A stretch of 64,000 nucleotides of DNA. It comes from a plasmid. The notes under the pieces were generated by a model. The model did no database searches and was not told the origin of the DNA. It was given only the letters and a program-made list of their open reading frames with translations. How positions within the stretch are numbered: position 1 is the first letter of the stretch; each line of letters begins with the position of its first letter. This document shows positions 1-64,000 of this stretch, piece by piece. The stretch lies in sequence record NZ_CP103154.1. The stretch is one strand, 5' to 3'. Both the position numbers and the translations under genes were made by a program.

Positions 1-108
1 ATGGCAAAGAATGCAAGGGCAATGATTACATCACGTTACGAACGCAATAAATTTTGGAAATTGATGCTTGAAGAATACTATCGGCAAATTAAAAATCGAA
101 TTAAATAA
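1..108 (+). CDS. 3' end of an upstream CDS (partial, probably continues left of window)
   Basis: Open frame from position 1 to TAA at 106-108 (MAKNARAMITSRYERNKFWKLMLEEYYRQIKNRIK*); no recognisable family. Confidence 0.3.
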   Translation: MAKNARAMITSRYERNKFWKLMLEEYYRQIKNRIK

Positions 109-113
109 CATCT

Positions 114-1454
114 ATGCAAATCATACTGTTATCCGGCGGTTCTGGTAAACGCCTATGGCCGCTTTCCAATAATACACGGTCAAAACAATTTATCAAACTG
201 TTGACTGCGCCCGATGGCTCGAAAGAGTCGATGGTGCAGCGGGTGGTACGGCAATTACGAGAAACCGGCATCTGTGATTCGATTACTGTGGCAACAAGCC
301 AGTCACAACGGGATATCATCATCAACCAGCTTGGAGAAGAGATTCCTGTAGTTACGGAACCGGAGCGTCGCGATACATTCCCGGCTATCGCTCTCGCAAG
401 CTCGTATTTGGCCTACAAACGAAAATGTTCCACCGATGAGATTATAATCGTCATGCCTTGCGACCCTTATACCGAAACAGGTTATTTTGAAACGATTCGC
501 AGGATAGCGGATGCAGTGAAAAACAATGTAGCCGAACTAGTATTGATGGGAATTAACCCCACATATCCGTCAGCAAAATACGGATATGTAGTGCCAGTCA
601 ATGATGTACAGAACAAAGGAATATTTCAAGTATCACGCTTTACGGAAAAGCCAGATATGATAACTGCCGAGAAACTTATTTCAGAGGGTGCTTTCTGGAA
701 CGGAGGCGTATTCGCTTTTCGGTTGGGGTATATGACAGATATTGTAACCCGACACATCAAAACCGACACTTTTTCAGAAATTCGTTCTCGCTATGGGGAA
801 TTTCCGAAAATCAGTTTTGACTACGAAGTCGCTGAAAAAGCGCAGTCGGTAGCCGTCGTACCTTTTGCCGGAGAGTGGAAAGACCTTGGTACATGGAATA
901 CGTTGACTGATGAACTATCGGAACACACCATGGGCAATGTTGTCATGGATGAAGAATCCGAAAATACCCACGTCATCAACGAACTTGGACTGCCAATCAT
1001 GTGCATTGGCACACGGAATCTAGTTATCGCAGCATCAAATGATGGAATCCTAATTTCGGACAAAGATAAAAGCGAGAACATCAAAACTTACGCTGACTGC
1101 CTACAACATCGGCCAATGTTCGAAGAACGTCGCTGGGGTGAATACAAAGTTGTCGATACCGCCGAGTTTTCCGACGGTTACAAATCACTTACCAAGCAAC
1201 TGAAAATCAAATCCGGTAAGAGTATCAGCTATCAGGTACACCGCCATCGCGATGAAGTCTGGACGTTTATCGACGGCGAGGGAGAACTGGTACTCGATGA
1301 TATCAGGTCGGTTATCAGCAGAGGCGATACGATTACAATCAAGAAAGGTGTTAAACATGCAGTCAGGGCTATCTCTGAATTGACGTTCATCGAGGTGCAG
1401 TCCGGAAATCTACTTGCAGAAGAAGACATTGAACAATTTGACTATAAATGGTAA
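114..1454 (+). CDS. manC: mannose-1-phosphate guanylyltransferase / mannose-6-phosphate isomerase-like (NTP-transferase + C-terminal cupin)
   Basis: N-terminal ILSGGSGKRLWPLS nucleotidyltransferase motif; C-terminal cupin-like segment (QVHRHRDEVWTFIDGEGELVLDD); 446 aa. Confidence 0.8.
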   Translation: MQIILLSGGSGKRLWPLSNNTRSKQFIKLLTAPDGSKESMVQRVVRQLRETGICDSITVATSQSQRDIIINQLGEEIPVVTEPERRDTFPAIALASSYLAYKRKCSTDEIIIVMPCDPYTETGYFETIRRIADAVKNNVAELVLMGINPTYPSAKYGYVVPVNDVQNKGIFQVSRFTEKPDMITAEKLISEGAFWNGGVFAFRLGYMTDIVTRHIKTDTFSEIRSRYGEFPKISFDYEVAEKAQSVAVVPFAGEWKDLGTWNTLTDELSEHTMGNVVMDEESENTHVINELGLPIMCIGTRNLVIAASNDGILISDKDKSENIKTYADCLQHRPMFEERRWGEYKVVDTAEFSDGYKSLTKQLKIKSGKSISYQVHRHRDEVWTFIDGEGELVLDDIRSVISRGDTITIKKGVKHAVRAISELTFIEVQSGNLLAEEDIEQFDYKW

Positions 1455-1809
1455 AATCCTTCGTTAAAACCTCTGACAAAAGAATGAAGTTGGTTTACAA
1501 GAAAGTTATCGAACCTCAATTAGGCAACCTGATATCCATATTGAAAAAGAAATGATAATCTATAGCATTGATTATTATCAACAAGATCAAGATTGTACTC
1601 AATGTGGAAAACATTCGGAATGTATTTGCCGGTAAAATGATAAAATATCACTATCCATATGTAAGTAAGTATATATACCGGACACAGGATCTTGCGAAAG
1701 TAGCTTCGTTTTCAGATTCTAAACCGCAGAAACAGCATTACGCAAAAATTAATGGGTTGGAAAAACTTATTATAAATACTGGTAATGAACCTTTTCATTG
1801 ATTTTTCTA

Positions 1810-2457
1810 ATGAAAAAGACCATCCTTCAATACATGACCGATATCTATCAGGAAGATATTCCCAAACATATCCTTCAAGAAAACAAGATACGCCTGAATT
1901 CTTTTTTCCTGGAACAGGAATCCGTACAGAAGAAAGGGACTCAGTTTATATTCAGATATGCATTCTACTCCGTTGAGAAACCCCGAAAGATCACGAAGCA
2001 GCATCTATTGAAAGAATATGCAGGGGTGCCTTTGGAAAAAAGGAGCGTACAACCGGAACAAATACCCGATATGAAGCAATATAGTGATATAATACTGTAT
2101 GGAGATGCCAGCTCTCCTGAAGCACAGCAACAGCTGGCGGAATACCTCCAACAACATAATTCATTAAAAGTCCAGTTGTCTTTTTTTGACAAGAGAAATG
2201 ATTCCACTAGCAAGGATGAACAAGCCATCGCATATGCGGAACTACAGAAGGCGCTATTTTTTTGCCAAAGAAAAAAGATACCTCTCCTGTTCGTTTCCTT
2301 AAAAGGGATGATAGACGACATCCGTTTTCTCAATCTGCTGGAGGAGAGCCATGTCGATTTCAGATGTATCGATTTTCCATGGTTCTGCAAGGAGAATCTG
2401 CCTCTGATAAAGGCAGTTGTGCTATATGAAAAGTTGGAAATAAGAATAAATGTATAA
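1810..2457 (+). CDS. hypothetical protein
   Basis: 215-aa ORF from MKKTILQYM; no recognisable motif. Confidence 0.45.
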   Translation: MKKTILQYMTDIYQEDIPKHILQENKIRLNSFFLEQESVQKKGTQFIFRYAFYSVEKPRKITKQHLLKEYAGVPLEKRSVQPEQIPDMKQYSDIILYGDASSPEAQQQLAEYLQQHNSLKVQLSFFDKRNDSTSKDEQAIAYAELQKALFFCQRKKIPLLFVSLKGMIDDIRFLNLLEESHVDFRCIDFPWFCKENLPLIKAVVLYEKLEIRINV

Positions 2458-2799
2458 GATATCAAGCTTACAGATTGGACTTCAATGTTGCAGCATTGAG
2501 GTTTATGAGAAACAATTCTAAATATATTTCTGTTTGGCGAAATCTTATTCTAAAAGGAACTCTAAATAAAAGAATCCACCTTCAGATATCTTTCTTCACT
2601 TATCCTCAAAGTATATAATCCAAACATAAATATCAGACCTATTTTCCCTATAACTGAGTAATAAAAAGATTATTCCCCAACACCGTAAACAAAGAAATAA
2701 CAGAAGCACTTTAAAATGGTGTATCTAACTCACTTTTTTAAGGATAATATCCCTGTTACAGTTATCTGTAGCAGGTGATCCTTTCAAATTGGGCATTAG

Positions 2800-2990
2800 A
2801 TGCACCCTTTTCCTTATTCCAACAAATGCGCCTCTTGTAACCTCACCAATTCCCAATACATCTTCAAAAACATCTCCAGATACACCTTCAGACTCGGGAA
2901 ATAGACGAAAGACTTCCAGCAAAAGAAAGGCACATGAATGGCCGTTCATTCGGAACCTCCATTTCTGGATAGCGTTTCTTTGTCCATCCA
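2800..2990. repeat. ~170-190 bp direct repeat, copy 1 (near-identical to 3250-3420)
   Basis: Near-identical sequence at 2800-2990 and 3250-3420 (ccaacaaatgcgcctcttgtaacctcacc... vs cccagcaaatgcacctcctgtaacctcacc...). Confidence 0.8.
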
Positions 2991-3068
2991 AAATAATCTC
3001 TATCGGGACAGAACAATAAACAAAAGCATAAATATCAGGCAAAATTGTCCCGATAAAAGAATTATAAC

Positions 3069-3224
3069 ATGACTATTGAAGATGAAATCCTCCAATACCT
3101 GCACTATCATCCTCTATCAAACAGGGTTGAGATAACGCTTGGGATAACCAATCCTCCCAGTGGCAGGATTGTAAAAAGACTACTGGCCGATGCCGTAACC
3201 AAAGGAATGATAGAAGTACTCTAA
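3069..3224 (+). CDS. small winged-helix DNA-binding-like protein (51 aa), between the two direct repeats
   Basis: ATG 3069 to TAA 3222-3224; MTIEDEILQYLHYHPLSNRVEITLGITNPPSGRIVKRLLADAVTKGMIEVL resembles a MarR/ArsR-like wHTH recognition segment; below the ORF-track size cutoff. Confidence 0.3.
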   Translation: MTIEDEILQYLHYHPLSNRVEITLGITNPPSGRIVKRLLADAVTKGMIEVL

Positions 3225-3249
3225 CAATAGTAGTGCCACTATTTTATAA

Positions 3250-3420
3250 GCAGCACTGCAATTGTTCCTTACCCCAGCAAATGCACCTCCTGTAACCTCA
3301 CCAACCCCAAATACATCTTCAAGAACACCTCCTGATACACCTTCAGATCCGGGAAATAGACGAAAGACTTCCGGGCAAAAGAGAGGCACGTGAATGGCCG
3401 TTCATTCGGAACCTCCATTT
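3250..3420. repeat. ~170 bp direct repeat, copy 2 (overlaps 3' end of CDS 3269..4252)
   Basis: See copy 1; a 1-nt indel between copies changes the encoded C-terminus. Confidence 0.8.
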
Positions 3421-4252
3421 CCGGATAGCGTTTCTTCGCCTGGTCAACCGCCATCTTGTTCAGTGAAGCCACGAAGTTAGCCTGGCGTATCGGATTCCAT
3501 TTCGGGGTTTCAAGAATCACCATCCCATCTTTCCGCTCAGGAATAACCAAATATTCATCCTGCACGTTACGGACGTAATAGCACACAAAAGACAAGGCCT
3601 CATAGACATTATCCCCTACATGAATACCGATAACCCGTTCTTCAACCGGTGTACCGGCAAAGCATTCCGCAATCTGTTTCATGGCATACCCATGCAACAA
3701 GGCAGCATCAGAAGCCAACAGATAAGCCGGTGCGGTACGCTCTCCTCCCTTATCGATGGCAGCAAAGACAGAAGGACTCCAACAGAGATGGATGAGCTTT
3801 CCTTTTTCTTTCTCACGAAGGGAAGCGACACATAAACGGTTATCAAAGACCAAACGGGCTTCTTTCGTTTCCGGATGGAACTGGAACACGTTCCGTACCC
3901 TGTCCGGCTTATGGATATCCATCATCAGATAGCCCTGCCAACCGGACACGTGCTTTGTCTTCAAGACGGTTTCGCTTTCCTCCACATCGAAAAGATAAGA
4001 CAAGAGCTTTTCTCGCTTACAACATACGAAGAGAGAAAGCTCGTCCTGTTCTTTCATCTGCTGCATATCCAAGGAAAGAACAAAAGCCAATTGCCAAGGA
4101 GTAAGCTCGGAAAAGCCATGTAATTCAATACAAGACAACGCATCCTTCTCCGGTGAGTAAACGACATATCCCCGGCCACCTATCTCATATCTCAACATGA
4201 AATCCCCCTGTTCAGTGGGATGATAATTCTGTAAAACGGTCTGATAATTCAT
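3269..4252 (-). CDS. hypothetical protein, co-oriented with the mob genes
   Basis: 327-aa ORF directly downstream of the relaxase on the same strand; no recognisable motifs. Confidence 0.65.
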   Translation of the reverse strand: MNYQTVLQNYHPTEQGDFMLRYEIGGRGYVVYSPEKDALSCIELHGFSELTPWQLAFVLSLDMQQMKEQDELSLFVCCKREKLLSYLFDVEESETVLKTKHVSGWQGYLMMDIHKPDRVRNVFQFHPETKEARLVFDNRLCVASLREKEKGKLIHLCWSPSVFAAIDKGGERTAPAYLLASDAALLHGYAMKQIAECFAGTPVEERVIGIHVGDNVYEALSFVCYYVRNVQDEYLVIPERKDGMVILETPKWNPIRQANFVASLNKMAVDQAKKRYPEMEVPNERPFTCLSFARKSFVYFPDLKVYQEVFLKMYLGLVRLQEVHLLG

Positions 4253-4279
4253 AAAGCAAATATATTAAGTTAGTATTCA

Positions 4280-5680
4280 TCATAATGAGAAATCGGGACC
4301 ACTCTTGCGTTTCCGTTTCTTTTTGGACGGTATGAGATCATCCTCTTGCGACTTCTTCCCGCTGCCGGTAATGTCAAGTTCCGGAATGGCCATAACTCCC
4401 CCACCCTGCATATAGAAAGCCTCACGATCCACCCGCTCACGGAACTCCCCTACCCTATCGATATGTGGCGAGAGACCGACAGCCACACCATCGAAATGCT
4501 TCTGGATATTCTGATAAGTGAGCTTACGGGAAAGATCCGCACCTTTAAAGACATGAGCATTTTCCACGTTTTCCATATAAAAGGAAATCCCGTATGCGCC
4601 TTTGCTGTTTACATGTTCCGTCACACGGATCGATTCTTCCGCCAACCTTTTCTTAAAATCCTCATAGCCTAAAGAAGCGTTCAATGCCTTAAACACATGG
4701 TCATAGAGATAATGCTTCTGTTCATCGGCGCTCATGCCCCGGCCATCAAAACGAATATTACCAAAACGATATTTCTGAGGAAGTGAAACGTCCTTCAGGT
4801 AAAAGCCTGAATCCTTGATGCCATAGACATAATAGGATTTGTCCTTCTTGGTGACCAGACGCATATACAATCCTTCTTGTTCCAGGTTCCTTCGGAAATC
4901 GGATGTACTTTCGGAAAAAGAGTAGATGCGGTCAAGCTGTTGTAACAGTTCATCCTTGAACAAGGGGTTGAAAAAACCTCCTTTTTCCAGCAATGCGAAA
5001 AGGTTGTCATAGCTTTCATCCCCCAATAGGACACGCCATTCTTCATTGGCCAATTTTATTTCTTGCAAGGGTTTATTCAAAGACCGGTATGTATCGGATT
5101 GTTCCAGGACAGCCGATACCTTATCCTTGTAATTATAACTACGCATGGCTTTCTTCAAGGCCGCATCGAAATAATAGTTACGGTATTGCGCCTCTCCCAA
5201 CGTGGTTCTCTTGCCTCCTTCCCTTTCCAAAGGCAACAGACCGTACTTCTGCTCCAGTTCCCTTGAGATCTTTTCGGAACGGCTGTAATTATTTCCGGAA
5301 GGAATGCTTTTGCCTTCTTCATCAATTGTGGTCAGCAGCACATGCACATGGCTGTGTGCCTTGTCGGTATTTAGGACAACGGCATAACAGGACTTTCCGT
5401 ACCCCATCCTCTCGATATATTCCCCGGCAAGAGAAAGCCACTGTTCATCGGAAAGGCTTTCTCCCGGATAGAGGCTCAGAATAAATTCCGCATAAGGTAG
5501 TTTCACCCGGTCATTCAACTGGGAGATAAGTTTCATGTAGGCTGGCATGGCGGCCAGTTCGTCACCAGTGGAGGTGTAAAGCACTTTTCCGTTTCCTTCC
5601 TTGACCTTGGAAAGCTGGTATTCAATTTTCCGGCTCATGGACAGGTGGGATGAGAAAGAAGGTTGTATCTCGGCTATCAT
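4280..5680 (-). CDS. mobB: conjugative relaxase (MobB-like of Bacteroides CTn mob operons; relaxase/mobilisation nuclease family)
   Basis: His-rich metal motif HSHVHVLL in N-terminal third; 466 aa; overlaps stop of the upstream MobC-family gene (5677-5680). Confidence 0.8.
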   Translation of the reverse strand: MIAEIQPSFSSHLSMSRKIEYQLSKVKEGNGKVLYTSTGDELAAMPAYMKLISQLNDRVKLPYAEFILSLYPGESLSDEQWLSLAGEYIERMGYGKSCYAVVLNTDKAHSHVHVLLTTIDEEGKSIPSGNNYSRSEKISRELEQKYGLLPLEREGGKRTTLGEAQYRNYYFDAALKKAMRSYNYKDKVSAVLEQSDTYRSLNKPLQEIKLANEEWRVLLGDESYDNLFALLEKGGFFNPLFKDELLQQLDRIYSFSESTSDFRRNLEQEGLYMRLVTKKDKSYYVYGIKDSGFYLKDVSLPQKYRFGNIRFDGRGMSADEQKHYLYDHVFKALNASLGYEDFKKRLAEESIRVTEHVNSKGAYGISFYMENVENAHVFKGADLSRKLTYQNIQKHFDGVAVGLSPHIDRVGEFRERVDREAFYMQGGGVMAIPELDITGSGKKSQEDDLIPSKKKRKRKSGPDFSL

Positions 5681-5985
5681 AACAATTTCCGGTTAATGGT
5701 TTCTACATCCGAAAGGTATTGGTTAATCCGATCCAATGAATACAATATATTTTCATCGGACGGAAGCGTATTGATATGTTTGGCAAGCTGGTTGATATTG
5801 GCTCCTATTTTACGAAGTTCATATATCATTTGCACATCGGTTTTCGATATGCTTCTGCCTTTCAAGGCAGACTCTCTGATAAAGGAAGAAAGGGATTTTC
5901 CCTCTTCCTTTGAACGTTGAAGAAGCTGTTCTTTCTCGGCTTCCGTCAAGCGGATCTTTATACTTATATCTCGATTCTCTTTCAT
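5677..5985 (-). CDS. mobA: mobilisation accessory protein, MobC family (MobA of Bacteroides CTns)
   Basis: Start trimmed to MKENRDISIKIRL (cat at 5983-5985); ...LRKIGANINQLAKHIN motif typical of MobC-family relaxosome proteins; paralog at 53349..53741. Confidence 0.7.
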   Translation of the reverse strand: MKENRDISIKIRLTEAEKEQLLQRSKEEGKSLSSFIRESALKGRSISKTDVQMIYELRKIGANINQLAKHINTLPSDENILYSLDRINQYLSDVETINRKLL

Positions 5986-6149
5986 ATATACAGAGTATGT
6001 GAGTGTAACGAACATTGGTCGGCAGCTCGGCTGTCGCAAGGTTTTTTGTACCCACAAAAACATACCTTGCATTAGCAAAGATATACAATAATACTCAGCT
6101 GTGAAACAAAACCAGACAAAAGTCTTGATTTCTTAATCCAGATTAACCG

Positions 6150-6300
6150 CTCACTTTGTTACAAAGTAACTACGCACATTGTAACAGGCGAACGGAAAGC
6201 CATTAGTTACAAAATACATAATTACTAATTATATTATTACAAAGTATGAACATACATACTTAATTATAAGATTAAGTATGTACATATTTATATTTATATT
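6150..6300. promoter_or_regulatory. candidate oriT / divergent promoter region between mobA and traA
   Basis: AT-rich intergenic region with inverted repeats GTTACaaaGTAAC (6158-6170) and CATACTTAAT-tataag-ATTAAGTATG (6255-6280), between divergent mob and tra operons. Confidence 0.4.
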
Positions 6301-6417
6301 TATATATGTAATTACTTATACAATTAAGTAAAAAAGTGTATAATAAATTAATTATAAAAGTATGCAATTATTTAATTTATTATTTATATATTTGCGCACA
6401 TACTTAAAAACGTACAT

Positions 6418-7117
6418 TATGGGACAAATATTACCAGGAGTAGTCGTAGCTTTTGAGAATCCCAAGGGCGGGGTAGGGAAGTCTACGCTGACAGCTTTGT
6501 TTGCAGGTTATATTCATTCGCAGTCAAACGAAGAGGGGGGCTTATCCATTGCCGTGGTGGATATCGACGACATGCAGAACACTATCGGAAAATTACGTGA
6601 GGACGAAGCCGAGGACGGAATCATGAAAAAGGAAGAAGAATATGAGGTTATCAATATCTCTTCCTCAGAGTTCATCAACCAACTGGATTTCCTTCAGGAC
6701 AATTACGACATTATACTTGTCGATTTTCCGGGTAACCTGAAACAAAACGGTGTAGTTGAAACGCTGCACTTCGTTGACGTGATCATCATTCCCTTCGAAC
6801 CGAACCAGACCGATTTAAGACCTACATTGACCTTTTACTATAACATCTATGAAGGGATTATCGAAAGCCGTCGAAAGATTGGTAAAAAGACTACCGTGCG
6901 TGGTGTTATGAACCGTGTTCTTCCGAATGTGCTGGAGTTCAAAGAAATTTTGAAAAATAAAAAAACCTTGCCTTTCGAGTTGATGCAAAACTACATCAAG
7001 GATTCAAGGGTTGACTATCAACGCAATTTAAGTACGCTGAGTAAAGCGTACCATCATCCCTGTGATGCTTTCTGTGAAGAGGTATTGGAATTAATCTGTA
7101 ACCATATAGGAGAATAA
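6418..7117 (+). CDS. traA: conjugative transfer protein TraA, ParA/MinD-family ATPase
   Basis: Deviant Walker A ENPKGGVGKST; start moved to MGQILPGV (6418) since the upstream part of the ORF is AT-rich junk. Confidence 0.8.
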
Positions 7118-7121
7118 AGCT

Positions 7122-7604
7122 ATGGCAACCAACAAAGAAAGGACATCATCAGCCGCCATGAGAAAACTCTTGCTGCAAAGCGCCAGTAAGAAAGAGCAGG
7201 AAATCCAGCAGATCGGAAGTGTTGCGGAAAGCACTATCCCCCAACCTGCGATTGAGCACCCCATCCATGAAGAGGTGAAAGAATCGGCTCCAGTCAAAGA
7301 AACCGTCCAAGAACCTCAGCCGGAACAAATGGAAAAGCCGGAATCCAAACCTTCCGTGCAGTCTTCTCCAAAAACAGAAGAAAGCAAAGTCTGCGGAAAA
7401 AAATTCTCGGAATATCTGGAAGAGCGAAAATTAAAGAACACCGAAGTAATCCGGATATCCAGCGAAACCCACAGAAAGCTGAAGCAGATTGCTATGGCCA
7501 CTGGATTAGGAATGCACAACATCGCAAACAACATTCTTGAAGACATATTGACCAGCCATAACAAGGAGATTCAAGCGATACTGAAGAAGTATATGAGCAT
7601 CTGA
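7122..7604 (+). CDS. traB: TraB-like conjugative transfer protein
   Basis: 160-aa acidic/Pro-rich protein immediately after traA, as in Bacteroidales tra operons; assignment by position and composition. Confidence 0.5.
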   Translation: MATNKERTSSAAMRKLLLQSASKKEQEIQQIGSVAESTIPQPAIEHPIHEEVKESAPVKETVQEPQPEQMEKPESKPSVQSSPKTEESKVCGKKFSEYLEERKLKNTEVIRISSETHRKLKQIAMATGLGMHNIANNILEDILTSHNKEIQAILKKYMSI

Positions 7605-7698
7605 TTCTACTTTCGGAAAAATATATACGCCTGTTCGACTGCATCCGTCGGGCAGGCGTTATTTTTGCACACCGTTTTAGTGAAGGCCGGCATTGAAC

Positions 7699-8183
7699 CG
7701 GGACACTTTTACACAACTGCGGAAAAATCCCTTTGCCTATTATCCTGGACAATATGTTAAAGAATTCAAACCTCTACTTGTTTCCACCTCAAAATTTTTT
7801 CCGAAAGTAAGAATACGGTAACAAAATCATTTCTTCGTTTTATTTAGGTTTTTAGGGATTTAAGTATTTGTGGGACACTTTTACACAACTAATAAGGGAG
7901 GTTTTCCGTATAATCAACTATATTATTGCAAGTTAGCACTTACTGGCATCTTCTCGTAACCGGGACACTTCTGCACAACTAACCGACTATTCGGGACACT
8001 TCTGCACAACTGAACAGGAAAGTCGGGATACTTTTACACAACTAGAATCTGCATTCGGGACACTTTTACACAACTAAATCAGGAATCCGGGACACTTCTG
8101 CACAACTAAACCGGCCATTCGGGACACTTTTACACAACTGGGGGATCGGAAACAGCCGTAGTCGGGACACTTTTACACAACTA
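7699..8183 (+). repeat. iteron array 1: nine copies of ~21-bp CGGGACACTT(T/C)TACACAACTA, six of them at a regular 31-32 bp phase
   Basis: Copies at 7699, 7871, 7961, 7992, 8024, 8056, 8088, 8119, 8163; spacing about three helical turns; immediately upstream of CDS 8297..9427. Confidence 0.85.
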
Positions 8184-8296
8184 AATCAAGAAACAGCACG
8201 AAAAAAATGCTTTGGAATCTTCATTTATAGGGAGTTAGATTCACTATCTCCGTAAAAAAACGTATCTTTGCATCAGTAAACAACAAGTGTCCGCCT

Positions 8297-9427
8297 ATGA
8301 AGGAAAGTAATACACAAAAAGAGTTGAGCAGAGTCCCCAGGACTCTCAGCGAGTCTTCCAACACGAAAGTATTGGAAGTTCTATTTGATGCAGGCGGCAC
8401 TGTCATGTCTGACATTATCATTTACGTGGCATCTTCACAAATGAAAGATCTGTTCGGCGACTGCTGGTTCTCCATCAACGATTTTTGTGAGGTCATGGGG
8501 TATGAACGAACCAAGTTGCAACGAAAACTGACCGAGAAGCAGCTTGATTTCCTGTTCAGCAACCAACGTCCGGTATATATCACCGAACAGAACGGCCAAA
8601 AGATAGAGCATCCGATAGAGAACACCTTTGAAGCGGCGTTATACCGTTTAGGGACATCCAACCTCAGTGTAGCATACGCCATGAACGGCAAGACGCAATA
8701 TAAGTTCATTCAAATACTGGACCGCTTTGAGATAAAGGATAACTTCGGCACGAAAAAGCGCACCAAGCGGAATTACAACGTGCATCTGAGCAAAGATCTG
8801 ATGAATACTTTGCTTACCGAATACAATCTGCTGGAACTGAAAGACTACCGTAACCTGCCCAACCGCAAAGGCTACCGCAAGTTTTATCTGAACCTGGCGA
8901 AAATGATTTACCTGATCAAGTATAAGATTGACCAAGGACAAGCACCTTATTTCACCGTTACGGTTGACCAACTTGCCAAGGAATTTGATGTAACGGTAAA
9001 GGACAACCATGACCGGAAGAAGAAGGTGACCAGCATCTTAAACGGTATCAACAAAAAGCTGGAGAGAACCAAATTCCAATACCAGTACATCAAAGGAAAA
9101 GGGGAGAAGTGGCCCTACACCGTACAGTTTTTCTTTGACCAGGAAACATTGGAATATTTCGACGAAAAGATAAAGGCGATACTGACCTCGCAATATCACG
9201 ATGCGCTTAAATCATGCTTCTTGTTAAACAAGAAAGGCATTCCCGTGAGCAGACATTATCAATATAAGGATTTCTTTAAATTGGGAACCGGCGAATATTA
9301 TCATGAATTTACCGCATGGCTTTATTCTGAAGAGGACAAGGAGATTAAGGAGAACATCTACCGGGATATCTATATAAAGGTAGTAGGCATTCGTCCAGAA
9401 GACCTTGCCGTCAACTTAAATCCCTAA
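8297..9427 (+). CDS. iteron-associated protein (putative replication-initiator-like or iteron-binding protein; family not recognised)
   Basis: 376 aa; paralog of 50408..51616 (N-terminal KELSRVPRTLSES...DLFGDCWFSINDFCEVMGYERTKLQRKL vs KELIRVPRVLGES...DLFGTSWFSVEDFCRKMGYDRTNLQRKL); both copies adjoin an iteron array. Confidence 0.75.
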   Translation: MKESNTQKELSRVPRTLSESSNTKVLEVLFDAGGTVMSDIIIYVASSQMKDLFGDCWFSINDFCEVMGYERTKLQRKLTEKQLDFLFSNQRPVYITEQNGQKIEHPIENTFEAALYRLGTSNLSVAYAMNGKTQYKFIQILDRFEIKDNFGTKKRTKRNYNVHLSKDLMNTLLTEYNLLELKDYRNLPNRKGYRKFYLNLAKMIYLIKYKIDQGQAPYFTVTVDQLAKEFDVTVKDNHDRKKKVTSILNGINKKLERTKFQYQYIKGKGEKWPYTVQFFFDQETLEYFDEKIKAILTSQYHDALKSCFLLNKKGIPVSRHYQYKDFFKLGTGEYYHEFTAWLYSEEDKEIKENIYRDIYIKVVGIRPEDLAVNLNP

Positions 9428-9671
9428 AAGTTGGAACAAAAACCATAAAATAGTATCTTTGCAGCGGATTGTCAGAAAATTGGCAGCCCGCTTTTTACAT
9501 ACGTCCGTCTGTCTAACAAAAGAGTGGCATCTATCGTTAAGGAATTAACAACAACAGGCGCATGCCTGTACCAGTATGAAACTGGTACGGGGCGTGCCTT
9601 TGTTGTTGGAACGCCACGTCCATGTTAGAGGGTACGTTTCCGTACCCTTATATAAACATAAAACAAATTCA

Positions 9672-10265
9672 ATGGTTCAAACAATTGCCACCCTGATAGA
9701 TGAGACGCTCATGGTAATGGGCGCCCATCTTCACGTGCGGATGACAGACGAAGAAAAGGCGTATCTTGATGCTCATTTCGAGCTTATCCATATCAAAAAG
9801 GGAGAACACCTCGTCACCAGGGGCGAGGAAGTATGCTACCTCTATTATCTGGAATCCGGCATCGTCCGGTTATGGTTTCCGGACAAAGAGAATAGAGAGA
9901 TTTCAGCACGGTTTATCCAAGCCAAAGAGTTCATCAATTTTTTCCTTTCACATGAAGAACACCATGCCCACTACAATATCAAGGCATTGGAGCCATGCAA
10001 GATCTGGAGATTGCCCAAAAAAGATCTTCATCAGCTATATGAGTTATCCATCAATTTCAACAAGCTGGCCAGAATACATTTGGTAAGATCCATCAACCGC
10101 AAAATAATAAGGGAAGAGGAGTTTTACACACTGGATGCCGAAGCGCGTTACAAAGCGCTTTTGGCCAATGAAAAATGGCTGTTACGTTCAATACCCTTAA
10201 AAGACATAGCAAGTTATATCGGCATCACGCCACAAGCATTGAGCAACATCCGAAAGCGCATATAA
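9672..10265 (+). CDS. Crp/Fnr-family transcriptional regulator
   Basis: cNMP-binding-like segment (KGEHLVTRGEEVCYLYYLESGIVRLW) and C-terminal HTH region; start set at MVQTIATL (9672). Confidence 0.7.
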   Translation: MVQTIATLIDETLMVMGAHLHVRMTDEEKAYLDAHFELIHIKKGEHLVTRGEEVCYLYYLESGIVRLWFPDKENREISARFIQAKEFINFFLSHEEHHAHYNIKALEPCKIWRLPKKDLHQLYELSINFNKLARIHLVRSINRKIIREEEFYTLDAEARYKALLANEKWLLRSIPLKDIASYIGITPQALSNIRKRI

Positions 10266-10269
10266 ACCA

Positions 10270-10332
10270 AACCCTATAAGCCGGGCAGGACAGTTTTACA
10301 CAACTAATCCTATCCGGCTTTTTTCTGTAGAA
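10270..10332 (+). terminator. rho-independent terminator-like hairpin with T-run after the Crp-like gene; loop carries one iteron-like sequence
   Basis: AGCCGGG...CCGGCTTTTTTCT; loop contains GACAGTTTTACACAACTA. Confidence 0.45.
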
Positions 10333-10574
10333 TTATTCCACACCTGCCGGTTTACGGCACATGTATTTTTTAATGCACATTAAATAAACACGAAAGGCCC
10401 TTTAAAAGCCCTTCATAAAATTTGTCCTCCCGTATATAATCTATATGTTTGGAGCGAAAACAACGCGATAAGCACCTTGATTCGGTTCTGCCGACAGGAA
10501 TCCGCGTAAATTGGAAACACCGTATGAGACAAATAGAAAAATATATAACATTAATAACCTAAAGAGTAATTCCC

Positions 10575-11153
10575 ATGGAACACATCAGACTGACTGCTAT
10601 CAGCCTTAGCCTGCTGTTATGCACCGTAAGCGCTTTTGCGCAACGCCATTATGAGAACATCCCGGCACTTGAATTGAACTACGGCACTAACCTGTTCGGC
10701 AATGCAGGCAACTATTACAACCTGTCCTTTTCCAGATACATCAACCGGACAAGCTATTGGAAAGCCGGGTTTAGCTATTTTGAGAAACCTTACGAATATA
10801 CAGCCAACCTACCGCAAGTCTCTACCTTGAACCCGGAAGAAACGATTCCCGAAACGATACATGACAAGGGTAAGGACTTTTTTGTGGACGGCGGTTATTA
10901 CAGAACCCTGGCCTGCAACCTGAAATCCGTTTACTGGGGCATCGGCCTGGGAGGATTCATCGGTACAGAATACGTCCGCCACCCCGATAAGGAATACAAC
11001 TTCATCATCGGCCCGAAACTGGAAACGGAACTGGAAGTATTCATCCTGCCCCGAACGGCATTGCTTGCCCGCATACAACAACATTGGAATCCCCTATCCA
11101 TTGACAAGTGGAACACTGTCTGGAACGTAGGAATAAAGATACTGCTCTACTAA
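10575..11153 (+). CDS. secreted/outer-membrane protein (signal peptide; C-terminal aromatic residue)
   Basis: N-terminal MEHIRLTAISLSLLLCTVSAFAQ signal peptide; ends ...GIKILLY. Confidence 0.55.
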   Translation: MEHIRLTAISLSLLLCTVSAFAQRHYENIPALELNYGTNLFGNAGNYYNLSFSRYINRTSYWKAGFSYFEKPYEYTANLPQVSTLNPEETIPETIHDKGKDFFVDGGYYRTLACNLKSVYWGIGLGGFIGTEYVRHPDKEYNFIIGPKLETELEVFILPRTALLARIQQHWNPLSIDKWNTVWNVGIKILLY

Positions 11154-11171
11154 CCGACAAATCATATCACC

Positions 11172-11384
11172 ATGCTTATTATCATATTGTTAGCCGATAC
11201 AAATGTATCCGGCCTGATCTCCTTATACCGTGAAATAGGCGCCATGCTGATAGGGGTAGGCTTTCTATGTGCCGGACTAGCGGTACTTAAAAAGCTGATA
11301 AGCAACCACGAGCGCACCAAAGAGGCCATCATCACCTATATCACGGCATTGGTCACTTGGCTCATTATCTGGCAACTCTTATGA
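11172..11384 (+). CDS. small membrane protein
   Basis: 70 aa with two hydrophobic helices. Confidence 0.4.
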   Translation: MLIIILLADTNVSGLISLYREIGAMLIGVGFLCAGLAVLKKLISNHERTKEAIITYITALVTWLIIWQLL

Positions 11385-11725
11385 ACGTAGTGGATTTGAT
11401 ACTGGTTGCCATACTCGCCTGTGTCACGCTTCACTTTTACTTTCGGAAAAAGAAGAAAGCACTTTCTTCCGGAAAGGAGAAAGAGAAGCCGATAAGGGAG
11501 GCGGTGCGCAAGGAAGGGCAGGAGAGAGCCTGTCCGGTCATCTGCGTGGTATTTCAGCCTGAGCTGGAAGAAGAGGAATTGGCTGCCGAGATAGCCGATA
11601 TGTACCTGCATGGAAGAGCCTACTACTACTCAGGCAAACCACTGCCGGAACAGCCGAAAGAAGAGCCCATATCCATCAAGTATAAGGATGTGCAATGGGA
11701 GAGACTGAAAACGATTCATGTTTAA
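11381..11725 (+). CDS. small membrane-anchored protein (possible TraD-like)
   Basis: Start at MNVVDLILVAILA (TM helix) followed by a Lys/Glu-rich region; position between membrane ORFs and traE. Confidence 0.4.
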   Translation: MNVVDLILVAILACVTLHFYFRKKKKALSSGKEKEKPIREAVRKEGQERACPVICVVFQPELEEEELAAEIADMYLHGRAYYYSGKPLPEQPKEEPISIKYKDVQWERLKTIHV

Positions 11726-11743
11726 TTAAAAAATAGGAACAAA

Positions 11744-12088
11744 ATGAAAGCAATCGAAAATGTAAGAGAAAAAGCGAACCAAGTCATTAACCGCTATGGA
11801 AAGGTTATCTTCACCTTTCTCATATTCTTCACGCTGTTGGGAACGGCACAAGTGGCGGAGGCACAAAGCGGCCTGAAGATTAACAGCCTATCCGAAGTGA
11901 CAGACAAAGCCAAAGAGGGTGCGGACACCATTCTGGACGTAGCCAAATACATTTTGGCGGCGGTACTCGGCATCGCTCTGGTCTTTGTCATCTATTCGCT
12001 TGCCACGAACAATCCCCATGCCAAGGAATACCTGCTCGGCTGGATCATCGCCGTGGTAGTCATCATGGTAGCCTTCCTGATTATCTAA
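11744..12088 (+). CDS. traE: conjugative transfer protein TraE-like (small membrane protein)
   Basis: 114 aa, N-terminal signal/TM and C-terminal TM, immediately before traF and traG. Confidence 0.65.
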   Translation: MKAIENVREKANQVINRYGKVIFTFLIFFTLLGTAQVAEAQSGLKINSLSEVTDKAKEGADTILDVAKYILAAVLGIALVFVIYSLATNNPHAKEYLLGWIIAVVVIMVAFLII

Positions 12089-12100
12089 AAACGAAGAGCC

Positions 12101-12412
12101 ATGAGAACCATGCGTAAAATCAACAAGCCGATCAAGTTCTTCGGTCTGTCATCGGGACAGTTCGCCATCTTCATGCTGCTGACGGCCATCATCATCATCG
12201 TGAGCATATTCAAGCAGCTGCACCCGATACTCATCATCGGAATCATTTCCGCCATTCTGTTTCTATCCGGTCTGCTGTTCCAAACCTTGAAAAAGGAACA
12301 CAAGGCCGGTAACCCGGACTACCTGACCGGCCTCCGGATCAAGAACGCCACCCCCCGGCAGATAACGGACAAACGGCAGATTTTCAAATTCATCCTAAAA
12401 CAGCAACCATGA
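12101..12412 (+). CDS. traF: conjugative transfer protein TraF-like (small membrane protein)
   Basis: 103 aa, two TM helices; stop overlaps the traG start (ATGA). Confidence 0.65.
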   Translation: MRTMRKINKPIKFFGLSSGQFAIFMLLTAIIIIVSIFKQLHPILIIGIISAILFLSGLLFQTLKKEHKAGNPDYLTGLRIKNATPRQITDKRQIFKFILKQQP

Positions 12413-15015
12413 TAGGAATCATCATACTCATATCCCTGCTAATCTGTGCGCTGTGCCTGCTGATTGCTCTGCTGTATATCCGGCAGACAGAGATAGAGGT
12501 GAAGGACAAATCCGTGGATCTGGAAAGTGTCTTGCCTATCCAGACCATCACGGAGAACGCCGTCATCAACGGGAACGGTGACATCACCGTCGGCTACCGG
12601 CTGCTTCTGCCCGAAGTGTTCACCTTGTCGGAAAGCGAGGCGCAATACATCCATGAGCGGTTGGAGGCTCTTTTGAAGCTGCTTCCGGCAGGCACGGTCA
12701 TCCATCAGCAGAATTTCTACTATACGGGGCGATACCATCATGCAGAATACTCTTCCAATGCCCTGATAGCGGAGAACAACCGTCATTTCAACGGCAAGGA
12801 GATACTGAACAGTTACACCAACCTGTATGTGACGTTCACGAACGGCAGCCGAAACGGTAAGATACGCAAAAGCGCATCGGGCACCTCGCTGATGCGAAAG
12901 CTGCACTACCCGTTCAAGCAACCTTATAAGGAATATCAGCAACGGCTGACAGAAATGGAAGCCTTTCTGATGAACTTTGAGAACGGTTTGTCGTCCATCC
13001 AGCAGTTTGAGATACGCAAGATGGATGATACGGAACTGAACAACGCCATCTACGACTACGTCAACCTCTCTTACGAGACACCGGAAAACGATGCCACGCA
13101 GAAGAGCGTCAACCCTATGGCTGTCAGTGAAAGCGGAAGCATGAAAATAGGGCAGCAGCACGTTTCCATCCTTTCGCTGACCAACGAAGGCGAGCATCTT
13201 CAGGAACTGGCCGTGCCGCACACCGGCAAGTCGAAGGCATACGGGGGAAACATAGAGATACCGGACAGCATACGGAGCAAATGCTCGATGCTGTACCCCG
13301 TAGGACTTGGCCTGCCGTTCAACCACATCGTAAACATCGTGATAGAGATAACCGATCCAGATGCCACCGTAACGGCCATCGGTGCGGAGAAAGACGCGCT
13401 GAACTACATCACCAACTTCTACCCTCCGGCGGCAGAGAAGCAACGCGAGCAGGCAGCCTTCTGCGATGAGATTACCCAGTTCGACTACCAGACCGCCTAT
13501 ACCGCCTTCAATGTCGTGCTGAACGATACAGACCGCACCTCGCTCATGCGGAAAACCGCACTGGTACAGCAAGGCTTCAGCTTTATGAACCAAAGTTCGT
13601 GCTATGTGGAGAACGCCGAGCTGTGCAACCTGTTCTTCTGCAACATACCCGGCAATGCCAGGGCCAATTACCGGGGCTTCGTCAACACGACCAAGCAGGC
13701 CATCTGCTATCTGCAAAAAGAGGGGATGTACCTTTCGGACGAGAAAGGGCATATCTACCATGACCGTTTCGGTACTCCCGCCAAGATAAACCTCTGGGAT
13801 TATCCGGCGCTGAACAACAAGAACCGCATCGTTATCGGCCCGTCCGGTTCCGGTAAATCTTTCTGGCTGAACAATTACATCCTGCAAAGCTATGAGCTGG
13901 GCCGGGATGTGATGATCATTGACATCGGCGGCTCTTACCGCTCGATGATAGCCTTGAACCGGGGCAAATACTTCGACTCTACCGAGCAGAAGAAATTTGC
14001 GTTCAACCCCTTCTTGTGTGACCGTGACAAGAACGGCAAATACCTGTACATCGACACCACGGATGCCGAGTCTGCCGATGACCAGATAAAGACCATCGTC
14101 GCCATTATCAGCTACATTTGGAAGGTACGTGAACCCATGCTGCCTGCCGAAAACGCCATTCTCAGGAAATCCGTCATCGGATTTTACGACTATGTGAACA
14201 ATTCTTCAATAGGAGAGAAGCATGAGCGTATCTTCCCGACGCTGATAACTTACCGGGCTTATCTGAAGGAAGTGTTCAGCAAACGGATGACCGAGTTTGA
14301 GAAACAGAAATTCGAGATAGAGGAGCTGTTGCTTTTACTGGAACCCTATACGGACGGAGAGCTGTCATTCCTGCTGAACGCTACCGAGAACGTGGATATC
14401 GTGCATGACCGGCTGATAGCCTTCGATATGGAAGATGCCTCTAAGAAAGAGTACTTTCCACTCGTTGCCATCATCACCCTGCAAATGATCGTGGATAAAA
14501 TCAAGAAACGCCAGGGGTTTGCCAAAGAGCTAATCATCGACGAAGCACTCGACTTCCTGCAAGACGAGAAATTCGGAGACTTCATCGCCTACCTGTACCG
14601 AACCTTCCGTAAAAAGGAGGGAAGCATCACGCTGGCCGCACAGAACATCCTGTTTTTGAAAAACATGCCGTCCAGTATCAAGGACTCCATCATCATCAAC
14701 TGCGCGACCAAGATTATCCTCGACCATTCAGAACACCGGCAGAACCTGCCGGAAGTGAAAGCCGTGCTTTCCATCACGGACGAAGAGGCCTATATGATCG
14801 AGTCGTTGCAGCGCACGGAACGCTGGAGAGAGTTTTTCATCAAGATGTCGAACGATGCCTTCATCTTCCGCAACGAGGTGTCCGACTTCGCCGCCGTAGC
14901 CTTCGATTCGCGCCAGGCGACAGTAGTACGACTGAAGCAGTTGTTCAACGAAAGCGGCTCGACCTATACGGCCATCAACCGCTATCTGGAGGAAAGGAGG
15001 AAAAAGTATGGATGA
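12409..15015 (+). CDS. traG: conjugative transfer ATPase TraG (VirB4 family)
   Basis: 868 aa; N-terminal TM; Walker A IVIGPSGSGKSFWLNN; size and position typical of Bacteroidales TraG. Confidence 0.9.
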   Translation: MIGIIILISLLICALCLLIALLYIRQTEIEVKDKSVDLESVLPIQTITENAVINGNGDITVGYRLLLPEVFTLSESEAQYIHERLEALLKLLPAGTVIHQQNFYYTGRYHHAEYSSNALIAENNRHFNGKEILNSYTNLYVTFTNGSRNGKIRKSASGTSLMRKLHYPFKQPYKEYQQRLTEMEAFLMNFENGLSSIQQFEIRKMDDTELNNAIYDYVNLSYETPENDATQKSVNPMAVSESGSMKIGQQHVSILSLTNEGEHLQELAVPHTGKSKAYGGNIEIPDSIRSKCSMLYPVGLGLPFNHIVNIVIEITDPDATVTAIGAEKDALNYITNFYPPAAEKQREQAAFCDEITQFDYQTAYTAFNVVLNDTDRTSLMRKTALVQQGFSFMNQSSCYVENAELCNLFFCNIPGNARANYRGFVNTTKQAICYLQKEGMYLSDEKGHIYHDRFGTPAKINLWDYPALNNKNRIVIGPSGSGKSFWLNNYILQSYELGRDVMIIDIGGSYRSMIALNRGKYFDSTEQKKFAFNPFLCDRDKNGKYLYIDTTDAESADDQIKTIVAIISYIWKVREPMLPAENAILRKSVIGFYDYVNNSSIGEKHERIFPTLITYRAYLKEVFSKRMTEFEKQKFEIEELLLLLEPYTDGELSFLLNATENVDIVHDRLIAFDMEDASKKEYFPLVAIITLQMIVDKIKKRQGFAKELIIDEALDFLQDEKFGDFIAYLYRTFRKKEGSITLAAQNILFLKNMPSSIKDSIIINCATKIILDHSEHRQNLPEVKAVLSITDEEAYMIESLQRTERWREFFIKMSNDAFIFRNEVSDFAAVAFDSRQATVVRLKQLFNESGSTYTAINRYLEERRKKYG

Positions 15016-15229
15016 CGCCACCCAAGGGCTGACCGCCCTTCTAGGCTGGTCAACCGACTTCAACGGCAGCGCATACAATCTTGCCGGAAGCATTGCCGCC
15101 GCACTTTTGGGCGTTGCGCTCATTTTCGTGGTATGGGCACTCGCCACGAAAAAGGAAAATGCCAAGAGCTATCTGACAGCCTGGCTGGTATGTGTCATAT
15201 TCACCCTATTATTCATCACCAACAAATAA
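15008..15229 (+). CDS. TraE-like small membrane protein paralog
   Basis: 73 aa; C-terminal ...ENAKSYLTAWLVCVIFTLLF resembles TraE ...NPHAKEYLLGWIIAVVVIMVAF. Confidence 0.5.
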   Translation: MDDATQGLTALLGWSTDFNGSAYNLAGSIAAALLGVALIFVVWALATKKENAKSYLTAWLVCVIFTLLFITNK

Positions 15230-15234
15230 CCGTC

Positions 15235-15831
15235 ATGAAAAGAATCATTCTCATACTCGGACTTGCCGCCTCGATAGGGCTGATGGGAACCGGCAGTGTT
15301 CATGCCCAGTTCGTCGTGCATGATCCCGGCCACACCCTGCTGAACTCAACGGAATGGATCGCCAATGTCAAGAAATGGGTTACACAAATCAATGAAATGA
15401 TCGATGCCCAGGAACTGCGGCTCGGCCTGCAAAAGATCGACCAGTTGAAGGAACTCAAATCATTGAAAGAGCTTGCCGACCTGCTGGACGACGTAGCCTG
15501 CCTGAGCAGCGACTACAGCTTTTACCTGAACGTAGGATCGAATTACCACTGCCTGAAATTTCTCAACTTTCAGCGTGTGACCGTCAATCTGAGCCTGAGT
15601 ACCGACCTGCTGTTCAAGGTGGCCACCGTGACCAGTTACTTCTCGATGAACTCGGAAGGGCGCATGTCCTTTATCGAGCAGGTGAAGGAATCGGTGGAAA
15701 AAGCCGCCGAAGAGATGCGTGAGTTTAACGAATCCGTGCGTTCCACGGTCATTTACAAATCCATGAAGGGGCATAACCGGAAGACCTATTACCAGGGACG
15801 GTTGGCCGCTTTCACACGACACACCAATTAA
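15235..15831 (+). CDS. traI: TraI-like secreted protein
   Basis: Start reset to MKRIILILGLAASIGLMGTGSVHAQ (signal peptide); position after traG. Confidence 0.55.
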   Translation: MKRIILILGLAASIGLMGTGSVHAQFVVHDPGHTLLNSTEWIANVKKWVTQINEMIDAQELRLGLQKIDQLKELKSLKELADLLDDVACLSSDYSFYLNVGSNYHCLKFLNFQRVTVNLSLSTDLLFKVATVTSYFSMNSEGRMSFIEQVKESVEKAAEEMREFNESVRSTVIYKSMKGHNRKTYYQGRLAAFTRHTN

Positions 15832-15837
15832 AGCGTT

Positions 15838-16893
15838 ATGAATCAAGATAATTTTCTCTGGGGACTTCAGATCACGGACGGTCTGACGATGGAACTCGTT
15901 TCGCAAATGACAGTCATCGCCTTCGGTGTTGGTGTCATCTGCTTTATCTGCAACCTAGCATACAACTATCTCTATCACGGAGCCAGCCAGCTGTTAAGCC
16001 CGAATGAGGACAAATTTCCCGACATGATGGAAATCGCCCGTTGCCTGGTACTGTTCTTCTGCCTAAGCATATACACCCCCATCGCCCAAACCATCGTAGG
16101 CACGATGGAAGTAATCAACGAAGCCACCTCGCTGACCTCCGAGCGTGCGCAGGAATTTGCCCAGTTCATGGCACAATCAGCCATCGAACAAGGAGAGATG
16201 ATTGCCGAATACGACAAACACAGCCTCCAGTCGGAGGTAGCAGCCGGAGAAGACAGCACCGGCGCCATGCAGCACGAACTGGATAAAAAGATGGAAGAGG
16301 ACGAAATGACCGGTGTACGCTCCAGCGTGGAGAAGATTGTGCAGCTGCTCAACCCCGCCAACCTCGCCACCCTTGTGCTTCATGGCATTTCCGCCCTATT
16401 GGTAGGAATCATACAAGTAGTCATCTTGGGTATCGGCGTGGTCATTGTCAAGCTACTGGTCATTCTCGGCCCGTTTGTCTTTGCCGTAAGCATGTTGCCG
16501 GTCTTTCAGAAACAGTTGAGTATCTGGTTCGGTACGCTCTGCTCCGCCTGTATGGTATTCACCGTCATCAATATTCTGAACCAAATCATATGGCAGACCT
16601 TCAAGGCCATCTATACGGAAAGTGCCGACATGGTGGACGCAGCTACGCAGCAGATACAATATTTAGGAATGGATCTCGCCCTGATTGGTGCTTATTGCAG
16701 CTGTTTCTGGCTATCCTCCAAAATCGTAGGACACAGCGATGCCGGGAAAATCATTTCGAAAACCGTGTCAATCGTCACCACGGCGGCCACCATCGCCCTG
16801 ATGGGAGGCGCAGCGGCAGGCGGCAAGCTGACCAACGTAGGCGGTGCCGCCTCTATCGGGGCAAGTTTCATAAACGACAACAATAAAAAATAG
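15838..16893 (+). CDS. traJ: TraJ-like polytopic membrane protein
   Basis: 351 aa with multiple TM helices and a Gly/Ala-rich C-terminus; tra operon position. Confidence 0.7.
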   Translation: MNQDNFLWGLQITDGLTMELVSQMTVIAFGVGVICFICNLAYNYLYHGASQLLSPNEDKFPDMMEIARCLVLFFCLSIYTPIAQTIVGTMEVINEATSLTSERAQEFAQFMAQSAIEQGEMIAEYDKHSLQSEVAAGEDSTGAMQHELDKKMEEDEMTGVRSSVEKIVQLLNPANLATLVLHGISALLVGIIQVVILGIGVVIVKLLVILGPFVFAVSMLPVFQKQLSIWFGTLCSACMVFTVINILNQIIWQTFKAIYTESADMVDAATQQIQYLGMDLALIGAYCSCFWLSSKIVGHSDAGKIISKTVSIVTTAATIALMGGAAAGGKLTNVGGAASIGASFINDNNKK

Positions 16894-16897
16894 AACT

Positions 16898-17596
16898 ATG
16901 AATCTGATGAAATTCAAAGGAGCAGATGATGCGGTCAAGCTGACTATCCGGCTTTCAGCCGGGTACTGCATCATTCTGACTATCGCTTTTGCCAGCAGTA
17001 TCATCTTCCTTATCAACAAAATAGAAAAAGCATACGGCCAGGCTCTCGTCATCGACAGGCAGGGAGAAGTCTATGAGGCAAGCAGCCTGTCTGCCAGCGA
17101 TATGCGGCAATACGAATACATGAACCATGTAAAGACCTTCGTAACCCACTGGTATGCCTTTGACGAGAGCAGCTACGAGAAGAACATTTCGCTTGCGCTC
17201 AACCTCATAGGCAACAAGGGGAAGGAGCTGTTGAACGAGTACAACGATGTGAATATGCTGAACTCACTCATACAAAAGAATATCCGTTACGGGGTACGCA
17301 TCAAGGATGTAGAGATTAACACACAAACGATACCCGTTTCCGGAAAGATAATCTTCACGCAGACCGGGTACCGGGCACGGGGAAGCATCTCACGTAATAT
17401 CGAAGCGGAGTTCACCATCTATGATATGCTGTCCCGCAGCGAGGAAAATGCGCACGGAGCCAAGATAGAAGATTGGATTGTCCGCTATTCCGAACCCGTG
17501 GAAAGCAACGGCACCAACACATCGCAGGCAGCTTCTCCGGGCAAGAATGAAAACCAGTCAGAAACCTCTAAACCAACCGACCATGGAACCGAATAA
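16898..17596 (+). CDS. traK: TraK-like protein (N-terminal TM anchor)
   Basis: 232 aa, single N-terminal TM (YCIILTIAFASSIIFLI); tra operon position. Confidence 0.65.
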   Translation: MNLMKFKGADDAVKLTIRLSAGYCIILTIAFASSIIFLINKIEKAYGQALVIDRQGEVYEASSLSASDMRQYEYMNHVKTFVTHWYAFDESSYEKNISLALNLIGNKGKELLNEYNDVNMLNSLIQKNIRYGVRIKDVEINTQTIPVSGKIIFTQTGYRARGSISRNIEAEFTIYDMLSRSEENAHGAKIEDWIVRYSEPVESNGTNTSQAASPGKNENQSETSKPTDHGTE

Positions 17597-18866
17597 ACTT
17601 ATCAAAGACAAGAACAAGCTGTTGATGGCCATCCCGGTAATCCTGGGCATCCTCTTCCTTTATGTATTCTTCATCCGTGAGGACGGGAACGTGCCGTCAG
17701 GGAGTGACAGACAGGCCGCCTCGCAAGCCTTTTTGGAACCACAGTCGGAAATGGCCGACAAGGTGAACGACAAGATGGAAGCCTATAAGCAGGACAAACT
17801 GGAAGAGCAGGAGAAGGCACGCATCCTGAAAGAGTCTCAGGTCAAAGGATCTGATTTTTACTTCGAGCTGCAAAACCAGCAGGAGCGGTATGACCGTGCC
17901 ACACTGGAGCGCATCCGCCGTATGCAGAACGATCCGTACAGCGAAGTCATGGCAGAATACGGAGGTGGCCGGAACGGACGCTTCTCTCATCAGCTGGAAA
18001 GCCAACTGGACGGACTGGAGGACGAGCAGGCGCTCAACGAGATTATCCGGGAAGCCAAGAAGAACTCACGCATCCGCAAGGAACTGGAAGAATCCGACAA
18101 ATACCGCAAGCGCATGTATGAACGGATTGTCAATTATGACCAAGAGGGAAAAACGGAGAAAGCCGCTGCCAACCCTTCCGGCCATCCATCCGCCGACAGC
18201 CTGATGCAAAAAGGCCCGATCTACCATGCCGAAAACGGCAAGCGGGTACGCCGCCAACCGACCTCCGCACCGGGAAACAGCAACCTCTTCAGGGCTTGCA
18301 TCCACGGCGACCAGACCGTAGTCACGGGCAGTACGGTACGGATGCGGTTGCTTCAGGACGTAACCCTATCCGGCATGAAGATACCGGCCAACACGCTGTT
18401 TTACGGTATCGCCACTTTGGGAGCCAACCGCCTCGATGTGGTAGTCAGCAACCTGAAGGTAGGAGACAACCTCAATCCCGTATCGGTGGTTGTCTTCGAC
18501 AATGATGCCATGGAAGGTTTGAACCTGCCCAATAACCTGAAAGCCAGTGCAGCCAAGCGTATGGAACAAGGTCTTGTACAGAACATTGACATGCCGCTCT
18601 CTTCCATCGGCACGATGGCCAGCGAAGTGACCAGCGTAGTCAACGCCACCACCCAGGTAGCCAAGCAAATCTTGAACATGAGCCTCTCACAAGTGAAGGT
18701 ACATCTCAAGTCCAACTACGAAATGTATATCCAAGAAGAGAGTCAGGAATCGAAGTTGCGTAGGCAAGCCGTGCAAGCGGAGTTACAGAAGCTCTATGAG
18801 CAAATGGAACAAGAGAAAACGAACAAGAAAAATCATCCCCTTCAAACATTGATAGACAAATTATGA
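17583..18866 (+). CDS. traM: TraM-like protein
   Basis: Start at MEPNKLIKDK overlapping the traK stop; N-terminal TM then a coiled-coil-rich and a Gly-rich C-terminal domain; about 427 aa. Confidence 0.65.
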   Translation: MEPNKLIKDKNKLLMAIPVILGILFLYVFFIREDGNVPSGSDRQAASQAFLEPQSEMADKVNDKMEAYKQDKLEEQEKARILKESQVKGSDFYFELQNQQERYDRATLERIRRMQNDPYSEVMAEYGGGRNGRFSHQLESQLDGLEDEQALNEIIREAKKNSRIRKELEESDKYRKRMYERIVNYDQEGKTEKAAANPSGHPSADSLMQKGPIYHAENGKRVRRQPTSAPGNSNLFRACIHGDQTVVTGSTVRMRLLQDVTLSGMKIPANTLFYGIATLGANRLDVVVSNLKVGDNLNPVSVVVFDNDAMEGLNLPNNLKASAAKRMEQGLVQNIDMPLSSIGTMASEVTSVVNATTQVAKQILNMSLSQVKVHLKSNYEMYIQEESQESKLRRQAVQAELQKLYEQMEQEKTNKKNHPLQTLIDKL

Positions 18867-19063
18867 TAGACATTCTCAATTACCTGCTTGCGCTGTCAGC
18901 GGTCTTTTTCGGCTATCGGATCTACGTATCACGCCGGAACGGACGAGCCTTTAAAGAAATCCGTCCGCTGACCGTTTCTTTCGGCATTACCCTGCTTCTT
19001 CTATGGGGCATTACCGTATTCACCGCCTTTTTTCAAGAACCGTTTAACATATCGACAACATGA
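18863..19063 (+). CDS. small membrane protein
   Basis: 66 aa, two TM helices; overlaps the traM stop and traN start. Confidence 0.4.
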   Translation: MIDILNYLLALSAVFFGYRIYVSRRNGRAFKEIRPLTVSFGITLLLLWGITVFTAFFQEPFNISTT

Positions 19064-20172
19064 AGAAATATATTTATCTACTGTTTTACTGCTTTGTGTG
19101 CAGTCTGCCGCTCTTCGCTCAGGAAAACGGCACTCCCCGGAAACAAGCCATCAGCCAAAAAGACATCTTTATCTCTTTCGACTGTGTGAAACACCTGGTA
19201 TTTCCTGTGCAAGTATCTGATATCGCCATCGGCGAACAGGAGCTTGTCATGGCCAGCCGGGTAGAAGAGGCGCCCCATATCGTCAGGCTCTCGGCGCAAG
19301 CGGAAGGATTCACCGAAGAGACCAACCTGACCGTAGTCTGCATCGACGGAAGCGTTTACACCTATCACATCCGCTACCTTCCCGAAGGCGGCACGGATTC
19401 GTACCCGAACATTTACGAGGACAACGGGAAATGGCAGCACCATGACTATCAGGCAGAAGTCAGCGACCTCCATCTGGCCGAGTTCTTCTTTCCGGAGGAC
19501 ATCGCTTACGGAACGCCCGGCAACGAGGTGTCCTTCACTCTGGCCGCCTACAACAACCAGTTGAAAGTATCAACCGCCAAAGATGCCGTGGCATATTCCA
19601 ACCTGTTTGTGGTGGATAAGGCCATGAACACTTACCACATCACCATCAAACGGGGCAATACCTCCGTATTCACCTACAATTTTGATGACCAGCGCAAATA
19701 TACCGCCCATGTGGATGTGAACAGCGAGGAAATGGAAAGATGCATCCAAGAGCTGCGCACCAAGAAGCGCAACATCTACAGCCTGGGGGTCATCGAGAAC
19801 AAGTTTGAGTTGTCAATGGCCAATCTGTATGTGCATGAGGACTTCATGTTTTTCATCTTTGACCTGAAAAACAAATCATACATCGACTACGACATCGAGT
19901 TTGTCAAATGTTTCCAGCGTGACCAAAAGAAGAGCAAGAACGCCATCCAGCAAGAAACGACCATCGAACCTATCTATCAGAAAGATTTTGATACGAAAAT
20001 CAAGGGCAAGAGCCGGAACCGGCTGATACTTGGTTTCGACAAATTCACGATACCCGATGATAAGGTATTCGAGATCGAGATTTACGAGCGAAACGGCGGG
20101 CGGCACATCAAGCTGGCCGTGTTGAACGAATACATCCTTTCCGCAGAACCCTTATACAAGCCACAGCCATGA
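19060..20172 (+). CDS. traN: TraN-like secreted protein
   Basis: 370 aa with signal peptide MKKYIYLLFYCFVCSLPLFAQ; tra operon position. Confidence 0.65.
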   Translation: MKKYIYLLFYCFVCSLPLFAQENGTPRKQAISQKDIFISFDCVKHLVFPVQVSDIAIGEQELVMASRVEEAPHIVRLSAQAEGFTEETNLTVVCIDGSVYTYHIRYLPEGGTDSYPNIYEDNGKWQHHDYQAEVSDLHLAEFFFPEDIAYGTPGNEVSFTLAAYNNQLKVSTAKDAVAYSNLFVVDKAMNTYHITIKRGNTSVFTYNFDDQRKYTAHVDVNSEEMERCIQELRTKKRNIYSLGVIENKFELSMANLYVHEDFMFFIFDLKNKSYIDYDIEFVKCFQRDQKKSKNAIQQETTIEPIYQKDFDTKIKGKSRNRLILGFDKFTIPDDKVFEIEIYERNGGRHIKLAVLNEYILSAEPLYKPQP

Positions 20173-21641
20173 AACTGAGAGAAGCATTAGACACCTATAT
20201 GTTCGACAACGTGGGACAGTTCGGCGGCATCGCCGAATCACTGGGCTATCAGACCGAATACCGGGACGGATATTTCCGGTTCCGCAAAGACGGGGAAGAG
20301 CTGAGCATGAGCGTAAGCGAAATCAGGGAAAAAGCCGGAGCAAAGTACGATGAAAGCCTTCGTGACCAATCAAAAGAACGTGTATCCGCCCTTTTTGACA
20401 AGGAACGTGCCAATGATCCTAAATATGTCGCCGAGCTGGAGAAGGATGGCATCAGCATCAAGCGGTGGGAGAACCTGAAGGGACATGACAAGGACGGCTT
20501 TACCGTCATCGACCATCGCCTGAAGGTATGCTACACCGGACAGTCGCTCTATGAATACGCCTACAAGCAAGGGAACATCCTCGACGGGAAAGGCACCAAG
20601 CTGGAAAAGGGTGTCATGTCTGATTTGATGGAGATACACGGCAAACCGGGGAAGCTCCGTTTCAACGATGACGGAATCTCCGTATTCTACCGCAAAGAGG
20701 CGTTGGTTATCCCGGACAAGGTGCTGGGAAAGAAGTTGGGCAAGAAAGAGAAAGAACAGCTGCTTGCCGGTGACATCGTACCCATCACCGTAAATAAGAA
20801 GGACATCCTGCTGCAAGTTGACCGGGATCTGAACTCCGTCATCCTGCGCACCAACCAGGAAATCAAGATTCCCGACATCATCGGGCAGACCAGCGAATAT
20901 GGCGGCTACAAGTTAACCAAAGCCGACAAATACCTGCTCGCCAACGGCCATGCACTGGAGAACAAGCTGCTGCACAGTCCGGAAGGCTACTTCATTGCCG
21001 ACATCCAACTGACGGATGACAGGAAAGGAGTCATGATACAGAACATACAGAGTATCACTCCCGGCAAGGCACAAGAGCTGATCAAGGCCATGACCCCCAA
21101 ACTGGAAGCCCATGCGGCCAACATAGAAGCTGCAAAAGAGCAAAAACACGAAGAGGGGCGCAATATGGAAGCCGAGTTTAAGGAAGCGGTGGGCAAACAT
21201 GACTTTGAAAAAATCGGGAAGCTCAAAGAGGAAGGATATAAACCCAGTGAAGAGTTTATCAAAGGAATCGGTAAGGAACACGGTCTGGATGAAAGGCAAA
21301 CCCATGAAGTCATCCAGCTGTTCGGCACCAAGCCGGAAGAACAGGGCGAACATGAAAGGCAGGCCGCACGTCTGTTGGATGCCGCACAGACCGACAACTT
21401 TCATGTCATCCAAGAGATACAGAAAGAAGGGTACCGGCTCACTCAAGAAGACCTTACCCGGATGCGTGAAACGGGTGTGCAAGCCAACACACTGATAGCC
21501 GTACAAAAGATTTTCGGGATGGAAGGCAGCACAAAGACACTGGGAGATGTCAAACTGGCCAGCACACCCAAACCCGACAACAGCAAGGAAATGGCCCGTC
21601 CGATAGCCAGCACCATCAACCGGGCTTTCAATGACTTATAA
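20169..21641 (+). CDS. hypothetical protein of conjugative-element context (possibly DUF3945-like)
   Basis: 490-aa ORF whose start overlaps the traN stop (ATGA); charged, low-complexity central region; family call is tentative. Confidence 0.6.
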   Translation: MKLREALDTYMFDNVGQFGGIAESLGYQTEYRDGYFRFRKDGEELSMSVSEIREKAGAKYDESLRDQSKERVSALFDKERANDPKYVAELEKDGISIKRWENLKGHDKDGFTVIDHRLKVCYTGQSLYEYAYKQGNILDGKGTKLEKGVMSDLMEIHGKPGKLRFNDDGISVFYRKEALVIPDKVLGKKLGKKEKEQLLAGDIVPITVNKKDILLQVDRDLNSVILRTNQEIKIPDIIGQTSEYGGYKLTKADKYLLANGHALENKLLHSPEGYFIADIQLTDDRKGVMIQNIQSITPGKAQELIKAMTPKLEAHAANIEAAKEQKHEEGRNMEAEFKEAVGKHDFEKIGKLKEEGYKPSEEFIKGIGKEHGLDERQTHEVIQLFGTKPEEQGEHERQAARLLDAAQTDNFHVIQEIQKEGYRLTQEDLTRMRETGVQANTLIAVQKIFGMEGSTKTLGDVKLASTPKPDNSKEMARPIASTINRAFNDL

Positions 21642-21659
21642 CCTAAAAAATCAGGAATT

Positions 21660-21845
21660 ATGGATTACGATGAATTAGTACAGAAAAACATTGCAGGAGA
21701 AATCAGTGACTTAGAGTTTCTACTTGCACAGGAAGAGCTTGCACAAGCCTATCAAGAAGAGATGGCTGCCAAGCAGCAAGAGACAAACAACCAAACGGCC
21801 AGAGAATGGCTGCTTGATTACGAGAACAGAAATCTATACCAATAA
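21660..21845 (+). CDS. small acidic hypothetical protein
   Basis: 61-aa ORF between two larger genes on the same strand. Confidence 0.3.
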   Translation: MDYDELVQKNIAGEISDLEFLLAQEELAQAYQEEMAAKQQETNNQTAREWLLDYENRNLYQ

Positions 21846-21848
21846 ATC

Positions 21849-23042
21849 ATGGATACAGCAAGTGATAAAGCATTACAGCGTTTCGCCGAACTGATGATCG
21901 AAAAGATAAAGCAGGTGGAAGACAACTGGCAAAAGCCTTGGTTCGGGATAAAGGGTGGGGGACTTCCGCAAAATATCGAGGGAAGAACCTACAACGGAGT
22001 AAATTCCTTCATGTTGTTTCTACTTTCGGAAAAAGAGCAGTACAGCCTGCCGGTCTATATGACCTTCATGCAAGCCAAAGACAACGGCCTTAACATACTG
22101 AAAGGAGAAAAGTCATTCCCAGTCATTTACTGGAATTTCTCAGTAAGAGACAAGAACGGAAAGAAAATACCTTTCGACGTATATAAGAACCTGGATAAAA
22201 ACGAGCAGCAGGAATATAAGGTCACGCCGTTTCTGAAGACATACAATGTGTTCAACGTACAGCAGACCAATCTTCAGGAAACGAAACCGGAGAAATGGGA
22301 AGCATTGAAGGAGCAATTCAAGATACCGGCCATCAAGGACGAGCAAGGGATGCTCACCGTGCCTCTGATTGATGCGATGGTACGGGAACAGCAATGGATC
22401 TGCCCCATTTATTCCAAGGAAGGAAATAGTGCTTACCATGCAAGGGGAGAAGATAACCATATCGTCGTACCCCTGAAGGGGCAGTTTAAGGACGGAGAGA
22501 ATTTCTACTCCACACTACTGCATGAGATGGCGCACTCGACTGGAGAACCTGAGCATCTGAACCGGGAAAAAGGCGTGATTTTCGGAGACAAGCAATATGC
22601 CAAAGAGGAACTGGTTGCCGAACTCACCTCCGCTACCGTCGGGCAAAGCCTGGGAATATCCACCCATATCCGGGAAGAAAATGCCATGTATCTAAAAAAC
22701 TGGCTGGGAGCCTTGAAAGAAGATCCCAAATTCATCTACAACATCCTTGCCGATGTAGGAAAAGCCAGCAATATGATTCAGGAACATACCGCACGGATGG
22801 AACAGTACCTCACACCGGAGGAACGGTTCACGCAGGCCGTCCTGCAAGACAACCGTCCGGTATTGGAGCAGATGAAAAACGAAGGTTTTACCCCTTCATC
22901 ACGGTTATTGGAAAGTGTTGCGGCAAACCATCCTACAGCCGACAACCTTGAAACGCTACACAGCACTTTCGGCATTTCGCTGCCTTCCATGGAAGCGGAG
23001 CCAGCCATGAAAAATATGAATGAGCCACAGCTCGGATTATAA
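21849..23042 (+). CDS. ardC: ArdC-like antirestriction protein (N-terminal ssDNA-binding domain + zincin-like metallopeptidase)
   Basis: HExxH motif in LLHEMAHSTGEPEHL; N-terminal QKPWF...NGVNSFMLF segment typical of ArdC/DUF1738. Confidence 0.8.
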   Translation: MDTASDKALQRFAELMIEKIKQVEDNWQKPWFGIKGGGLPQNIEGRTYNGVNSFMLFLLSEKEQYSLPVYMTFMQAKDNGLNILKGEKSFPVIYWNFSVRDKNGKKIPFDVYKNLDKNEQQEYKVTPFLKTYNVFNVQQTNLQETKPEKWEALKEQFKIPAIKDEQGMLTVPLIDAMVREQQWICPIYSKEGNSAYHARGEDNHIVVPLKGQFKDGENFYSTLLHEMAHSTGEPEHLNREKGVIFGDKQYAKEELVAELTSATVGQSLGISTHIREENAMYLKNWLGALKEDPKFIYNILADVGKASNMIQEHTARMEQYLTPEERFTQAVLQDNRPVLEQMKNEGFTPSSRLLESVAANHPTADNLETLHSTFGISLPSMEAEPAMKNMNEPQLGL

Positions 23043-23061
23043 ACTTTTAAAAACCATCATT

Positions 23062-23529
23062 ATGTTTACAGGACAAATTATCGGTTATGTCGGTGCGGAT
23101 GCCCGGCAGAACAAGAACGGAAAAGGATTCAACTTCCATGTATCCACCAAGTACAAGAACGTGAACAACGAGGAACAGACCCTATGGGTATGCTGTTTCG
23201 TGAATTACGAGAGTAAAGTCTTTGAGTATCTGAAAAAAGGGACACAGGTATATGTCTGCGGCGATGTGTATGCCGATGTATTCCAGAAGGATGACGGTAG
23301 CCACATCCCATCCGTCAGCCTGACCGTCTCACGCATTGAGTTACTGGGAAAGGCAGAGAAAAAGAGAGCGGTGACGGAACGGCATCCGGACAACCCCAAT
23401 AACAGCAACGGCCATGGAAAGAGAGAAGAAAGACCTGTCATTCATCCTGATCCTGCTATCCACGCTCATCGGGACAGCCGTACTGTTTCAGTGGGCTATC
23501 GTTACGGGATTATACGCTCCACTACGTAA
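23062..23529 (+). CDS. ssb: single-stranded DNA-binding protein-like (OB fold)
   Basis: MFTGQIIGYVGADARQNKNGKGFNFHVSTKYKN...EEQTLWVCCFVNYESKVFEYLKKGTQVYVCGDVYADVF matches the SSB OB-fold pattern; long disordered tail. Confidence 0.55.
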   Translation: MFTGQIIGYVGADARQNKNGKGFNFHVSTKYKNVNNEEQTLWVCCFVNYESKVFEYLKKGTQVYVCGDVYADVFQKDDGSHIPSVSLTVSRIELLGKAEKKRAVTERHPDNPNNSNGHGKREERPVIHPDPAIHAHRDSRTVSVGYRYGIIRSTT

Positions 23530-25360
23530 TCCGGCCATGTGGGAAAGGCTGATGGAGAAGGATATCCTATTCCGGTTTCTCTACGTTATCCTGATCGGAG
23601 GCCTCGCTTTTCTCTTTCCGGTTGGCAAAGTGAAAGACGAAAACAAGAAATGGGTTTACACCAGTATGACACTGGTTACGGCATCCATGCTGGTTGTCGG
23701 ATTCAGCCGGTTATCAGCGTGGTATAACCTATTTGTATTTCCCATTCTATTCGTAGCGTACACGCTGCTTGTCATCAAGACTCTGCCTTATTTCATCCGG
23801 CGTCATGCCCAATCCGATGATAGCATTTTCGGGTTAAGCCGGGAAGAATCGGCTTTCTACTTCCGCTTTGAAACCGCCTCCGGGCCGCTGGTCATCCATA
23901 AGCCGCAGCAGAATGTCTATATCGACGGCGGTCCGGGAAGCGGTAAATCAGAGAGCTGGATCAAGGGAATCATCTACCAGTGCGCCGAGCGCAACTATGC
24001 CGGATTCGTGTACGATTGGGAGGGTGATCCCACCAAGGACAAGTCACCCATCCTCTCACGTATCGCATACGGAAGCATCGAACATTTCCGGAACAAGGGG
24101 ATGGAAACACCCCGTTTCGCCTATATCAACTTTGTGGATATGTCACGCACGGTCAGGGTGAACGTACTTTCTCCGCAATACATGTCAAAGGGAAACGAAT
24201 CGCTATTCATCCGCAATATCATCATGACACTGATGAAGAATCTGGAAGCAAGCTGGAAGGAAAAGACCGACTTTTGGGCCAACAATGCCATCAACTACGT
24301 CTATTCAATCGCCTATAAATGTTTCAAGGAAAGGAAGCTTGGTATCTGTACGCTGCCCCATGTGATAGCCCTTGCCCTTTCTGACAGCAACCTAGTATTC
24401 CACTGGCTGTCGGAAGATCCTGAAATCGCATTGAACATGTCCTCCATGCTGACCGCCTGGAAACTGGGTGCACAACAGCAGACAGCCGGAGCCGTATCAT
24501 CCGCACAGACTCCGTTGGTACTCCTGAACAACAAATACATCTTCTGGGTGTTGTCGCCACTTCCCGAAGAAGAGTTCTCTTTGGATATAACCAACAAGGA
24601 ACACCCAACGCTGTTATGCGTAGGCAATGCGCCCACCATCAAGGAAGCCGTTTCCCCTGCTATTTCCTGCATCGGCAGCGTCTTGATGTCACAGATGAAC
24701 AATCCCGGCAAAGCGACCAGCATATTCATGGTAGATGAATTTCCGACCATCCTGTTGCAAGGCATTGACACTTTCATCGGAACCGCCCGGAAGCACAATG
24801 TCGCTACCATTCTCGCCGTTCAGGACTTCAACCAAGCGGTCAGGGACTATGGAGAGAAAAGTGCCAACATCCTGAAAGCCTCCTGCGGAACGCAGGCTTA
24901 CGGTATGACCGGAAATGAGAAGACCGCCAAAGACATCGAGAACTTGCTTGGGGAGAAGAAAGAAGCGCAAGAATCTTATTCACACCAAGCCGGTGGCAAT
25001 AACAGTGTCACGGAGAGCCTGCAAAAAGAAAAAGTCTTAAAGGCAAGGGACATTGCCGGACAAGCAGCCGGACACTTCATTGGCAAGATTGCCGGAGGCA
25101 AGCCGCCATTCTTCAGCGTGCAGATGGATATGTGCCGTTTTGAAGAGAAGGAGATACCCCGTTTCTCCTTACCGGTCAAACTGGGCAACGGCAAAGAAGA
25201 GATGGAACTGGAAATCCTGGAAGAGATTATCCAGCAGAACTACATCAAAATCATTGAAGATGTCAACGCCATCCTCAAAAAGATAGAGGACAAATTAAAA
25301 GAAAAGTCAGCAGTTCCGCCAACCGGGACACACAAGACAGAACAAAAAATCATCCGATAA
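23414..25360 (+). CDS. type IV secretion coupling protein (VirD4/TraD/TraG family)
   Basis: Two N-terminal TM helices; Walker A YIDGGPGSGKSES; 648 aa; start overlaps the SSB-like ORF by 116 nt in another frame. Confidence 0.85.
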   Translation: MEREKKDLSFILILLSTLIGTAVLFQWAIVTGLYAPLRNPAMWERLMEKDILFRFLYVILIGGLAFLFPVGKVKDENKKWVYTSMTLVTASMLVVGFSRLSAWYNLFVFPILFVAYTLLVIKTLPYFIRRHAQSDDSIFGLSREESAFYFRFETASGPLVIHKPQQNVYIDGGPGSGKSESWIKGIIYQCAERNYAGFVYDWEGDPTKDKSPILSRIAYGSIEHFRNKGMETPRFAYINFVDMSRTVRVNVLSPQYMSKGNESLFIRNIIMTLMKNLEASWKEKTDFWANNAINYVYSIAYKCFKERKLGICTLPHVIALALSDSNLVFHWLSEDPEIALNMSSMLTAWKLGAQQQTAGAVSSAQTPLVLLNNKYIFWVLSPLPEEEFSLDITNKEHPTLLCVGNAPTIKEAVSPAISCIGSVLMSQMNNPGKATSIFMVDEFPTILLQGIDTFIGTARKHNVATILAVQDFNQAVRDYGEKSANILKASCGTQAYGMTGNEKTAKDIENLLGEKKEAQESYSHQAGGNNSVTESLQKEKVLKARDIAGQAAGHFIGKIAGGKPPFFSVQMDMCRFEEKEIPRFSLPVKLGNGKEEMELEILEEIIQQNYIKIIEDVNAILKKIEDKLKEKSAVPPTGTHKTEQKIIR

Positions 25361-25382
25361 CATTCAACAAAAGAATCCTACC

Positions 25383-25802
25383 ATGAGAAAAATTCATTCA
25401 TTATTAGCGGCAGCCTGCTTATTGGCCGCTTCATGCAACAAAGAGGAAATCCAATCGGAAACAGACAAAGCCGGCATGTATCACATCACCGTAGCCGTAA
25501 CCGGTTCCTCACCCAAAGGCAGTGTGCATATATATAATCTTGACGGCGTGAGATTCAGGAACGAACGCACCGGTACCTCCGCAGCTTCCGTAGATGAGAG
25601 TTTCACCGATAAAGCGGAATACAGCACGGAAAAGCCTGTCAGCCAAATTACCGTGCAAGGCATTCTCTATTCAAAAGAGAGTGCTATCATCACCATGCAG
25701 ATAAAAAAAGACGGGGAAAGCGTATTCAACCAGAGCAAACAGTTGGAGGCCGTTCCCGGTATAGACACTACTGTTGATTTGGTTTACAGTACCTTGAAAT
25801 AA
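25383..25802 (+). CDS. lipoprotein
   Basis: Lipobox MRKIHSLLAAACLLAASC. Confidence 0.55.
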   Translation: MRKIHSLLAAACLLAASCNKEEIQSETDKAGMYHITVAVTGSSPKGSVHIYNLDGVRFRNERTGTSAASVDESFTDKAEYSTEKPVSQITVQGILYSKESAIITMQIKKDGESVFNQSKQLEAVPGIDTTVDLVYSTLK

Positions 25803-25937
25803 AAATGCAGACGAATCAAAAAACATATACTTTCTCTTCCATATTTAGATGATATTTCTTATCTTTATGAAAGATAATCTTTCTCATTTATAATCTAAGC
25901 TCAGATAAAATGAGATTCAACTAATCCAGTCAACGTT

Positions 25938-26963
25938 ATGAAAGTCGATTTCAATCAGATAAAAACAACCATTTCTCTGCCCGATTTCCTGCTGGAACTA
26001 GGATGGAAAATCGTGGAAGGCTCTTCCAACTCCTGTCCCAAAATGAGCAACGGAACGCATACCATCGTCATCAAGCGGAACTCGCAGAACCAATACACCT
26101 ATTGGGACGTGCATAGTGACAGCGTGCGTGGCCGCAGTATCATGGATCTGATGCAGGAACATCTATTTGAAACAACCGGAAAAATGCCGTCCTTGCGCGA
26201 GGTGGGGGAGATCCTTCAGAACTACATCAACACCAACCGCATCACGACACCCGAAAAAAGCCGGTATGAAGTAGGTAACACAAGCATGAGAGCGGACGAA
26301 CTTCAATTCTACTTGAGCCAGCTACAACCCTACAAGGGCAATTATCTCCAGAAAAGAGGTATCCTGAAAGAAAGCATTGAAAGCCGGTTCTTCAAAGACA
26401 CTTTCTTTATCCGTGAGGTAAAGAACAAAGGGAGTGTTTACCGCAACGTGTGCATCAAGATGTACAATGAAAACGGTGTGCAAGCCATTTCTCAACGAAA
26501 TGAAACATTCAAAGGGATTATCGGTGGCAAGTTCGACTGTCTGGCGACCAGCAACCATGACAAAAGCCGCCCGATAGACATTCTCTACATTGGGGAGTCA
26601 TTTATAGACTGTATCTCCCACTATCAATTACGCCATTCCGGAAACGACCTCAATCTTGTATATGTATCTACGGAAGGGACATTCACGGAAGGACAAATGA
26701 GGCTATTACGCCTGATTCTTGACAAGAACCAGGTAAAGGAGCTCCGGAGCATCTTTGACAACGACAAACAAGGGCACAAGTACACTCTATGGCTGCATCG
26801 TTACTTTCATGGCGATACGACTGATGTCGAGAGCCTGAGTAACGATGAACTCCGCAACAAGGTACGGAAACTGAAGAACGTCGAACTTTCGGAAAACAAG
26901 GATTGGAACGATGATCTGAAAATCTCGTGTGGCATCTGTTCCTCCACGGAGGACGGCCAGTAA
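25938..26963 (+). CDS. toprim-domain protein (primase-like; DUF3991+Toprim type)
   Basis: 341 aa; C-terminal region with acidic toprim-like motifs (DILYIGESFIDCIS, ...FDNDKQG). Confidence 0.55.
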   Translation: MKVDFNQIKTTISLPDFLLELGWKIVEGSSNSCPKMSNGTHTIVIKRNSQNQYTYWDVHSDSVRGRSIMDLMQEHLFETTGKMPSLREVGEILQNYINTNRITTPEKSRYEVGNTSMRADELQFYLSQLQPYKGNYLQKRGILKESIESRFFKDTFFIREVKNKGSVYRNVCIKMYNENGVQAISQRNETFKGIIGGKFDCLATSNHDKSRPIDILYIGESFIDCISHYQLRHSGNDLNLVYVSTEGTFTEGQMRLLRLILDKNQVKELRSIFDNDKQGHKYTLWLHRYFHGDTTDVESLSNDELRNKVRKLKNVELSENKDWNDDLKISCGICSSTEDGQ

Positions 26964-27016
26964 CCTCATAGATTTGCTCCATCACATAATACGACAACCT
27001 ATAAAATCAGATCAAT

Positions 27017-27502
27017 ATGAATATCAAGCATTTATTTTTTTGTATGCTGCTCATTGCCTTTTCCTCATGCAGCAAACCCGGCTATGAGAAGGCCATTGCG
27101 GAATGGGTTCAGACAGATTCTCACGGCACCTGGACGGATTTAAAGTTCGAACTACTGGAAGTGTTGGAAACAGAAGACGTCACCGTATCGGACAGCCTGT
27201 GCTACCTGAACAACAAAAGCGCACAATTATCCGCTGTCATACAGAAAGCGGAAAGTCCCCGTGCCTTATTCAAACCGTCCTTTTCCGCCTATATGGAAGC
27301 CGAAAAAAGCCTGAAAGCAACGGATGCCATGAAAGCCATGTACCTGCACCGTGACAGTACGGAAGTTATCGGCAAGATATTAAAATGCAGGTATGCCATC
27401 GTCCAGCCACACTCAGGGGTGCAGCAGAAAAAGACGGCTTCTTTCCTATTGTCCCCCGACATGGAAAAATGTATCGGCAAACTAAAGCCGACAAGCAAAT
27501 AA
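27017..27502 (+). CDS. lipoprotein
   Basis: Lipobox MNIKHLFFCMLLIAFSSC. Confidence 0.55.
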   Translation: MNIKHLFFCMLLIAFSSCSKPGYEKAIAEWVQTDSHGTWTDLKFELLEVLETEDVTVSDSLCYLNNKSAQLSAVIQKAESPRALFKPSFSAYMEAEKSLKATDAMKAMYLHRDSTEVIGKILKCRYAIVQPHSGVQQKKTASFLLSPDMEKCIGKLKPTSK

Positions 27503-27537
27503 TCCGAGCGTAACGATGTGTAGCGACAACGTTTTTT

Positions 27538-27592
27538 GGGGTTCTTTTTTGGGCGTCTTCCAAAAAGAACTCCCACACATTTAGATGTGTGG
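27538..27592. terminator. bidirectional terminator-like tandem hairpins between convergent genes
   Basis: GGGGTTCTTTTTTGG-gcgtctt-CCAAAAAGAACTCCC followed by CCCACACAT-ttag-ATGTGTGGG. Confidence 0.45.
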
Positions 27593-27600
27593 GCTATTCA

Positions 27601-28581
27601 TTACACTACCATCCTTTCCCTTATCAACGGTATATTATCCCGTACCAAATTCAGAATCCGGTCATGATAGGCTGATAATTGGTTAGACTTTCCACGACAC
27701 TGGCACACCTCCATCCTGCTAAGTGAAAACTCCACCGTTTCCATGCGCCTTCCATCCACCGTTGCCGACATTATCAACGAATCTTCTCTCTTATAATAGG
27801 CGTTGCTGAATACACAATGATGCAGCAACTTTCCCTCTTTGTAAAAGTCCGAAAGGCTTTCCAATACCCGAACCATAATATTTCCATCCGCAAACGAAAG
27901 ATTAAAGAAACGTGATTTGGCAGCAATATAGTCTTTTTCATCCTTTTCAGAATATTTTTTCTTACATTTCCCCATCACCCAATCATGCGCTTCTTCTACA
28001 TTCAACGGACACAAATAATGAGGATTTCTCGCATCCAATTTATTTTCTATCAGCATATCCACATAGTCCAGCCACAAGTCCGCATCATGTATCACATAGT
28101 CATGTCTTAAACAGATTTTTACATACGTCCAATACTTATCTATACCGTATTTTCTCTCTAAAAATCTCAAGAACAAATTCATTTGCCCTGCCTTATATAA
28201 TATCTCCATCCGATTATCAGTTAATAATGTCATAAAGAAGGAACTCGGACAAATATCATAAAAGGCACCCTTAAATCCATTCCTCGTAAGTTCGGGTATC
28301 ACTTTCATTCTCGGATAGATAACTGCCGGGCAAATATCATAAATACGGTCATGATGCACATTCCGCTTACGCAATTCCAAAGAACTTCCATATATCCATG
28401 CATCGTAATAAAATATAGACATGCCCCGCAGCAAAGACAGCGTTTCTGTCTTGCCCTCTTTATTCATCCAACACTGTACCGCCTCAATTATAAAGTAATT
28501 AGCCGGAGACCCTTTTTCAGCCGGCAGTCCACCATAAAAAAACGGATAACTTGATATTGCTTGTATGTAGTAATCACACAA
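27601..28581 (-). CDS. PcfJ-like protein, C-terminal portion (apparent frameshift with 28488..28847)
   Basis: 326-aa ORF with a PcfJ-like conserved core; overlaps an upstream same-strand ORF by 94 nt. Confidence 0.6.
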   Translation of the reverse strand: MCDYYIQAISSYPFFYGGLPAEKGSPANYFIIEAVQCWMNKEGKTETLSLLRGMSIFYYDAWIYGSSLELRKRNVHHDRIYDICPAVIYPRMKVIPELTRNGFKGAFYDICPSSFFMTLLTDNRMEILYKAGQMNLFLRFLERKYGIDKYWTYVKICLRHDYVIHDADLWLDYVDMLIENKLDARNPHYLCPLNVEEAHDWVMGKCKKKYSEKDEKDYIAAKSRFFNLSFADGNIMVRVLESLSDFYKEGKLLHHCVFSNAYYKREDSLIMSATVDGRRMETVEFSLSRMEVCQCRGKSNQLSAYHDRILNLVRDNIPLIRERMVV

Positions 28582-28847
28582 AAATATTCTTTATATACAG
28601 CCGTCCTTTTCCTGCTATTCTCCAATTTCAGGTTCATACCGCAATGAGGACATTTACAGTTTTTCTTATCTTCCTTATCCCGCCATGTATGCCCACAATC
28701 CAAACAAAAGCAATTCCCCTTTGCATCACGCTTGAAATAATGCACAAAGCAATGTTTATAGGCATAACGCTTTTGAGCCTCTGAAACGGGAGCTAACTTC
28801 CTGCTCCCATTCACGATTTCCATTTGTAATTTTGTCTTGGGTTTCAT
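28488..28847 (-). CDS. zinc-ribbon N-terminal portion of the PcfJ-like protein (likely the same gene, frameshifted)
   Basis: CFCLDCGH...CKCPHCG zinc ribbon; 119 aa; its 3' end overlaps the 5' end of 27601..28581. Confidence 0.5.
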   Translation of the reverse strand: MKPKTKLQMEIVNGSRKLAPVSEAQKRYAYKHCFVHYFKRDAKGNCFCLDCGHTWRDKEDKKNCKCPHCGMNLKLENSRKRTAVYKEYFCVITTYKQYQVIRFFMVDCRLKKGLRLITL

Positions 28848-28848
28848 A

Positions 28849-29259
28849 TCAAAAAAGAGTTAACTGGGTTTGTACTTCGGTGTTGTTCTCACGTTTAGCT
28901 TGTTGACGCTTCTTCAACTTTGCCAATTCTTCCTCCTGCAATTTTTTGATAGCAGCCTCACGAGCCGCTTTCTTTTCTTCCTCTGACAATTCAACATGAT
29001 GATTTACGACTACATTACATTTCAATGGGCTACCCACCTCAATATTATCTTCCTGATAATAGTGCAACGCCATACCAAAAATTTCATCATCACTAAAACC
29101 ACAGCAACCGCTTTTCTTCACTTGGTTTAAAATATAGGTAATGCAATTATCTATATTCTTTGTAGGTTTTTGATAGACTGGAGCAAACAGACTATCCACC
29201 GCTGCCATATTATCAAGGTATGCCTTGATGGTACTTTTAAATTGTTCTGACACTTTCAT
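28849..29259 (-). CDS. PcfK-like protein
   Basis: 136 aa (MKVSEQFKSTIKAYLDN...CITYILNQVKKSGCCGFSDDEIFGMALHYYQEDNIEVG), the usual partner upstream of PcfJ-like genes. Confidence 0.55.
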   Translation of the reverse strand: MKVSEQFKSTIKAYLDNMAAVDSLFAPVYQKPTKNIDNCITYILNQVKKSGCCGFSDDEIFGMALHYYQEDNIEVGSPLKCNVVVNHHVELSEEEKKAAREAAIKKLQEEELAKLKKRQQAKRENNTEVQTQLTLF

Positions 29260-29447
29260 AGTATATCATTTTTAGATTTCATTTCACAATAAGCCAATTT
29301 CACGAGAAACAAGGAGAATAGGCAAATAAGAGCCAACAACGTAACCGACACAACCTTTATCGGACTTGGCGTTATTACCGCTCCGACAAACATAGCCACT
29401 GCACAAAGAGCGATGATGACCGAAAAAACAAATTGAATGATTTGCAT
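29256..29447 (-). CDS. small membrane protein
   Basis: 63 aa, two TM helices; first gene after repeat module copy A. Confidence 0.4.
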   Translation of the reverse strand: MQIIQFVFSVIIALCAVAMFVGAVITPSPIKVVSVTLLALICLFSLFLVKLAYCEMKSKNDIL

Positions 29448-29467
29448 ATACTTCTGCTACTTAGTTT

Positions 29468-30153
29468 GTTAAACTTCTAATTTTATGCTTCAGCTAGATT
29501 TAAAGACCTTTTTTTAAAACCCCTTTCCGGGATGGCCTTTTCTTTCTGCCGACTTTTTTTTTGAGCTTTCATGCCCCATCTGAGTTTATGAGCCTTTTTT
29601 TTACGGCACACAACAATAAGGAAGGAGGGATTAAGAAAAGTTTTGGACGACAAAAAATGTTGGGGACAGCGAAGCCGTCCGGCGTTATTTTTTCGGGACA
29701 AAGGGGCGAAGACCGGAACTCTTTCGTATCCATCCACCGAAATAAATTTGCCGTTCAAAAACAAAGGATCTCAGATGGAGCTATGAAAAAAGCACATTAG
29801 GGGAGGCAGAAAACAAGGAAAAGGGCAGTACGGAAAGTAAAACAAACCATACGGTTTTGCTTGCAAAACCGTATTCCTATCTCCCTGCCACAAGTGACAG
29901 GGGGGGAACGGGTTAGCAACGGACTGCCGGGACAAACGGTAAAAGGAAGGAACTGCAATACGGAAGAAGGAGGTTGTTTCGGCAATGCCGAAGCTCCGGA
30001 TGATGACCATTGCAATCCCGCCCACGTTTGGAACTTCTCTTTTCTGGTTTGCCCATAATCAGCCGCATAGCGGATGACTACGGGCAAACCGGGAATGAGA
30101 ACAGTCATTCCGATGAAGGGGAGGGTGGGGAAGAATACTGCGTGAACGCAAAA
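29468..30153. repeat. ~685-bp conserved noncoding module, copy A; structured-RNA or regulatory candidate
   Basis: Near-identical to 38571-39252 and 41639-42320; internal ORFs are not frame-conserved between copies; many hairpins; its left end lies about 20 nt from the start codon of the 29447 operon. Confidence 0.8.
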
Positions 30154-30159
30154 ACACTC

Positions 30160-30200
30160 TCGGATATGTAGCAAAAAAAAGCGGCACTAGGCCGCTTCAA
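30160..30200 (-). terminator. rho-independent terminator of the ssb gene
   Basis: On the minus strand GCGGCCTAGTGCCGC followed by TTTTTTTT. Confidence 0.6.
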
Positions 30201-31400
30201 TCATTTGCTTGCTTTTTTCTTTTTAGAGACAGCCTTCTGTTTAGGCTGATCCGGTTTTTCTTCTTCTTTTTCCGGAGCCGGATAAAACTTGGTGGCTACC
30301 ATCACAATGCGGTTACGCTTCTCCCCACTTTTAGAATCCGTCCATTCTTCCGGCTTAAAGTAGCCTTCAACGGTTATCAGCTCACCTTTTTTCAATACAT
30401 CGAAGGAATCCAGTGCTTCATTCTTTCTCCAGGCTTCAATCCCCATGAAAGCGGAAACATAAGAGGTTTCTTCACCTGTCTTGTCTGCACGGCTGACCGC
30501 GATAGAAAAGCGTGCTACGCTTGCTGTTTCAAAACTACGGATTTCTGCATCCTTACCGATAAAACCTGTTACTGCGAATGAATTTTCAATCTTTTTCATA
30601 TCTCTGATTTTTTAGAAGTTAATTAATCAATTTTACAGTGCAATAACTGATTGTTGGCTTTGGGGGACACCATGAAAAAAGATATAAATACTCTTTTTAT
30701 GCTGGCCGGAAAAAGGAAGATTTGTAACTTTTTTATTGGTGAAGATGGCAGCAAATAATTCGGGTTAAATACGCTTTTTATGCAAGGCAAAAAAAGGAAG
30801 ATTTCAGACGAATAACAACGTGGTGTTTGTGAATCGTCCCCTTATCCCCGTAAAAGGGGTTAGCAACAATCTATATTTGCAACGGAAAATGATTTGACTT
30901 CCCTAAAAAATGATATGAAAAAGACAAAACTTGAAAATCAGCAACAGGTTTGGAAAGGATGCAAAAAACAACCGGTCAGACAGCAAGCATGGCACATTCC
31001 GAAAATATGGTCAGCCGCCTATCGACACACCGGAAGAAACCTCTGCAATTCCTTTTAAAAAAATGAAGCCGAAGAATGAAGCATACAATATTCCACGTAT
31101 CGAAAAAAGTGACTGCACGATAAAATGAAAGGCTGCAACGGAAGAACAGACTTGCGGATTCTGCGGGGAGAACATAACCATACAGGCATACAGCCACTAC
31201 AACTGTTTCCGGAAAAAGAAGATTATACAACCGGAAAAACAGAAAGGCATCCACTCGGAGAAAAGCAAGCAAACGATTGAAGCGGACTGCCGATTTAGCG
31301 GCGAAATATCCGACTACCTATATACAGCCCTAAAAGGCTGGGGCATATGGGTAAGCAACAGACTGCCGGGCAAATAAAAGGAGAGTGGCATAGCCGCCGG
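30181..31400. repeat. segmental duplication, copy 1: ssb plus its ~700-bp upstream leader; copy 2 at 33379-34590
   Basis: Long collinear identity between 30181-31400 and 33379-34590, including the terminator, the ssb gene body (decayed in copy 2) and the upstream noncoding region. Confidence 0.8.
30201..30599 (-). CDS. ssb: single-stranded DNA-binding protein-like (OB fold), plasmid/ICE type
   Basis: 132 aa; FAVTGFIGKDAEIRSFETASVARFSIAVSR...ITVEGYFKPEEWTDSKSGEKRNRIVMVATKF; Lys-rich tail. Confidence 0.7.
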   Translation of the reverse strand: MKKIENSFAVTGFIGKDAEIRSFETASVARFSIAVSRADKTGEETSYVSAFMGIEAWRKNEALDSFDVLKKGELITVEGYFKPEEWTDSKSGEKRNRIVMVATKFYPAPEKEEEKPDQPKQKAVSKKKKASK

Positions 31401-31563
31401 AAAGAGGTTGTCTCGATGTGGCCGAAGCTCCGAAAGCAGACCGGATATGCCTCTCTCCTTTGCCTTCCCCATTCCTGGATTTCACACAATCACGGAGCCT
31501 GCGAGTGACTATGAGAAATCCTGAAACGGGGACAGTCACTCCGCTGAAAGGGTGGGTGGGAAA
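31348..31563. ncRNA. variant of the structured 3' module of the repeat family (candidate structured RNA or ssDNA element)
   Basis: Shares the 5' motif GGGTAAGCAACAGACTGCCGGG and the 3' motif ...CAGTCACTCCGCTGAAAGGGTGGGTGGGAAA with the 685-bp module; compensatory base changes keep two hairpins. Confidence 0.45.
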
Positions 31564-31665
31564 CATGTGACTTTCTCCAAAATAACAAATAGGGGTATAA
31601 AGATCTCAAAAGAAAAGAAAGCCGTTCCAGAAAAGACTGGAGCAACTATCACCATCTACTGTTCT

Positions 31666-32943
31666 TTAAGTTAATTGCAGCAAATCCAAATCATCAGTGA
31701 CCAATCCATCCAATACATGTTGGATTTTATCAAATATAGCCTTATCTATGCCATACGTGGCGCATAACGATTGAAATTTGCTTACAGCATCGAACACCTG
31801 TAATATCTTCTTTTCGGGCTCCTCTACAAAATCCTCGGCAAAGTTGACGAAATCACTTGTAGTCAAGGCAGACCTTTTGCCCATCACGCCCATCGAATGA
31901 ATGTGTGCTGAAGAATTTTCCCATGTATTTGCCGTGAACATTACATCATATGCAGGTGATAAACGCCATACCCCTGCCTTATCCATGATAAACGATATGT
32001 TCTTATTATGATCATCGGATATACCTGCGACATAATTAAATACCATTCTGATAAATATCTGATCTTTGTCTTCCTGGGGAAGTTTCAGAGTCTCTGCTAT
32101 CCAACACAGCTTCATATAATCATCTGCACCCGGCATAATGGCCGCAAGGGTCTGACTAAAGAGCTTTTCTCCATTCTTACGATCAAATCTTTCCGTTACG
32201 AAATGATTTCTTCCATCAATTTCTTTCAGGAAGCATGGCATCATGTTGATTCCCGCCGCCTTTGCCATTTCGCTATATACCATTTCTATCTCTGTGGTAG
32301 GAGAGTCATCTGCTTCTTTAAATTTGATGATATACTGCTTAAAATTTTCAGGCAAATCCACCTGGCCGGAACGAAACTCTTCCGTTTCGAGATTATAGGC
32401 AATCACTGCCTTCGGGCGCATGCCACCGGCAGAAGTTCCAAGATATATCAACTTTTTCATCGTGAGGCTATCCTCCGGTGATATGACAGCAGCATCTCGA
32501 TCATTATATATTTTAGAAGCCAAAGTTGCCAATGATGACATATTTACTGACTCATGGATGGCATCATCATTAAATTCCGGTTCAAATTCCAATGCTCCCA
32601 TAGCCCTCTTGCCAATATAAGAGAGCTTCAATAGAGGCAATGATTCCGTAACCTTTATATTATTATCCGTGAGCCATTGGTCAAATAGGGAAGCCCCCCA
32701 TTTGTCAGGAAGCGCATCTGCAAGAAATTCCGGAAGCCCTTGATATAATTTATCTTTATTCCCATAGAAAGACGCAAACAAAGGGGTTCTCTTAGGGTGT
32801 GTGGAAGGGCATATATCATAATCTTGTTTCCTATATTCATCCGTAAATTGGAATACAGAACAATGCTTTTCAAAGTCCCAATTCAATTTGCCAATGCAAG
32901 TCCCCCACAGATATACATTCACTATAATCGGCTCTTTCTTCAT
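31666..32943 (-). CDS. hipA: HipA-family serine/threonine kinase toxin
   Basis: 425 aa; GTSAGGMRPK phosphate-binding loop and DDHNKNISF catalytic motif; start overlaps the HTH gene stop (ATGA). Confidence 0.8.
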   Translation of the reverse strand: MKKEPIIVNVYLWGTCIGKLNWDFEKHCSVFQFTDEYRKQDYDICPSTHPKRTPLFASFYGNKDKLYQGLPEFLADALPDKWGASLFDQWLTDNNIKVTESLPLLKLSYIGKRAMGALEFEPEFNDDAIHESVNMSSLATLASKIYNDRDAAVISPEDSLTMKKLIYLGTSAGGMRPKAVIAYNLETEEFRSGQVDLPENFKQYIIKFKEADDSPTTEIEMVYSEMAKAAGINMMPCFLKEIDGRNHFVTERFDRKNGEKLFSQTLAAIMPGADDYMKLCWIAETLKLPQEDKDQIFIRMVFNYVAGISDDHNKNISFIMDKAGVWRLSPAYDVMFTANTWENSSAHIHSMGVMGKRSALTTSDFVNFAEDFVEEPEKKILQVFDAVSKFQSLCATYGIDKAIFDKIQHVLDGLVTDDLDLLQLT

Positions 32944-33278
32944 ACCATCTTACGTTTACCGTTAATTCTTTGTATTCTTTTACCTGTTTTTTCATTGATT
33001 AGGAAAGGGGAGTCTGGAAGTTCCGGAACCAAACCGACAACGCCTTCAAGAGTTCCACTTATACGCAAAATCTTAAGCAATGTACTTAGGGCAATATCAC
33101 TTACTTTACAAGATTCTATTCTCTTAATAGTAACGATAGATACTCCTGCCTTATCCGCAAATTCTTGCTGGGAAAAACAGCAGCTAAGTCTTATAGACTT
33201 AACTCTCTTGCAGATTTCCTTTACAATACATTCATCTGAAAATTCGTATATTGTATATGTATCATATAATCTTTTCAT
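32940..33278 (-). CDS. hipB: XRE-family HTH protein, HipB-like antitoxin
   Basis: 112 aa; HTH segment LSCCFSQQEFADKAGVSIVTIKRIES; immediately upstream of and overlapping hipA. Confidence 0.7.
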   Translation of the reverse strand: MKRLYDTYTIYEFSDECIVKEICKRVKSIRLSCCFSQQEFADKAGVSIVTIKRIESCKVSDIALSTLLKILRISGTLEGVVGLVPELPDSPFLINEKTGKRIQRINGKRKMV

Positions 33279-33378
33279 AGAAAAACATATTTAGGTATCA
33301 TTTTTGATACAAAAATACCGATAAATCTGAAAATCACCAAATTAAGAAACACTTTTTTTATAATCTTCTGCCGCATTA

Positions 33379-34590
33379 GCAAACGATTGAAGCGACCTTG
33401 TGCCGCTTCAATCGTTTGATTGCTTTTTCTTTTTAGTCCGGGGGTTCTTATTTTTCCGGAGTCGGGTAGAACTTAGTAGCTACCATCACAATGCGGTTAC
33501 GTTTCTCCCCACTTTTAGAATCCGTCCATTCTTCCGGCTTAAAGTAGCCTTCAACGGTAATCAGTACATCTTTTTGCAGTATCCAAAAAGCATAGCGGTC
33601 TTCCATCTTACTCTAGGCTTCAACTTTCATAACAGAGGAAACAAATGTTTTTTCTTCATTTATCTTGCCTATGCGACTGACCACAATAGAGAAGTGTGCA
33701 ACCTTTACTATTTCGAATAAATGGATTTCTGCATCCCTACAAATCCTGCCTGTTACTGCGAATGAATTTTCAATCTTTTTCATATCTCTGATTTTTTAGA
33801 AGTTAATTAATCAATTTTACAGTGCAATAACTGATTGTTGGCTTTGGGGGACACCATGAAAAAGATATAAATACTCTTTTTATGCTGGCCGGAAAAAGGA
33901 AGATTTGTAACTTTTTTATTGGTGAAGATGGCAACGAATAATTCGGGTTAAATACGCTTTTTGTGCAAGGCAAAAAAGGAAGATTTCAGACGAATAACAA
34001 CGTGGTGTTTGTGAATCGTCCCCTTATCCCCGTAAAAGGGGTTAGCAACAATCTATATTTGCAACGGAAAATGATTTGACTTCCCTAAAAAATGATATGA
34101 AAAAGACAAAACTTGAAAATCAGTAACAGGTTTGGAAAGGATGCAAAAAACAACCGGTTAGACAGCAAGCATGGCACATCCCGAAAAGATGGTCAGCCGC
34201 CTATCGACACACCGGAAGAAACATCTGCAATTCCTTTTAAAAAAATGAAGCCGAAGAATGAAGCATATCATATTCCACGTATCGAAAAAAGTGACTGCAC
34301 GATAAAATGAAAAGCTGCAACGGAAGAACTGACTTGCGGATTCTGCGGGAGAACATAACCACACAGGCATACAGCCACTACACCTGTTTCCAATAAAAGA
34401 AGATTACACCACCGGAAAAGCAGAAAGGCTCCACTCGGAGAAAAGCAAGCAAACGATTGAAGCGGACTGCCGATTTGGCAGCGAAATATCCAACTACCTA
34501 TCTACAGCCCTAAAAGGCTAGGACATATGGGTAAGCAACAGACTGCCGGGCAGTCACTCCGCTGAAAGGGTGGGTGGGAAAAAACTAAGT
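33379..34590. repeat. segmental duplication, copy 2 (see 30181-31400)
   Basis: Collinear with copy 1; carries the ssb pseudogene and a deletion variant of the structured module at 34508-34580. Confidence 0.8.
33420..33790 (-). pseudogene. degenerate second copy of the ssb gene
   Basis: DNA homologous to 30201..30599 but with indels and stops; no intact ORF. Confidence 0.6.
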
Positions 34591-34654
34591 GGACGCAAAA
34601 AACAACCTTACCATTGGGGGATAAACTTCCCCCTATTTTCACTTCACATATTCT

Positions 34655-35137
34655 TTACCCCACTTCAATTGATTCAACAAACTTCAACAACAAAGCGACT
34701 GTTACCGTATGAAATGAAAGCTGATTGAACAACTTATGCGCTTTCAGCATCTCAATAGCGGCTTCAGCCGTAACAACTCTCTGTTCATAAAGCCGAATTG
34801 TCGCATATAACTGGTCATTTGCGACAGGCCCCATTATTAGGTCATAGTCACCGTTTTCTCTTCCTCTGCGGTTGTTGACAACAAACTCCAGCCATTCTTT
34901 TGTTGCACCCATAAACCGAAGAACCGGATATTCCCTATCAAGAATATCATCGGGAACTTCATAAACAGAGACGATTGCTTTTTCGCTCTGTTCCCTGTTC
35001 TTCTTCAACAAAGCCCATTTTTTTGCTTGTTCAAAGTTGGTTGTCGTATAAAATCCCTTCCCAAAGTCCGTAGCCTTCCGTCCTTTCTGTATATTAGGGC
35101 GTTTCACGGTAACTGTAGATCCATGAAATAGTCTCAT
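34655..35137 (-). CDS. DUF3990-like protein (second member of a DUF3791/DUF3990 pair)
   Basis: MRLFHGSTVTVKRPNI...DFGKGFYTT N-terminus typical of this family; overlaps the upstream ORF by 4 nt. Confidence 0.5.
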   Translation of the reverse strand: MRLFHGSTVTVKRPNIQKGRKATDFGKGFYTTTNFEQAKKWALLKKNREQSEKAIVSVYEVPDDILDREYPVLRFMGATKEWLEFVVNNRRGRENGDYDLIMGPVANDQLYATIRLYEQRVVTAEAAIEMLKAHKLFNQLSFHTVTVALLLKFVESIEVG

Positions 35138-35583
35138 TTTCTTTTATTGATATAAGTCGTTATAGTATCTAATATATATTCGGGGTCTTGGGTATGAAGC
35201 ATTTCAAAAGTCTCATCCAAAAAATCAAAAACCCCATAGTCCGAAAACAACAACAAGGTTTCTTCCGCACTTTGTTTCTTTTCCTCCCTATAATTCTCAA
35301 TGCAGAACATCTTGAAAAGCAGGATCTTCGTGTCACCGTTATACCGTCGTTTTTCTTCTGTTTTTTCCTTCTCCAATGTTTCATAAAGCGACAATGTACT
35401 TGAATACCATAACTTGGTACTCTTATCCAGCAAAGATTTATACAACTTGGAAGAATATATATAATACAGTGCATCGCCTAAAGGCAATGCCTTTTTCTTC
35501 ATGACCAGTTCTACCAGCTCTCTCATCACGAATGGGAGCATGGTTGAGTCAAGTTCTCCTTGATTTTTATGAGTAATTTCCAT
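35134..35583 (-). CDS. DUF3791-like protein (partner of the DUF3990-like gene)
   Basis: 149 aa, gene pair with overlapping stop/start. Confidence 0.45.
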   Translation of the reverse strand: MEITHKNQGELDSTMLPFVMRELVELVMKKKALPLGDALYYIYSSKLYKSLLDKSTKLWYSSTLSLYETLEKEKTEEKRRYNGDTKILLFKMFCIENYREEKKQSAEETLLLFSDYGVFDFLDETFEMLHTQDPEYILDTITTYINKRK

Positions 35584-35879
35584 ATTCTTGTTGTTATTAC
35601 TTTAGCATATTTTCGAAAACACCTTCTTCACAGTTCTTTATACACACCTGACACTCGGCCACCACTTCTCTTAATATTCGGGCACATTCTTCATTCGAAT
35701 GCCCTTGCAGTAATTCATAGGCATATCGCATCAGTTCATTAGCTTCCATTGTTTCCATCCTTATCAATAATATTCAAGTTCATCATTATTTTCTGCAACG
35801 ACTCCATATTTGGAGTTCCTAACCAACACACACCTATGCAAAAGGTCATATTGTTCTCTGTATCTGAAAAACGCATATT

Positions 35880-37230
35880 GTTTTACCTTTTACAAACATT
35901 GTTGTCCCATTAAAATCTAAAAGAGTTCTTTGAAATATTTGAAATTTAGTTAGTTACAGCGATTTTCCGAGCGAACGGACTTGAATTTGTAGCTTTGCAT
36001 CAGATTAATCCGATGGCATATGTTCCAAGACAAATACGTTTTCGCTCAATTGGCTTCATTTCTGAATCGAAGTAAGTTTAACCGCATAGTCACCAAGTAT
36101 GATGGTGATAAATATGTGAAGCACTTCACCTGCTGGAATCAACTACTTGCTTTGATGTTTGGTCAACTTTCTAATCGTGAAAGTCTGCGAGATTTGATAG
36201 TTGCTCTTGAAGCTCATCATTCCAAATGTTATCATTTAGGAATGGGTAAAAATGTATCAAAGTCATCGCTGGCAAGAGCAAATCAAGATAGAGACTATCA
36301 CATCTTTGAAGAATATGCTTACTACCTGGTTAGCGAAGCACGACAAAAGTGTGCTAATCATATTTTCAAACTTGGCGGTAACGTTTATGCTTTCGATTCG
36401 ACTACTATTGACCTGTGCCTTTCAGTCTTTTGGTGGGCAAAATTCCGCAAAAAGAAAGGTGGTATCAAAGTGCATACATTATATGATGTGGAAACACAGA
36501 TTCCTGCATTCTTTCATATCACGGAAGCATCCGTACACGATTCTAAAGTTATGATTGAAATTCCTTATGAACCAAGCTCTTATTACATCTTTGACCGCGG
36601 TTATAACAACTTCAAAATACTGTATAAAATTCATCAAATTGAAGCCTACTTTGTTGTCAGAGCAAAAAAGAATCTCGGGTACAAATCCATCCAATGGAAA
36701 CGTAGGCTGCCTAAGAATGTGCTTTCAGACGCAAGTGTATTTCTGACAGGATTCTATCCTAAACAATATTATCCAGAGCCACTTAGACTGGTTAAATATT
36801 GGGATGAAGAACAAGAACGAGAATTTACATTCATAACCAATGCGATGCATATATCTGCGCTTCAAGTTGCTGAACTTTATAAAAATCGCTGGCAGGTAGA
36901 GCTGTTTTTCAAATGGCTCAAGCAGCACCTTAAAATCAAAAGATTTTGGGGAACTACAGAGAATGCTGTTCGAATACAGATATATGCTGCTATATGCGCT
37001 TACTGTTTGGTGGCAATCATTCAACACGATATGCAACTGAACAGAAGTACATATGAAGTGTTACAAATACTGAGCATCTCATTGACTGATAAGACTCATC
37101 TGAGAGACCTCTTTGATAAAACTAAATTTCAAAATGACAAAGAACGATTCGGACCAAATGGGCCAAGTTTATTTAATTTTTAATTCGTCCCAATTTTAAT
37201 GGGACACTAATGTTTTACAAAGGTAAAACA
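35880..37230 (+). mobile_element. IS4-family insertion sequence (~1.35 kb)
   Basis: Imperfect ~37-bp terminal inverted repeats (left GTTTTACCTTTTACAAACATTGTTGTCCCATTAAAAT; right end is its reverse complement with three mismatches) bracket a DDE transposase gene. Confidence 0.8.
36020..37183 (+). CDS. IS4-family DDE transposase
   Basis: 387 aa; YAFDSTTIDLC and IFDRGY Asp motifs and NRWQVELFFKWLKQ Glu region typical of the IS4/DDE_Tnp_1 family. Confidence 0.85.
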   Translation: MFQDKYVFAQLASFLNRSKFNRIVTKYDGDKYVKHFTCWNQLLALMFGQLSNRESLRDLIVALEAHHSKCYHLGMGKNVSKSSLARANQDRDYHIFEEYAYYLVSEARQKCANHIFKLGGNVYAFDSTTIDLCLSVFWWAKFRKKKGGIKVHTLYDVETQIPAFFHITEASVHDSKVMIEIPYEPSSYYIFDRGYNNFKILYKIHQIEAYFVVRAKKNLGYKSIQWKRRLPKNVLSDASVFLTGFYPKQYYPEPLRLVKYWDEEQEREFTFITNAMHISALQVAELYKNRWQVELFFKWLKQHLKIKRFWGTTENAVRIQIYAAICAYCLVAIIQHDMQLNRSTYEVLQILSISLTDKTHLRDLFDKTKFQNDKERFGPNGPSLFNF

Positions 37231-37376
37231 ATTAAGTAAAATTCATCTATCATTGCTTTTCATATTTATTGTGTCTTTCTCTTTTGCATCGGAAGTATTA
37301 GCACTTACAGCAACCAGACAGTATGACATCGCCACGTTTGATCATACCGCTGGAAAACAACGATATACAATCTGAA

Positions 37377-38009
37377 TCAAAACAGATTGTATATCACCAA
37401 TTTCTTTTTTTGTGCCTTGTTAAACGTATAAGAAGTTCCTCCGGCAGATTTTCCATCCCAATAGGCAATCAGCCTACAGGCGTGTGAAATCATGTAATCA
37501 TTACGGTGGGCATAGCATTGGGCATAATAATATTCGGATAGAACTACCACCTTGTCGGCTTGGCGCAAAATATCAGCATACCTCTGTTTGTCCTCTTTGT
37601 TGAAATACACATCTTGCCCGACATAAGGAACAACCGCCACCAAAACCATATCGGGATATTGTTTCCTTTGTTCAAGTACGGTATGAGCAGCCATCATGTC
37701 AAATCCAACCGCACAACCAATATAGAAAAAACGGATTCCATTCTCATAGCAGAAACGTACCTCTTCATTCAACGATACGGACAAAGCATATTTATTTGTT
37801 CGTATCGTTCTATGACCGGTAAAAGCAACGGACATCATTTTCATCCATTTATCACGTGCCTTTCTACATATATCCAACGAACCTGCCGAAGTTTCATACA
37901 CCATTCCATTCACCTCATAACGATAAGTGAACCAAGTAGTATCTCCAAAGATATCCTTCTGCTTCTCTATATAACTCTCTTTTTCTTTCATCTTATAACA
38001 TACGGACAA
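37377..38009 (-). CDS. SLOG-superfamily protein (DprA/YpsA/DUF1273-like Rossmann domain)
   Basis: VAFTGHRT, IGCAVGFDMMAAHTVLE and HRNDYMISHACRLIAYWDGKSAGGTSYT motifs match the SLOG (Smf/DprA-LOG) pattern; 210 aa. Confidence 0.6.
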   Translation of the reverse strand: MSVCYKMKEKESYIEKQKDIFGDTTWFTYRYEVNGMVYETSAGSLDICRKARDKWMKMMSVAFTGHRTIRTNKYALSVSLNEEVRFCYENGIRFFYIGCAVGFDMMAAHTVLEQRKQYPDMVLVAVVPYVGQDVYFNKEDKQRYADILRQADKVVVLSEYYYAQCYAHRNDYMISHACRLIAYWDGKSAGGTSYTFNKAQKKKLVIYNLF

Positions 38010-38559
38010 CTGTTTTACCTAAAAAGAAACCTCCCAAAACCTCACCTCCTATTTTTTCCAACTGACATGCGAAACGAGCATACGAAAACCCTTTTGTTAA
38101 AATATCGTCAAATACCAAGATTTTCTTACCCCGAAAAAAGTCCTTGTCAAATTCTATCACTTGTACTTTTTGAAGCGACTTGCTGTCAAATTTCTCGTGA
38201 ATAGCCAAACGATCTCCACTGACACGTATATGTTCATACGCATTGATAGCACCTGAAAACTTACACACAGCCGAAGCAAACCCCTTATAACGAAGTTCAT
38301 TCTTATCAGCGGAAGAAGCCGGAACACAAGCAAAAACAATATTCTTAACATCATCACCAAAAACTTGATGTAACTTATTCGCTATCATCCAAGCTATATT
38401 CAAATAAGCTTTTCCATCCTTAAAACTCCATATCATCTTACGAATTTGCCATTCTCTTTCCGTTGCCTGCCGATATTGCATAGGAAGATACTCAAAGAAA
38501 GAAAACATCATCTTATGCCATTGTCTGTCTAAACTAGGATATTTACTCTGATGTGCCAT
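37993..38559 (-). CDS. phosphoribosyltransferase-fold protein (ComF-like PRTase)
   Basis: C-terminal PRPP-binding-like motif KKILVFDDILTKGFSYARFACQLEKIGGEV; 188 aa; overlaps the SLOG gene by 17 nt. Confidence 0.6.
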   Translation of the reverse strand: MAHQSKYPSLDRQWHKMMFSFFEYLPMQYRQATEREWQIRKMIWSFKDGKAYLNIAWMIANKLHQVFGDDVKNIVFACVPASSADKNELRYKGFASAVCKFSGAINAYEHIRVSGDRLAIHEKFDSKSLQKVQVIEFDKDFFRGKKILVFDDILTKGFSYARFACQLEKIGGEVLGGFFLGKTVVRML

Positions 38560-38570
38560 AGTCTTTTATC

Positions 38571-39252
38571 TATTAAAATTAAACTTATGCTTCAGCTAGA
38601 TTTAAAGACCTTTTTTTAAACCCCTTTCCGGGATGGCCTTTTCTTTCTGCCGACTTTTTTTTTGAGCTTTCATGCCCCATCTGAGTTTATGAGCCTTTTT
38701 TTTACGGCACGCATCAATAAGGAAGGAGGGATTAAGAAAAGTTTTGGACGACAAAAAATGTTGGGGACAGCGAAGCCGTCCGGCGTTATTTTTTTCGGGA
38801 CAAAGGGCGAAGACCGGAACTCTTTCGTATCCATCCACCGAAATAAATTTGCCGTTCAAAAACAAAGGATCTCAGATGGAGCTATGAAAAAAGCACATTA
38901 GGGGAGGCAGAAAACAAGGAAAAGGGCAGTACGGAAAGTAAAACAAGCCATACGGTTTTGCAAGCAAAACCATACTCCTATCTCCCTGCCACAAGTGACA
39001 GGGGGGAACGGGTTAGCAACGGACTGCCGGGACAAACGGTAAAAGGAAGGGACTGCAATACGGAAGAAGGAGGTTGTTTCGGCAATGCCGAAGCTCCGGA
39101 TGATGACCATTGCAATCCCGCCCACGTTTGGAACTTCTCTTTTCCGGTTTACCCATAATCAGCCGCATAGCGGATGATTACGGGTAAACCGGGAATGAGA
39201 ACAGTCATTCCGATGAAGGGGAGGGTGGGAAAGAATACTGCGTGAACGCAAA
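38571..39252. repeat. ~685-bp conserved noncoding module, copy B
   Basis: Near-identical to copies A and C; its left end abuts the start codon (38559) of the PRTase-SLOG operon. Confidence 0.8.
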
Positions 39253-39370
39253 TTAATGGGATTACCAGTAACTCCAAGCGTTTTTTGCTACTTTTTTGGG
39301 GTGCTTGCCAAAAAGTAGCGGACAGCAAAATACCCTCCCTTCCCTAATCCAAAAGAAGGGAGAATGTGCT

Positions 39371-39724
39371 TCATTGAAGGTATATAGGTTCCGTTCCCTG
39401 ATTATAACAATACATAGTGTTATTTCTGAAACCATCAAAGCATATATGAAAATCATCGAAATCCTGTTCCGTGGCCAAACGAACCTTATCACTCAACAAA
39501 ACCATGCATTGTTTATTGACAGATGTAGCCAAAGAGGTAGTACGTCCCGGCTTTATCTCCAATGCCACCACATAAGAAGTCCTTCGTGGATAGATATACC
39601 CAATAATTTCCTCATTGAGTACAACCAAACGAATAACATCTTCATTCAAAACGGGAATATTATTAATTTTGCCCATCATTGTTATAATATAAATCAGTTT
39701 ATAATCATTAAAATACAATATCAT
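39371..39724 (-). CDS. hypothetical protein
   Basis: 117-aa ORF in a minus-strand gene string. Confidence 0.4.
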   Translation of the reverse strand: MILYFNDYKLIYIITMMGKINNIPVLNEDVIRLVVLNEEIIGYIYPRRTSYVVALEIKPGRTTSLATSVNKQCMVLLSDKVRLATEQDFDDFHICFDGFRNNTMYCYNQGTEPIYLQ

Positions 39725-40047
39725 TACAAATGATACCTATAATTTTTATAGGTAAACTTTTCCACCGAGACCACCTCATAAAGATAGTCTTCATGGCAAG
39801 AAGCCATTATACAGTTCTCACATTCAAGAATAGGATTTATAACTACACGGAATTTAATAGTGCCGTCCACCAGAACAAACTCCACCCGATTAAAGAACCC
39901 TTGTAGAGAATGCCCTTCCTTATCCATCAGACGCACTACTTCACCTGTAAAAACAGCCAATTCCTTAGCCTGCCATTTCGCTTTACGCAAACAACTGTTC
40001 GCCGCTTTGACGTTCTCATTCACCTCTTTTGTTCTTATTGCTTTCAT
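39724..40047 (-). CDS. hypothetical protein
   Basis: 107-aa ORF, tightly packed with neighbours. Confidence 0.45.
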   Translation of the reverse strand: MKAIRTKEVNENVKAANSCLRKAKWQAKELAVFTGEVVRLMDKEGHSLQGFFNRVEFVLVDGTIKFRVVINPILECENCIMASCHEDYLYEVVSVEKFTYKNYRYHL

Positions 40048-40076
40048 ACCAAAATCCTTTTTACATATTTATCTTG

Positions 40077-40802
40077 TCAAAAATCAAAAGTCAGCTGCGT
40101 AGCCCTTGCGTTGCTCTGAATCGACCTCTTCAATTCAGAATTATCCTCCATTGCATTTTCAAGTTTCCTAATAAAAGAAGTGTCACCTGCTTCCGTTATC
40201 TTTAAAATAGGCAACCATACTCCGGCTATCAGCTGTAAATCTATATGATAACTTCTCCAATGCTGCATTGTCAATGTATTCATCCATGCGACTTCACCGG
40301 GTACGCTATTCATCATCAGATTGACAACGGTCATCTTTACACAAATCAAATCTATATCCGAGCCATAACAAAAAAGCCTTCCTCCATCATTCTCTTCCGC
40401 ACATTTTTTTACAGCGGAAAGTAGCATCCTGCCGGAACCACAGCACGAATCACAGACCGACTGTTTAGGTTTCAGCCTATTTCCCCCCATACATGCCATC
40501 AAATCAGCAACGTGTATCGGGGTAAAGAACTGTCCGTTATTCCCATGACTGACACACTCCATGAACATATCTCCCAAGACATCGCAAAATCCTTCCGAAT
40601 ATTCAGACACCCTATAAAACATTTGAACAAAAAGTTCCATTTCATATGGCTTATATCTTTTTTCCACTCTACGATAATCCTCCGCCAACATCCCGACAGA
40701 CAAATAGTAAAGACAAACATCCAAAAAATCCCGAAAGGCTTCTTCATATCCCCGACTGAAAGCAAGCTTTTCATAAAGTTTCATTATCTCCTTTGGTATC
40801 AT
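40077..40802 (-). CDS. N6-adenine DNA methyltransferase-like protein, short form lacking the catalytic NPPF/Y motif
   Basis: GQFFTPIHVADLMA (motif X), VCDSCCGSGRMLL (motif I, SAM binding) and CYGSDIDLICVKMTVVNL are present; no (N/D)PP(F/Y/W) motif IV; only 241 aa. Confidence 0.6.
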   Translation of the reverse strand: MIPKEIMKLYEKLAFSRGYEEAFRDFLDVCLYYLSVGMLAEDYRRVEKRYKPYEMELFVQMFYRVSEYSEGFCDVLGDMFMECVSHGNNGQFFTPIHVADLMACMGGNRLKPKQSVCDSCCGSGRMLLSAVKKCAEENDGGRLFCYGSDIDLICVKMTVVNLMMNSVPGEVAWMNTLTMQHWRSYHIDLQLIAGVWLPILKITEAGDTSFIRKLENAMEDNSELKRSIQSNARATQLTFDF

Positions 40803-40817
40803 ACTTTTCTGACTTCA

Positions 40818-41081
40818 TTATTCACAACATTCTATATTCCTTGTGCCATAGATTTTATCAAAAGCCGCTTTTATCTCCGAGCGATATTTACAGTCCTTCT
40901 CAAAACAAAGTTGTTTTGTCCAAAAATCGAAATCAAAACCATCGGTATTATCAATCGTTACAGAAACATAATCAGTCATACCACTCTGACATACAACCGT
41001 ATGCCGATTTACACAAAAGTGGTCATTTAAAGCAGTTTCTTTTCGGGTAATGCGTTCTACCATCTTATCTATCCACTTCAT
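40818..41081 (-). CDS. hypothetical protein
   Basis: 87-aa Cys-containing ORF. Confidence 0.4.
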   Translation of the reverse strand: MKWIDKMVERITRKETALNDHFCVNRHTVVCQSGMTDYVSVTIDNTDGFDFDFWTKQLCFEKDCKYRSEIKAAFDKIYGTRNIECCE

Positions 41082-41137
41082 ACTTATAATATTTTATGTA
41101 ATTGCCCCATTCCAAGAGGCAGTTACGGTTATACTCA

Positions 41138-41617
41138 TTAAAAATCGTTCTCGTTCAAAAACAGCACATCGCCTTTCATCACCATCCAATTAATCTCACT
41201 CAGATGATAGCCACAATGCCCACTCAAAAAAATCTCAATCTCTTCAGTGGTCTGCAATCTCCTGTCTGGGCTTATCACCGCAACATTACCGGAATTACAA
41301 TCCAATACAGCCAGTTTCTCATAAGCCCACTCACCAAACTGGCAGAACTCGATAAAATTGGTATAGGTTATCCGTATGCTATTGTTTGCATCAAATTCAA
41401 GGGGTGACTTTGTAATGAATGAACCTGCATGATTCACCACCACAGAGGGGCTAATCTCTGCCAATGAAGATAAGCTGTCATCCCATCTAATCTCATAAAG
41501 GAAAAATCCTTTTGGCAATGAATTGCGGTCTATACGATAACTGGAAAAAAGACCGTCTATCGTTTCATTAATAACTAACTGTTCATAATCTCCTTCTAAA
41601 TAGTGTACTCGTGACAT
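41138..41617 (-). CDS. hypothetical protein
   Basis: 159-aa ORF; first gene after repeat module copy C. Confidence 0.5.
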   Translation of the reverse strand: MSRVHYLEGDYEQLVINETIDGLFSSYRIDRNSLPKGFFLYEIRWDDSLSSLAEISPSVVVNHAGSFITKSPLEFDANNSIRITYTNFIEFCQFGEWAYEKLAVLDCNSGNVAVISPDRRLQTTEEIEIFLSGHCGYHLSEINWMVMKGDVLFLNENDF

Positions 41618-41638
41618 AACTCGTTGTTTTTTGGGATT

Positions 41639-42320
41639 GTTAAACTTCTAATTTTATGCTTCAGCTAGATTTAAAGACCTTTTTTTAAAACCCCTTTCCG
41701 GGATGGCCTTTTCTTTCTGCCGACTTTTTTTTTGAGCTTTCATGCCCCATCTGAGTTTATGAGCCTTTTTTTACGGCACACAACAATAAGGAAGGAGGGA
41801 TTAAGAAAAGTTTTGGACGACAAAAAATGTTGGGGACAGCGAAGCCGTCCGGCGTTATTTTTTTCGGGACAAAGGGCGAAGACCGGAACTCTTTCGTATC
41901 CATCCACCGAAATAAATTTGCCGTTCAAAAACAAAGGGTCTCAGATGGGGCTATGAAAAACGCACATTAAGGGAGGCAGAAAACTAGGAAAAGGGCAGTA
42001 CGGAAAGTAAAACAAGCCATACGGTTTTGCCTGCAAAACCGTATTCCTATCTCCCTGCCACAAGTGGCAGGGGGAACGGGTTAGCAACGGACTGCCGGGA
42101 CAAACGGTAAAAGGACGGGGCTGCAATACGGAAGAAGGAGGTTGTTTCGGCAATGCCGAAGCTCCGGATGATGACCATTGCAATCCCGCCCACGTTTGGA
42201 ACTTCTCTTTTCCGGTTTGCCCATAATCAGCCGCATAGCGGATGACTACGGGTAAACCGGAAATGAGAACAGTCATTCCGATGAAGGGGAGGGTGGGAAA
42301 GAATACTGCGTGAACGCAAA
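41639..42320. repeat. ~685-bp conserved noncoding module, copy C
   Basis: Near-identical to copies A and B; flanked by a minus-strand operon on the left and a plus-strand operon on the right; a TAnnTTTG-like -7 box (TACTTTTG) lies just beyond its right end. Confidence 0.8.
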
Positions 42321-42423
42321 AACACAGTATGTCATCTTAAAACAATATCTTTAAAAAGTTTTTCAGAAGAAATGCTTACCAATATCCTAATAATTATTAC
42401 TTTTGATAACATAATACAACGAT

Positions 42424-42678
42424 ATGGAAAAGAAAAAGATTACAATAGAGGTAGAACCAGCTACAGCCGTAGCTACCGTCGGTTTATTGCGTGGGATATT
42501 TCCCAGTATCATCGAACAACTGGAAAGGCAAGCCGCAACAAACGGCAGCCCCTTAAAATTCAATAAAGTAGAAAATATGCAAGAAGTATTGGATGAGATT
42601 TATGAAAAGTGCATTGCCGAAACGAACCTCCGGGAGTTTGCCCAGGCGCACTTAAATAGTGACGGATTACCTAACTGA
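42424..42678 (+). CDS. hypothetical protein
   Basis: 84-aa ORF, first of three co-oriented small genes. Confidence 0.45.
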   Translation: MEKKKITIEVEPATAVATVGLLRGIFPSIIEQLERQAATNGSPLKFNKVENMQEVLDEIYEKCIAETNLREFAQAHLNSDGLPN

Positions 42679-42723
42679 TACAGAAATACGGAATCTGCCA
42701 GCCATCCTTATTCCAAATAACAA

Positions 42724-43050
42724 ATGGTACAGAATTACACACCTGTCATGTGGGATGACAAAGCATTTGCCTTTGTCCCCTACGAAGCATTCAGTGATTT
42801 GCCACATTATCCCAAAGAAAAATGTGAGCAAATTTGCAAAGAGCTGAACAGCCTTATAAGACTATGTACTTATAGGCCGAAAAAGGAAGATATTTATTTT
42901 CATCCGGTAAGTTATGTACGTCGTTCCGGAGGTTTCATAGTTACGGATAATCAGGCATCCTTTGAGAAATGCCCCTATCCTGCTTGCGCAGACCGTCATA
43001 GCTGCCAAAAAATATGTGATTTGATGAACCGTATCATTGAAGAGTCTTAA
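42724..43050 (+). CDS. hypothetical Cys-rich protein
   Basis: 108-aa ORF. Confidence 0.45.
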   Translation: MVQNYTPVMWDDKAFAFVPYEAFSDLPHYPKEKCEQICKELNSLIRLCTYRPKKEDIYFHPVSYVRRSGGFIVTDNQASFEKCPYPACADRHSCQKICDLMNRIIEES

Positions 43051-43064
43051 TTATATAAAATACC

Positions 43065-43442
43065 ATGGAACATCCAAACTCCAAATGCAGAATAGCACAA
43101 GCTGAATATTTAAGTCGGCTACCTGAAGAAGAACGGGAAAATAAGGCCAGAGATATTAGAATCGGAAACGCCAGCTATATTTACCACCAACAAGCGGTTC
43201 CAATCCAAGAAAACAGATTGATAATGTATTATAAAGAGTGGTTGGAAGGTCTTCCTCCCAACATTTCACGCCATATGAGAATGCTTGGATTTGAAGCATG
43301 TAAGACAATGATTCCGTTTACGAGATATGTGAACGAAAGAAACGATATTGGTATGCGTGACTGGATGCAAGAGCATCTTTCACCGAGTGACTTCAACTAT
43401 TGGCAGGAACTTTCGAAAAAAGCAGGTTCGCCAACATTTTAA
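43065..43442 (+). CDS. hypothetical protein
   Basis: 125-aa ORF. Confidence 0.45.
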   Translation: MEHPNSKCRIAQAEYLSRLPEEERENKARDIRIGNASYIYHQQAVPIQENRLIMYYKEWLEGLPPNISRHMRMLGFEACKTMIPFTRYVNERNDIGMRDWMQEHLSPSDFNYWQELSKKAGSPTF

Positions 43443-43503
43443 TCCCATCCCGTTCAATACGCTGCCTGAAGAATAAAAGGTGCGTATTAAACGAGAATAT
43501 TTT

Positions 43504-43776
43504 TTAGCGTTTAGTCATCTCTTCCCGCACCAGTTCCGTTTCTGTCGGGGAGAGTTTCGGCAATTTGACAGTTGCCGGACTTTCTAACTGGTAAGCCTTC
43601 ACCTCATTGATAAGCAGCTGCCAGTCAAAAAGAAATTCTTCGGAACAACCATGTTTACGATAAATTTCTTTTGCTGCTTCCAAAATCTCAGGAGCGCAAA
43701 AATCGTCTCCCTGAAAGACAACTGCCGGACGATCATTATTGATACAGTCTCTCAATAATCGTAACTGATCTTTCAT
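43504..43776 (-). CDS. hypothetical protein
   Basis: 90-aa ORF. Confidence 0.4.
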   Translation of the reverse strand: MKDQLRLLRDCINNDRPAVVFQGDDFCAPEILEAAKEIYRKHGCSEEFLFDWQLLINEVKAYQLESPATVKLPKLSPTETELVREEMTKR

Positions 43777-43788
43777 TGTGTTTACCTA

Positions 43789-44073
43789 TTATGCGTTCTG
43801 TTGTTTTACCATTTTCAAAAATTCGTCAGACGGTTTAAATGCCGGTATGTTATGAGCCGGAATAATCATAGTAGTATTCTTAGAGATATTCCGAGCTGTC
43901 TTTTGCGCTCTCTTCTTCACTATGAAACTACCGAATCCACGAAGATAGACATTTTCCTCCTTACCCAACGAAGTCTTTACCTCGTTCATGAATCCTTCCA
44001 AAACAGCAAGCACCGCTTTGCCGTCGATGCCGGTTCTGGCAGATATTTCCTTTACGATTTCCGATTTAGTCAT
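43789..44073 (-). CDS. HU/IHF-family nucleoid-associated DNA-binding protein
   Basis: 94 aa; MTKSEIVKEISARTGIDGKAVLAVLEGFMNEV...LRGFGSFIVKKRAQKTARNI...IPAHNIPAFKPS matches the HU fold signature. Confidence 0.7.
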   Translation of the reverse strand: MTKSEIVKEISARTGIDGKAVLAVLEGFMNEVKTSLGKEENVYLRGFGSFIVKKRAQKTARNISKNTTMIIPAHNIPAFKPSDEFLKMVKQQNA

Positions 44074-44172
44074 TTCTTTATAATTTGAAAATTAGCGTGC
44101 AAAGATAATTAATCCAATGGATTATTTAAAGTCTGGCATCCGCAGCAAGCCCTGCCTTCGCCCAATGAAGTG

Positions 44173-44571
44173 TTAAATTGTTGCGTATGGGTCAAGTTCC
44201 TTAATCCGCTTACACAAATAATCAAAGCGTTTCTTGGTAAGCGGTGTGAGTGTATCGAGGTTCTTGCCATCGAAATTCTCTCCGAAAATAAGGTCGTCCA
44301 CTCCTATGCCGTGATTGTAATTCTCGCGCACGCAATCACGCAGAATCCAAAGGTTATGCAGGTTCACCCAGTCGGCTGTAATGTTTCTGATTTTACTGAA
44401 CAGCAGCGCAGCAGTGTAAAGGTAGTGTCCGCAATGGTTGTAGTCATGCAACACCAGCTTGCCCTGGTAATAGATGTCGAAATCCTTGTTTTCTTCATCT
44501 TCCTTTGTATCGCAGTAGAAGAATGGAATGTCTTTCAGACCGTCCCAATTAATATAAGTAGTTGGCTTCAT
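44173..44571 (-). CDS. hypothetical protein
   Basis: Start trimmed to MKPTTYINW; 132 aa. Confidence 0.4.
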   Translation of the reverse strand: MKPTTYINWDGLKDIPFFYCDTKEDEENKDFDIYYQGKLVLHDYNHCGHYLYTAALLFSKIRNITADWVNLHNLWILRDCVRENYNHGIGVDDLIFGENFDGKNLDTLTPLTKKRFDYLCKRIKELDPYATI

Positions 44572-44620
44572 AATATCTTTTTTGAATACGCTACATAACC
44601 TGTTATTTGCACACTTTCCA

Positions 44621-44947
44621 TTATTCACAGAACATTTGATGAAACACTTCCTTCAGTCTTTTTATCTCACTGAAATTCAAATCTCCAATCTTTCTTTTCA
44701 GCCGGCTTTTGTCCACCGTGCGAATCTGATCCGTGGCTATCTCCCCATCACGCCCGGCTACAGAACACAGAACCCGGTAAGGATAGTTCCTTATGGTGGA
44801 GGTTATCGGAGCAATGACTACTATTGTAAGGTACATATTCAAATCTGAAGGAGTTACAACAACACATGGCCGTGTCTTTGCCATTTCACCCCCACGGGTA
44901 GGGTCTAACTCTACCCAATACACTCCATACTGTTCTACCATGTCCAA
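44621..44947 (-). CDS. mazF: MazF/PemK-family endoribonuclease toxin
   Basis: GVYWVELDPTRGGEMAKTRPCVVV N-terminal signature; 108 aa; overlaps the upstream antitoxin gene. Confidence 0.75.
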   Translation of the reverse strand: MDMVEQYGVYWVELDPTRGGEMAKTRPCVVVTPSDLNMYLTIVVIAPITSTIRNYPYRVLCSVAGRDGEIATDQIRTVDKSRLKRKIGDLNFSEIKRLKEVFHQMFCE

Positions 44948-45183
44948 TCCTCAAACTTTTCATCCTCAAACACATCAGGGATAAGCAACTCATCATCCCC
45001 ATTCTCATGGGCACGTTTGGCAGCTTCCGCCCATCCCTGCCGTGGTTGTGCCTTTATCACAATATTGTTCCCGTCCAAAGAAATGCTCACAGCCGATTTC
45101 AAGGACAAACGCAACTGTTTCAATATCTCGGAAGGAAGTATTATCCCCTTGCTGTTTCCAATCTGAATAATGTTTGTTACCAT
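44935..45183 (-). CDS. mazE: MazE/AbrB-family antitoxin
   Basis: IQIGNSKGIILPSEILKQLRL SpoVT/AbrB swapped-hairpin motif; 82 aa; acidic C-terminus. Confidence 0.65.
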   Translation of the reverse strand: MVTNIIQIGNSKGIILPSEILKQLRLSLKSAVSISLDGNNIVIKAQPRQGWAEAAKRAHENGDDELLIPDVFEDEKFEDWTW

Positions 45184-45617
45184 AATGTTATAACTTTAAA
45201 ATTGATTATCACAACACAAATATAGACAAAGTTATAACAATACCAAAAGAAAAGCCAACTTTTTTCCATTTTCACCGATAACCCGGCCAACGGCTGCACT
45301 CGTCGGGAGGCTAGTGCCCCCCCTTGCCGTGCGGCGCTCCCCGACCTATGATTCTTATCATGTCTTGTGTCCTTTTCTCCGCTTCTAACAAACAAATCTG
45401 CATAAAATATAGATTTGCGTTTCCATTTGAATTTTAGTTATTTGATACCCTAACTATGAATAGCAAACAGATAACTGATTTTTAAAACAGCAGAATGTTT
45501 CTGTTTTATTAAAATAAAAAGGGAACAAATTTTTAAGGTAATACTTACGGAAAAAACAGACTTTATAACGTTTCTTTTTCGTACATTTGCAACAATATAA
45601 TAAAAGCGAAACATATA

Positions 45618-46470
45618 ATGGAGAAGCAAGGAGAAATCATACTATACCAACCGGATGAAGCTGTAAGGTTGGAAGTACGTTTAGAAGATGAAACCGTTTG
45701 GCTCACACAAGCGCAGATAGCAGAACTTTTTCAACGTGACAGAACCGTTATTACCAAACATATAAATAATGTTTTTAAGGAAAAGGAATTGGAAGAGAAA
45801 AGCAATGTGCATTTTTTGCACATTGCTAATTCCGATAAGCCTGTCAAGTTCTTTAGTCTAGACGTAATAATTTCAGTTGGATACAGAGTTAAAAGCGTAA
45901 GAGGTACGCAATTCAGGCAATGGGCAAATAAAATTTTAAAAGAATATTTATTGAAAGGTTATTCTATAAACCAACGGCTCAATGACATGGAATATAGAAT
46001 GAACAATAGATTCTTCCAAATAGAGAAAACCATTGCTGAACATGATGCAAAGATAGACTTCTTTGTACGCACCTCATTGCCTCCGGTGGAAGGTATATTC
46101 TTTGACGGTCAGATATTCGATGCGTATAAGTTTGCTACAGATTTAATAAAGTCTGCCAAATGCTCACTTGTGCTTATCGACAACTATGTAGATGAATCCG
46201 TGTTACTCATGTTGAGCAAACGAAACAGTGGAGTATCAGCTACTATTTATACACAAAATAAACGCACAGCTCCAACTTGATTTAAACAAACACAATGACC
46301 AATATCCTCCCATTGAAGCTAGAACCTACAAAAGTAGTCATGACCGCTTCTTAATCATTGATAATACGGAAGTATATCATATTGGGGCATCGCTAAAGGA
46401 TTTGGGCAAGAAAATGTTTGCTTTCTCCAAACTGGAACTTCCTGCCCATACGATAATTGATGTATTATGA
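45618..46470 (+). pseudogene. RhuM-family protein gene, interrupted by a frameshift (ORFs 45618..46280 and 46228..46470)
   Basis: Both fragments align end-to-end with the intact 278-aa paralog at 60610..61446 (MEKQGEIILYQPDEAVRLEVRLEDETVWLTQAQIAELF... and ...QLQLDLNKHNDQYPPIEARTY...); the frame break lies in the A-rich tract near 46250. Confidence 0.7.
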
Positions 46471-46486
46471 AATAAGCTAATCACCC

Positions 46487-46816
46487 ATGCGAGAAGCGGA
46501 AGAGAATATAAAATTCAAGATGGAAATTGACGTATTGGTTCCCATTCCACGTACTGTCACCCGTGATTTCACCAGTTTGAAGCACCTGCGTCAATGGCAG
46601 AAACGGAATGACATCGATGGTTCTCTTTACTGTTTTGCACACCGGGAATACCTGCTCAACGAAAAGGGAGAATGGGAACAATTTACCGTTATCGGCAAAC
46701 AGGTAGTGACTATCGGAGAACTGGAAAGGCTTCTTTTGGCAATGAAGCAAAAGGGGTTCAACCAATACAGCCGTGAGGAATATGAAGAATTAATGTCTTC
46801 ATATTTGAAAAAGTGA
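46487..46816 (+). CDS. hypothetical protein
   Basis: 109-aa ORF between the RhuM pseudogene and the recombinase. Confidence 0.45.
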   Translation: MREAEENIKFKMEIDVLVPIPRTVTRDFTSLKHLRQWQKRNDIDGSLYCFAHREYLLNEKGEWEQFTVIGKQVVTIGELERLLLAMKQKGFNQYSREEYEELMSSYLKK

Positions 46817-46857
46817 AGAATTAAAACCTTCATTACACATTTAAATACGAAAACAGG

Positions 46858-47454
46858 ATGAAAATAGGATATGCCCGTGTTTCCACCAAGGAACAACATC
46901 TGGATATGCAACTGGAAGCGTTGAAGGCTGCCGGATGCGAGAAAATCTTCTCTGAGAAAATGACCGGACGTCAACAAAACCGCCCGGAACTGGATGCCTG
47001 CCTGAGCTTTCTCCGGGAAGGCGACACACTTGTCGTATATAAGCTGGACCGGCTTGGCCGTTCGCTGAAGAATATCCTTACGCTATTGGAAGATTTCAAG
47101 AATAGGGGCATCCAATTCACCTCACTGCAAGACAACATCAGTACGGAAGGCGCAATCGGCCAACTGATGAACAACATTCTCGGTGCTTTCGCTCAGTTTG
47201 AAAGAGACCTTATCTATGAGAGAACCCAAGAAGGCAGAAGAATCGCCAAGGAAAAAGGTGTCAAATTCGGCAGAAAGACACTTATCAACAAAAACAACAT
47301 CGCCAAGCAGAAAAGCTGCATCCAACTCTATGAATCCGGAACGCCGGTAAGGGAGATACAGAAAATATTAAACATAGGCAGTAGCGGAACAGTATATCGC
47401 CTATTAAGAAGGAATGGAATTGCGCTGAAATCCGAGAACAAAAATAACAAATAA
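46858..47454 (+). CDS. serine recombinase (Hin/Gin-like invertase/resolvase family)
   Basis: MKIGYARVSTKEQHLDMQ catalytic N-terminus with the Ser nucleophile and C-terminal HTH; 198 aa. Confidence 0.85.
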   Translation: MKIGYARVSTKEQHLDMQLEALKAAGCEKIFSEKMTGRQQNRPELDACLSFLREGDTLVVYKLDRLGRSLKNILTLLEDFKNRGIQFTSLQDNISTEGAIGQLMNNILGAFAQFERDLIYERTQEGRRIAKEKGVKFGRKTLINKNNIAKQKSCIQLYESGTPVREIQKILNIGSSGTVYRLLRRNGIALKSENKNNK

Positions 47455-47523
47455 CGAATAAACCTCTGCCCATCCTTCAAAGATGATTCTCAAAGATCGT
47501 CTGCAATTCCACCTCTCAGCAAG

Positions 47524-47560
47524 ATTATAGGAAAGTCCCCTTCACGGGGACTGATTTTTT
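47524..47560 (+). terminator. rho-independent terminator after the recombinase gene
   Basis: GTCCCCTTCACGGGGAC followed by TGATTTTTTTT. Confidence 0.6.
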
Positions 47561-47566
47561 TTAATT

Positions 47567-47965
47567 TTAATACAATAACTCCATGCACTCCTGTACCGCT
47601 TTTTCCAATGCTTCTTCCAAACAACAAAAAGCGTCCGCATTACTTTCGGAGTCATACAACACATAATCTCCAGCCCTCACAACCACATGCCAGACCGCCA
47701 CGTTTTGTTCTGTTTGAAACGTATATTCACGAGTCTGTATCATCCATTGGATACATGCTGCCAGTGTCGGGCACTCGCACATATACATCGGGGTATTCCT
47801 TCCCTCAATATCGGTGCGTAGCCTATCCTGTTTGTCATACCAATACTCACAAGGCACGTAATAGTATAATTCCTTCATCATAAGAGCTGTGTCGCTATTA
47901 ACCAATCTCTCTTTGTTGATTTGTGTAATCAAATTTTCCATATTAGCATTATTTAAGTTGAACAT
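47567..47965 (-). CDS. hypothetical Cys-containing protein
   Basis: 132-aa ORF; its start abuts the partial repeat module at 47986. Confidence 0.45.
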   Translation of the reverse strand: MFNLNNANMENLITQINKERLVNSDTALMMKELYYYVPCEYWYDKQDRLRTDIEGRNTPMYMCECPTLAACIQWMIQTREYTFQTEQNVAVWHVVVRAGDYVLYDSESNADAFCCLEEALEKAVQECMELLY

Positions 47966-47985
47966 CTGATTTATTCTTCAGCTAG

Positions 47986-48085
47986 ATTCAAGACCTTTTC
48001 ATTTTTTGTATCGGGAAGGTCTTTGGTCAGCCGACCTTTTTTTGATGTCATTCCCCATCTGAGTTCTGAGCCTTTTTTCGGCATA
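47986..48085. repeat. diverged copy of the first ~100 nt of the 685-bp module, copy D
   Basis: CTTCAGCTAGATTCAAGACC...GCCGACCTTTTTTTGATGTCATTCCCCATCTGAGTTCTGAGCCTTTTTTCGGCA aligns with the module's left end. Confidence 0.6.
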
Positions 48086-48312
48086 TCAAGGTCTGGATTG
48101 CAAGCAATAAGCCAAGTTTCACTTATGGAAAATGTCGGGAAGACACTTCTTCATCGTTATTTTCCATACAGTAAAGGCGCATGGCCGTAACTTGCCATTT
48201 GCGGAATCCCGAAACCTTTGCCGAGCAAAAAGCCGGACTCGGATCGGAGGAAAGAAGCCGGGGGAGGCAGCCCACAGAAAGGGCAATCCGATACAATCAA
48301 GAAATTAACCTG

Positions 48313-48732
48313 CTATACCCTTGTGCGAGTGAAATAATCCATCATAGACACTACATACCTAAGTAGTGGTATCAATACACCGATCACATATATCATAGCG
48401 TAGCCCAAAAGGACAAAAGGTAATGTTTTACGATAAAGACATGCAACAGCGAGCAATATAAACGAAAAAGAAAAGCCATAAACCCCATATTGAAAACCGG
48501 GTATCAACTCATAAACAGGTACGGGTTCCGGATGAAGCATGGCTCCGGCCACAATAGAATAAAGGCTGGTCAATAATATAAGCAGCGTATATAAGCAACT
48601 CTTAAGAATCCTGGGATCATTCCTTTTACAATAGAGAATCGTTCGGATATCACTTCTAAGAAACTCAATGCCCAGTAAGAGAGCCACCATAACGCCTGTA
48701 TCAAAAGTAGAAAATACATTCATTCCGATCAC
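48313..48732 (-). CDS. integral membrane protein
   Basis: 139 aa, four TM helices. Confidence 0.5.
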   Translation of the reverse strand: MIGMNVFSTFDTGVMVALLLGIEFLRSDIRTILYCKRNDPRILKSCLYTLLILLTSLYSIVAGAMLHPEPVPVYELIPGFQYGVYGFSFSFILLAVACLYRKTLPFVLLGYAMIYVIGVLIPLLRYVVSMMDYFTRTRV

Positions 48733-48899
48733 CTTTGGCGCGAAGATATGTATTTATTCTGAAAAGCCACGTCTTTGCGTATTTTACGATGTCGCATCCG
48801 ATAGTCCGGGAAGCATTTTTTTGGTTCTTTTTTGGGGTGACTGCCAAAAAAGAACCCCGAAGCCGAAATCCCGGGCAGACGGGATTTCTCCCGTCCACC

Positions 48900-49595
48900 T
48901 TACCTATTTTGCAATCTTCCCTCGTCCGCATAGCTATAATAGTTATTGCCTGCCACAATCACATGGTCAACCAAACGGATGTCTAATGTTTCAGCGGCTT
49001 TTTTAACTGCTTCCGTCAAGCGGTCATCCGCACTGCTGGGCTTGCGTGCTCCTGATGGGTGGTTATGTACCATGATAAAAGATACGGCGTTATAATACAA
49101 TGCCTGCTTCATGATAACCCGTATATCCACAGGGGCGGTATTTATCCCGCCGCATGAGATACGGACTTTACGGATGAGTTTGGACGAACTGTTCAGCAAC
49201 AGCACCCACATCTCTTCAGTAGCTATATCGCACAAAACAGGATGCATCATTTTATAAACATTATTGCTGGATAAAAGCGCAGGACTTTCAACTTGCCCTT
49301 CTTTCAGCCGTTTATATAGCTCAATCGCCGCATAAGCGACTTTTTTACGGCTGGGTGTTAGTGTTTCCAGTACATCAGACAAGCACAATCCTTCTATTTC
49401 CATCTGTTCATACTTATATTCTTCACGTTTCAGTTTCTCACTGTTCGTCAAGGTATAAATCAACTCGCTGTTTTCCATCACCCGATAAACGTCATTCACT
49501 TCAAATACGGTTCTCTTCGTTTTCATACTGCCAAAAATTAAAAGATTAATACTCGCAAACATCGCTTGTCGCCCCAACCATAAATTTTTCCTCAA
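48900..49595 (-). CDS. radC: RadC-like JAB/MPN-domain protein
   Basis: HNHPSGARKPSSAD JAMM motif; 231 aa. Confidence 0.8.
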   Translation of the reverse strand: MRKNLWLGRQAMFASINLLIFGSMKTKRTVFEVNDVYRVMENSELIYTLTNSEKLKREEYKYEQMEIEGLCLSDVLETLTPSRKKVAYAAIELYKRLKEGQVESPALLSSNNVYKMMHPVLCDIATEEMWVLLLNSSSKLIRKVRISCGGINTAPVDIRVIMKQALYYNAVSFIMVHNHPSGARKPSSADDRLTEAVKKAAETLDIRLVDHVIVAGNNYYSYADEGRLQNR

Positions 49596-50083
49596 CTGAT
49601 TGGGAACAGTGCATTGAAGAGAAAGCGGGAAAGACGGATCAGAACGGGATTGAACTGGTAAATACTACCTCCCGGAATGGGAGGATGGAGATTTGGCTTT
49701 TCAATATCGGGCGTTCCGGCCACGCCTACCTTCGCAATGTTCCTATCAGTTCAGGAAAAAATCATCATACCTCTCTTCCGGCATAGCCGGAGCGTAGAGC
49801 GTTAGGGATAGCAGGGAAAAGCCTGGAGGGTAACGAGGACTTGCAACGAATAGCCCGGTCAGAAGGGAACGCCCTGAAAAACTAATTCGGATACAGAAGA
49901 TGAACAGAACCGCCTTCCAATCATATAAAAAAGCGTGAAAATCAACACATACTTCCGAAAAATCTTTTCCCGAAAGTACGTATAGGGCATGTGAAGGGAA
50001 AATTTATTTTCCCAGTCATTTCTATGTTATCGCTTTGGGGATATTTAAAGGGGTTAGGAGTTTAGGTCTTTATTATGTATTTT

Positions 50084-50418
50084 GGTGGATGGTTTTACAC
50101 AGCCGATACCTTTTATTTAAAAATTTCTCTCTTTTATTTCACTGATATACCGACATATAAAAAAAACAGGGATTACCTATTCCCTTCATTAACGGGTGGA
50201 CGGTTTTACACAGCTGACAAGTGAAACCGGACGCTTTTACACAACTAAAGCAAAAGGAGTGGACGGTTCTACACAACTAGAAGCAACAAACGGGACACTT
50301 CTACACAACTAAAACAGGCAAAGCGGATGACTCCACACATCTAATCACCCCAATAGGGACACTTCTACACAACTAATTCTATAAAAAACCGTGAAACGTG
50401 GACGGTTCTACACAGCTG
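50084..50418 (+). repeat. iteron array 2: eight copies of ~21-bp (G)TGGACGGTT(C/T)TACACA(A/G)CT(A/G)-like repeats at a ~32-bp phase
   Basis: Copies at 50084, 50194, 50227, 50259, 50291, 50323, 50355, 50398; same family as array 1; abuts and overlaps the 3' end of CDS 50408..51616. Confidence 0.8.
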
Positions 50419-51616
50419 GATCGTCCATGTTCACCGCCCCGTCCGTCTCCGGAGATATGAACTCTTCAGGAGCAGGAGCAACTTCCGTTCCATTGGCACT
50501 CTCCAACTCTTCCTGTGCCCATCCTTCCGGAAACCTGCCGAATACAGCCACGAAATCACTGATATATATCTGTTTCTTCTTTTCTACGCTTTCCGGGGAG
50601 TTTGCCCATAAAAGGAACTCTTTATACAGTCCGGCATCTTCCTCCACCTCTTTGATCTTCTTCCTCCTGACAGCCATATCCGTGTCCGGGTAGGCAATCT
50701 CGACATACAGCCCAAGCAGGTTCTTATAGAATTTCTTCACCACGACAGCATATTGTCCTTCATCAAAATAGTGCAGCGTATGCCTAGGAAACGAGAACAA
50801 CACGGTATATGCCCATCTCTCATGATCGCCTTTCACAAAAGAGAAATTGAAATTGGTATATTTCAGGTAAGTATTCATCTTTTTCAGTATCGAGGCGACC
50901 TTCTTTTTCCGGTCTTTGGGTTCGGCAATCTCTATGCCGAGCTTTTTAGCCAGCTGATCGACTGTCAGCACATAAAAAGGAGCCTCATTCTTGGTGGTCT
51001 TATACTTGATCAGGTAAACCATCTTGGAAAGTTCCAGATAGAAATAGCGGTAACGGCTGGGCAGGCTACGGTAATCCTGAAGTTCCAAGAGGTTATAGAG
51101 CGAGAACATGAAATTCTTTATCTCCGGGCTTACCACTGCCGAGTACAGCCTTTTCGTTGACTTCTTCGTCTTGAAATCGGTCATTATGTCGAAACGTTTC
51201 AAGATCTGCACGAAATTATAGGATGTACGGCCATCCTCGCCAATGGTCGGATAGCAGAGGTTCTCCAATCCCAGTTTATAGAGAGCCGCCTCAAAAACCG
51301 TCTCGATAGGATGGCTGATTCTCTGTCCTGCCGTGTCGGTACATACATATTCCGGCTGCATATTCTTTCCGAACATGGCCGCGAGCTGCCGGCTATCCAG
51401 CTTGCGCTGCAAGTTGGTACGGTCATACCCCATCTTACGGCAGAAGTCTTCTACGGAGAACCAGGAAGTCCCGAACAAGTCTTTGAGGTGATAGCTGCCC
51501 AGGTATATGATCAGATCGAGCATGACATTTCCACCTGCCTCATACAACCGTTCAATCAGCACGGAATTATAGCTTTCCCCAAGCACCCTAGGGACACGAA
51601 TCAGTTCTTTTGCCAT
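50408..51616 (-). CDS. iteron-associated protein, paralog of 8297..9427
   Basis: 402 aa; collinear similarity to the 376-aa protein over the N-terminal ~300 aa. Confidence 0.75.
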   Translation of the reverse strand: MAKELIRVPRVLGESYNSVLIERLYEAGGNVMLDLIIYLGSYHLKDLFGTSWFSVEDFCRKMGYDRTNLQRKLDSRQLAAMFGKNMQPEYVCTDTAGQRISHPIETVFEAALYKLGLENLCYPTIGEDGRTSYNFVQILKRFDIMTDFKTKKSTKRLYSAVVSPEIKNFMFSLYNLLELQDYRSLPSRYRYFYLELSKMVYLIKYKTTKNEAPFYVLTVDQLAKKLGIEIAEPKDRKKKVASILKKMNTYLKYTNFNFSFVKGDHERWAYTVLFSFPRHTLHYFDEGQYAVVVKKFYKNLLGLYVEIAYPDTDMAVRRKKIKEVEEDAGLYKEFLLWANSPESVEKKKQIYISDFVAVFGRFPEGWAQEELESANGTEVAPAPEEFISPETDGAVNMDDPAV

Positions 51617-51992
51617 GATAATACTTACAAAATCAATCCTTTCTCTGTTTTCATTGCCACAAAGATAGGCATACCGGCCAACATACGCGTCATAATTATC
51701 AATCAGTTTTAACGGTATGACCGGTATGGGAAAAGGAGAAGTACTTTCCTGAAGAATGCTTTATCCGCCCTTCATCAGAAAGAAAGCATCTTACACCTGT
51801 ACCCCATAGACATCCTATATTACTTTTTCAGTTCTTCCGATAAAAAGGAACGGTCTATCAATACTTGCACCAATGGTTTCTCTTTGACAAACTCATCAAG
51901 CTCACGCTTTATCAATTTATTGCCCAACCCTATGCGTCGTCCAAATTCCTCGAAATCCTTCCGCCCTACCTGATGAGCAATTTGACTCCACA

Positions 51993-53234
51993 TTGTCATC
52001 TGTAATCGACTCAACCCTCGGTCTAAGGTGTAGATCGTTAGGTTATCAGTACAGCGAAATCATCCGTTCTCTCATGAGTATCTACTTCTGTGGTGGCTCA
52101 TGTATTGAGGATGTCACTACTCATTTGATGAACCATCTCTCGCTTCATCCGACACTTCATACTTGTAGTTCTGATACTATCCTCAGAGCGATAAAGGAAC
52201 TGACGCAAGAAAACATCTCATACACATCAGATACGGGTAAGAACTACGATTTCAACACGGCTGACACTCTCAATACTTTACTGCTCAATTGTATGTTTGC
52301 ATCTGACCAACTGAAAGAGGGTGAGAAGTATGATGCAAAGCCTACATACAAGAAGTTCTCTGGTTATCGCCCTGGCGTGGCGGTTATTGGTGACTTGATT
52401 GTTGGCATTGAGAATAGCGATGGTAACACAAAAGTTCCATTTCATGGCACGTTTTCTCGCCATGGCAGAGCTTAAGTAAACTTAGCTCTGCTCATCTGGC
52501 TTAACGAAAACCTTCGTTTTCATCAGAAGGACACGCTGAAGAGGTTCTTTGAGAGATTTGAACAGAACAGGCTCACTATCAATCGTTTCAGAGCTGATTG
52601 CGGATCATGTTCCGAGGAAATCGTGGAGGAAATAGAGAAACACTGCAAGTCCTTCTATATCCGCACTAACCGCTGCAGTTCGCTCTACAATGACATATTT
52701 GCTCTCAGAGGCTGGAAGACTGAGGAAATCAATGGCATTGAGTTTGAATTGAACTCTATCCTTGTTGAGAAGTGGAAGGGTAAAGCATACCGACTTGTGA
52801 TTCAAAGACAGAAACGGATGGATGGTGTGCAGGATCTTTGGGAAGGAGAATACACATACCGTTGTATCCTGACTAACGACTATGAATCTTCCGTAAGAGA
52901 AATTGTCGAGTTCTATAACCTTCGTGGAGGAAAGGAACGTATCTTTGATGATATGAACAATGGTTTCGGGTGGGACAGATTGCCCAAATCCTTCATGGCC
53001 GAGAACACTGTGTTCCTTCTTCTTACAGCACTTATCCGTAACTTCTACAAGGCCATTATCCAAAGACTTGACGTAAAGAGGTTCGGACTCAATGCAACAA
53101 GTCGCATAAAAGCGTTTGTCTTCAGGTTTATCTCTGTACCAGCCAAGTGGATCAGGACATCAAGGCGGTATGTGCTGAATATCTATACCTGTAACAATGC
53201 TTACGCAGATATTTTTCAGACTGATTTTGGATAA
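51993..53234 (+). pseudogene. IS1380-family transposase remnant (N-terminal/central fragment 51993..52475 and C-terminal fragment 52623..53234 in different frames)
   Basis: Central ...IYFCGGSCIEDVTTHL... and C-terminal EFYNLRGGKERIFDDMNNGFGWDRLPKSFMAENTVFLLLTALIRNFYK match IS1380-type DDE transposases; the segment between is frame-broken. Confidence 0.55.
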
Positions 53235-53348
53235 CGCCTACAACTTATGGGTATGATACTGCGTATTGTCTCAAGTCGCATTGTGGGGTAAGGGGATGTT
53301 GTAGGCAGAAGTGGGTGTTTCTGCCTCAATTTATCTGATAATTCAGTA

Positions 53349-53741
53349 ATGAGAGGACGTGTACACGCAAGAAGGACGTTGAAGGGCTTAGTTGCGGATT
53401 TGAGGCAGGTAAGAAAATACAAAGAATTAACAGCAACCGAGAAACTGAAATACCGTATCGCAGTGAAAATGACGGCAGCCGACTACTTCCGCCTGCTGAC
53501 ACGATCGCATGAGGCGGGCGTATCACCAAGCGAGTACATGAGGGAATGTTTCCGTAACGGTCATGTGAAAGAACGGCTGTCGGAGGAACATGCCGGATAC
53601 ATCCGCCAACTCTGCGGCATGGCTAACAATCTCAACCAGCTTGCGCGTAAGGCAAACGCCGGAGGCTTCCACGATGAACGGTGGGACTGCAAGGTGGCAG
53701 TGGCAAGGATTCATGAACTTATAACCAAGATAGGGATATGA
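53349..53741 (+). CDS. MobC-family mobilisation protein (second mob module)
   Basis: ...IRQLCGMANNLNQLARKAN motif; paralog of 5677..5985; overlaps the start of the downstream relaxase. Confidence 0.7.
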   Translation: MRGRVHARRTLKGLVADLRQVRKYKELTATEKLKYRIAVKMTAADYFRLLTRSHEAGVSPSEYMRECFRNGHVKERLSEEHAGYIRQLCGMANNLNQLARKANAGGFHDERWDCKVAVARIHELITKIGI

Positions 53742-54679
53742 TGGCGAAAATCGTAAAAGGAAGCGACTTCAAGGGTGCGGTGGATTACATCATCGACAAG
53801 AAGAAGGATACGCAGATAGTAGCAAGCGAAGGCTTGTTTATGGAAAATCTGGAAACTATCGCCATGAGTTTCAATGCCCAGTCACGGATGAACGATAAGG
53901 TGACAAAACCTGTCGGACATATCGCGTTGAGTTTTTCCAAAGAGGATGAGTTACGGCTGACGAACCGTATCATGGCAGGCATCGCGCTTGAATATATGGA
54001 ACGGATGGGAATCAAGAATACGCAGTTCTTCATCGCCCAGCATTTCGACAAGGAGCATCCGCACGTGCATATTGCTTTCAACCGCATAGACAACAACGGC
54101 AATACCATATCGGACAGGCACGAGCGTCTGCGCAGTACCCGCATCTGCAAGGAATTGACCTTGAAATACGGCTTGCATAGCGGAAAGGACAATGTCAAAC
54201 GCAACCGCCTGAAAGAGCCAGACAGGACGAAATATGCGCTTTACGACATCATCAAAATGGAAGTCGGCAGATGCGGCAACTGGAACGTGCTTATCGCCAA
54301 CCTGAAACGGCAGGGAGTGGAAGTACATTTCAAGCATAAGGGGCAGACCAGCGAGGTGCAGGGTGTTGTATTCTCCATGAATGGCTACCATTTCAACGGC
54401 TCCAAAGTGGACAGGCGTTTCAGTTATTCCAAGATTGACGCGGCTTTGCAGCACAACAGATGCAGGGAACGTATGGGAATAACAGCCGGAATATATGAAA
54501 CGGCTACACCAAGCGCACCGTCCGGCACGGCACAAAGCGAGTTGTTCAACGGCTCTTGGGGATTGCTAAAAAGCAGTGGCTCATCTTATAACACTGCTGA
54601 TGCGGAAGCCAATCAGGAAATGGTGGATATACTTCGCAGAAGGAAGAAAGTTAAGCGCAAGAGAGGTGTTGGGTTCTAA
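53738..54679 (+). CDS. MobA/VirD2-type relaxase (short form)
   Basis: FDKEHPHVHIAFNRI His-triad motif; 313 aa; Lys/Arg-rich C-terminus. Confidence 0.8.
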   Translation: MMAKIVKGSDFKGAVDYIIDKKKDTQIVASEGLFMENLETIAMSFNAQSRMNDKVTKPVGHIALSFSKEDELRLTNRIMAGIALEYMERMGIKNTQFFIAQHFDKEHPHVHIAFNRIDNNGNTISDRHERLRSTRICKELTLKYGLHSGKDNVKRNRLKEPDRTKYALYDIIKMEVGRCGNWNVLIANLKRQGVEVHFKHKGQTSEVQGVVFSMNGYHFNGSKVDRRFSYSKIDAALQHNRCRERMGITAGIYETATPSAPSGTAQSELFNGSWGLLKSSGSSYNTADAEANQEMVDILRRRKKVKRKRGVGF

Positions 54680-54700
54680 TATTCTGTACTAATCCAATTC

Positions 54701-55360
54701 TCACGACACTTGCGCTCTATATTCATTCGGAGTGTAACCTACCTCTTTCTTGAACAGTCGGGTAAAATGTTGCGGGTACTGAAAACCGAGATTATAGGCG
54801 ATTTCATTAACGGTGTCGTCTTGTAGATGCAAGTTCCGTCTTGGCTATTTCAATAGACTTGTCATGAATGAAATGCAGGGCGGTTGAACCTGTTTCTTTT
54901 TCAATAAATCACTGAAATAGTTGGGCGAGAGGCAGAGCTTGTCTGCACAATACTGTACAGTGGGCAAGCCTATCCGTTTAGCAGCCCCATCATGGAAGTA
55001 TTCGTCAAGCAACCGCTCAAATCTTGCGAGGATGTCTCGGTTTTGGTTGTCGCGTGTGATGAACTGACGGTCATAGAAACGTGTGCAGTAATCAAGGAAC
55101 GTCTTGATGCTGTCTGTGATGAGGTTCTTGCTGTGACGGTGTATCGGATGGTTCAATTCATATTGAATCTTGTGGAAGCAATCCATGATGATTTGCCGTT
55201 CTTCCACACTAAGGTGCAATGCCTCGTTTGTCTCGTAGGAAAAGAACGAATATTCACGCATTATCCGCCCGAGAGGTGTATTCCGCAGCAGGTCGGGATG
55301 GAACATAAGCAGGTAGCCATCTGGTTGGAACTGCATGCCGTCATCTTCCGCACCGAACAC
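54701..55360 (-). pseudogene. AraC-family transcriptional regulator with two frameshifts
   Basis: The 171-aa ORF ends inside HTH1 (...YFSDLLKKK); the remainder (ETGSTALHFIHDKSIEIAKTELAST then DDTVNEIAYNLGFQYPQHFTRLFKKEVGYTPNEYRAQVS*) is readable only after two 1-nt frame changes, down to the stop at 54701. Confidence 0.65.
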
Positions 55361-55383
55361 CTGTCCGGGCGCGATAAATATCA

Positions 55384-55572
55384 GTGTGCATAATTATTCC
55401 TAAGTCTGTGAAACCGGAACGCATGAAGCAGAATCTCGACATATTAGACTTCACCCTGTCGGCCGACGACATGGCACGGATAAAGACGCTGGATACCGAC
55501 AAGCCTTTCTTACTCGGCTCGCACGAAGATCCAGAAATCGTAAAATGGTTCATGCAGTACAAAAACGCCTGA
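55384..55572 (+). pseudogene. C-terminal fragment of an aldo/keto reductase
   Basis: IPKSVKPERMKQNLDILDFTLSADDMARIKTLD is the canonical AKR C-terminus; no upstream remainder in frame. Confidence 0.6.
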
Positions 55573-55619
55573 ACATCAACAACCATATTTCGATAGCCGC
55601 TATCGACTATATTAAGAAG

Positions 55620-56519
55620 TTATTCGTATATGCCTTTATTGTAATCCGTCATGTACTGAGTAAATGTTTTGCCTGTTTGCTGTTTGAAGAAGCGCATGAG
55701 ATGGCTCGGATCAGAGAAATTGAAATCATCCGCCATTTCACTGACAGTGCGGTTGGAGAATAGCAATTCGTTCTTCAGTTCCTCAAGCAGACGTTGTTTT
55801 ATCAAATGGGTAGCTGATACTCCGAATTGGGCTTTTACTGAGTTATTGAGTGTGATGCGACTGACATGAAGCATGTCTGCATATTCCTGCACCCGCTGGT
55901 GGGTGCGGATATTCTGTTCCAACAAGTCCTTGAACCGAAAAGCGAAATTGTTTTTAGCAATTTCAGCGGGCAAGCAATAGGCGGCAGCGTATGTACGATT
56001 GATAATCAGCAAAAGATAATATAGTAAGGAAACAATGATATTGTACGTATCGGACACTGGATTCATCAGCTCATACTTAATCTTTCCGAGCAGCCGCATA
56101 TATTCCTTCATTTCGTCATGTGTGGCATTGATGTAAGGCGGCGTATCTGTCTGGTAACAATACAAAAGGCGAAAAACGAAGAACTTGTCGGCGATAAAAG
56201 TACGCATGAAATCTTCGCGGAATATAAGGAACGTGTAATCCAACGCCGTCTCATCTACATGCCACTCTTGTTGCTGATGGGGTGAAAGCAGGAGAACCAT
56301 GCCGTCGCGCAGTTCAATCTTGCGGAAGTTCAGTAGCAAATATCCGTTTGCCTTACGGAAAAAGTAGAAGCTGAAGAAGTCTGTCTTAAACCGCTTGTTT
56401 TCTGTCAGCACAAGTCCGATGTCCTTGTTTATGGCAGTATTGATGTAAAAATCCACGCCGCAGCGTGTCTTGTTGAACGGTACGCTGACCAGTCGATCAG
56501 GGTTGATTATCTCGTCCAT
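55620..56519 (-). CDS. AraC-family transcriptional regulator
   Basis: 299 aa; C-terminal tandem HTH (...SRITLNNSVKAQFGVSATHLIKQRLLEE...). Confidence 0.8.
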   Translation of the reverse strand: MDEIINPDRLVSVPFNKTRCGVDFYINTAINKDIGLVLTENKRFKTDFFSFYFFRKANGYLLLNFRKIELRDGMVLLLSPHQQQEWHVDETALDYTFLIFREDFMRTFIADKFFVFRLLYCYQTDTPPYINATHDEMKEYMRLLGKIKYELMNPVSDTYNIIVSLLYYLLLIINRTYAAAYCLPAEIAKNNFAFRFKDLLEQNIRTHQRVQEYADMLHVSRITLNNSVKAQFGVSATHLIKQRLLEELKNELLFSNRTVSEMADDFNFSDPSHLMRFFKQQTGKTFTQYMTDYNKGIYE

Positions 56520-56649
56520 ATCCTTGTCGTTTTTGCAAAGATAATAATTTCATTTATCAAAATGGCATAATTACCGTTTTTTCAGGCATAGATGTTTCGC
56601 CGGATTCTTCCGAACTTTGCACCCGTAATCAATAACAAGACATATAGTC

Positions 56650-57426
56650 ATGAAAAAGACATCTACAGTACAATTGGTGCGCAATGCCACCTTGAAAATC
56701 AGGTATGCGGGACACACCATGCTAATTGACCCCGTTTTAGCCGACAAAGGCACTTTGATATCGGCCCTCGGTGTGAATAAAACACCGAGGGTACACCTCA
56801 CCATTCCTATTCAGGATATTATCGGAGGCGTGGACATGGTGCTCCTGACCCACAATCACATCGACCATTACGAGCCGAGTGTCCCCACACATTTGCCCAA
56901 AGAAATTCCTTTCTACGTTCAGCCCCAGGACGCGGACGCCATCAGAAACGACGGATTTACAAATGTGATACCCATCGAAGAAATAAAAACAATAGACGGC
57001 ATATCCATTTACCGCACGACCGGACATCATGGTTTCGGGCAGATCGGGCAGATGATGGGACCTGTATCAGGTTATGTGCTAAAAGCCGAGGGCTTCCCGA
57101 CCGTTTATATAATGGGTGACTGCCGATGGGAAGCATGTATCCGAGACACCGTGGAACGGTTCAATCCTGACTATATCGTGGTAAACTCCGGAGGTGCAAT
57201 CTTTCCCGAATTTTCCAAAACGGACGGTCCTATCATCCCCGACGAGAACGAAGTGATGCAGATACTTGACGAATTGCCTTCGCATATCAAGCTGATAGCC
57301 GTACACATGGATGCCATCGACCATTGCCAGACCACCCGTGCAATTCTGCGCAATGAGGCAACGCATCACGAAGCCGACATGAGCCGGCTGATTATCCCGG
57401 AGGACGGAGAAACAGTTGTGTTATGA
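56650..57426 (+). CDS. MBL-fold metallo-hydrolase
   Basis: LLTHNHIDHY metal-binding motif; 258 aa. Confidence 0.75.
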   Translation: MKKTSTVQLVRNATLKIRYAGHTMLIDPVLADKGTLISALGVNKTPRVHLTIPIQDIIGGVDMVLLTHNHIDHYEPSVPTHLPKEIPFYVQPQDADAIRNDGFTNVIPIEEIKTIDGISIYRTTGHHGFGQIGQMMGPVSGYVLKAEGFPTVYIMGDCRWEACIRDTVERFNPDYIVVNSGGAIFPEFSKTDGPIIPDENEVMQILDELPSHIKLIAVHMDAIDHCQTTRAILRNEATHHEADMSRLIIPEDGETVVL

Positions 57427-58091
57427 GTGTCTGCATTAAATCCCTGATAAAAAACATGAACATAGTGGTAGGGTGCACTATAGGATGCCCTTACTGCTAT
57501 GCCCGTAACAACTGCCGCCGTTTCCACATTACCGACGACTTTTCCGTGCCTGAATACATGGAACGAAAACTGCGCATCATCGATACGTCCCGTCCTCATG
57601 TGTGGCTCATGACAGGAATGAGCGATTTCTCCGATTGGAAGCCTGAATGGAACGCAGAAATTTTCGAGCGGATCAGCAGCAATCCCCAGCACGCCTATAT
57701 CTTTCTGACGAAGCGCCCTGACAAAATCAGTTTCTCCTCTGACGACGAGAACGTATGGATGGGCGTGACCGTTACGCGCAGTTCCGAGAAAAGGAGGATT
57801 GATGATTTGAAAAAGAATATCAAAGCACGACACTACCATGTCACGTTTGAACCTCTCTTCGATGATATCGGCGAGATTGATTTCGAGGGAATTGACTGGA
57901 TTGTCATAGGCACAGAGACCGGAAACCGAAAAGGAAAGTCATATTCGCGCCCCGAATGGGTGCTTAGCATTGCAGAACAGGCAAAGGCTCATGGCATACC
58001 GGTGTTCATGAAAGAGGATTTGCTGCCGATTATGGGCGACGAAAGAATGATTCAGGAATTGCCGGAACAATTTACCAGACGAATACAATGA
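57423..58091 (+). CDS. DUF5131 (phage Gp37/Gp68-like) family protein with CxxxCxxC motif
   Basis: GCTIGCPYCYARN and FLTKRPD motifs; 222 aa; 4-nt overlaps with both neighbours. Confidence 0.6.
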   Translation: MSVCIKSLIKNMNIVVGCTIGCPYCYARNNCRRFHITDDFSVPEYMERKLRIIDTSRPHVWLMTGMSDFSDWKPEWNAEIFERISSNPQHAYIFLTKRPDKISFSSDDENVWMGVTVTRSSEKRRIDDLKKNIKARHYHVTFEPLFDDIGEIDFEGIDWIVIGTETGNRKGKSYSRPEWVLSIAEQAKAHGIPVFMKEDLLPIMGDERMIQELPEQFTRRIQ

Positions 58092-58963
58092 ATATGGATA
58101 CAATAAAGGAAATAGATGTAAAGAGTGTAATGACCAAATCCTCTCTGCCGGTGGGAGGATATTCGGTCAACCCTTATGTAGGGTGTCCCCACGCCTGCAG
58201 GTATTGCTACGCATCGTTCATGAAACGGTTCACCGGGCACACCGAGCCGTGGGGTACGTTTTTAGATGTAAAAAACTGGAAGCCGATAACGAATCCTCAT
58301 AAATACGACGGTGAACGTGTTGTAATAGGGTCTGTGACGGACGGTTACAATCCGTATGAAGAAGAATTCCACCGTACCCGAAGGCTGCTCGAAGAGCTGC
58401 GAGGAAGCGATGCCGAGATTATGATATGCACAAAGTCCGATCTTGTCCTTCGCGATCTCGACCTGTTGAAGAGTTTTCCCAAAGTGACTGTGTCATGGTC
58501 TGTCAATACGCTCGACGAGCAGTTCTGCGCAGATATGGACAACGCCGTAAGCATTGAACGCCGTCTGAAAGCGATGCGTCAGACATACGAGGCAGGTATC
58601 CGCACCGTATGCTTCGTCTCGCCCATATTCCCCAGAATAACAGACGTAAAGGCAATAATAGAGGAGGTAAAAGATTATGCTGATTTAATCTGGCTTGAAA
58701 ACCTGAATTTACGCGGGCAGTTCAAAGGCGGGATAATGACGTATATCCGTGAGAAGTATCCTGACCTCATACCGCTTTACGAGGAAATTTACAATAAAAA
58801 AAGGCTTGAATACTGGCAGGCATTGGAGCAGGACATTTCAAATTACGCCAAGGAGCAGGGCTTCCCGTATCGTATAAACGATCTGCCATACGGACGCTCG
58901 GAAAAAGGCAAACCTGTCATCGTAAACTACTTCTACCACGAAAAAATACGATTGACAAAATGA
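58088..58963 (+). CDS. SplB-like radical SAM protein (DNA photolyase-like family)
   Basis: NPYVGCPHACRYCYA CxxxCxxC radical-SAM motif near the N-terminus; 291 aa. Confidence 0.7.
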   Translation: MNMDTIKEIDVKSVMTKSSLPVGGYSVNPYVGCPHACRYCYASFMKRFTGHTEPWGTFLDVKNWKPITNPHKYDGERVVIGSVTDGYNPYEEEFHRTRRLLEELRGSDAEIMICTKSDLVLRDLDLLKSFPKVTVSWSVNTLDEQFCADMDNAVSIERRLKAMRQTYEAGIRTVCFVSPIFPRITDVKAIIEEVKDYADLIWLENLNLRGQFKGGIMTYIREKYPDLIPLYEEIYNKKRLEYWQALEQDISNYAKEQGFPYRINDLPYGRSEKGKPVIVNYFYHEKIRLTK

Positions 58964-58978
58964 GGCTATGCCGGACTG

Positions 58979-59491
58979 ATGCAGAAAAGTTGTAGCGCGG
59001 ATAAAAGCACCATGTATGTGGATAATATCCGGCAATCTTCCGAGCGTATGCGGGAGATGCTCAACACGCTGCTGGATTTCTTCCGTCTGGACAACGGCAA
59101 GGAGCAACCCAACCTTTCCCCTTGCAGGATTTCCGCAATCACGCATATTCTTGAAACGGAGTTCATGCCCATTGCCATGAACAAGGGGCTGACTTTGATA
59201 GTGGAGAGCCACACCGATGCGGTGGTTTTGACCGACAAGGAACGTATCCTGCAAATCGGCAACAACTTGTTGTCAAACGCCATCAAGTTCACGGATAACG
59301 GTAGTGTATCATTGGCAGCGGATTATGATAACGGTTTGCTGAAACTTATCGTTGAAGATACCGGTACGGGCATGACCGAAGATGAGCAACAACGAGTATT
59401 CGGTGCATTTGAACGTCTTTCAAATGCCGCCGCAAAAGACGGCTTCGGATTAGGCTTCCTGCAACCAGCCGTTATCCAACAGCCGGGTTAA
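58979..59491 (+). pseudogene. C-terminal fragment of a sensor histidine kinase (HATPase_c)
   Basis: NNLLSNAIKFT (N box) and DTGTGM (G1 box) present; no membrane or HisKA N-terminal part. Confidence 0.6.
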
Positions 59492-59635
59492 ATGCGTCCT
59501 CCCTATCTCGGCCGTCCCTTGCAGGACGACACAGCGGTCTTTCTCCTGGAGCTTTCTTAATTCCTCCAGTGAAGCCGCCATTTTCTCCGCCATTGTTGCC
59601 ATAACCGTTTTTATTTAGATTCTGATTATTTTCGT

Positions 59636-59704
59636 GCAAATACTCGTTTTTAGACACGTGTAAATACTCGTTTTTAATTATGTGCATTTACTCGTATTTG
59701 TTGC
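59636..59704. repeat. three tandem ~24-bp direct repeats (AAATACTCGTTTTTA-core)
   Basis: gcAAATACTCGTTTTTAgacacgtg / tAAATACTCGTTTTTAattatgtg / cATTTACTCGTATTTgttgc, just past the 3' end of the serine recombinase gene. Confidence 0.6.
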
Positions 59705-59729
59705 AAAAATACAATATTTGTTCCGATAA

Positions 59730-60368
59730 TCAGCTACTAATGAAGTCTTTTTTTACTTGTTGTATCGTCGAAACGGCCTTTCCCGTGAGCTTCGCCACGT
59801 TCCGGATCGAGTAGCCTTTCTTTAACAAGGCGATCGCCTCCCGGTATTCCTCTTTCCTCTGTTCGGCCGTTTTCCGGCTTCCCGGCTTCCGTCCCAGCCT
59901 GCCCCCTTTCTGGATGTACAACTCCCGTCCGCTATTAAGGCGGTCGATGATCCCCTGGCGTTCGATCGCGGCCAGTTCCCCCAACAGGGTAGTGATCAGA
60001 GAGGACAAGGGGTTTACCGTCTTGTCCGGCCGTAACGTTTCCAGGTTCAGGTTTTGAATATACACGCATATTTTATGCGTGTGCAGCGTATCGAGTGACT
60101 TTAGGATCTCCAGGGTTGAACGCCCCAGGCGTGAGATCTCGGTCAGCAACAACATATCCACCCGGTTCTGCGGATCTGTGCAGTATTCCAGGCAACGGCT
60201 TAAAACCGGGCGTTCGATATTGGCCTTTCGTCCGCTTATCTTTTCCTCAAAGACCGCCGTCACCTCGTACCCCCGTCCGGCTGCGAACCTCTCCAGATCG
60301 ACAACCTGCCGTTCGGTCGATTGCCTGGCCGACTGCGAGCTTACACGTGAATAAATAACCACATTCAT
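59730..60368 (-). CDS. serine recombinase (resolvase family)
   Basis: MNVVIYSRVSSQSARQSTERQ catalytic N-terminus and C-terminal HTH; 212 aa. Confidence 0.8.
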   Translation of the reverse strand: MNVVIYSRVSSQSARQSTERQVVDLERFAAGRGYEVTAVFEEKISGRKANIERPVLSRCLEYCTDPQNRVDMLLLTEISRLGRSTLEILKSLDTLHTHKICVYIQNLNLETLRPDKTVNPLSSLITTLLGELAAIERQGIIDRLNSGRELYIQKGGRLGRKPGSRKTAEQRKEEYREAIALLKKGYSIRNVAKLTGKAVSTIQQVKKDFISS

Positions 60369-60609
60369 CCCTTTTGCTTTTGTTCTTCCTTATCTATTGT
60401 TTTAATCACCTTATCCACCTCTTTCAAGGAGGCATTATTTCCGGATCTATCCAAAAAAGAAATTCGCTAATTAACCTATAATTACTATCTTTGCATTGTA
60501 ATGCTTGGTAAAGCCTCTGTTATCAAAACACGTAACCAAGTCAAGGATATACCCGTTCATCAAGAACGGGTTTTTCTTTTGCGACAGCCCATTCATAAGA
60601 CAAAGGATA

Positions 60610-61446
60610 TTATAACAGGTCAGTAATCACAGCCGCCGGAATATCCAGCTTTGAGAAAGCGAACATCTTTTTCCCCAGATCCTTTAACGAGGCTCCGATA
60701 TGGTACACGTCCGTTTCATCAACGATCAGGAAACGGTCGTGACTGTCCCGGTACGTCCTGATGTCGATAGGTGGGTACTGGCTGTTATGCCTGTCAAGAT
60801 CAAGTTGGAGTTGCTGCGTGATACGCTGGGTGTAAATGGTGGCCGAGACACCGACGCTGCGTTTACTCAACATGAGCAAGACCGTTTCGTCCACATAGTT
60901 GTCGATAAGCACGATCGAACGCCTGGCCGACTTTACCAGATCGGTAGCGAACTTGTACGCATCGAAAATCTGGCCGTTATAAAAAATGCCTTCGACCGGG
61001 GGCAAGGCAGTACGCACAAAAAAATCTATCTTCTCGGTATGTTGAGCGACAGTCCTTTCAAGTTCTGACAAACGTTTATTAATGGAATACCCTTTTAAAA
61101 GATAGTCCTTTAAAACCTTATTCGCCCATTGCCTAAATAAAATACCTCTTTTACTATTGACACGAAACCCAATGGATATGATCGCATCCAAATTGTAATA
61201 AGTCAGATTGCGCATCACTTGCCGTTTGCCTTCCTGTCGAACTGTTCGGAAATCCCGAACAGTTGAACTTTCCTCTAATTCTTTCTGATCATATATGTTT
61301 TTTATATGCTCGCTTATATTTGCTTTGCTGGATTGAAAAAGATCCACAATTTGCGCCTGTGTCAGCCAAACGGTTTCATCTTCCAGCCTCACTTCCAACC
61401 TGACCGCTTCATCCGGCTGGTATAATATGATTTCTCCCTGTTCCAT
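60610..61446 (-). CDS. rhuM: RhuM-family protein
   Basis: MEQGEIILYQPDEAVRLEVRLEDETVWLTQAQIVDLFQ N-terminus characteristic of the RhuM family; 278 aa. Confidence 0.7.
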   Translation of the reverse strand: MEQGEIILYQPDEAVRLEVRLEDETVWLTQAQIVDLFQSSKANISEHIKNIYDQKELEESSTVRDFRTVRQEGKRQVMRNLTYYNLDAIISIGFRVNSKRGILFRQWANKVLKDYLLKGYSINKRLSELERTVAQHTEKIDFFVRTALPPVEGIFYNGQIFDAYKFATDLVKSARRSIVLIDNYVDETVLLMLSKRSVGVSATIYTQRITQQLQLDLDRHNSQYPPIDIRTYRDSHDRFLIVDETDVYHIGASLKDLGKKMFAFSKLDIPAAVITDLL

Positions 61447-61449
61447 TAC

Positions 61450-61779
61450 TTATTTACCTTTTCTTAATTCATCAAGCCTCTGCATCGCACCGCTGAACTT
61501 CTCACTAAACATCATATCATCGGGCAAAACAAACCAGGTGGGAATACCTCTCGACTGTGGATTACCTATACATTCATCTTGCCCGTTCTGTTTGCGGTAA
61601 TCGTCCCATTCACTATAAGCGATGTTCCAACGAATACCTAATTTATAGGTATTTTCCCATTTAATAATAGCCAGTGAATAGGCCGGATCATCTTTGCCGT
61701 CATAAATCACTTCTACAACTTCAACCACCCCTTTAGGGGAATTTATAAACTTCGGATTTTTATACGAATAAGTGCTCAT
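61450..61779 (-). CDS. hypothetical protein
   Basis: 109-aa ORF. Confidence 0.45.
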   Translation of the reverse strand: MSTYSYKNPKFINSPKGVVEVVEVIYDGKDDPAYSLAIIKWENTYKLGIRWNIAYSEWDDYRKQNGQDECIGNPQSRGIPTWFVLPDDMMFSEKFSGAMQRLDELRKGK

Positions 61780-62065
61780 GTCTTTTATTTTTTATTCATA
61801 GCACACAAAGATACTCAAAACAAATATATACATATATACATACGTATGATTAACGTATAAAAACATTTATGGTTATTCTAATCTTTGATTAATTCCGGTA
61901 CAGAAACAAAACGTACCGAAAGACGGAAACAGGATTTATTTCGGTACGCTTCCCCGATCGGTACAAAAAACACGCAAAAAACGAAAATACTACTTTTAGT
62001 CTTTTAGTATATTAGTATTTTGACTATATGTTGCGGACATGACAACCATTTAAAAAACTGAATTT

Positions 62066-62824
62066 ATGAGCAAAGCAAAAGTAATCTCCGTATTGAATCA
62101 CAAGGGGGGAGTAGGAAAGACCACAACCACGATCAACCTGGGCGGTGCGTTACGTCAAAAAGGGTACAAGGTTCTTTTGATCGACCTTGACGGGCAGGCC
62201 AACCTGACCGAATCGCTGGGCTTCTCTGCGGAGCTTCCCCAAACGATCTACGGTGCGATGAAAGGCGAATACGACCTGCCGATCTACGAGCATAAGGACG
62301 GCCTTAGCGTCGTTCCCTCCTGCCTGGATCTCTCGGCCGTTGAAACGGAGTTAATCAACGAGGCCGGACGGGAGCTTATCTTAGCCCACCTTATCAAGGG
62401 CCAAAAGGAGAAATTCGATTATATCCTGATCGACTGTCCCCCCTCGCTGTCGCTGCTCACGCTTAACGCACTGACGGCCTCGGATCGGTTGATTATCCCG
62501 GTTCAGGCTCAATTCCTGGCAATGCGTGGAATGGCCAAACTTATGCAGGTCGTCCACAAGGTGCAGCAACGTTTGAACTCGGATCTTTCGATAGCCGGGG
62601 TTCTGATAACCCAGTACGACGGAAGAAAGAACCTGAACAAGAGCGTTTCGGAACTGGTACAGGAAACATTCCAGGGCAAAGTGTTCAGCACCCATATACG
62701 CAACGCCATTACGCTGGCCGAAGCCCCGACACAAGGGCAGGATATTTTTCACTATGCCCCCAAATCTGCCGGGGCAGAGGACTACGAAAAGGTATGTAAC
62801 GAACTGCTAACAGAAATAAAGTAA
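62066..62824 (+). CDS. parA: ParA/Soj-family partition ATPase
   Basis: Deviant Walker A NHKGGVGKTTTT; 252 aa. Confidence 0.85.
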   Translation: MSKAKVISVLNHKGGVGKTTTTINLGGALRQKGYKVLLIDLDGQANLTESLGFSAELPQTIYGAMKGEYDLPIYEHKDGLSVVPSCLDLSAVETELINEAGRELILAHLIKGQKEKFDYILIDCPPSLSLLTLNALTASDRLIIPVQAQFLAMRGMAKLMQVVHKVQQRLNSDLSIAGVLITQYDGRKNLNKSVSELVQETFQGKVFSTHIRNAITLAEAPTQGQDIFHYAPKSAGAEDYEKVCNELLTEIK

Positions 62825-62828
62825 CCAT

Positions 62829-63086
62829 ATGGCAAAGAAGAACGATTTAAAAAACAGTATGTCGGCCGGGCTGACCGGGGGATTAGACAGCCTGATCCAA
62901 TCCACGGCCGGGCAAAAAGAGGCTCAAAAGCCGAAGAAAGCGAAAACCGTGCATTGTAATTTTGTCATGGACGAAACCTATCACCAGAACTTAAAGCTGA
63001 TCGCGATCCGCAAAGGCGATTCGCTAAAATCGGTATTGCAAGAGGCTATATCTGACTACTTGGATAAAAACAGTTCCCTGCTATAA
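62829..63086 (+). CDS. small partition/centromere-binding protein (ParG- or ribbon-helix-helix-like) partner of ParA
   Basis: 85 aa directly downstream of parA; disordered N-terminus and C-terminal helical segment. Confidence 0.5.
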   Translation: MAKKNDLKNSMSAGLTGGLDSLIQSTAGQKEAQKPKKAKTVHCNFVMDETYHQNLKLIAIRKGDSLKSVLQEAISDYLDKNSSLL

Positions 63087-63274
63087 CAGCGTATCGGGAA
63101 TATACAGGGCAAACACTCCACAAAAGAAATTCTCCAGGAAAAAGGTACGCAAAAAGCACCCCTACACATCAAAAAGTATATTGAAAATGCGATTCCCTAT
63201 AAAGAACCCGTTGGCGGGATTAATCTTGCGTATGTTTAACCTGCCAACGGGTACGATATTGATAAACTTTTTGT

Positions 63275-64000
63275 TTAAGGTTTAACGTTTACGTTGCTAT
63301 TTGCATCAACCCAGCCTGTTGTCTCTGCATCAAACTGGATCGGATTCAACACAGCCTCTCCCTGATCAGTATAACCACCACCGAAAATCAACGTGTAGAT
63401 ATGACGCTTGCCCGCTACCCATGTATCTCCGAACGGAACATAAATTGTTCCGTAACTATCTGCTGAACCCAACAGATAACCTCCGGACTGCTGGATTTTG
63501 CAGGTGATCGACAGGTAACATTGATGCGCACCGTCGGCTTTTATCTTGGTATTGGTGGCTTCTTCGGAAACTTTCCATGCTGTCAGCTTCTGTGGTATAT
63601 TCAGCATAGGAGTTTTTTCGGAAATATCGGTAGCTGTGGTATTACTATTGACCTCGATGAATTTGCCTTGCACTACGGTAATAAAACCTCCTCCTGTAGA
63701 GCTTTCAGGCCAATCACCCACAGCCCAACTTCCCGTTCCATCGGCTGTCGCAGGCAATGTGTAGACGCCGCCCATTTTTACATTAAAAATCTTGATGTCC
63801 TTTATATTCACCTGCATGTTATCGTATTCGGTCTTTGCTTTGAATACGACCTGTGACAGAATATGCTTGAAGTTAAATTTCACTACTCCGTTGTTCTTGT
63901 CTTTTGTCTGGCCTTTGGCTATGGCATACATCACGTCGTAGTTTTCATGAGCATTGATACCAGATCCATACTCATCGGAGCAGGAATAAGTTATCTTTTG
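63275..64000 (-). CDS. fimbrillin-family (FimA/Mfa-like) protein, partial; reading frame continues past the window end
   Basis: The frame stays open from 63934 to 64000 (…QKITYSCSDEYGSGINAHENYDVMYAIAKG…); Bacteroidales fimbrillin-like composition and motifs. Confidence 0.45.
   Translation of the reverse strand, partial: QKITYSCSDEYGSGINAHENYDVMYAIAKGQTKDKNNGVVKFNFKHILSQVVFKAKTEYDNMQVNIKDIKIFNVKMGGVYTLPATADGTGSWAVGDWPESSTGGGFITVVQGKFIEVNSNTTATDISEKTPMLNIPQKLTAWKVSEEATNTKIKADGAHQCYLSITCKIQQSGGYLLGSADSYGTIYVPFGDTWVAGKRHIYTLIFGGGYTDQGEAVLNPIQFDAETTGWVDANSNVNVKP

What the first reader, a model, noticed from the sequence alone, without database searches (positions are those of the whole stretch)
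27601..48100. Accessory island composed like a plasmid leading-region anti-defence / establishment island
- Between the tra/coupling-protein block and the RadC/iteron block, almost all genes are small and on the minus strand. They sit in tightly packed strings.
- The genes present:
  - two SSB-like genes, one at 30201 on the minus strand and one at 23062 on the plus strand;
  - ArdC-like antirestriction at 21849;
  - an N6-MTase-like protein lacking its catalytic motif;
  - an HU-like protein;
  - a PcfJ/PcfK-like pair;
  - a SLOG+PRTase pair;
  - RadC nearby;
  - addiction modules hipBA, mazEF and DUF3791/DUF3990;
  - the repeated 685-bp module heading the operons.
- This mirrors the gene content reported for leading regions of conjugative plasmids, which carry ssb, ard genes, orphan methylases, anti-defence genes and structured ssDNA promoters.
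- If so, several of the hypotheticals (41138..41617, 40818..41081, 39724..40047, 39371..39724, 42424-43442) are candidate anti-defence genes.
Basis: partly seen in the sequence, partly recalled or inferred. Interest (0 to 1): 0.65.

Follow-up and report, generated by a model that had tools for sequence, protein, structure and literature searches.

The report
Hairpin-headed early-gene island of plasmid pMMCAT
This 20-kb stretch of the common gut Bacteroidales conjugative plasmid pMMCAT is a string of small gene units, each headed by a long conserved DNA hairpin carrying a backwards-facing Bacteroides promoter box; that layout is what you would expect if the genes are switched on from the single DNA strand entering a new host, a mechanism so far described only in E. 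coli-type plasmids.

Summary
The window is pMMCAT (100% identity). Region 27.6-48.3 kb carries PcfJ/PcfK, ssb, hipBA, DUF3791/3990, PRTase+SLOG, an HsdM-like methylase without NPPY, LPD28, HU and mazEF, with ArdC, a second ssb and RadC nearby.

The island is not next to the likely oriT (about 6.1-6.4 kb): 21 kb of T4SS genes lie between. No recognised anti-defence gene was detected inside it.

It is, however, the first block whose genes use the predicted transferred (+) strand as template. Its non-toxin units lack a canonical forward promoter. Each is headed by a conserved 210-320-nt hairpin (z about -4, with compensatory changes). In the hairpin's 3' arm sits a reverse-oriented Bacteroides -7 box, TAnnTTTGC. 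This is the geometry of an Frpo-type single-strand promoter.

The same architecture recurs in other Bacteroides, Parabacteroides and Segatella plasmids: 13 of 17 island genes, about 1 expected by chance. DNA inversion is excluded: 0 flipped against at least 98 native copies in metagenomes, and 0 of 173 plasmid places.

Transfer polarity and promoter activity are inferred, not shown. An ordinary dsDNA divergent promoter remains a serious rival. Verdict: a new variant of a known kind, interest about 0.64.

The parts
4280..6078 (-). Cognate relaxase (466 aa) and NikA/MobC-like accessory gene. They set the predicted transfer polarity.
   Evidence: Pfam Relaxase PF03432 and NikA-like/MobC. Same strand as the island ssb in all related plasmids.
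6079..6361 (.). Candidate oriT: an AT-rich gap with short inverted repeats between the mob operon and traA. Not mapped.
   Evidence: Sequence read directly. Location inferred from adjacency only.
21849..23529 (+). ArdC-like gene (ArdcN + zincin peptidase) and a second ssb, inside the T4SS/T4CP operon.
   Evidence: Pfam.
27601..29447 (-). Unit A1 genes: 63-aa membrane peptide, PcfK, and PcfJ (split in this copy).
   Evidence: Pfam; RefSeq annotation. A bidirectional terminator lies at 27572-27593.
29466..30157 (-). Module A1. The proximal hairpin is 29446-29819, with the reverse -7 box TAAATTTG at 29743-29750 (+). The distal half is strongly structured.
30178..30599 (-). ssb (132 aa) with an intrinsic terminator at 30178-30198.
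   Evidence: Pfam SSB; terminator.
30600..31372 (-). Module B1 leader of ssb. A hairpin of about 300 nt spans 30600-30960, with the reverse box TATATTTG at 30872-30879 (+).
   Evidence: Fold z = -4.2. Conserved across 5 plasmids with 21 compensatory pairs. Box found.
31666..33320 (-). hipBA, with a canonical forward promoter (TATTTTTG at 33310 and TTTG 20 nt upstream).
   Evidence: Pfam; promoter scan.
33445..34552 (-). Module B2: a copy of the ssb leader plus an ssb pseudogene (33448-33783). Reverse box at 34054-34061 (+).
34655..35583 (-). DUF3791/DUF3990 pair.
   Evidence: Pfam.
35877..37232 (+). IS4-family insertion sequence: transposase 36020-37183, with 40-bp terminal inverted repeats.
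   Evidence: Pfam DDE_Tnp_1; inverted repeats.
37377..38559 (-). Unit A2 genes: PRTase-like (188 aa) and YpsA-type SLOG protein.
   Evidence: Pfam YpsA; PDB 2nx2 at 4e-10; weak PRTase hits.
38585..39252 (-). Module A2. Reverse box at 38844-38851 (+).
39332..41617 (-). Unit A3 genes, in order: LPD28 (acidic, pI 4.5), an 87-aa protein, an HsdM-like methylase without the catalytic motif, a 107-aa protein and a 117-aa protein. A terminator lies at 39332-39365.
41637..42325 (-). Module A3. The proximal hairpin is 41621-41989, with the reverse box TAAATTTG at 41913-41920 (+).
42398..43442 (+). Three small plus-strand genes with their own forward promoter (TACTTTTG at 42398).
43504..45230 (-). A 90-aa protein, HU, a 132-aa protein and mazEF. 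Forward promoters lie at 44100 (HU) and 45217 (mazE).
   Evidence: Pfam; promoter scan.
45618..47454 (+). RhuM fragment, a 109-aa protein and a serine recombinase (resolvase).
   Evidence: Pfam. An inverted duplicate lies at 59730-61779.
47567..48280 (-). Unit A5: an acidic 132-aa protein (pI 4.4) headed by a diverged proximal hairpin at 47955-48280. Its box is degenerate (AACCTTTG).
   Evidence: nhmmer; fold z = -4.6; compensatory changes in alignment A4; protein properties.

Best explanation
The region is the establishment ('early gene') island of the conjugative plasmid pMMCAT.

**Organisation.** It is a series of short transcription units: ssb; 63aa-PcfK-PcfJ; PRTase-SLOG; LPD28 to the dead HsdM-like methylase; and an acidic 132-aa protein. 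A DUF2958 operon outside the window belongs to the same series. The units are separated by terminators. Each is headed by a long non-coding hairpin element.

**Proposed mechanism:**
1. The relaxase nicks at an oriT next to its own operon. (Inferred.)
2. The + strand of the window enters the recipient 5' first, traA side first. The T4SS genes are therefore in the untranscribable sense, and the island is the first block templated by the incoming strand. (Inferred from the rule that the relaxase operon is lagging.)
3. On that single strand each upstream element folds into a 210-320-nt stem-loop. (Folding and covariation are shown.)
4. In the fold, the 3' arm supplies a Bacteroides -7 box TAnnTTTGC in or beside an internal loop. 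The spacer and the -33-like region are base-paired, and so is the start region. (Geometry is shown.)
5. Host RNA polymerase starts there, copies the 5' arm and runs into the genes. (Inferred.)
6. Synthesis of the complementary strand abolishes the hairpin and shuts the units off. The same box then faces outward. (Inferred.)

**Other genes.** hipBA, mazEF, HU, the IS and the plus-strand genes use ordinary forward promoters and act after establishment.

**Products.** The unit products are an SSB plus proteins of unknown function. A role against host defences is plausible from the company they keep, but it is not shown.
For: - **Conserved, structured upstream elements.** Module A folds with z = -8.6 as + strand DNA; its proximal hairpin alone gives z = -4.0. 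The P. vulgatus homologue gives -3.6, module B -4.2 and A5 -4.6.
- **Strongest structure in the window.** The distal halves of module A give the lowest 300-nt folding energies in the whole 64 kb.
- **Covariation, module A.** In 14 copies from 7 plasmids or contigs, 96.9% of cells are paired against 92.7% when shuffled. Thirteen pairs carry two-sided changes against 6.5 +/- 1.0 (0 of 500 shuffles reach this). Slid controls give 44-61% paired.
- **Covariation, module B.** 108 pairs, 21 of them compensatory.
- **Promoter logic inside the window.** Canonical forward TAnnTTTG boxes sit just upstream of hipB, HU, mazE, the IS4 transposase, the 42424 operon and the rep-like gene. The module-headed units have none. 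They have reverse boxes at 29743, 30872, 34054, 38844 and 41913.
- **The box behaves like a real -7 element.** It is conserved while its two free positions vary (AA, CC, AT, AC). All 18 boxes examined are TAnnTTTGC, matching the extended consensus TAnnTTTGY (PMC8748976).
- **Geometry.** In 21 of 22 cases the box lies in the 3' arm of the hairpin formed by the strand opposite the genes. The 22 nt downstream of the box and the 30 nt upstream pair with the 5' arm. The implied 5' UTRs are about 40, 60-90 or 135-160 nt.
- **Generality.** In B. finegoldii, P. distasonis and Segatella copri plasmids, 13 of 17 island genes have a reverse box at -194 to -312 nt. About 1 is expected by chance.
- **One strand only.** All five strong hairpin-embedded boxes found by a whole-plasmid scan of pMMCAT are on the + strand.
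- **Strand asymmetry.** The distal halves are 5-15 kcal/mol more stable in that sense in 5 of 5 structured copies.
- **Orientation relative to the relaxase.** The island ssb and the relaxase share a strand in all family members.
- **Insulation.** Terminators upstream of the units make read-through unlikely.
- **Precedent.** In F and pESBL, stem-loop ssDNA promoters head each leading-region operon, and the T-strand is the template of those genes (PMC9849209, PMC12672017, PMC11541004).
Against: - Neither the oriT nick nor the transferred strand was determined.
- The island starts about 21 kb from the candidate oriT, so it is not a leading region in the strict sense.
- The hairpins are near-palindromic and fold almost equally well in either sense. 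One-sided changes in Watson-Crick pairs favour G.U in the gene sense (11 columns against 1). Conserved G.T pairs favour the other sense. The strand test is therefore ambiguous for the proximal hairpin.
- The -33 element is weak or absent in many copies.
- In dsDNA the same box is a perfectly good outward-facing promoter. For the copy outside the window it is the only canonical box upstream of the EPS invertase gene.
- That invertase and the six module-headed genes were reported as co-induced in metronidazole-treated mice carrying the established plasmid (bioRxiv 10.1101/2024.04.29.590671). The units can therefore be expressed without obvious new transfer.
- No known anti-defence family is present in the island.
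Confidence: 0.5

Rival explanations
1. Ordinary double-stranded regulation. Each module is a shared regulatory region with a divergent promoter. The reverse box drives an upstream or antisense transcript: a structured non-coding RNA from the distal half, or the invertase gene in the case of the copy outside the window. The forward genes use a non-canonical or alternative-sigma promoter. The hairpin is an RNA leader or an operator. The units are co-regulated with transfer or stress in donor cells.
For: - The box is a canonical dsDNA promoter element.
- It is the only canonical box upstream of the invertase gene.
- The invertase, the six module-headed genes and the tra genes were reported as up-regulated together in an established population.
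- The distal halves are strongly structured in the sense such a transcript would have.
- A second small hairpin with covariation lies in the would-be 5' UTR.
Against: - What is conserved across plasmids lies upstream of this promoter and around it. The region it would transcribe is not conserved in sequence, is absent in several copies (A4, A5, pBUN1), and holds no conserved ORF.
- This model does not explain why the box always sits in the 3' arm of a hairpin whose spacer is kept paired by compensatory changes.
- It does not explain why all copies share one strand with the relaxase gene.
- No forward promoter consensus is conserved in the modules.
Confidence: 0.3
2. Phase-variable invertible promoters. 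The conserved inverted repeat (CCCCATCTGAG...ACGGC / GCCGT...CTCAGATGGGG) flanks a promoter segment of about 190 bp. One of the plasmid's recombinases flips it between OFF, as seen here, and ON.
For: - Inverted repeats flank a promoter that reads away from the genes.
- Serine recombinase genes lie at 46858-47454 and 59730-60368.
- Invertible promoters are common in Bacteroidales, and pMMCAT has them at its EPS locus.
Against: - The flipped form was not found in any of 173 places in 29 plasmid records.
- The interior of the segment is itself paired and kept so by compensatory changes, which inversion does not need.
- The known EPS invertible promoter scores as a weak fold (-33 kcal/mol) against -45 to -56 kcal/mol for the modules.
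Confidence: 0.03
3. The hairpins are not promoters. They are single-strand initiation (priming) sites for the plasmid's Toprim primase, or replication roadblocks, or hotspots for cassette exchange. This role could hold instead of, or alongside, a promoter role.
For: - A Toprim-domain protein is encoded at 25938-26963, next to the island.
- In F, ssDNA promoter transcripts prime complementary-strand synthesis, and one stem-loop acts as a roadblock (bioRxiv 10.64898/2026.01.09.698686).
- The modules are homogenised within each plasmid (97% identity) and head different gene cassettes in different plasmids.
- There is a mosaic ssb duplication.
Against: - This does not by itself explain the conserved, correctly oriented -7 box with free middle positions.
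- It does not explain the absence of any other promoter for these units.
Confidence: 0.12
4. The island is just an accessory and maintenance region with no special relation to entry. It enters late, or in the untranscribable sense, because another oriT is used, or because the cognate system transfers the relaxase side first. The second MobC/relaxase pair at 53349-54679 could provide such an oriT.
For: - A second mobilisation module exists.
- Polarity was not measured.
- Several island genes are plainly maintenance functions: three toxin-antitoxin pairs, HU and a resolvase.
Against: - Co-orientation of the island with the cognate relaxase is conserved across diverged plasmids.
- Single-strand-specific features are concentrated here and on one strand only.
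- Related plasmids keep the island beside the T4CP/Toprim genes.
Confidence: 0.1

Closest known systems
Frpo/ssi single-stranded DNA promoters of IncF and IncI plasmids (F Frpo1/2, ColIb-P9 ssi1-3, pESBL classes 1-3)
   Same: - Stem-loops several hundred nucleotides long, immediately upstream of each unit in an island of early genes that includes ssb.
- Promoter boxes are reconstituted in the stem and oriented so that the transferred strand is the template.
- There are several copies per plasmid, some nearly identical.
- Source papers: PMC9849209, PMC12672017, PMC11541004.
   Different: - No sequence relation is expected. The box is the Bacteroides sigma-A -7 motif TAnnTTTGC, not sigma-70 -35/-10, and sigma-70-type matches are not enriched.
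- The -33 element is weak.
- The box tends to sit at an internal loop.
- The island lies behind about 21 kb of T4SS genes rather than next to oriT.
- Activity is untested.
Leading-region anti-defence islands (Samuel et al. 2024, PMC11541004)
   Same: - A uniformly oriented string of small genes with ssb, a methylase-like protein and toxin-antitoxin modules, with structured upstream regions.
- The genes are co-oriented so that the T-strand would be their template.
   Different: - It does not fall within the first ORFs after oriT.
- No ArdA, KlcA, Acr or PsiB homologue was detected.
- The methylase-like protein lacks its catalytic motif.
- ArdC sits outside the island, in the T4SS operon on the other strand.
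CUP (conserved upstream) repeats of the IncN pKM101 leading region (Delver and Belogurov 1997; recalled from memory, not checked here)
   Same: A repeated conserved upstream element heads several establishment or anti-restriction genes of one plasmid, giving them common control and promoting cassette shuffling.
   Different: CUP elements are described as dsDNA promoters with a repressor site. Here the canonical box faces away from the genes and is embedded in a conserved hairpin.
Bacteroidales invertible promoters (for example the capsule loci and the pMMCAT EPS locus)
   Same: Inverted repeats flank a short segment that holds a TAnnTTTG promoter reading away from the regulated genes.
   Different: No flipped form was found in at least 98 metagenome copies or 173 plasmid copies. 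The interior is paired with covariation. No invertase gene is adjacent.

Membership tests
pMMCAT plasmid | Near-identical sequence and gene order to the published 98-kb Bacteroidales megaplasmid. | tested here: met
   100% identity over 20.5 kb to about 20 complete plasmids. The 64-kb window aligns at 99.96% to NZ_CP081907.1.
Plasmid leading region (first DNA to enter) | Lies directly beside oriT on the side away from the relaxase, within the first approximately 30 ORFs. | tested here: not met
   The candidate oriT is at 6079-6361. The island begins at 27601, after about 25 ORFs of tra/T4SS genes. The oriT itself is not mapped.
Plasmid leading region (first DNA to enter) | Genes oriented so that the transferred strand is their template. 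| tested here: inconclusive
   The island genes share a strand with the relaxase gene in all family members. That fits only if the relaxase operon enters last, and the nick and strand were not determined.
Leading-region anti-defence island | Contains recognised anti-defence genes: anti-restriction, anti-CRISPR or SOS inhibitors. | tested here: not met
   No such family was found with Pfam, PHROGs or NCBIfam inside 27601-48100. ArdC lies outside it, at 21849-23042.
Leading-region anti-defence island | Accompanying ssb, methyltransferase-like and toxin-antitoxin genes. | tested here: met
   ssb, an HsdM-like protein, hipBA, mazEF and DUF3791/3990 are present.
ssDNA (Frpo-type) promoter | A long, stable stem-loop formed by the transferred strand upstream of the genes. 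| tested here: met
   z-scores of -3.6 to -4.6 for the hairpins, with covariation. That the + strand is the transferred one is inferred.
ssDNA (Frpo-type) promoter | Host promoter boxes reconstituted in the stem, on the arm and in the direction that make the transferred strand the template. | tested here: met
   The -7 box TAnnTTTGC lies in the 3' arm in 21 of 22 cases, with paired flanks. The -33 element is only partly present.
ssDNA (Frpo-type) promoter | Active on single-stranded DNA, inactive after conversion, and driving a transient burst in transconjugants. | not testable with these tools
   Needs in vitro transcription or mating time courses.
Bacteroidales invertible promoter | Both orientations occur in natural populations. 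| tested here: not met
   0 flipped of 173 plasmid places. 0 flipped against at least 98 native copies in metagenomes.
Rfam RNA families | Match to a curated covariance model. | tested here: not met
   No hit reached gathering score in the 64 kb. Only chance-level hairpin hits appeared at E <= 1.

The most novel reading that the evidence does not exclude
These hairpins are genuine single-strand promoters of Bacteroidales conjugative plasmids, which would be the first outside the Proteobacteria-type Frpo/ssi elements. They would be built around the phylum-specific -7 box held in a pre-opened internal loop. They would also act as a strand-state toggle. On the entering single strand they drive the establishment genes. 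Once the complement is made, the same box becomes an outward-facing dsDNA promoter, giving antisense transcription into the upstream unit or, in one copy, transcription of the EPS invertase gene. The strongly structured distal halves would delay conversion to double strand.
Probability: 0.2. Interest if true: 0.85.

Novelty: new variant of a known kind. Interest (0 to 1): 0.64.

Why it matters
pMMCAT is one of the most widespread mobile elements of the human gut. It moves between Bacteroides, Phocaeicola and Parabacteroides species within single individuals, yet how it establishes itself in new hosts is unstudied.

If the hairpin elements are single-strand promoters:
- Early 'zygotic' expression from the incoming strand would be a general principle of conjugation that evolved independently around a very different RNA polymerase recognition code.
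- There would be a simple sequence signature for finding early genes, and hence candidate anti-defence genes, in Bacteroidota plasmids and perhaps ICEs. The signature is a reverse TAnnTTTGC in the 3' arm of a long hairpin, 200-300 nt upstream of a gene.
- It singles out a short list of untested proteins for assays against Bacteroides restriction, CRISPR and abortive-infection systems: PcfK/PcfJ, PRTase+SLOG, LPD28, the dead HsdM-like protein, DUF2958 and the acidic 132-aa protein.

Tried and rejected
- **Invertible-promoter reading.** Built the flipped sequence and searched plasmids and metagenomes. No flipped form was found. Rejected.
- **Coding potential of the modules.** Copies differ by frame-breaking indels. 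The annotated small ORFs differ between copies and are not conserved in diverged plasmids. Rejected.
- **Rfam.** Nothing at gathering score. Below-threshold hits were microRNA-like hairpins and a weak Flavo-1 match outside the island.
- **Deciding the folded strand from wobble pairs and from energies in both senses.** The results contradict each other for the proximal hairpin. Only the distal halves show a consistent bias towards the + sense.
- **De novo oriT nick prediction.** The gap 6079-6361 has only short inverted repeats and no recognisable MOBP nick motif. Papers on Bacteroides oriT gave no usable polarity.
- **Genome-contig scan with a two-block module pattern.** Only three Bacteroides hits plus chance hits, so this sequence family is narrow.
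- **Function of the hypothetical proteins.**
  - PHROGs and NCBIfam gave nothing beyond HsdM-like for the 241-aa protein.
  - The PDB sequence search gave only YpsA for SLOG and marginal PRTase hits.
  - The AlphaFold model of the 132-aa acidic protein was unusable (pLDDT 47).
  - The LPD28 model was confident (domain pLDDT 93-97) but matched no fold in PDB or BFVD.
- **RadC upstream region in pMMCAT.** No reverse box, and z is only -1.9. It does not belong to this class here, although radC is hairpin-headed in pBUN1 and S. copri.

Full report
**1. What the window is**

The 20.5-kb region is 100% identical to about 20 complete plasmids of 98-104 kb. They come from Bacteroides uniformis, B. fragilis, B. 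ovatus, B. xylanisolvens, Parabacteroides distasonis and others. The whole window aligns to NZ_CP081907.1 5262-69276 at 99.96%, with 19 indel positions. This is pMMCAT, a 98-kb conjugative megaplasmid reported as ubiquitous in human gut Bacteroidales (PMC8102008; bioRxiv 10.1101/2024.04.29.590671). Those papers mention a full type IV conjugation apparatus, five toxin-antitoxin pairs and 'a putative anti-CRISPR system'. They do not mention an oriT, a leading region, ssb genes or single-strand promoters.

**2. Layout (Pfam; RefSeq annotation)**

- A relaxase operon on the minus strand holds a NikA/MobC-like gene (5677-6078), the relaxase (4280-5680) and a 327-aa gene. It diverges from traA/parA-like 6362-7117 across an AT-rich gap, 6079-6361. 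That gap is the only plausible cognate oriT.
- About 21 kb of plus-strand genes follow: TraG/VirB4, TraM, TraN, a DUF3945 protein, ArdC (21849-23042), an SSB (23020-23529), the coupling protein, a Toprim protein, and a last ORF ending at 27502.
- A bidirectional terminator lies at 27572-27593. From there to about 48.3 kb most genes are on the minus strand: PcfJ, PcfK, a 63-aa membrane peptide, ssb, hipBA, DUF3990/DUF3791, SLOG and a PRTase-like protein, two small proteins, an HsdM-like protein, an 87-aa protein, LPD28, a 90-aa protein, HU, a 132-aa protein, mazEF, and an acidic 132-aa protein.
- Plus-strand exceptions are an IS4 element (35877-37232), three small genes (42424-43442), and rhuM'/109aa/resolvase (45618-47454).
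- RadC, a 32-bp iteron array and a Rep-like gene follow.
The HsdM-like protein keeps the SAM-binding motifs but has no (N/D)PP(Y/F/W) motif.

**3. The repeats**

- Module A is about 690 nt, with three copies at 97% identity. It ends 15-20 nt before the first start codon of three operons.
- Its proximal half of about 370 nt also heads the acidic 132-aa gene, as a diverged copy at 47955-48280. Outside the window it heads a DUF2958 operon.
- Module B is about 1.1 kb, with two copies. It is the 770-nt leader of ssb plus ssb itself; the second ssb is a pseudogene.
- Copies differ by frame-breaking indels in homopolymer runs. The annotated ORFs inside them are inconsistent between copies and are not conserved in diverged plasmids. 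The modules are therefore non-coding.
- Nothing in Rfam matches.

**4. The modules are conserved hairpins**

- Module A folds far better than shuffles: z = -8.6 as + strand DNA and -8.5 as minus-sense RNA.
- Its distal halves are the most structured 300-nt windows in the 64 kb, at -60 to -67 kcal/mol against a mean of -32 (sd 8).
- The proximal half forms one hairpin of about 210 nt. Its base is the inverted repeat CCCCATCTGAG...ACGGC / GCCGT...CTCAGATGGGG (z = -4.0).
- The homologue in a P. vulgatus plasmid, only 75% identical, folds the same way (z = -3.6).
- I collected 14 copies from pMMCAT, two further plasmid lineages, pBUN1, and contigs of B. mediterraneensis and Bacteroides sp. CAG:443. 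The consensus structure has 62 pairs and 96.9% of cells are paired. Thirteen pairs have changes on both sides, against 6.5 +/- 1.0 in shuffles (0 of 500 reach the observed value). Controls with the 3' partner slid by 1-3 columns give 44-61% paired.
- The compensatory pairs include the segment that would be the promoter spacer (columns 105-111 with 209-216).
- The ssb leader (module B) forms an unrelated hairpin of about 300 nt (z = -4.2). It is conserved in five plasmids, with 21 compensatory pairs out of 108.

**5. Promoter logic**

- I scanned for the Bacteroides -7 consensus TAnnTTTG; the consensus is given in PMC8748976.
- Forward boxes sit 25-35 nt upstream of hipB, HU, mazE, the IS4 transposase, the 42424 operon, rhuM' and the Rep-like gene.
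- The module-headed units have no forward box. Each has a perfect box on the opposite (+) strand, 270-300 nt upstream of the start codon: 29743, 38844 and 41913 in module A; 30872 and 34054 in module B.
- Across diverged copies the box is conserved while its two free positions vary (TAAATTTG, TACCTTTG, TATATTTG, TAACTTTG).
- All 18 boxes examined are followed by C, as in the extended consensus TAnnTTTGY, and then by an A-rich stretch.
- A -33-like TTTG, CTTG or TTTC at 17-24 nt is present in many copies but not all.
- Terminators separate the units: after ssb at 30178-30198, after the A3 operon at 39332-39365, and a hairpin plus T-run inside the distal half of module A. Read-through is therefore an unlikely source of expression.

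**6. Geometry**

- Suppose the + strand is single-stranded. Its hairpin then has a 5' arm next to the genes and a 3' arm further away.
- A polymerase that is to leave the hairpin towards the genes must copy the 5' arm. The non-template strand, which carries the box as conventionally written, must therefore be the 3' arm, read from loop to base.
- That is where the boxes are. In 21 of 22 cases (pMMCAT plus five other plasmids) the box lies in the 3' arm. Of the 22 nt downstream of it, 12-21 pair with the 5' arm. Of the 30 nt upstream, 10-26 pair with the 5' arm.
- The implied 5' UTRs are about 40 nt (ssb class), 60-90 nt, or 135-160 nt (module A class).
- In module A the box sits in an internal loop of about 10 x 11 nt, between the paired spacer and the paired start region.
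- This matches the published description of Frpo-type promoters. Those are stem-loops of the T-strand that reconstitute promoter boxes. They are active only while the DNA is single-stranded, and the T-strand is the template of the leading genes (PMC9849209; PMC12672017; PMC11541004).

**7. Generality and strand specificity**

- Three further plasmids were found through ssb homologues of 41-72% identity: B. finegoldii NZ_OY725908, P. distasonis NZ_OY725765 and Segatella copri NZ_CP085933.
- All three have islands of ssb, SLOG, LPD11, DUF4313, radC and hypothetical genes, each preceded by a structured spacer of 400-500 nt.
- Thirteen of 17 such genes have a reverse box at -194 to -312 nt and no forward box. 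From the box frequency in the window, about one is expected. Ordinary neighbours (parA-like, hipB) have forward boxes close to the start.
- A whole-plasmid scan of pMMCAT for boxes embedded in the 3' arm of a long hairpin found five strong cases (-45 to -56 kcal/mol), all on the + strand. It found two weak ones (-32 and -33 kcal/mol) on the other strand, one of which lies in the region of the known EPS invertible promoters.
- The distal halves of module A and of its sequence-unrelated counterparts in two other plasmids are 5-15 kcal/mol more stable in the + sense in all five structured copies.

**8. Polarity**

- I could not locate a nick site, and the literature at hand gave no direction for Bacteroides elements.
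- The rule used by Samuel et al. is that the relaxase gene next to oriT lies in the lagging region. Under that rule the + strand is the transferred strand and enters traA side first.
- Consistent with this, the island ssb and the relaxase gene share a strand in every plasmid of the family. That includes two plasmids whose relaxase is only 49% identical and whose gene order differs.
- On this reading the T4SS block is in the sense that cannot be transcribed from the incoming strand, and the island is the first block that can.
- It is still 21 kb from oriT, so it is not a leading region in the strict sense.
- A second MobC/relaxase pair at 53349-54679 would give the opposite strand if its oriT were used. 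It sits beside a transposase fragment and looks like an acquired mobilisation module.

**9. Rivals**

- *DNA inversion* is excluded for practical purposes. There were no flipped copies in 173 plasmid places. In metagenomes there were none, against at least 98 native copies. Interior pairing with covariation is also something inversion does not require.
- *An ordinary divergent dsDNA promoter* is the main alternative.
  - For it: the box is a good dsDNA element. In the copy outside the window it is the only canonical box upstream of the EPS invertase gene, 273 nt from the ATG. The invertase, the six module-headed genes and the tra genes were reported as induced together in metronidazole-treated mice.
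  - Against it: the conserved part lies upstream of and around the box, not downstream of it. The would-be transcript is unconserved or absent in several copies. The placement in the 3' arm and the single-strand bias of all copies go unexplained.
  - The two models need not exclude each other. The same box could serve the genes on single-stranded DNA and face outward on double-stranded DNA.
- *Strand evidence* from wobble pairs is contradictory for the proximal hairpin.

**10. Anti-defence content**

- Nothing in the island matches a known anti-defence family.
- LPD28 is a domain of the 'polyvalent proteins' of conjugative elements and phages (Pfam name). It has 392 mostly stand-alone relatives. 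A confident model (domain pLDDT 93-97) matched no fold in PDB or BFVD.
- The acidic 132-aa protein has only close relatives, and its model was unusable.
- The PRTase-like/SLOG pair resembles YpsA (2nx2, 4e-10) and, marginally, purine PRTases.
- A role for these products against host defences therefore rests on context only.
- In metagenome copies, module A heads five cassettes: LPD28, the 63-aa peptide/PcfK, the PRTase, DUF2958 and a 202-aa protein.

**11. Verdict**

This is an establishment-type island whose structured upstream modules resemble ssDNA promoters, but it is not adjacent to oriT and holds no recognised anti-defence gene.
- The best-supported mechanism is expression from hairpin promoters on the incoming strand. 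I put it at about 0.5. What is shown: the conserved hairpins, and the placement, orientation and generality of the box. What is inferred: the transfer polarity and the promoter activity.
- No paper in the library links Bacteroidales with single-strand promoters.

Noticed in passing
window 7961-9427 and 50224-51616: Two paralogous Rep-like proteins (376 and 402 aa, 46% identical) each sit beside a 32-bp iteron array with the same core (GGGACACTTCTACACAACT). One array is upstream of its gene and the other is just past its gene's stop. This may be a dual replicon or a replication-control pair.
   Followed up: partly
window 52074-54679: There is a second mobilisation module: MobC 53349-53741 and a 313-aa relaxase 53738-54679. 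It lies next to a transposase fragment and has a GGCAGAA...TTCTGCC inverted repeat upstream. If its oriT were used, it would give the opposite transfer polarity for the island.
   Followed up: no
window 45618-47454 versus 59730-61779: rhuM, a 109-aa gene and a serine recombinase occur as an inverted duplication (72-75% identity). The pair brackets about 14 kb holding RadC, the iterons, the Rep-like gene, the second mob module and the radical-SAM genes. This may be an invertible or translocatable segment.
   Followed up: no
window 27601-28847: The PcfJ reading frame is split in this copy (27601-28581 and 28488-28847). RefSeq pMMCAT has one 415-aa ORF. The window differs from RefSeq by 19 indel positions in 64 kb, probably homopolymer-length errors or variants.
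   Followed up: partly
window 33448-33783: The ssb pseudogene has mosaic similarity to the intact ssb: about 78% in the middle, and about 97% in its 3' part and in the 770-nt leader. This suggests gene conversion or recombination between the two module B copies around the hipBA insertion.
   Followed up: no
metagenome loci L017-L096 (module A copies): In most metagenome contigs the LPD28 gene behind module A reads as a 60-aa frameshifted form (16 copies, against 2-3 full-length). In four contigs an otherwise unseen 202-aa cassette (MRTGFEVNGDY...) follows the module.
   Followed up: no
NZ_CP081907.1 81684-82244 (L002 31684-32244), outside the window: The module copy heading the DUF2958 six-gene operon lacks the distal half. 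Its reverse box is the only canonical -7 box upstream of the EPS invertase gene, 273 nt from the ATG. This fits the reported co-induction of the invertase and the six genes.
   Followed up: partly
window 49781-49864: A weak, sub-threshold match to the Flavo-1 RNA motif (26.9 bits; gathering score 42) lies between RadC and the iterons. The RadC upstream region forms a hairpin of about 155 nt but has no reverse box (z = -1.9).
   Followed up: partly
window 2810-2980 and 3265-3436: A direct repeat of about 170 bp (86-95% identity) overlaps the 3' end of the 327-aa gene downstream of the relaxase.
   Followed up: no
L015 (NZ_OY725765.1 38309-52438): A 52-kb P. distasonis plasmid carries phage tail sheath and tube genes next to an island of six single-gene units, each preceded by a structured spacer of about 450 nt. 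This is the cleanest example of the one-hairpin-per-gene layout.
   Followed up: partly

Follow-up and report, generated by a model that had tools for sequence, protein, structure and literature searches.

Three near-identical sequences of about 685 bp, each next to the start of another operon, raise the question of what a repeated non-coding unit contributes to a conjugative element. They are located in a window of 64,000 nucleotides (NZ_CP103154.1, the whole stretch of DNA analyzed here), which belongs to pMMCAT, a conjugative Bacteroidales plasmid of roughly 98 kb that is widespread in the gut. The three copies described in the initial annotation were recovered on the plus strand with 97% identity at 29468-30157 (module A), 38571-39257 (module B) and 41639-42325 (module C); A and B share 97.5% over 671 nt, A and C 97.1% over 691 nt. 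The differences had been ascribed mainly to homopolymers, and the T, A and G runs indeed vary in length, but about 20 substitutions in each copy come on top of this. As had also been proposed, the left ends adjoin minus-strand genes, at a distance of 11-21 nt from the start codons at 29447, 38559 and 41617. Module A stands upstream of an operon of a 63-aa ORF, PcfK and PcfJ (27601-29447, minus strand; in one record this PcfK is annotated as AcrIIA9 family), module B upstream of a phosphoribosyltransferase and a SLOG (YpsA) protein (37377-38559, minus strand), and module C upstream of a cassette that encodes an LPD28 protein, a small ORF, an N6 DNA methylase and two hypothetical proteins (39371-41617, minus strand) and ends in a terminator (39332-39365). 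The modules themselves are non-coding, in agreement with the initial annotation: their internal ORFs are unlike between the copies, three of these ORFs are without a Pfam match, no reading frame is conserved, and the homologous modules of other plasmids are interrupted by many frame-breaking indels.

A closer look at the anatomy revealed that the unit is not a single element of 685 bp, but a composite of three parts: a hairpin promoter candidate, a terminator-like hairpin that is palindromic, and a structured domain of its own, which is conserved. Neither this two-domain layout nor the promoter box inside the large hairpin had been noticed in the initial annotation, and the same is true for three additional units in the window. 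Module X1 (30600-31603, plus strand) lies upstream of ssb (30201-30599, minus strand), which has its own intrinsic terminator at 30178-30198, and consists of a hairpin at 30607-30911 with the box TATATTTG at 30872-30879 and a distal domain at 31325-31603. Its duplicate X2 (33784-34601, plus strand; hairpin 33791-34093, box 34054-34061) adjoins a pseudo-ssb (33445-33744), and its distal domain carries an internal deletion that leaves a remnant at 34505-34601. Both belong to a second type, which cannot be aligned to the type 1 modules A, B and C, yet has the same layout and was always found together with ssb. The third unit, hairpin D (47966-48308, plus strand), is a diverged type 1 hairpin without distal domain, which was recognized by nhmmer (E = 3.5e-38) and by alignment. 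It is located upstream of a 132-aa gene (47567-47965, minus strand), and a RadC/JAB gene (48900-49595) lies upstream of the latter. Taken together, the module-linked cargo comprises SSB, PcfK, PcfJ, the N6 methylase, SLOG/PRTase and RadC, all on one strand. A Toprim protein is encoded beside the cassettes, and as to integrase-like genes only serine recombinases and transposases are annotated in the vicinity.

The gene-proximal part of each unit is an imperfect hairpin of 300-390 nt, which in module A extends from 29523 to 29837 (plus strand, defined by the DNA fold and covariation), in module B from 38610 to 38947 and in module C up to 42015. The local hairpins and the G-rich tail listed in the initial annotation are real, and the large-scale structure is beyond chance as well: the DNA fold of copy A reached a z of -6.5 against shuffled sequences and when the whole window was scanned for ssDNA folding with a correction for GC content, the modules scored highest. 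The covariation analysis of homologues, which had been suggested as a check, gave a positive result, as RNAalifold predicted 92 pairs and 19 of these are backed by compensatory double changes. In the diverged plasmids CP103159.1 and NZ_CP103198.1 and in metagenomes the hairpin is kept at 71-78% identity, and the outer stem is wholly different in sequence, still complementary; one conserved stem of NZ_CP103198.1 contains two uncompensated changes. Between the lineages the hairpin and the box are conserved, whereas the plus-strand sequence downstream of the box is conserved much less. The minus strand folds the hairpin equally well, and a comparison of G.T with A.C mismatches under consideration of the base composition gave no signal for the folding strand (60 observed versus 55.5 expected; 37 versus 27).

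All 38 distinct hairpins that were collected (23 of type 1 and 15 of type 2) have a single [T/A]AnnTTTGC box, whose place in the 3' (gene-distal) arm is constant and which lies on the strand opposite to the genes. The A and the TTTG are invariant and the nn positions vary (AA, CC, TA, AC), and the TAnnT part is often placed within an internal loop. In module A the box reads TAAATTTG (29743-29750, plus strand) and is preceded at a distance of 17 nt by the -33-like tetramer TTTC (29722-29725); the corresponding boxes are found at 38844-38851 in module B and at 41913-41920 in module C. The TTTC is a general feature of type 1 with a spacing of 17-18 nt, and no -33 element was detected in the type 2 hairpins. 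Hairpin D (box at 48213-48220) and two metagenomic relatives have AACCTTTG, which lacks the first T. Furthermore, TACCTTTG occurs in the same arm and on the same strand of a hairpin of a third, unrelated kind, which precedes the PcfK operon of CTnDOT-like elements in Bacteroides and Prevotella.

On the gene strand the picture is a different one. TAnnTTTG in gene orientation occurs in 0 of the 38 hairpins, and consensus TAnnTTTG is missing on this strand from the cassettes that have a module; a near-consensus TATCTTTT is located 85 nt upstream of ssb. For the HipA/HTH pair, which is without a module, an ordinary promoter box is found at 33317, and the plus-strand box reported behind copy C was confirmed as consensus TACTTTTG at 42398 (plus strand). 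In addition, the module-bearing cassettes are preceded by terminator-like hairpins on the gene strand: in module A a palindromic hairpin followed by a T-rich tail (29849-29874, minus strand) separates the distal domain from the proposed promoter hairpin, and further copies are present at 38950-38975 and 42019-42044.

We assume, with a probability of roughly 0.6, that the gene-proximal half of the unit is an ssDNA promoter of the Frpo kind, written in the promoter grammar of Bacteroides. In pMMCAT and its relatives, each unit would serve one "establishment/anti-defence" cassette as its control region. The plus strand would enter the recipient as ssDNA and fold into the imperfect hairpin, whose gene-distal arm would provide the non-template strand of a sigma-ABfr-type promoter with the TTTC as -33 element, a spacer of 17-18 nt and TAnnTTTG as -7 element. 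RNA polymerase would run along the 5' arm and leave via the base of the hairpin into the minus-strand genes; for copy A the predicted start is near 29596-29600, which would give a leader of about 150 nt. As soon as the complementary strand is synthesized, the hairpin would be lost and no consensus promoter toward the genes would be left. Loss of the hairpin on dsDNA, together with upstream terminators that stop read-through, should restrict expression to a brief burst after entry, so that ssb, the anti-CRISPR-like and the methylase genes would be switched on upon arrival in a new cell. We infer that the hairpin probably forms in vivo and that the polymerase may use it as a promoter. Among the three readings offered without preference in the initial annotation, an early-expression promoter acting as ssDNA is thus favored for the gene-proximal half, an RNA function may still apply to the distal domain, and a recombination site or MITE is not supported.

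This is in line with findings in F and IncI1 plasmids, where several homologous hairpin ssDNA promoters are located upstream of leading-region genes (PMC12672017; PMC11541004), among them the Frpo/ssi promoters of F and ColIb-P9 as well as those of classes 1-3 in pESBL (Masai and Arai, 1997, as cited in PMC12672017; PMC11541004). The earlier impression that the arrangement resembles nothing recognizable was therefore overstated. Our inspection of the F plasmid confirmed that the leading genes face oriT and that a hairpin of about 330 nt is placed on the template strand upstream of ssb. The pMMCAT units share with these systems the long imperfect template-strand hairpin directly upstream of ssb or anti-defence genes, the promoter elements rebuilt in the stem (here predicted), homologous copies dispersed in one region, and genes on one strand with SSB, methylase, anti-restriction and anti-CRISPR type cargo. 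In contrast to Frpo/ssi, they are found in Bacteroidota and use a Bacteroides -33/-7 grammar (TTTG-like/TAnnTTTG) instead of -35/-10, and each promoter is supplemented by a conserved structured domain of 270 nt and a terminator-like hairpin, with hairpin D lacking the distal domain. A blastn comparison of four intergenic stretches of the F leading region with the window gave chance matches only, so that the unit would be Frpo-like in its proposed working and not a sequence relative. We found no description of an ssDNA-promoter device in Bacteroidota in the literature; such devices are known from E. coli plasmids.

The promoter model holds only if the plus strand is the transferred strand. According to the gene layout, the probable main oriT is located at 6079-6361, between mobC and the relaxase gene (5677-6078 and 4280-5680, minus strand) on one side and parA/tra (plus strand) on the other. 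As in F, the relaxase operon is co-directional with the cassettes and lies beyond oriT as seen from them, which suggests that the plus strand is indeed the transferred one. Unlike the situation in Frpo/ssi plasmids, the cassettes begin only beyond the tra operon, at a distance of about 21 kb to the probable oriT, and are not strictly "leading"; the cargo set fits what is typical of a leading region.

The distal domain of module A (29885-30157, plus strand) consists of GGGTTAGCAAC..GACTGCCGGG, a hairpin framed by AGGTTGT and GCTCCG, a long hairpin at 30035-30101 and a tail at 30118-30151 with a G-tract and CTGCGTGAACGCA. It is a conserved domain of several helices, closed by the G-tract and a small hairpin, and related plasmids contain up to three of these tail motifs in tandem. 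In the pMMCAT group 7 of 72 pairs showed compensatory changes, and across lineages 15 of 43 did so; helices are conserved and unpaired motifs invariant on one strand only. Our conjecture is that this domain most likely exerts its effect while the DNA arrives single-stranded, where it would either impede synthesis of the complementary strand or provide the place where this synthesis starts. A double role in transcription and priming has been described for Frpo, and in F the synthesis of the complementary strand is stalled by ssp2 (PMC12672017; bioRxiv 10.64898/2026.01.09.698686). Like the F ssp2 roadblock, the pMMCAT unit is predicted to form a stable fold upstream of leading-region genes when the strand comes in, and a roadblock role could explain a hairpin-rich, G-tract-ended domain on the side where the polymerase would arrive; in F the promoter stem itself blocks, whereas in pMMCAT a separate domain would do so. 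On dsDNA, transcription from the same box should run rightward, into the distal domain, and a plus-strand RNA may be a real product. It is possible, though doubtful, that the element has two states, with the box firing leftward into the cassette on ssDNA and rightward into the structured domain on dsDNA. Equally tentative is the idea that in such an element the distal domain has a function of its own, either in the form of RNA or at an earlier stage in that of an ssDNA barrier or a site of priming, which would set how long the promoter remains single-stranded. If true, a two-state module of this kind would not have been described before; it would be common to pMMCAT-like plasmids and, in other sequence form, to CTnDOT-like elements across Bacteroidales.

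Two explanations place the function in RNA. The box could be a plain dsDNA promoter that drives a structured plus-strand ncRNA of about 400 nt containing the distal domain, for example one with an antisense or regulatory function. The box makes a good Bacteroides promoter and is aimed at this domain, the compensatory pairs and one-stranded invariant motifs described above would suit an RNA, and the annotated "ORFs" past the box are frame-broken and hence non-coding in pMMCAT as well as in CTnDOT-like elements. We regard this as unlikely, because the covarying partner of the box arm is located upstream of the box and therefore outside the RNA, which leaves the best-supported structure unexplained, because the distal domain is far less conserved across lineages than hairpin and box and is missing in D, and because the putative RNA has no plus-strand terminator at its end. 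Moreover, G.U pairs are not enriched over A.C, unlike in usual RNAs, and a match to Rfam is lacking: the proposed cmscan search against Rfam 15 gave zero matches in the window at gathering scores and only weak chance matches with E up to 5. The STAXI motif of Rfam, found near ssb, topoisomerase, anti-restriction and integrase genes and suggested to act as ssDNA, is likewise a structured non-coding element near ssb/anti-restriction genes of mobile elements, but its architecture differs, and cmscan gave no STAXI match in the window, nor did it over 29300-31700 with E allowed up to 5. Alternatively, the minus-strand mRNAs of the cassettes might begin with a long 5' leader in which the hairpin forms as RNA and acts in processing, stability, antitermination or translation control, with the box on the other strand being incidental. 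This would agree with a hairpin that folds as well on the minus strand, is located directly upstream of start codons and is separated from them by a conserved block. Nevertheless, we consider a leader RNA improbable, as no consensus minus-strand promoter precedes the hairpin and terminator-like hairpins stand just before it, there is no minus-strand G.U excess, and the invariant A..TTTG with variable nn, in the same arm and strand of three unrelated families, would have no explanation.

The remaining two explanations concern the DNA itself. The unit could be purely a replication element on ssDNA, that is, a single-strand origin, a priming site or a programmed barrier, with a hairpin that makes primers and not mRNAs. 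The single-strand origins ssoA and ssoU of rolling-circle plasmids are orientation-specific structured non-coding DNA of 150-300 nt; they work only as ssDNA, are read by RNA polymerase into short primers and not mRNAs, and occur once per plasmid. The pMMCAT unit resembles them in being structured, non-coding and orientation-specific, with a proposed action as ssDNA, and differs in its several copies per plasmid and the proposed mRNA product. The conserved sso motifs were not found in the unit apart from a 5-of-6 resemblance to CS-6 in one loop, which is absent in type 2. A replication role would be in line with the Toprim protein, with several units per region and the tandem tail motifs of related plasmids, and with the dual role of Frpo and the stalling at F ssp2 (PMC12672017; bioRxiv 10.64898/2026.01.09.698686). 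As the sole function it is very unlikely in our opinion: every hairpin goes together with its own set of genes, type 2 always with ssb, and the short distance of 11-21 nt to the start codon as well as the conserved leader fit gene expression. Besides, replication is compatible with the promoter reading and does not exclude it.

A mobile or recombination element, such as a MITE, an IS remnant or an integron-like site spread by transposition or site-specific recombination, is hardly credible in comparison. Three near-identical copies with unrelated cassettes between them, the cassette order, which varies among related plasmids, and the nearby serine recombinase genes would be compatible with it, as would the heptamer GTTAAAC at the left end of A and C, which is absent there in B and which we take to fit the integron core-site pattern. 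Integron attC sites are recombination sites of 57-141 nt at the 3' end of cassettes, which fold as ssDNA and need the IntI integrase. They share the association with cassettes and the folding as ssDNA, whereas the pMMCAT unit has 685 nt, about five times the length of attC, is placed at the cassette 5' end, contains a promoter box and has no integron integrase nearby. An identity as IS or MITE is also contradicted by the lack of terminal inverted repeats, target duplications and dispersal; the inverted repeats are internal, and the copies occur only in synteny, upstream of genes and in one orientation. Consistent with this, a pattern scan of 185,579 species genomes returned only 11 stretches, of which two without a BLAST match look like chance and the matching ones are pMMCAT-like fragments.

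The repeat described by the initial annotation is real and belongs to a larger family than first seen. Its three near-identical copies, here called type 1 modules A (29468-30157), B (38571-39257) and C (41639-42325), are 97.5% (A/B) and 97.1% (A/C) identical, and we added two type 2 modules, X1 (30600-31603) and X2 (33784-34601), as well as a diverged type 1 hairpin, D (47966-48308). The copies had been said to differ mainly in homopolymer length; such changes are present, but there are also about 20 substitutions each. As proposed, the left ends adjoin start codons of minus-strand genes, at a distance of 11-21 nt. X1 and X2 have only the gene-distal part in common with A-C (69% over ~226 nt). 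The modules are not protein-coding, as had been claimed, since their ORFs are unlike between copies and homologues elsewhere carry many frame-breaking indels; none of the three ORFs tested matched a Pfam family. RefSeq lists short hypothetical proteins inside the modules (annotation of NZ_CP072215.1; WP_165852472.1, WP_008782408.1 and WP_008782421.1 among them) at 29797-30108, 38958-39158, 42050-42280 and in X1, whose frame is not kept between copies and which are probably spurious. The suggested Rfam search gave nothing meaningful in the whole window at gathering scores or in 29300-31700 with E-values up to 5.

Each unit consists of a gene-proximal and a gene-distal domain parted by a palindromic hairpin. 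Folded as ssDNA, the gene-proximal domain forms a single long imperfect hairpin (A, 29523-29837; X1, 30607-30911; X2, 33791-34093; B, 38610-38947; C, right end at 42015; D, 47997-48304), and in a GC-corrected scan of the whole window with a 400-nt sliding ssDNA fold the modules gave the strongest signals (z -3 to -4.7), followed by the oriT area. Compensatory double changes were seen at 19 of the 92 pairs that RNAalifold predicted for seven type 1 hairpins, and the outer stem is wholly unlike in sequence between lineages while its complementarity is kept. As judged from these alignments, the compensatory changes and the kept complementarity indicate that selection acts on a single-stranded nucleic acid holding both arms. 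Mismatches of the G.T versus A.C type in the hairpin arms and distal helices gave no signal for the folding strand beyond base composition. Between hairpin and start codon (29468-29520 and equivalents) lies a block, TTAT(G/T)CTTCAGC(T/G)AG(A/C)TT, which is kept in all type 1 units including the most diverged and may be a leader or translation signal.

A single match to the Bacteroides -7 consensus, TAnnTTTG, is present in every module (29743, 30872, 34054, 38844 and 41913). It lies on the plus strand, whereas the adjoining genes are on the minus strand, and no such box was found on the gene strand of any module. Over 38 distinct hairpins the position of the box in the 3' (gene-distal) arm is constant; its A and TTTG are invariant, nn is AA, CC, TA or AC, and the first T is replaced by A in three diverged members. 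In type 1 hairpins a TTTC lies 17-18 nt upstream of the box, a distance which we take to fit the Bacteroides -33/-7 spacing, and many of the predicted folds place TAnnT in an internal loop and have TTGC paired. For the HTH/HipA genes, a pair lacking a module, an ordinary box is present at 33317, and the box noticed after copy C ahead of plus-strand genes was found as a consensus TACTTTTG at 42398. On the gene strand, terminator-like hairpins lie between the preceding cassette of minus-strand genes and each promoter hairpin, for example a cassette's own terminator at 30178-30198 and a palindrome with a T-rich tail at 29849-29874, so that read-through into the cassettes should be limited.

We assume, with a probability of roughly 0.6, that these units are a Bacteroidales form of the ssDNA promoter, each belonging to a single establishment or anti-defence cassette and linked to a structured domain. 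The direction of such a promoter was derived from first principles: in a plus-strand hairpin, a box read 5' to 3' on the 3' arm would aim at the hairpin base and the template would be the 5' arm and then the DNA leftward of the hairpin, so the product would be the mRNA of the minus-strand genes. For module A, leftward transcription from plus-strand ssDNA would need TAAATTTG and paired arms. From the layout only, we infer that the plus strand is the transferred strand; the relaxase operon runs in the same direction as the cassettes and, as in F, is on the far side of the oriT area. In duplex DNA the box should fire rightward, and therefore plus-strand RNA across the distal domain is possible.

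Promoters of this kind are already known from F and IncI1 plasmids, and a Bacteroidales form, which would be new, is the best explanation of our data. Several homologous hairpins precede the ssb, psiB, ardA and methylase operons of F and IncI1 plasmids and act as ssDNA promoters only until the complementary strand is made (PMC12672017; PMC11541004); for one of these, stalling of complementary-strand synthesis is also reported (bioRxiv 10.64898/2026.01.09.698686). Our units match them in architecture and cargo, but lack sequence similarity to Frpo, the ssDNA promoter known from F, and have a different promoter grammar and an extra domain. We checked F itself: its leading-region genes are directed to oriT and share a strand with traM and the genes after it, and the template strand has a ~330-nt hairpin ahead of ssb. 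As a strict sigma-70 box search on the Frpo of F gave no match, F confirms only the geometry of hairpin and genes, box placement excepted. In the literature searched, such elements are described only from Proteobacteria and Firmicutes; we found no description from Bacteroidota, which the leading-region surveys consulted do not mention, and the pMMCAT paper mentions neither oriT, ssb nor the module repeats.

Collecting homologues, as had been suggested, gave hairpin relatives in diverged plasmids and metagenomic contigs. CP103159.1 and NZ_CP103198.1 have the same layout as pMMCAT, with tra, Toprim and minus-strand cassettes separated by 600-1000-bp non-coding spacers that start with hairpin homologues of 71-78% identity. 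Type 2 is invariably located upstream of ssb, and type 1 upstream of PRTase/SLOG, DUF2958 or PcfK. A metagenome scan with the distal tail motif returned 119 stretches, of which about a dozen real relatives were used and contributed further hairpin members; most of the returned matches were due to chance and came from soil and marine samples. When species genomes were scanned for the pattern of the distal-domain core, only 11 stretches were obtained, most of them pMMCAT-like fragments matching the modules by BLAST and two unmatched ones that look like chance, so the family is narrow at this motif. CTnDOT-like elements of B. fragilis, B. finegoldii and Prevotella nigrescens have unrelated sequence ahead of the PcfK operon which also forms a long hairpin (z -5 to -8.5), with TACCTTTG in the distal arm, again on the template strand. 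We rejected this box as a promoter of divergent genes, as a comparison of two close relatives showed the ORFs behind it to be frame-broken.

Inside pMMCAT, A, B and C are nearly identical, but their identity to orthologues in other places is ~75%, which suggests that they were duplicated recently or have undergone gene conversion. Because cassette order varies between plasmids, the units may also be usable as recombination substrates, as a by-product.

The distal domain (29885-30157 in copy A) has an outer helix around a core, AGGTTGT-(small hairpin)-GCTCCG, that does not vary. After these come a long hairpin (30035-30101 in A) and a tail (30118-30151 in A), in which CTGCGTG(A/T)ACGCA stands 6-10 nt behind a G-tract. 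Its helices covary across lineages (15/43 pairs), its conservation is far below that of the promoter hairpin, and D lacks it. Conjectural roles are those of a barrier, of a priming site and of an RNA; in any case it is a conserved structured element that deserves separate study. A G-quadruplex in the tail was rejected as a general reading, since pMMCAT copies offer four G-runs only by way of a long loop and the GGGGTGGTGGG of related plasmids cannot offer four. In related plasmids (stretches L013, 11900-12580, and L014, 8880-9830) the distal region consists of two to three tandem units of ~210-275 nt, each ending in the same tail, ACCTT..GGGTGGTGGGAG..CTGCGTGTACGCAAG, which is the best-conserved distal motif across lineages and invariably on one strand. 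In the middle of X1 (30930-31325), ~400 nt of extra conserved non-coding DNA lie between the type 2 hairpin and the distal domain and include an inverted copy of the ssb-terminator flank (31208-31288 versus 30189-30276, 73%).

If the proposed reading is true, the Frpo principle reaches a phylum with a different promoter grammar, and the cassette genes (PcfK/AcrIIA9-like, PcfJ, SLOG/PRTase, LPD28, DUF2958 and others) become candidates for early-acting establishment or anti-defence functions. Furthermore, such islands in Bacteroidota could then be found by a sequence rule, an inverted -7 box in a long hairpin, and Bacteroides engineering would gain an expression part that silences itself. The prediction is directly testable, and the units are of interest as pMMCAT and the CTnDOT-like elements rank with the most widely exchanged DNA of the human gut.

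The window is from pMMCAT, a ~98-kb conjugative plasmid present in many Bacteroides, Parabacteroides and Phocaeicola species. The last genes of its tra operon are those for ArdC-like, SSB, coupling and Toprim proteins, and the module region comes next with the minus-strand cassettes small ORF/PcfK/PcfJ, ssb, HTH/HipA, DUF3791/DUF3990, PRTase/SLOG and LPD28..N6-methylase, beyond which RadC and small genes are located; the PcfK homologue is labelled AcrIIA9 family in one record. Where tra operon and cassette array converge (27537-27593), the adjacent palindromes GGGGTTCTTTTT/AAAAAGAACTCC and CCCACACAT/ATGTGTGGG are probably bidirectional terminators. The ssb cassette is duplicated at 33390-34601 as a degraded ssb (33445-33744; 78% identical to 30261-30560, frame broken) plus X2, in whose distal domain a clean internal deletion fuses GGGCA to GTCACTCC at ~34552. 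An IS4-family transposase (36020-37183) is inserted between the PRTase/SLOG and DUF3791/DUF3990 cassettes and has probably replaced or severed the upstream control region of the latter.

The main minus-strand pair of mobC (5677-6078) and relaxase (4280-5680) faces parA/tra over an AT-rich, repeat-rich gap (6079-6361), which is likely oriT. Between mobC and parA, 6230-6390 is very AT-rich and contains tandem repeats resembling TATTTATA besides numerous inverted repeats that overlap, and 5800-6050 was also flagged as structure-prone by the folding scan; a search by inverted repeats and nic consensus sequences assigned no nick site. A second MobC and relaxase pair (53349-54679 and 56650-58963) has a "radical SAM mobile pair" and an MBL hydrolase as neighbours. 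This arrangement suggests that a small mobilizable element has inserted into the plasmid, and a second oriT is therefore likely. A further structure-prone ssDNA stretch (9350-9500, z about -2.5) lies at the end of a 376-aa hypothetical gene.

Follow-up and report, generated by a model that had tools for sequence, protein, structure and literature searches.

A predicted three-way-junction domain beside long plus-strand hairpins on a Bacteroidales conjugative plasmid

The element at 31348-31563 of the analysed DNA, a non-coding stretch of ~190 bases, is a paralogue, diverged in sequence, of the 3' domain carried by a 685-bp module that is present in three copies. The window, the whole 64,000-nt stretch of plasmid record NZ_CP103154.1, is 99.9% identical to a pMMCAT-type conjugative plasmid of ~98 kb, and plasmids of this type rank with the most widely distributed mobile elements in human gut Bacteroidales. 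The predicted common fold is a three-way junction consisting of a closing helix (P1), an arm H1 of ~100 nt and a hairpin H2 of ~67 nt, preceded by a small hairpin and the block GGGTWAGCAAC and followed by a G-rich tail. The element and the module 3' domain appear to be paralogues of one cis-acting structure of the plus strand. This junction domain always lies immediately 3' of a very long plus-strand hairpin, which in the module is a 5' domain of ~315 nt and in the variant is the repeat formed by ssb and its inverted pseudo-copy, directly 3' of which the variant is located. An accessory fold of the transferred strand, placed beside an Frpo-like single-stranded DNA (ssDNA) promoter and acting as a priming site or a replication roadblock, is the reading that we tentatively favor, at somewhat less than an even chance.

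Sequence classes and their common fold

The strings that a sequence-only reading had reported for the variant, the module and the deletion copy were all recovered at their places, and the two motifs described as common to variant and module were confirmed by position. The variant opens with GGGTAAGCAAC and ends with CAGTCACTCC...GGGTGGGTGGGAAA (31533-31563), and the module carries GGGTTAGCAAC at 29910, 39010 and 42078, with its G-rich tail following at 30115, 39215 and 42283. With one mismatch allowed, GGGTWAGCAAC occurs nine times against 1.33 expected (0 of 100 shuffles reached nine), and the tail motif five times against 0.04 expected. Module copies within one plasmid are 94-97% identical, a third class from plasmid NZ_CP103198 (L237) is more distant at about 59%, and identity among the three sequence classes is only 55-65%. 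The interior between the motifs, which had been described as different, does differ for the most part, but a 43-nt island, GAGGTTGT...GCCGAAGCTCCG, is 74% identical. A hairpin precedes the 5' motif in every class, as had been proposed, and differs in sequence each time: CCCTGCC/GGCAGGG in the module (29881-29904), CAGCC/GGCTG in the variant and GCGAAG/CTTCGC in L237. The 5' motif also follows a hairpin in the ssb leader, where GGGTTAGCAAC stands behind CCCC/GGGG at 30857 and 34039. L237 keeps the G-rich tail as GGGGTGGTGGGAG. To the left of the three modules, the flanks differ. The features are collected in Table 1.

Table 1. Coordinates of the junction domains, long hairpins and associated features in the window
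Feature	Position	Strand	Remarks
Giant imperfect hairpin (module 5' domain)	29523-29837	+	~315 nt
-7 box TAAATTTG, Bacteroides type	29743-29750	+	Internal loop of giant hairpin 3' arm
Perfect 11-bp hairpin	29849-29874		Between giant hairpin and 3' domain; terminator-like if read on the minus strand
Predicted three-way junction, module copy 1	29922-30106	+	P1 29922-29926/30102-30106; H1 29933-30030; H2 30035-30101
Module tail	30115-30150	+	G-rich block, then TGCG-TGAA-CGCA hairpin
ssb	30201-30599	minus	
ssb plus pseudo-ssb	30185-31292		Inverted repeat of ~1.1 kb
GGGTTAGCAAC	30857-30867		3' arm of ssb repeat
-7 box TATATTTG	30872-30879		3' arm of ssb repeat
Inverted degenerate ssb pseudo-copy	about 30900-31290	+	
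Small hairpin CAGCC-CTAAAA-GGCTG	31325-31340	+	5' of variant domain; read from sequence
Conserved 5' block GGGTAAGCAAC	31349-31359	+	Its GCAAC unpaired
P1 5' strand of variant, GACTG	31361-31365	+	Partner 31533-31537; in L237 GGCTG/CAGCC at the same place
Arm H1 of variant	31369-31464	+	96 nt; basal helix covaries between classes
Conserved unpaired GGTTGT in variant H1	31406-31411	+	
Conserved unpaired AGCTCCG in variant H1	31426-31432	+	
Arm H2 of variant	31466-31532	+	67-nt hairpin; directly adjoins P1 3' strand
P1 3' strand of variant, CAGTC	31533-31537	+	
G-rich tail of variant GAAAGGGTGGGTGGGAAA	31546-31563	+	
Deletion copy	34529-34581	+	5' block, GACTG-CCGGG-CAGTC stub, G-rich tail; H1 and H2 lost
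Giant hairpin, further copies	about 38625-38938; 41694-42007	+	
Predicted three-way junctions, module copies 2 and 3	about 39022-39206; 42090-42274	+	
Diverged giant hairpin	47985-48300		No 3' domain

Covariation of the kind used to recognize structured non-coding RNA (ncRNA) genes was found across the three deep classes: the alignment, which is structure-guided, rebuilt around helix boundaries and therefore biased toward structure, yielded 34 consensus pairs, and 15 of these show double changes from one class to another. Among the 15 are the A-T to G-C swap in P1, four of five basal pairs in H1 and two of three pairs in the apical hairpin. Plain MAFFT with RNAalifold failed across classes because the arms are not alignable by sequence. 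P1 reads GACTG/CAGTC in variant and module and is changed on both strands in L237, to CGGCTGTA/TACAGCCG, and the lengths of the arms are kept, at 96-104 nt for H1 and 67-69 nt for H2 (67 nt in module and variant, 69 nt in L237, with differing sequence). In L237 the same three-way junction is the unconstrained minimum-energy structure. The pair probability of P1 is about 0 in the module; with DNA parameters it reaches 0.45 in the variant, and in L237 it is 0.9-0.99. Moreover, four module variants carry an uncompensated A·C in this helix; P1 is thus predicted to be thermodynamically weak in the module class, where folding lends it almost no support.

The core of the earlier proposal, a folded single-stranded domain closed by a long-range helix, stands and is reinforced, since L237 shares the junction with a changed P1 and conserved arm lengths; one of the two hairpins cited for it lies outside the consensus fold. 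That hairpin, GGAATGA/TCATTCC in the module versus GAGTGACT/AGTCACTC in the variant, had been presented as a compensatory change. Both versions exist, but their 5' partners do not occupy homologous sites (6 nt and 25 nt upstream, respectively), each pairing competes with H2 and P1 of the consensus fold, and L237 has no equivalent; it is therefore not a true compensatory change. As for the long-range helix itself, the 5-bp GACTG/CAGTC pairing is common to all classes, but its extension to GACTGCC/GGCAGTC is confined to the deletion copy. Two further helices were considered and rejected. One would close the whole module by pairing its pyrimidine-rich left end with the G-rich tail, but L241b and L151b have a different left end and the same tail; the other, an outer helix CAACGGA/TCCGATG, shows no covariation; it is weak in L237 as well as in the variant, where it contains two A·C. 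At gathering score, Rfam 15 gave no match over the whole window (including STAXI, RF01728, and Bacteroides-1/Bacteroidales-1), and at E<5 over 28500-43500 it gave only chance matches to miRNA-like hairpins.

Copy 2 of the segmental duplication has indeed lost the core of the domain, and its closing pairing is left as a stub: GGGTAAGCAAC-A-GACTG-CCGGG-CAGTC...GGGTGGGTGGG. It lies within a decaying duplicate whose ssb is a pseudogene, and it resembles the product of a deletion mediated by structure or microhomology (CCGGGCA / CGGGGACA) more than a minimal form that still functions. In a metagenome scan the motifs turned up 133 times, spread over more than 104 human-gut contigs (66 module, about 37 full variants and about 28 deletion copies), and the motifs are present in 35 plasmid records of Bacteroides, Parabacteroides and Phocaeicola. 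Given their recurrence across metagenome contigs and plasmid records, the elements are no assembly artefact. The scan returned only the three classes already known and thus contributes population variation, not deep covariation. The structured family occupies 4-7 places per plasmid. At 37 PcfK loci from other Bacteroidota genome contigs neither motif was found, and nhmmer gave no match there either. In viral contigs, two of three matches to the 5' motif were coding-sequence coincidences, and 92 matches to the tail motif alone were attributed to chance.

Folding strand, long hairpins and gene context

The strand, which the sequence-only reading had left open, can be assigned from the wobble bias of natural variants. 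Among 33 unique module variants, H2 contains 90 G·T cells against 12 A·C cells when read on the plus strand, and its common polymorphisms (TG18/TA15, TG21/CG6/TA4, GC7/GT11/AT11 and GT25/AT7) run along the paths CG-TG-TA and GC-GT-AT. Given that G·T or G·U pairs are many and A·C pairs few on this strand, it is the plus strand that folds and not the minus-strand mRNA of the flanking genes. The giant hairpin behaves similarly, with 60 consensus pairs, 14 of them compensatory, across four classes, and a pair table with about 56 G·U but 15 A·C cells. Additionally, other Bacteroidales elements carry a non-homologous hairpin of ~320 nt upstream of PcfK, whose template strand shows 118 G·U cells and 5 A·C cells. 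The bias is reversed in the pMMCAT-group repeat of ssb and pseudo-ssb (11 G·T versus 31 A·C); this bias is contradictory between lineages, and the repeat was therefore left out of the strand assignment. Within a plasmid, the two arms of the ssb repeat evolve together.

Boxes of the Bacteroides -7 type (TAAATTTG, TACCTTTG, TATATTTG and TAACTTTG) lie on the 3' arm of the long hairpins, in an internal loop and in the direction from loop to base. In all four classes of the giant hairpin, nAnnTTTGCCG occupies the same spot on this arm and is partly unpaired; in two of the four the box starts with AA, not TA (AACCTTTG). No clear -33 TTTG element was found near the hairpin boxes, and no promoter box was found within the three-way junction itself. 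Upstream of ssb, the consensus box (TATATTTG in pMMCAT, TAACTTTG in L237) is located in an internal loop of the pseudo-copy arm and is absent in both plasmids from the side of the real ssb gene; this upstream region is 60% identical overall between the two, and the hairpin is kept in L237. A long imperfect hairpin on the template strand, one feature of Frpo/ssi promoters, is provided by the module 5' domain and the ssb repeat, not by the three-way junction.

The left edges of the modules lie 21-32 nt from minus-strand start codons (29447, 38559 and 41617), and the same arrangement recurs in L237 (8496 and about 12955) and at 47965. The giant hairpin adjoins the starts of minus-strand genes, namely ssb and the PcfK, methylase or SLOG operons; the units comprise a 63-aa ORF with PcfK and PcfJ, a phosphoribosyltransferase with SLOG, LPD28 with an N6-methylase, and ssb. 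No consensus minus-strand box was found upstream of the module-adjoining genes; a consensus minus-strand promoter lies upstream, at 33317. Three terminator-like minus-strand hairpins inside and beside the module insulate the genes. Relaxase (PF03432) and NikA-like genes lie on the minus strand at 4280-6078, next to an AT-rich gap at 6078-6362. Relaxases typically enter the recipient last (PMC11541004), so the plus strand, which is the template strand of the neighboring genes, would be the one transferred in conjugation. Some 21 kb, including the tra genes, separate the putative oriT from the start of the minus-strand gene block downstream of it, which is thus not a classical leading region. 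Its content (ssb, an orphan methylase, toxin-antitoxin genes and polyvalent-protein domains) matches that of leading-region islands (PMC11541004).

Competing explanations

In the favored ssDNA reading, the long hairpin would rebuild a double-stranded promoter in the single strand that enters the recipient. The -7 box on the 3' arm, held in a bubble, would be the non-template strand, and RNA polymerase would copy the 5' arm leftward into the minus-strand establishment genes (the PcfK/PcfJ, SLOG, methylase and ssb units). The junction and the G-rich tail would then sit on the side where complementary-strand synthesis arrives, a position that suggests either a priming signal for the complementary strand or a roadblock that keeps the promoter single-stranded for longer. 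This reading draws on the conserved junction, the plus-strand wobble bias of H2 and of the covarying giant hairpin, the fixed position beside minus-strand genes that lack a box of their own, the -7 box retained on the 3' arm, the likely transferred strand, the gene content and the Frpo/ssi and roadblock precedents.

Points that speak against it are the distance of the gene block from the putative oriT, the lack of promoter boxes in the junction, the missing -33 element and the AA boxes of two classes, the reversed wobble bias of the pMMCAT-group ssb repeat and the weak P1 of the module class. Also against this reading, the -7 boxes at 29743 and 30872 and a plus-strand terminator at 34616-34633, 35 nt past the deletion copy, would equally give a plus-strand RNA that contains the domain. 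The junction could accordingly be the structured core of an ncRNA transcribed from ordinary double-stranded plasmid DNA, an explanation that we regard as possible and on the whole doubtful. Such an RNA would measure about 400-650 nt in the module, starting at TAAATTTG (29743) or at a conserved TAGATTTA (29495, near the left end), and the variant would form the 3' portion of one running from TATATTTG (30872) through pseudo-ssb. Its role would be regulatory, for instance by antisense or insulating action on the convergent minus-strand genes or by binding a plasmid protein. The folded strand, the consensus boxes upstream of it in both contexts (kept in L237), the intrinsic terminator and the fold z-scores of the plus strand as RNA (-4.3 for the module, -2.5 for the variant) are all consistent with an ncRNA. 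Furthermore, G·U pairs are frequent, and at several pairs G·T is the commonest state, which is more usual for RNA helices than for those of DNA. The unpaired GCAAC is complementary to GTTGT in the GGTTGT loop block, which makes the two a pseudoknot candidate, and conserved unpaired blocks of this kind look RNA-like. However, an ncRNA would be one without an Rfam match, and no plus-strand terminator follows the three modules or the full variant. RNA from the clearest plus-strand box, at 29743, cannot contain the 5' arm of the giant hairpin, which covaries with the 3' arm, and the last G of the consensus is missing from the alternative box TAGATTTA. Most loops of the small hairpins are triloops (AAT, ATA and TAT), not stable RNA tetraloops; triloops are more usual in DNA palindromes than in RNA. 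An ncRNA also leaves unexplained why every module adjoins the start codon of a promoterless minus-strand gene, and why the functional ssb has lost the -7 box that its pseudo-copy keeps.

That the family is functionless repeated DNA, either a promoter/leader cassette spread by recombination and segmental duplication or a MITE-like element, seems improbable. Gene conversion and hitch-hiking would then maintain the inverted repeats, while the variant and the deletion copy would represent successive degrees of decay. The restriction of the family to one plasmid lineage, the near-identity of copies within a plasmid and the position of the deletion copy in a duplicate with a broken ssb agree with this, as does the co-evolution of the ssb-repeat arms, which gene conversion would also produce; three contigs (L040, L203 and L232) break exactly at or beside the motif, suggesting recombination or assembly junctions. 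Yet arm lengths, junction geometry and paired positions have been preserved by double changes between classes as distant as these, and H2 polymorphism follows Watson-Crick-wobble-Watson-Crick paths that strongly avoid A·C on one strand, which neutral decay would not produce; the copies also lack both terminal inverted repeats and duplicated target sites. A structured leader or intergenic part of the minus-strand mRNA, such as a long 5' UTR controlling the translation or stability of ssb and other genes, is very unlikely. The genes do lie on the minus strand downstream of the promoter at 33317, this strand also folds strongly (z-scores of -5.0 and -4.2), the outer helix of the variant (CAGCGGA/UCUGUUG) needs minus-strand G·U pairs, and the pMMCAT-group ssb repeat has more minus-strand wobbles. 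The asymmetry is nevertheless opposite in H2, in the giant hairpin and in the unrelated PcfK hairpins, and three terminator-like hairpins lie on the minus strand in and next to the module. A coding role, for which there is next to no chance, would rest on hypothetical PGAP ORFs within the element: 53 aa on the plus strand of the variant (31347-31508) and ~103 aa on the minus strand of module copy 1. The strand of these ORFs differs between the two classes, the variant ATG is CGG in the module, where the frame meets TAA after 10 codons, the minus-strand ORF measures 125, 75 and 111 aa in the three module copies, and variation tracks base pairing rather than codons. The protein-coding reading was rejected because the ORFs are not conserved.

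Relation to known systems and meaning

The closest parallel to the ssDNA reading is provided by the Frpo/ssi promoters in the leading regions of IncF and IncI plasmids (Masai & Arai 1997; PMC11541004; PMC12672017). Both are dispersed repeats of several hundred nucleotides on a conjugative plasmid, fold the template strand of ssb, methylase and anti-defence genes into long imperfect hairpins, carry promoter boxes (putative in the present elements) on one arm, lie directly upstream of operons without ordinary promoters and occur in several sequence classes on one plasmid. Dispersed Frpo/ssi repeats drive several operons (PMC12672017). The present elements differ in their Bacteroidota host and -7 TAnnTTTG promoter type, so that similarity in sequence is not to be expected, and Rfam showed none; their gene block lies about 21 kb from the putative oriT rather than adjoining it; and the domain studied here is not the promoter hairpin but an additional three-way junction, ending in a G-rich tail, on the 3' side of that hairpin, with no described counterpart. 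An ssDNA promoter hairpin can stall complementary-strand synthesis, and the ssp2 roadblock of the F plasmid prolongs the single-stranded state in this way (bioRxiv 10.64898/2026.01.09.698686). Here too a copying polymerase would meet a stable ssDNA structure before the early genes; in F the promoter hairpin itself is the roadblock, whereas here a separate junction domain would be the first obstacle.

The ssoA and ssoU signals of rolling-circle plasmids and the ssi signals of the G4 and phiX types are ssDNA folds of 150-300 nt that comprise several hairpins and short conserved blocks left unpaired. Such signals act on one strand only, are needed after conjugative entry and are defined by the blocks RSB and CS-6. 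The domain resembles them in combining a multi-hairpin fold with short conserved unpaired blocks; unlike the hosts of ssoA and ssoU, the present plasmid is not a rolling-circle replicon, as far as is visible. STAXI (RF01728; PMC2864571) is likewise a repeated structured motif beside ssb, anti-restriction and integrase genes, and its authors could not choose between ssDNA and RNA (PMC2864571). STAXI differs in being an enterobacterial, small tandem pseudoknot with UUCG loops, and it has no match in the window.

To our knowledge, single-strand promoters and early 'zygotic' expression have been shown so far only in enterobacterial IncF and IncI plasmids, and a literature search for Frpo in Bacteroid- hosts returned no paper on the subject. 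A broader proposal, which we offer as speculative and rather doubtful, is that Bacteroidales conjugative plasmids and ICEs carry a single-strand establishment cassette of their own, composed of a giant hairpin on the transferred strand that holds a -7 box in a bubble and of a new junction domain with a G-rich tail that would time or prime the conversion to double-stranded DNA; 31348-31563 would be one diverged copy of this domain. The hairpin may fire into genes that have no promoter in duplex DNA, and ssb may be the extreme case, in which an inverted pseudo-copy of the gene supplies the non-template strand of the promoter. Should the domain act as RNA instead, it would represent a large structured plasmid ncRNA family without an Rfam entry. 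If the modules are the Bacteroidota counterpart of Frpo/ssi, they would explain how ssb, the orphan methylase, the toxin-antitoxin genes and PcfJ/PcfK are switched on at entry. The wobble-biased template-strand hairpin upstream of promoterless genes would then be a sequence-independent mark for Bacteroidota establishment regions, and the junction domain would be a new structural part of the entry machinery.

Occurrence of the repeat on pMMCAT-like plasmids

The element is a member of an undescribed family restricted to pMMCAT-like plasmids. The 685-bp module, which joins a giant hairpin (5' domain) to a three-way junction (3' domain), matched 35 plasmid records from Bacteroides, Parabacteroides and Phocaeicola, the top match (99.9%) being the 98-kb plasmid pMMCAT_BxylCL11T00-2. 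A term search of the pMMCAT preprint returned no mention of these repeats, oriT or ssb. The window holds nine copies of GGGTWAGCAAC where 1.3 would be expected, and five copies of the G-rich tail that follows the closing helix of the junction where 0.04 would be. Human-gut metagenomes yielded 133 instances of the 5' motif of the junction domain, from more than 104 contigs; 66 instances were of the module type, about 37 of the variant type and about 28 of the deletion type, with no other type, and both terminal motifs were absent from all 37 PcfK-bearing loci of other Bacteroidota. The elements are real and stable, and the family is narrow.

The window carries a conjugation apparatus identified by Pfam scans. 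The 188-aa partner of the SLOG protein has no Pfam match and is a phosphoribosyltransferase according to RefSeq. An IS4-family transposase interrupts the minus-strand block, which also holds hipBA-like and mazEF-like toxin–antitoxin pairs (intervals listed jointly for these features: 36020-37183, 31666-33278 and 44621-45200).

Positions of the main features (window coordinates unless another locus is named)
Feature	Position	Strand	Remarks
MobA/VirD2 relaxase	4280-5680	minus	Pfam
NikA-like protein	5677-6078	minus	Pfam
ParA-like protein, TraG-family ATPase, ArdC-like protein, coupling protein, Toprim protein	after relaxase and NikA, to ~27.5 kb	plus	Pfam
PcfJ, PcfK, SSB, HipA with HTH protein, DUF3990, DUF3791	next block	minus	
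SLOG protein with 188-aa protein, N6-methylase, LPD28, MazF	same block	minus	
Module copies	29478-30155, 38580-39257, 41649-42325		94% identical column by column
Giant imperfect hairpin (5' domain), ~315 nt	29523-29837, 38625-38938, 41694-42007	plus	
-7 box of giant hairpin	29743, 38844, 41913	plus	TAAATTTG; TACCTTTG in L237; AACCTTTG in the other two classes
Diverged giant hairpin without 3' domain	47985-48300		adjoins start of minus-strand gene 47567-47965
ssb/pseudo-ssb repeats	30185-31292 and 33400-34472		ssb on minus strand
Variant 3' domain	31348-31563		
Deletion copy	34529-34581		
Segmental duplication, 1.1 kb	30261-31372 and 33445-34552		contains deletion copy
PcfK-hairpin loci	L005 9456-9781; L021 ~9460-9760; L001, L002, L003, L008, L010, L013, L020, L035		

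The Phocaeicola vulgatus plasmid NZ_CP103198 (L237) holds two modules that are ~59% identical to those of pMMCAT. In its interval 8944-9775, the 3' domain is succeeded by two more tandem units of ~280 nt each, whose interiors are unrelated and each of which ends in the shared tail GGTGGTGGGAG...CTGCGTGTACGCAAG. As both units end in that tail, the tail with its small hairpin is the most widely reused piece. Additionally, three contigs switch to unrelated sequence near the elements (L040 at ~5510-5530, L203 at 384-392 and L232 at ~75-80). The L203 break falls directly after GGGCAGTC and the L232 break after GGGACAAACG, and in L040 the pseudo-ssb is joined at its middle to an integrase-like gene. 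Chimeric assembly or recombination at the folded region could account for these breaks.

Fold of the 3' domain

One member each of the module (class A), variant (class B) and L237 (class C) 3' domains was folded with the closing helix P1 forced or free, revealing a common three-way junction. P1 is GACTG/CAGTC in A and B and CGGCTGTA/TACAGCCG in C; the arms span 98, 96 and 104 nt (H1) and 67, 67 and 69 nt (H2) in A, B and C, respectively. In all classes, P1 and H1 are separated by 3-6 nt and H1 and H2 by 1-4 nt, and the end of H2 abuts the 3' strand of P1 exactly. The junction is the unconstrained minimum-energy structure of class C under RNA and DNA parameters alike. With DNA parameters, its energy exceeds the minimum by 0.4 kcal in class B and 1.8 kcal in class A; with RNA parameters, the gaps are 2.6 and 7.3 kcal, respectively. 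P1 pairs with a probability of 0.87-0.99 in C and ~0 in A, and the class B value is 0.45 with DNA and 0.02 with RNA parameters. In the module, P1 is therefore supported by comparison rather than by energy. RNAalifold on the three classes returned 34 consensus pairs, 15 of them with double changes between classes, a generous count because the cross-class alignment was built around helix boundaries and thus followed the structure. Among the double changes are an A-T to G-C exchange in P1, four of the five basal H1 pairs and two of the three pairs of a small hairpin within that arm (TCGGC/GCCGA versus AAGGC/GCCTT). Every class also retains three conserved unpaired blocks: GCAAC, which immediately precedes P1 and reads GCAAT in C, and two blocks within H1, GGTTGT and AGCTCCG. 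The complementarity of GCAAC to GTTGT suggests a candidate pseudoknot.

These results largely bear out the folded domain proposed in the sequence-only reading, whose quoted strings were each found in place. The variant and module 3' domains align end to end and share both terminal blocks as it had described, but their interiors do not differ throughout, since a 43-nt island is common to both. The compensatory hairpin that it placed before the 3' motif does not stand as covariation: its segments are part of H2 and P1, its 5' partner lies at non-homologous positions in A and B and has no class C equivalent, and it was not counted.

Giant hairpins and the inverted ssb repeat

The giant hairpin falls into four sequence classes. 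Its separability from the 3' domain is evident from the copy that lacks a 3' domain and from the L241 and L151 class, which combines a different 5' domain with a nearly unchanged 3' domain. RNAalifold on ten copies gave 60 pairs, 14 of them compensatory. The module left edges lie 21-32 nt from the start codons of minus-strand genes (29447, 38559 and 41617), a spacing repeated in L237 and at 47965. Upstream of these genes, no TAnnTTTG (the Bacteroides -7 box) was found on the minus strand; a + strand box occupies the uppermost part of the hairpin 3' arm, partly in an internal loop. The module left end (29478-29505 and equivalents) reads TTCAGCTAGATTTAAAGACCTTTTTTT and is near-invariant in every module class. 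Its minus-strand sequence, the 25-55 nt just ahead of the start codons, may serve these genes as a common leader for translation initiation; its plus-strand sequence includes TAGATTTA, a near-consensus -7 box. The stretch from ssb to the next gene, in and beside the module, holds a series of three minus-strand hairpins that resemble terminators (30198-30178, 30151-30138 and 29874-29849).

What had been taken for an ssb leader is a degenerate inverted copy of ssb (30900-31290), terminator included. The gene and this pseudo-copy form a 1.1-kb head-to-head inverted repeat, 78% complementary where alignable. In the pseudo-copy arm, GGGTTAGCAAC (30857) stands four bases ahead of a consensus -7 box, TATATTTG (30872), which lies in an internal loop and recurs at 34054; the functional ssb side has AGTTATTG at the equivalent position. 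L237, 60% identical overall, keeps this geometry with the box TAACTTTG, and its real-gene side has no consensus box. The L237 arms are 76% complementary to each other versus 64-70% to the arms of other plasmids; the arms co-evolve within a plasmid. The variant 3' domain starts ~30 nt past the end of this repeat. Thus, the module and ssb-repeat layouts both place a junction domain directly 3' of a giant + strand hairpin bearing a -7 box.

The second ssb copy (33448-33783), part of the segmental duplication, is 78% identical to the first and broken into two ORFs (33448-33606 and 33613-33783; 52 and 56 aa); it is a pseudogene. The neighboring deletion copy has indeed lost everything between GACTGCCGGG and CAGTC. 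Its end points fall at the junction base, between the short repeats CCGGGCA and CGGGGACA, where slippage over a folded single strand would be expected to place them. We read this copy, which sits in the duplicate with the broken ssb, as a loss rather than a minimal functional form. A clean + strand terminator (34616-34633) lies 35 nt past it, facing the DUF3990 gene end.

Folded strand and acting molecule

Folding is better than for shuffled sequence on both strands (z -2.5 to -5.0), so energy leaves the strand undecided, and population variation identifies the + strand as the folded one. Paired positions of 33 unique module-type 3' domains contained 90 G·T versus 12 A·C cells. The common + strand polymorphisms are all exchanges between Watson-Crick and wobble pairs (TG18/TA15, TG21/CG6/TA4, GC7/GT11/AT11 and GT25/AT7), which become A·C mismatches when read on the minus strand. 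Our own count from the RNAalifold table of the giant hairpin (~56 G·U versus 15 A·C) also indicates the + strand. Since this is the template strand for all flanking genes, a leader of a minus-strand mRNA is unlikely.

Independent support for template-strand hairpins comes from a non-homologous, near-perfect hairpin of ~320 nt upstream of PcfK in other Bacteroidales conjugative elements, from Muribaculaceae, Porphyromonadaceae and others. Folded as DNA, it gives -0.17 to -0.19 kcal per nt, and over 124 consensus pairs, eight unique copies show 118 G·U versus 5 A·C cells on the template strand. These hairpins have no Rfam match; within 700 nt of them, TAnnTTTG occurred on neither strand in 24 of 28 loci and on the sense strand in none.

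In enterobacterial IncF and IncI plasmids, dispersed Frpo/ssi hairpins restore -35 and -10 boxes within the transferred strand. From these, ssb, psiB, ardA and methylase operons are expressed ahead of complementary-strand synthesis, and in duplex form the elements are inactive (PMC11541004; PMC12672017). One such element stalls complementary-strand synthesis, prolonging the single-stranded window (bioRxiv 10.64898/2026.01.09.698686). Relaxase genes are typically the last to enter (PMC11541004), and the minus-strand relaxase operon here has an AT-rich gap to its right; from this orientation we infer that the + strand is transferred, consistent with the model. In a + strand hairpin, the 3'-arm box would read from loop to base as the non-template strand, and the 5' arm would be transcribed leftwards into the minus-strand gene, with predicted starts ~37 nt (ssb) and ~150 nt (modules) before the ATG. 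Complementary-strand synthesis, arriving from the 3' side of the transferred strand, would meet the G-rich tail and junction before the promoter hairpin; this position suggests that the junction may be a priming signal or roadblock. We hold this single-stranded DNA reading tentatively, at somewhat under even odds.

A + strand noncoding RNA, the main rival and in our view somewhat less likely, would agree with the folded strand and with the boxes found on it, as well as with the frequent G·U pairs, the conserved unpaired blocks and the + strand terminator past the deletion copy. However, it could account for the covariation seen in the 5' arm of that hairpin type only if its transcription began at the module left end, at the imperfect TAGATTTA of the giant-hairpin module. 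Nor does it explain why each module adjoins a promoter-less gene, or why the pseudo-ssb retains a consensus box absent from functional ssb. The DNA and RNA readings are compatible, because the same box in duplex DNA would point rightwards through the junction domain. Function and acting molecule, ssDNA or RNA, are what we infer here. On the single-stranded DNA reading, we class these as leading-region-type single-strand elements, in which the phylum and the accessory domain are new.
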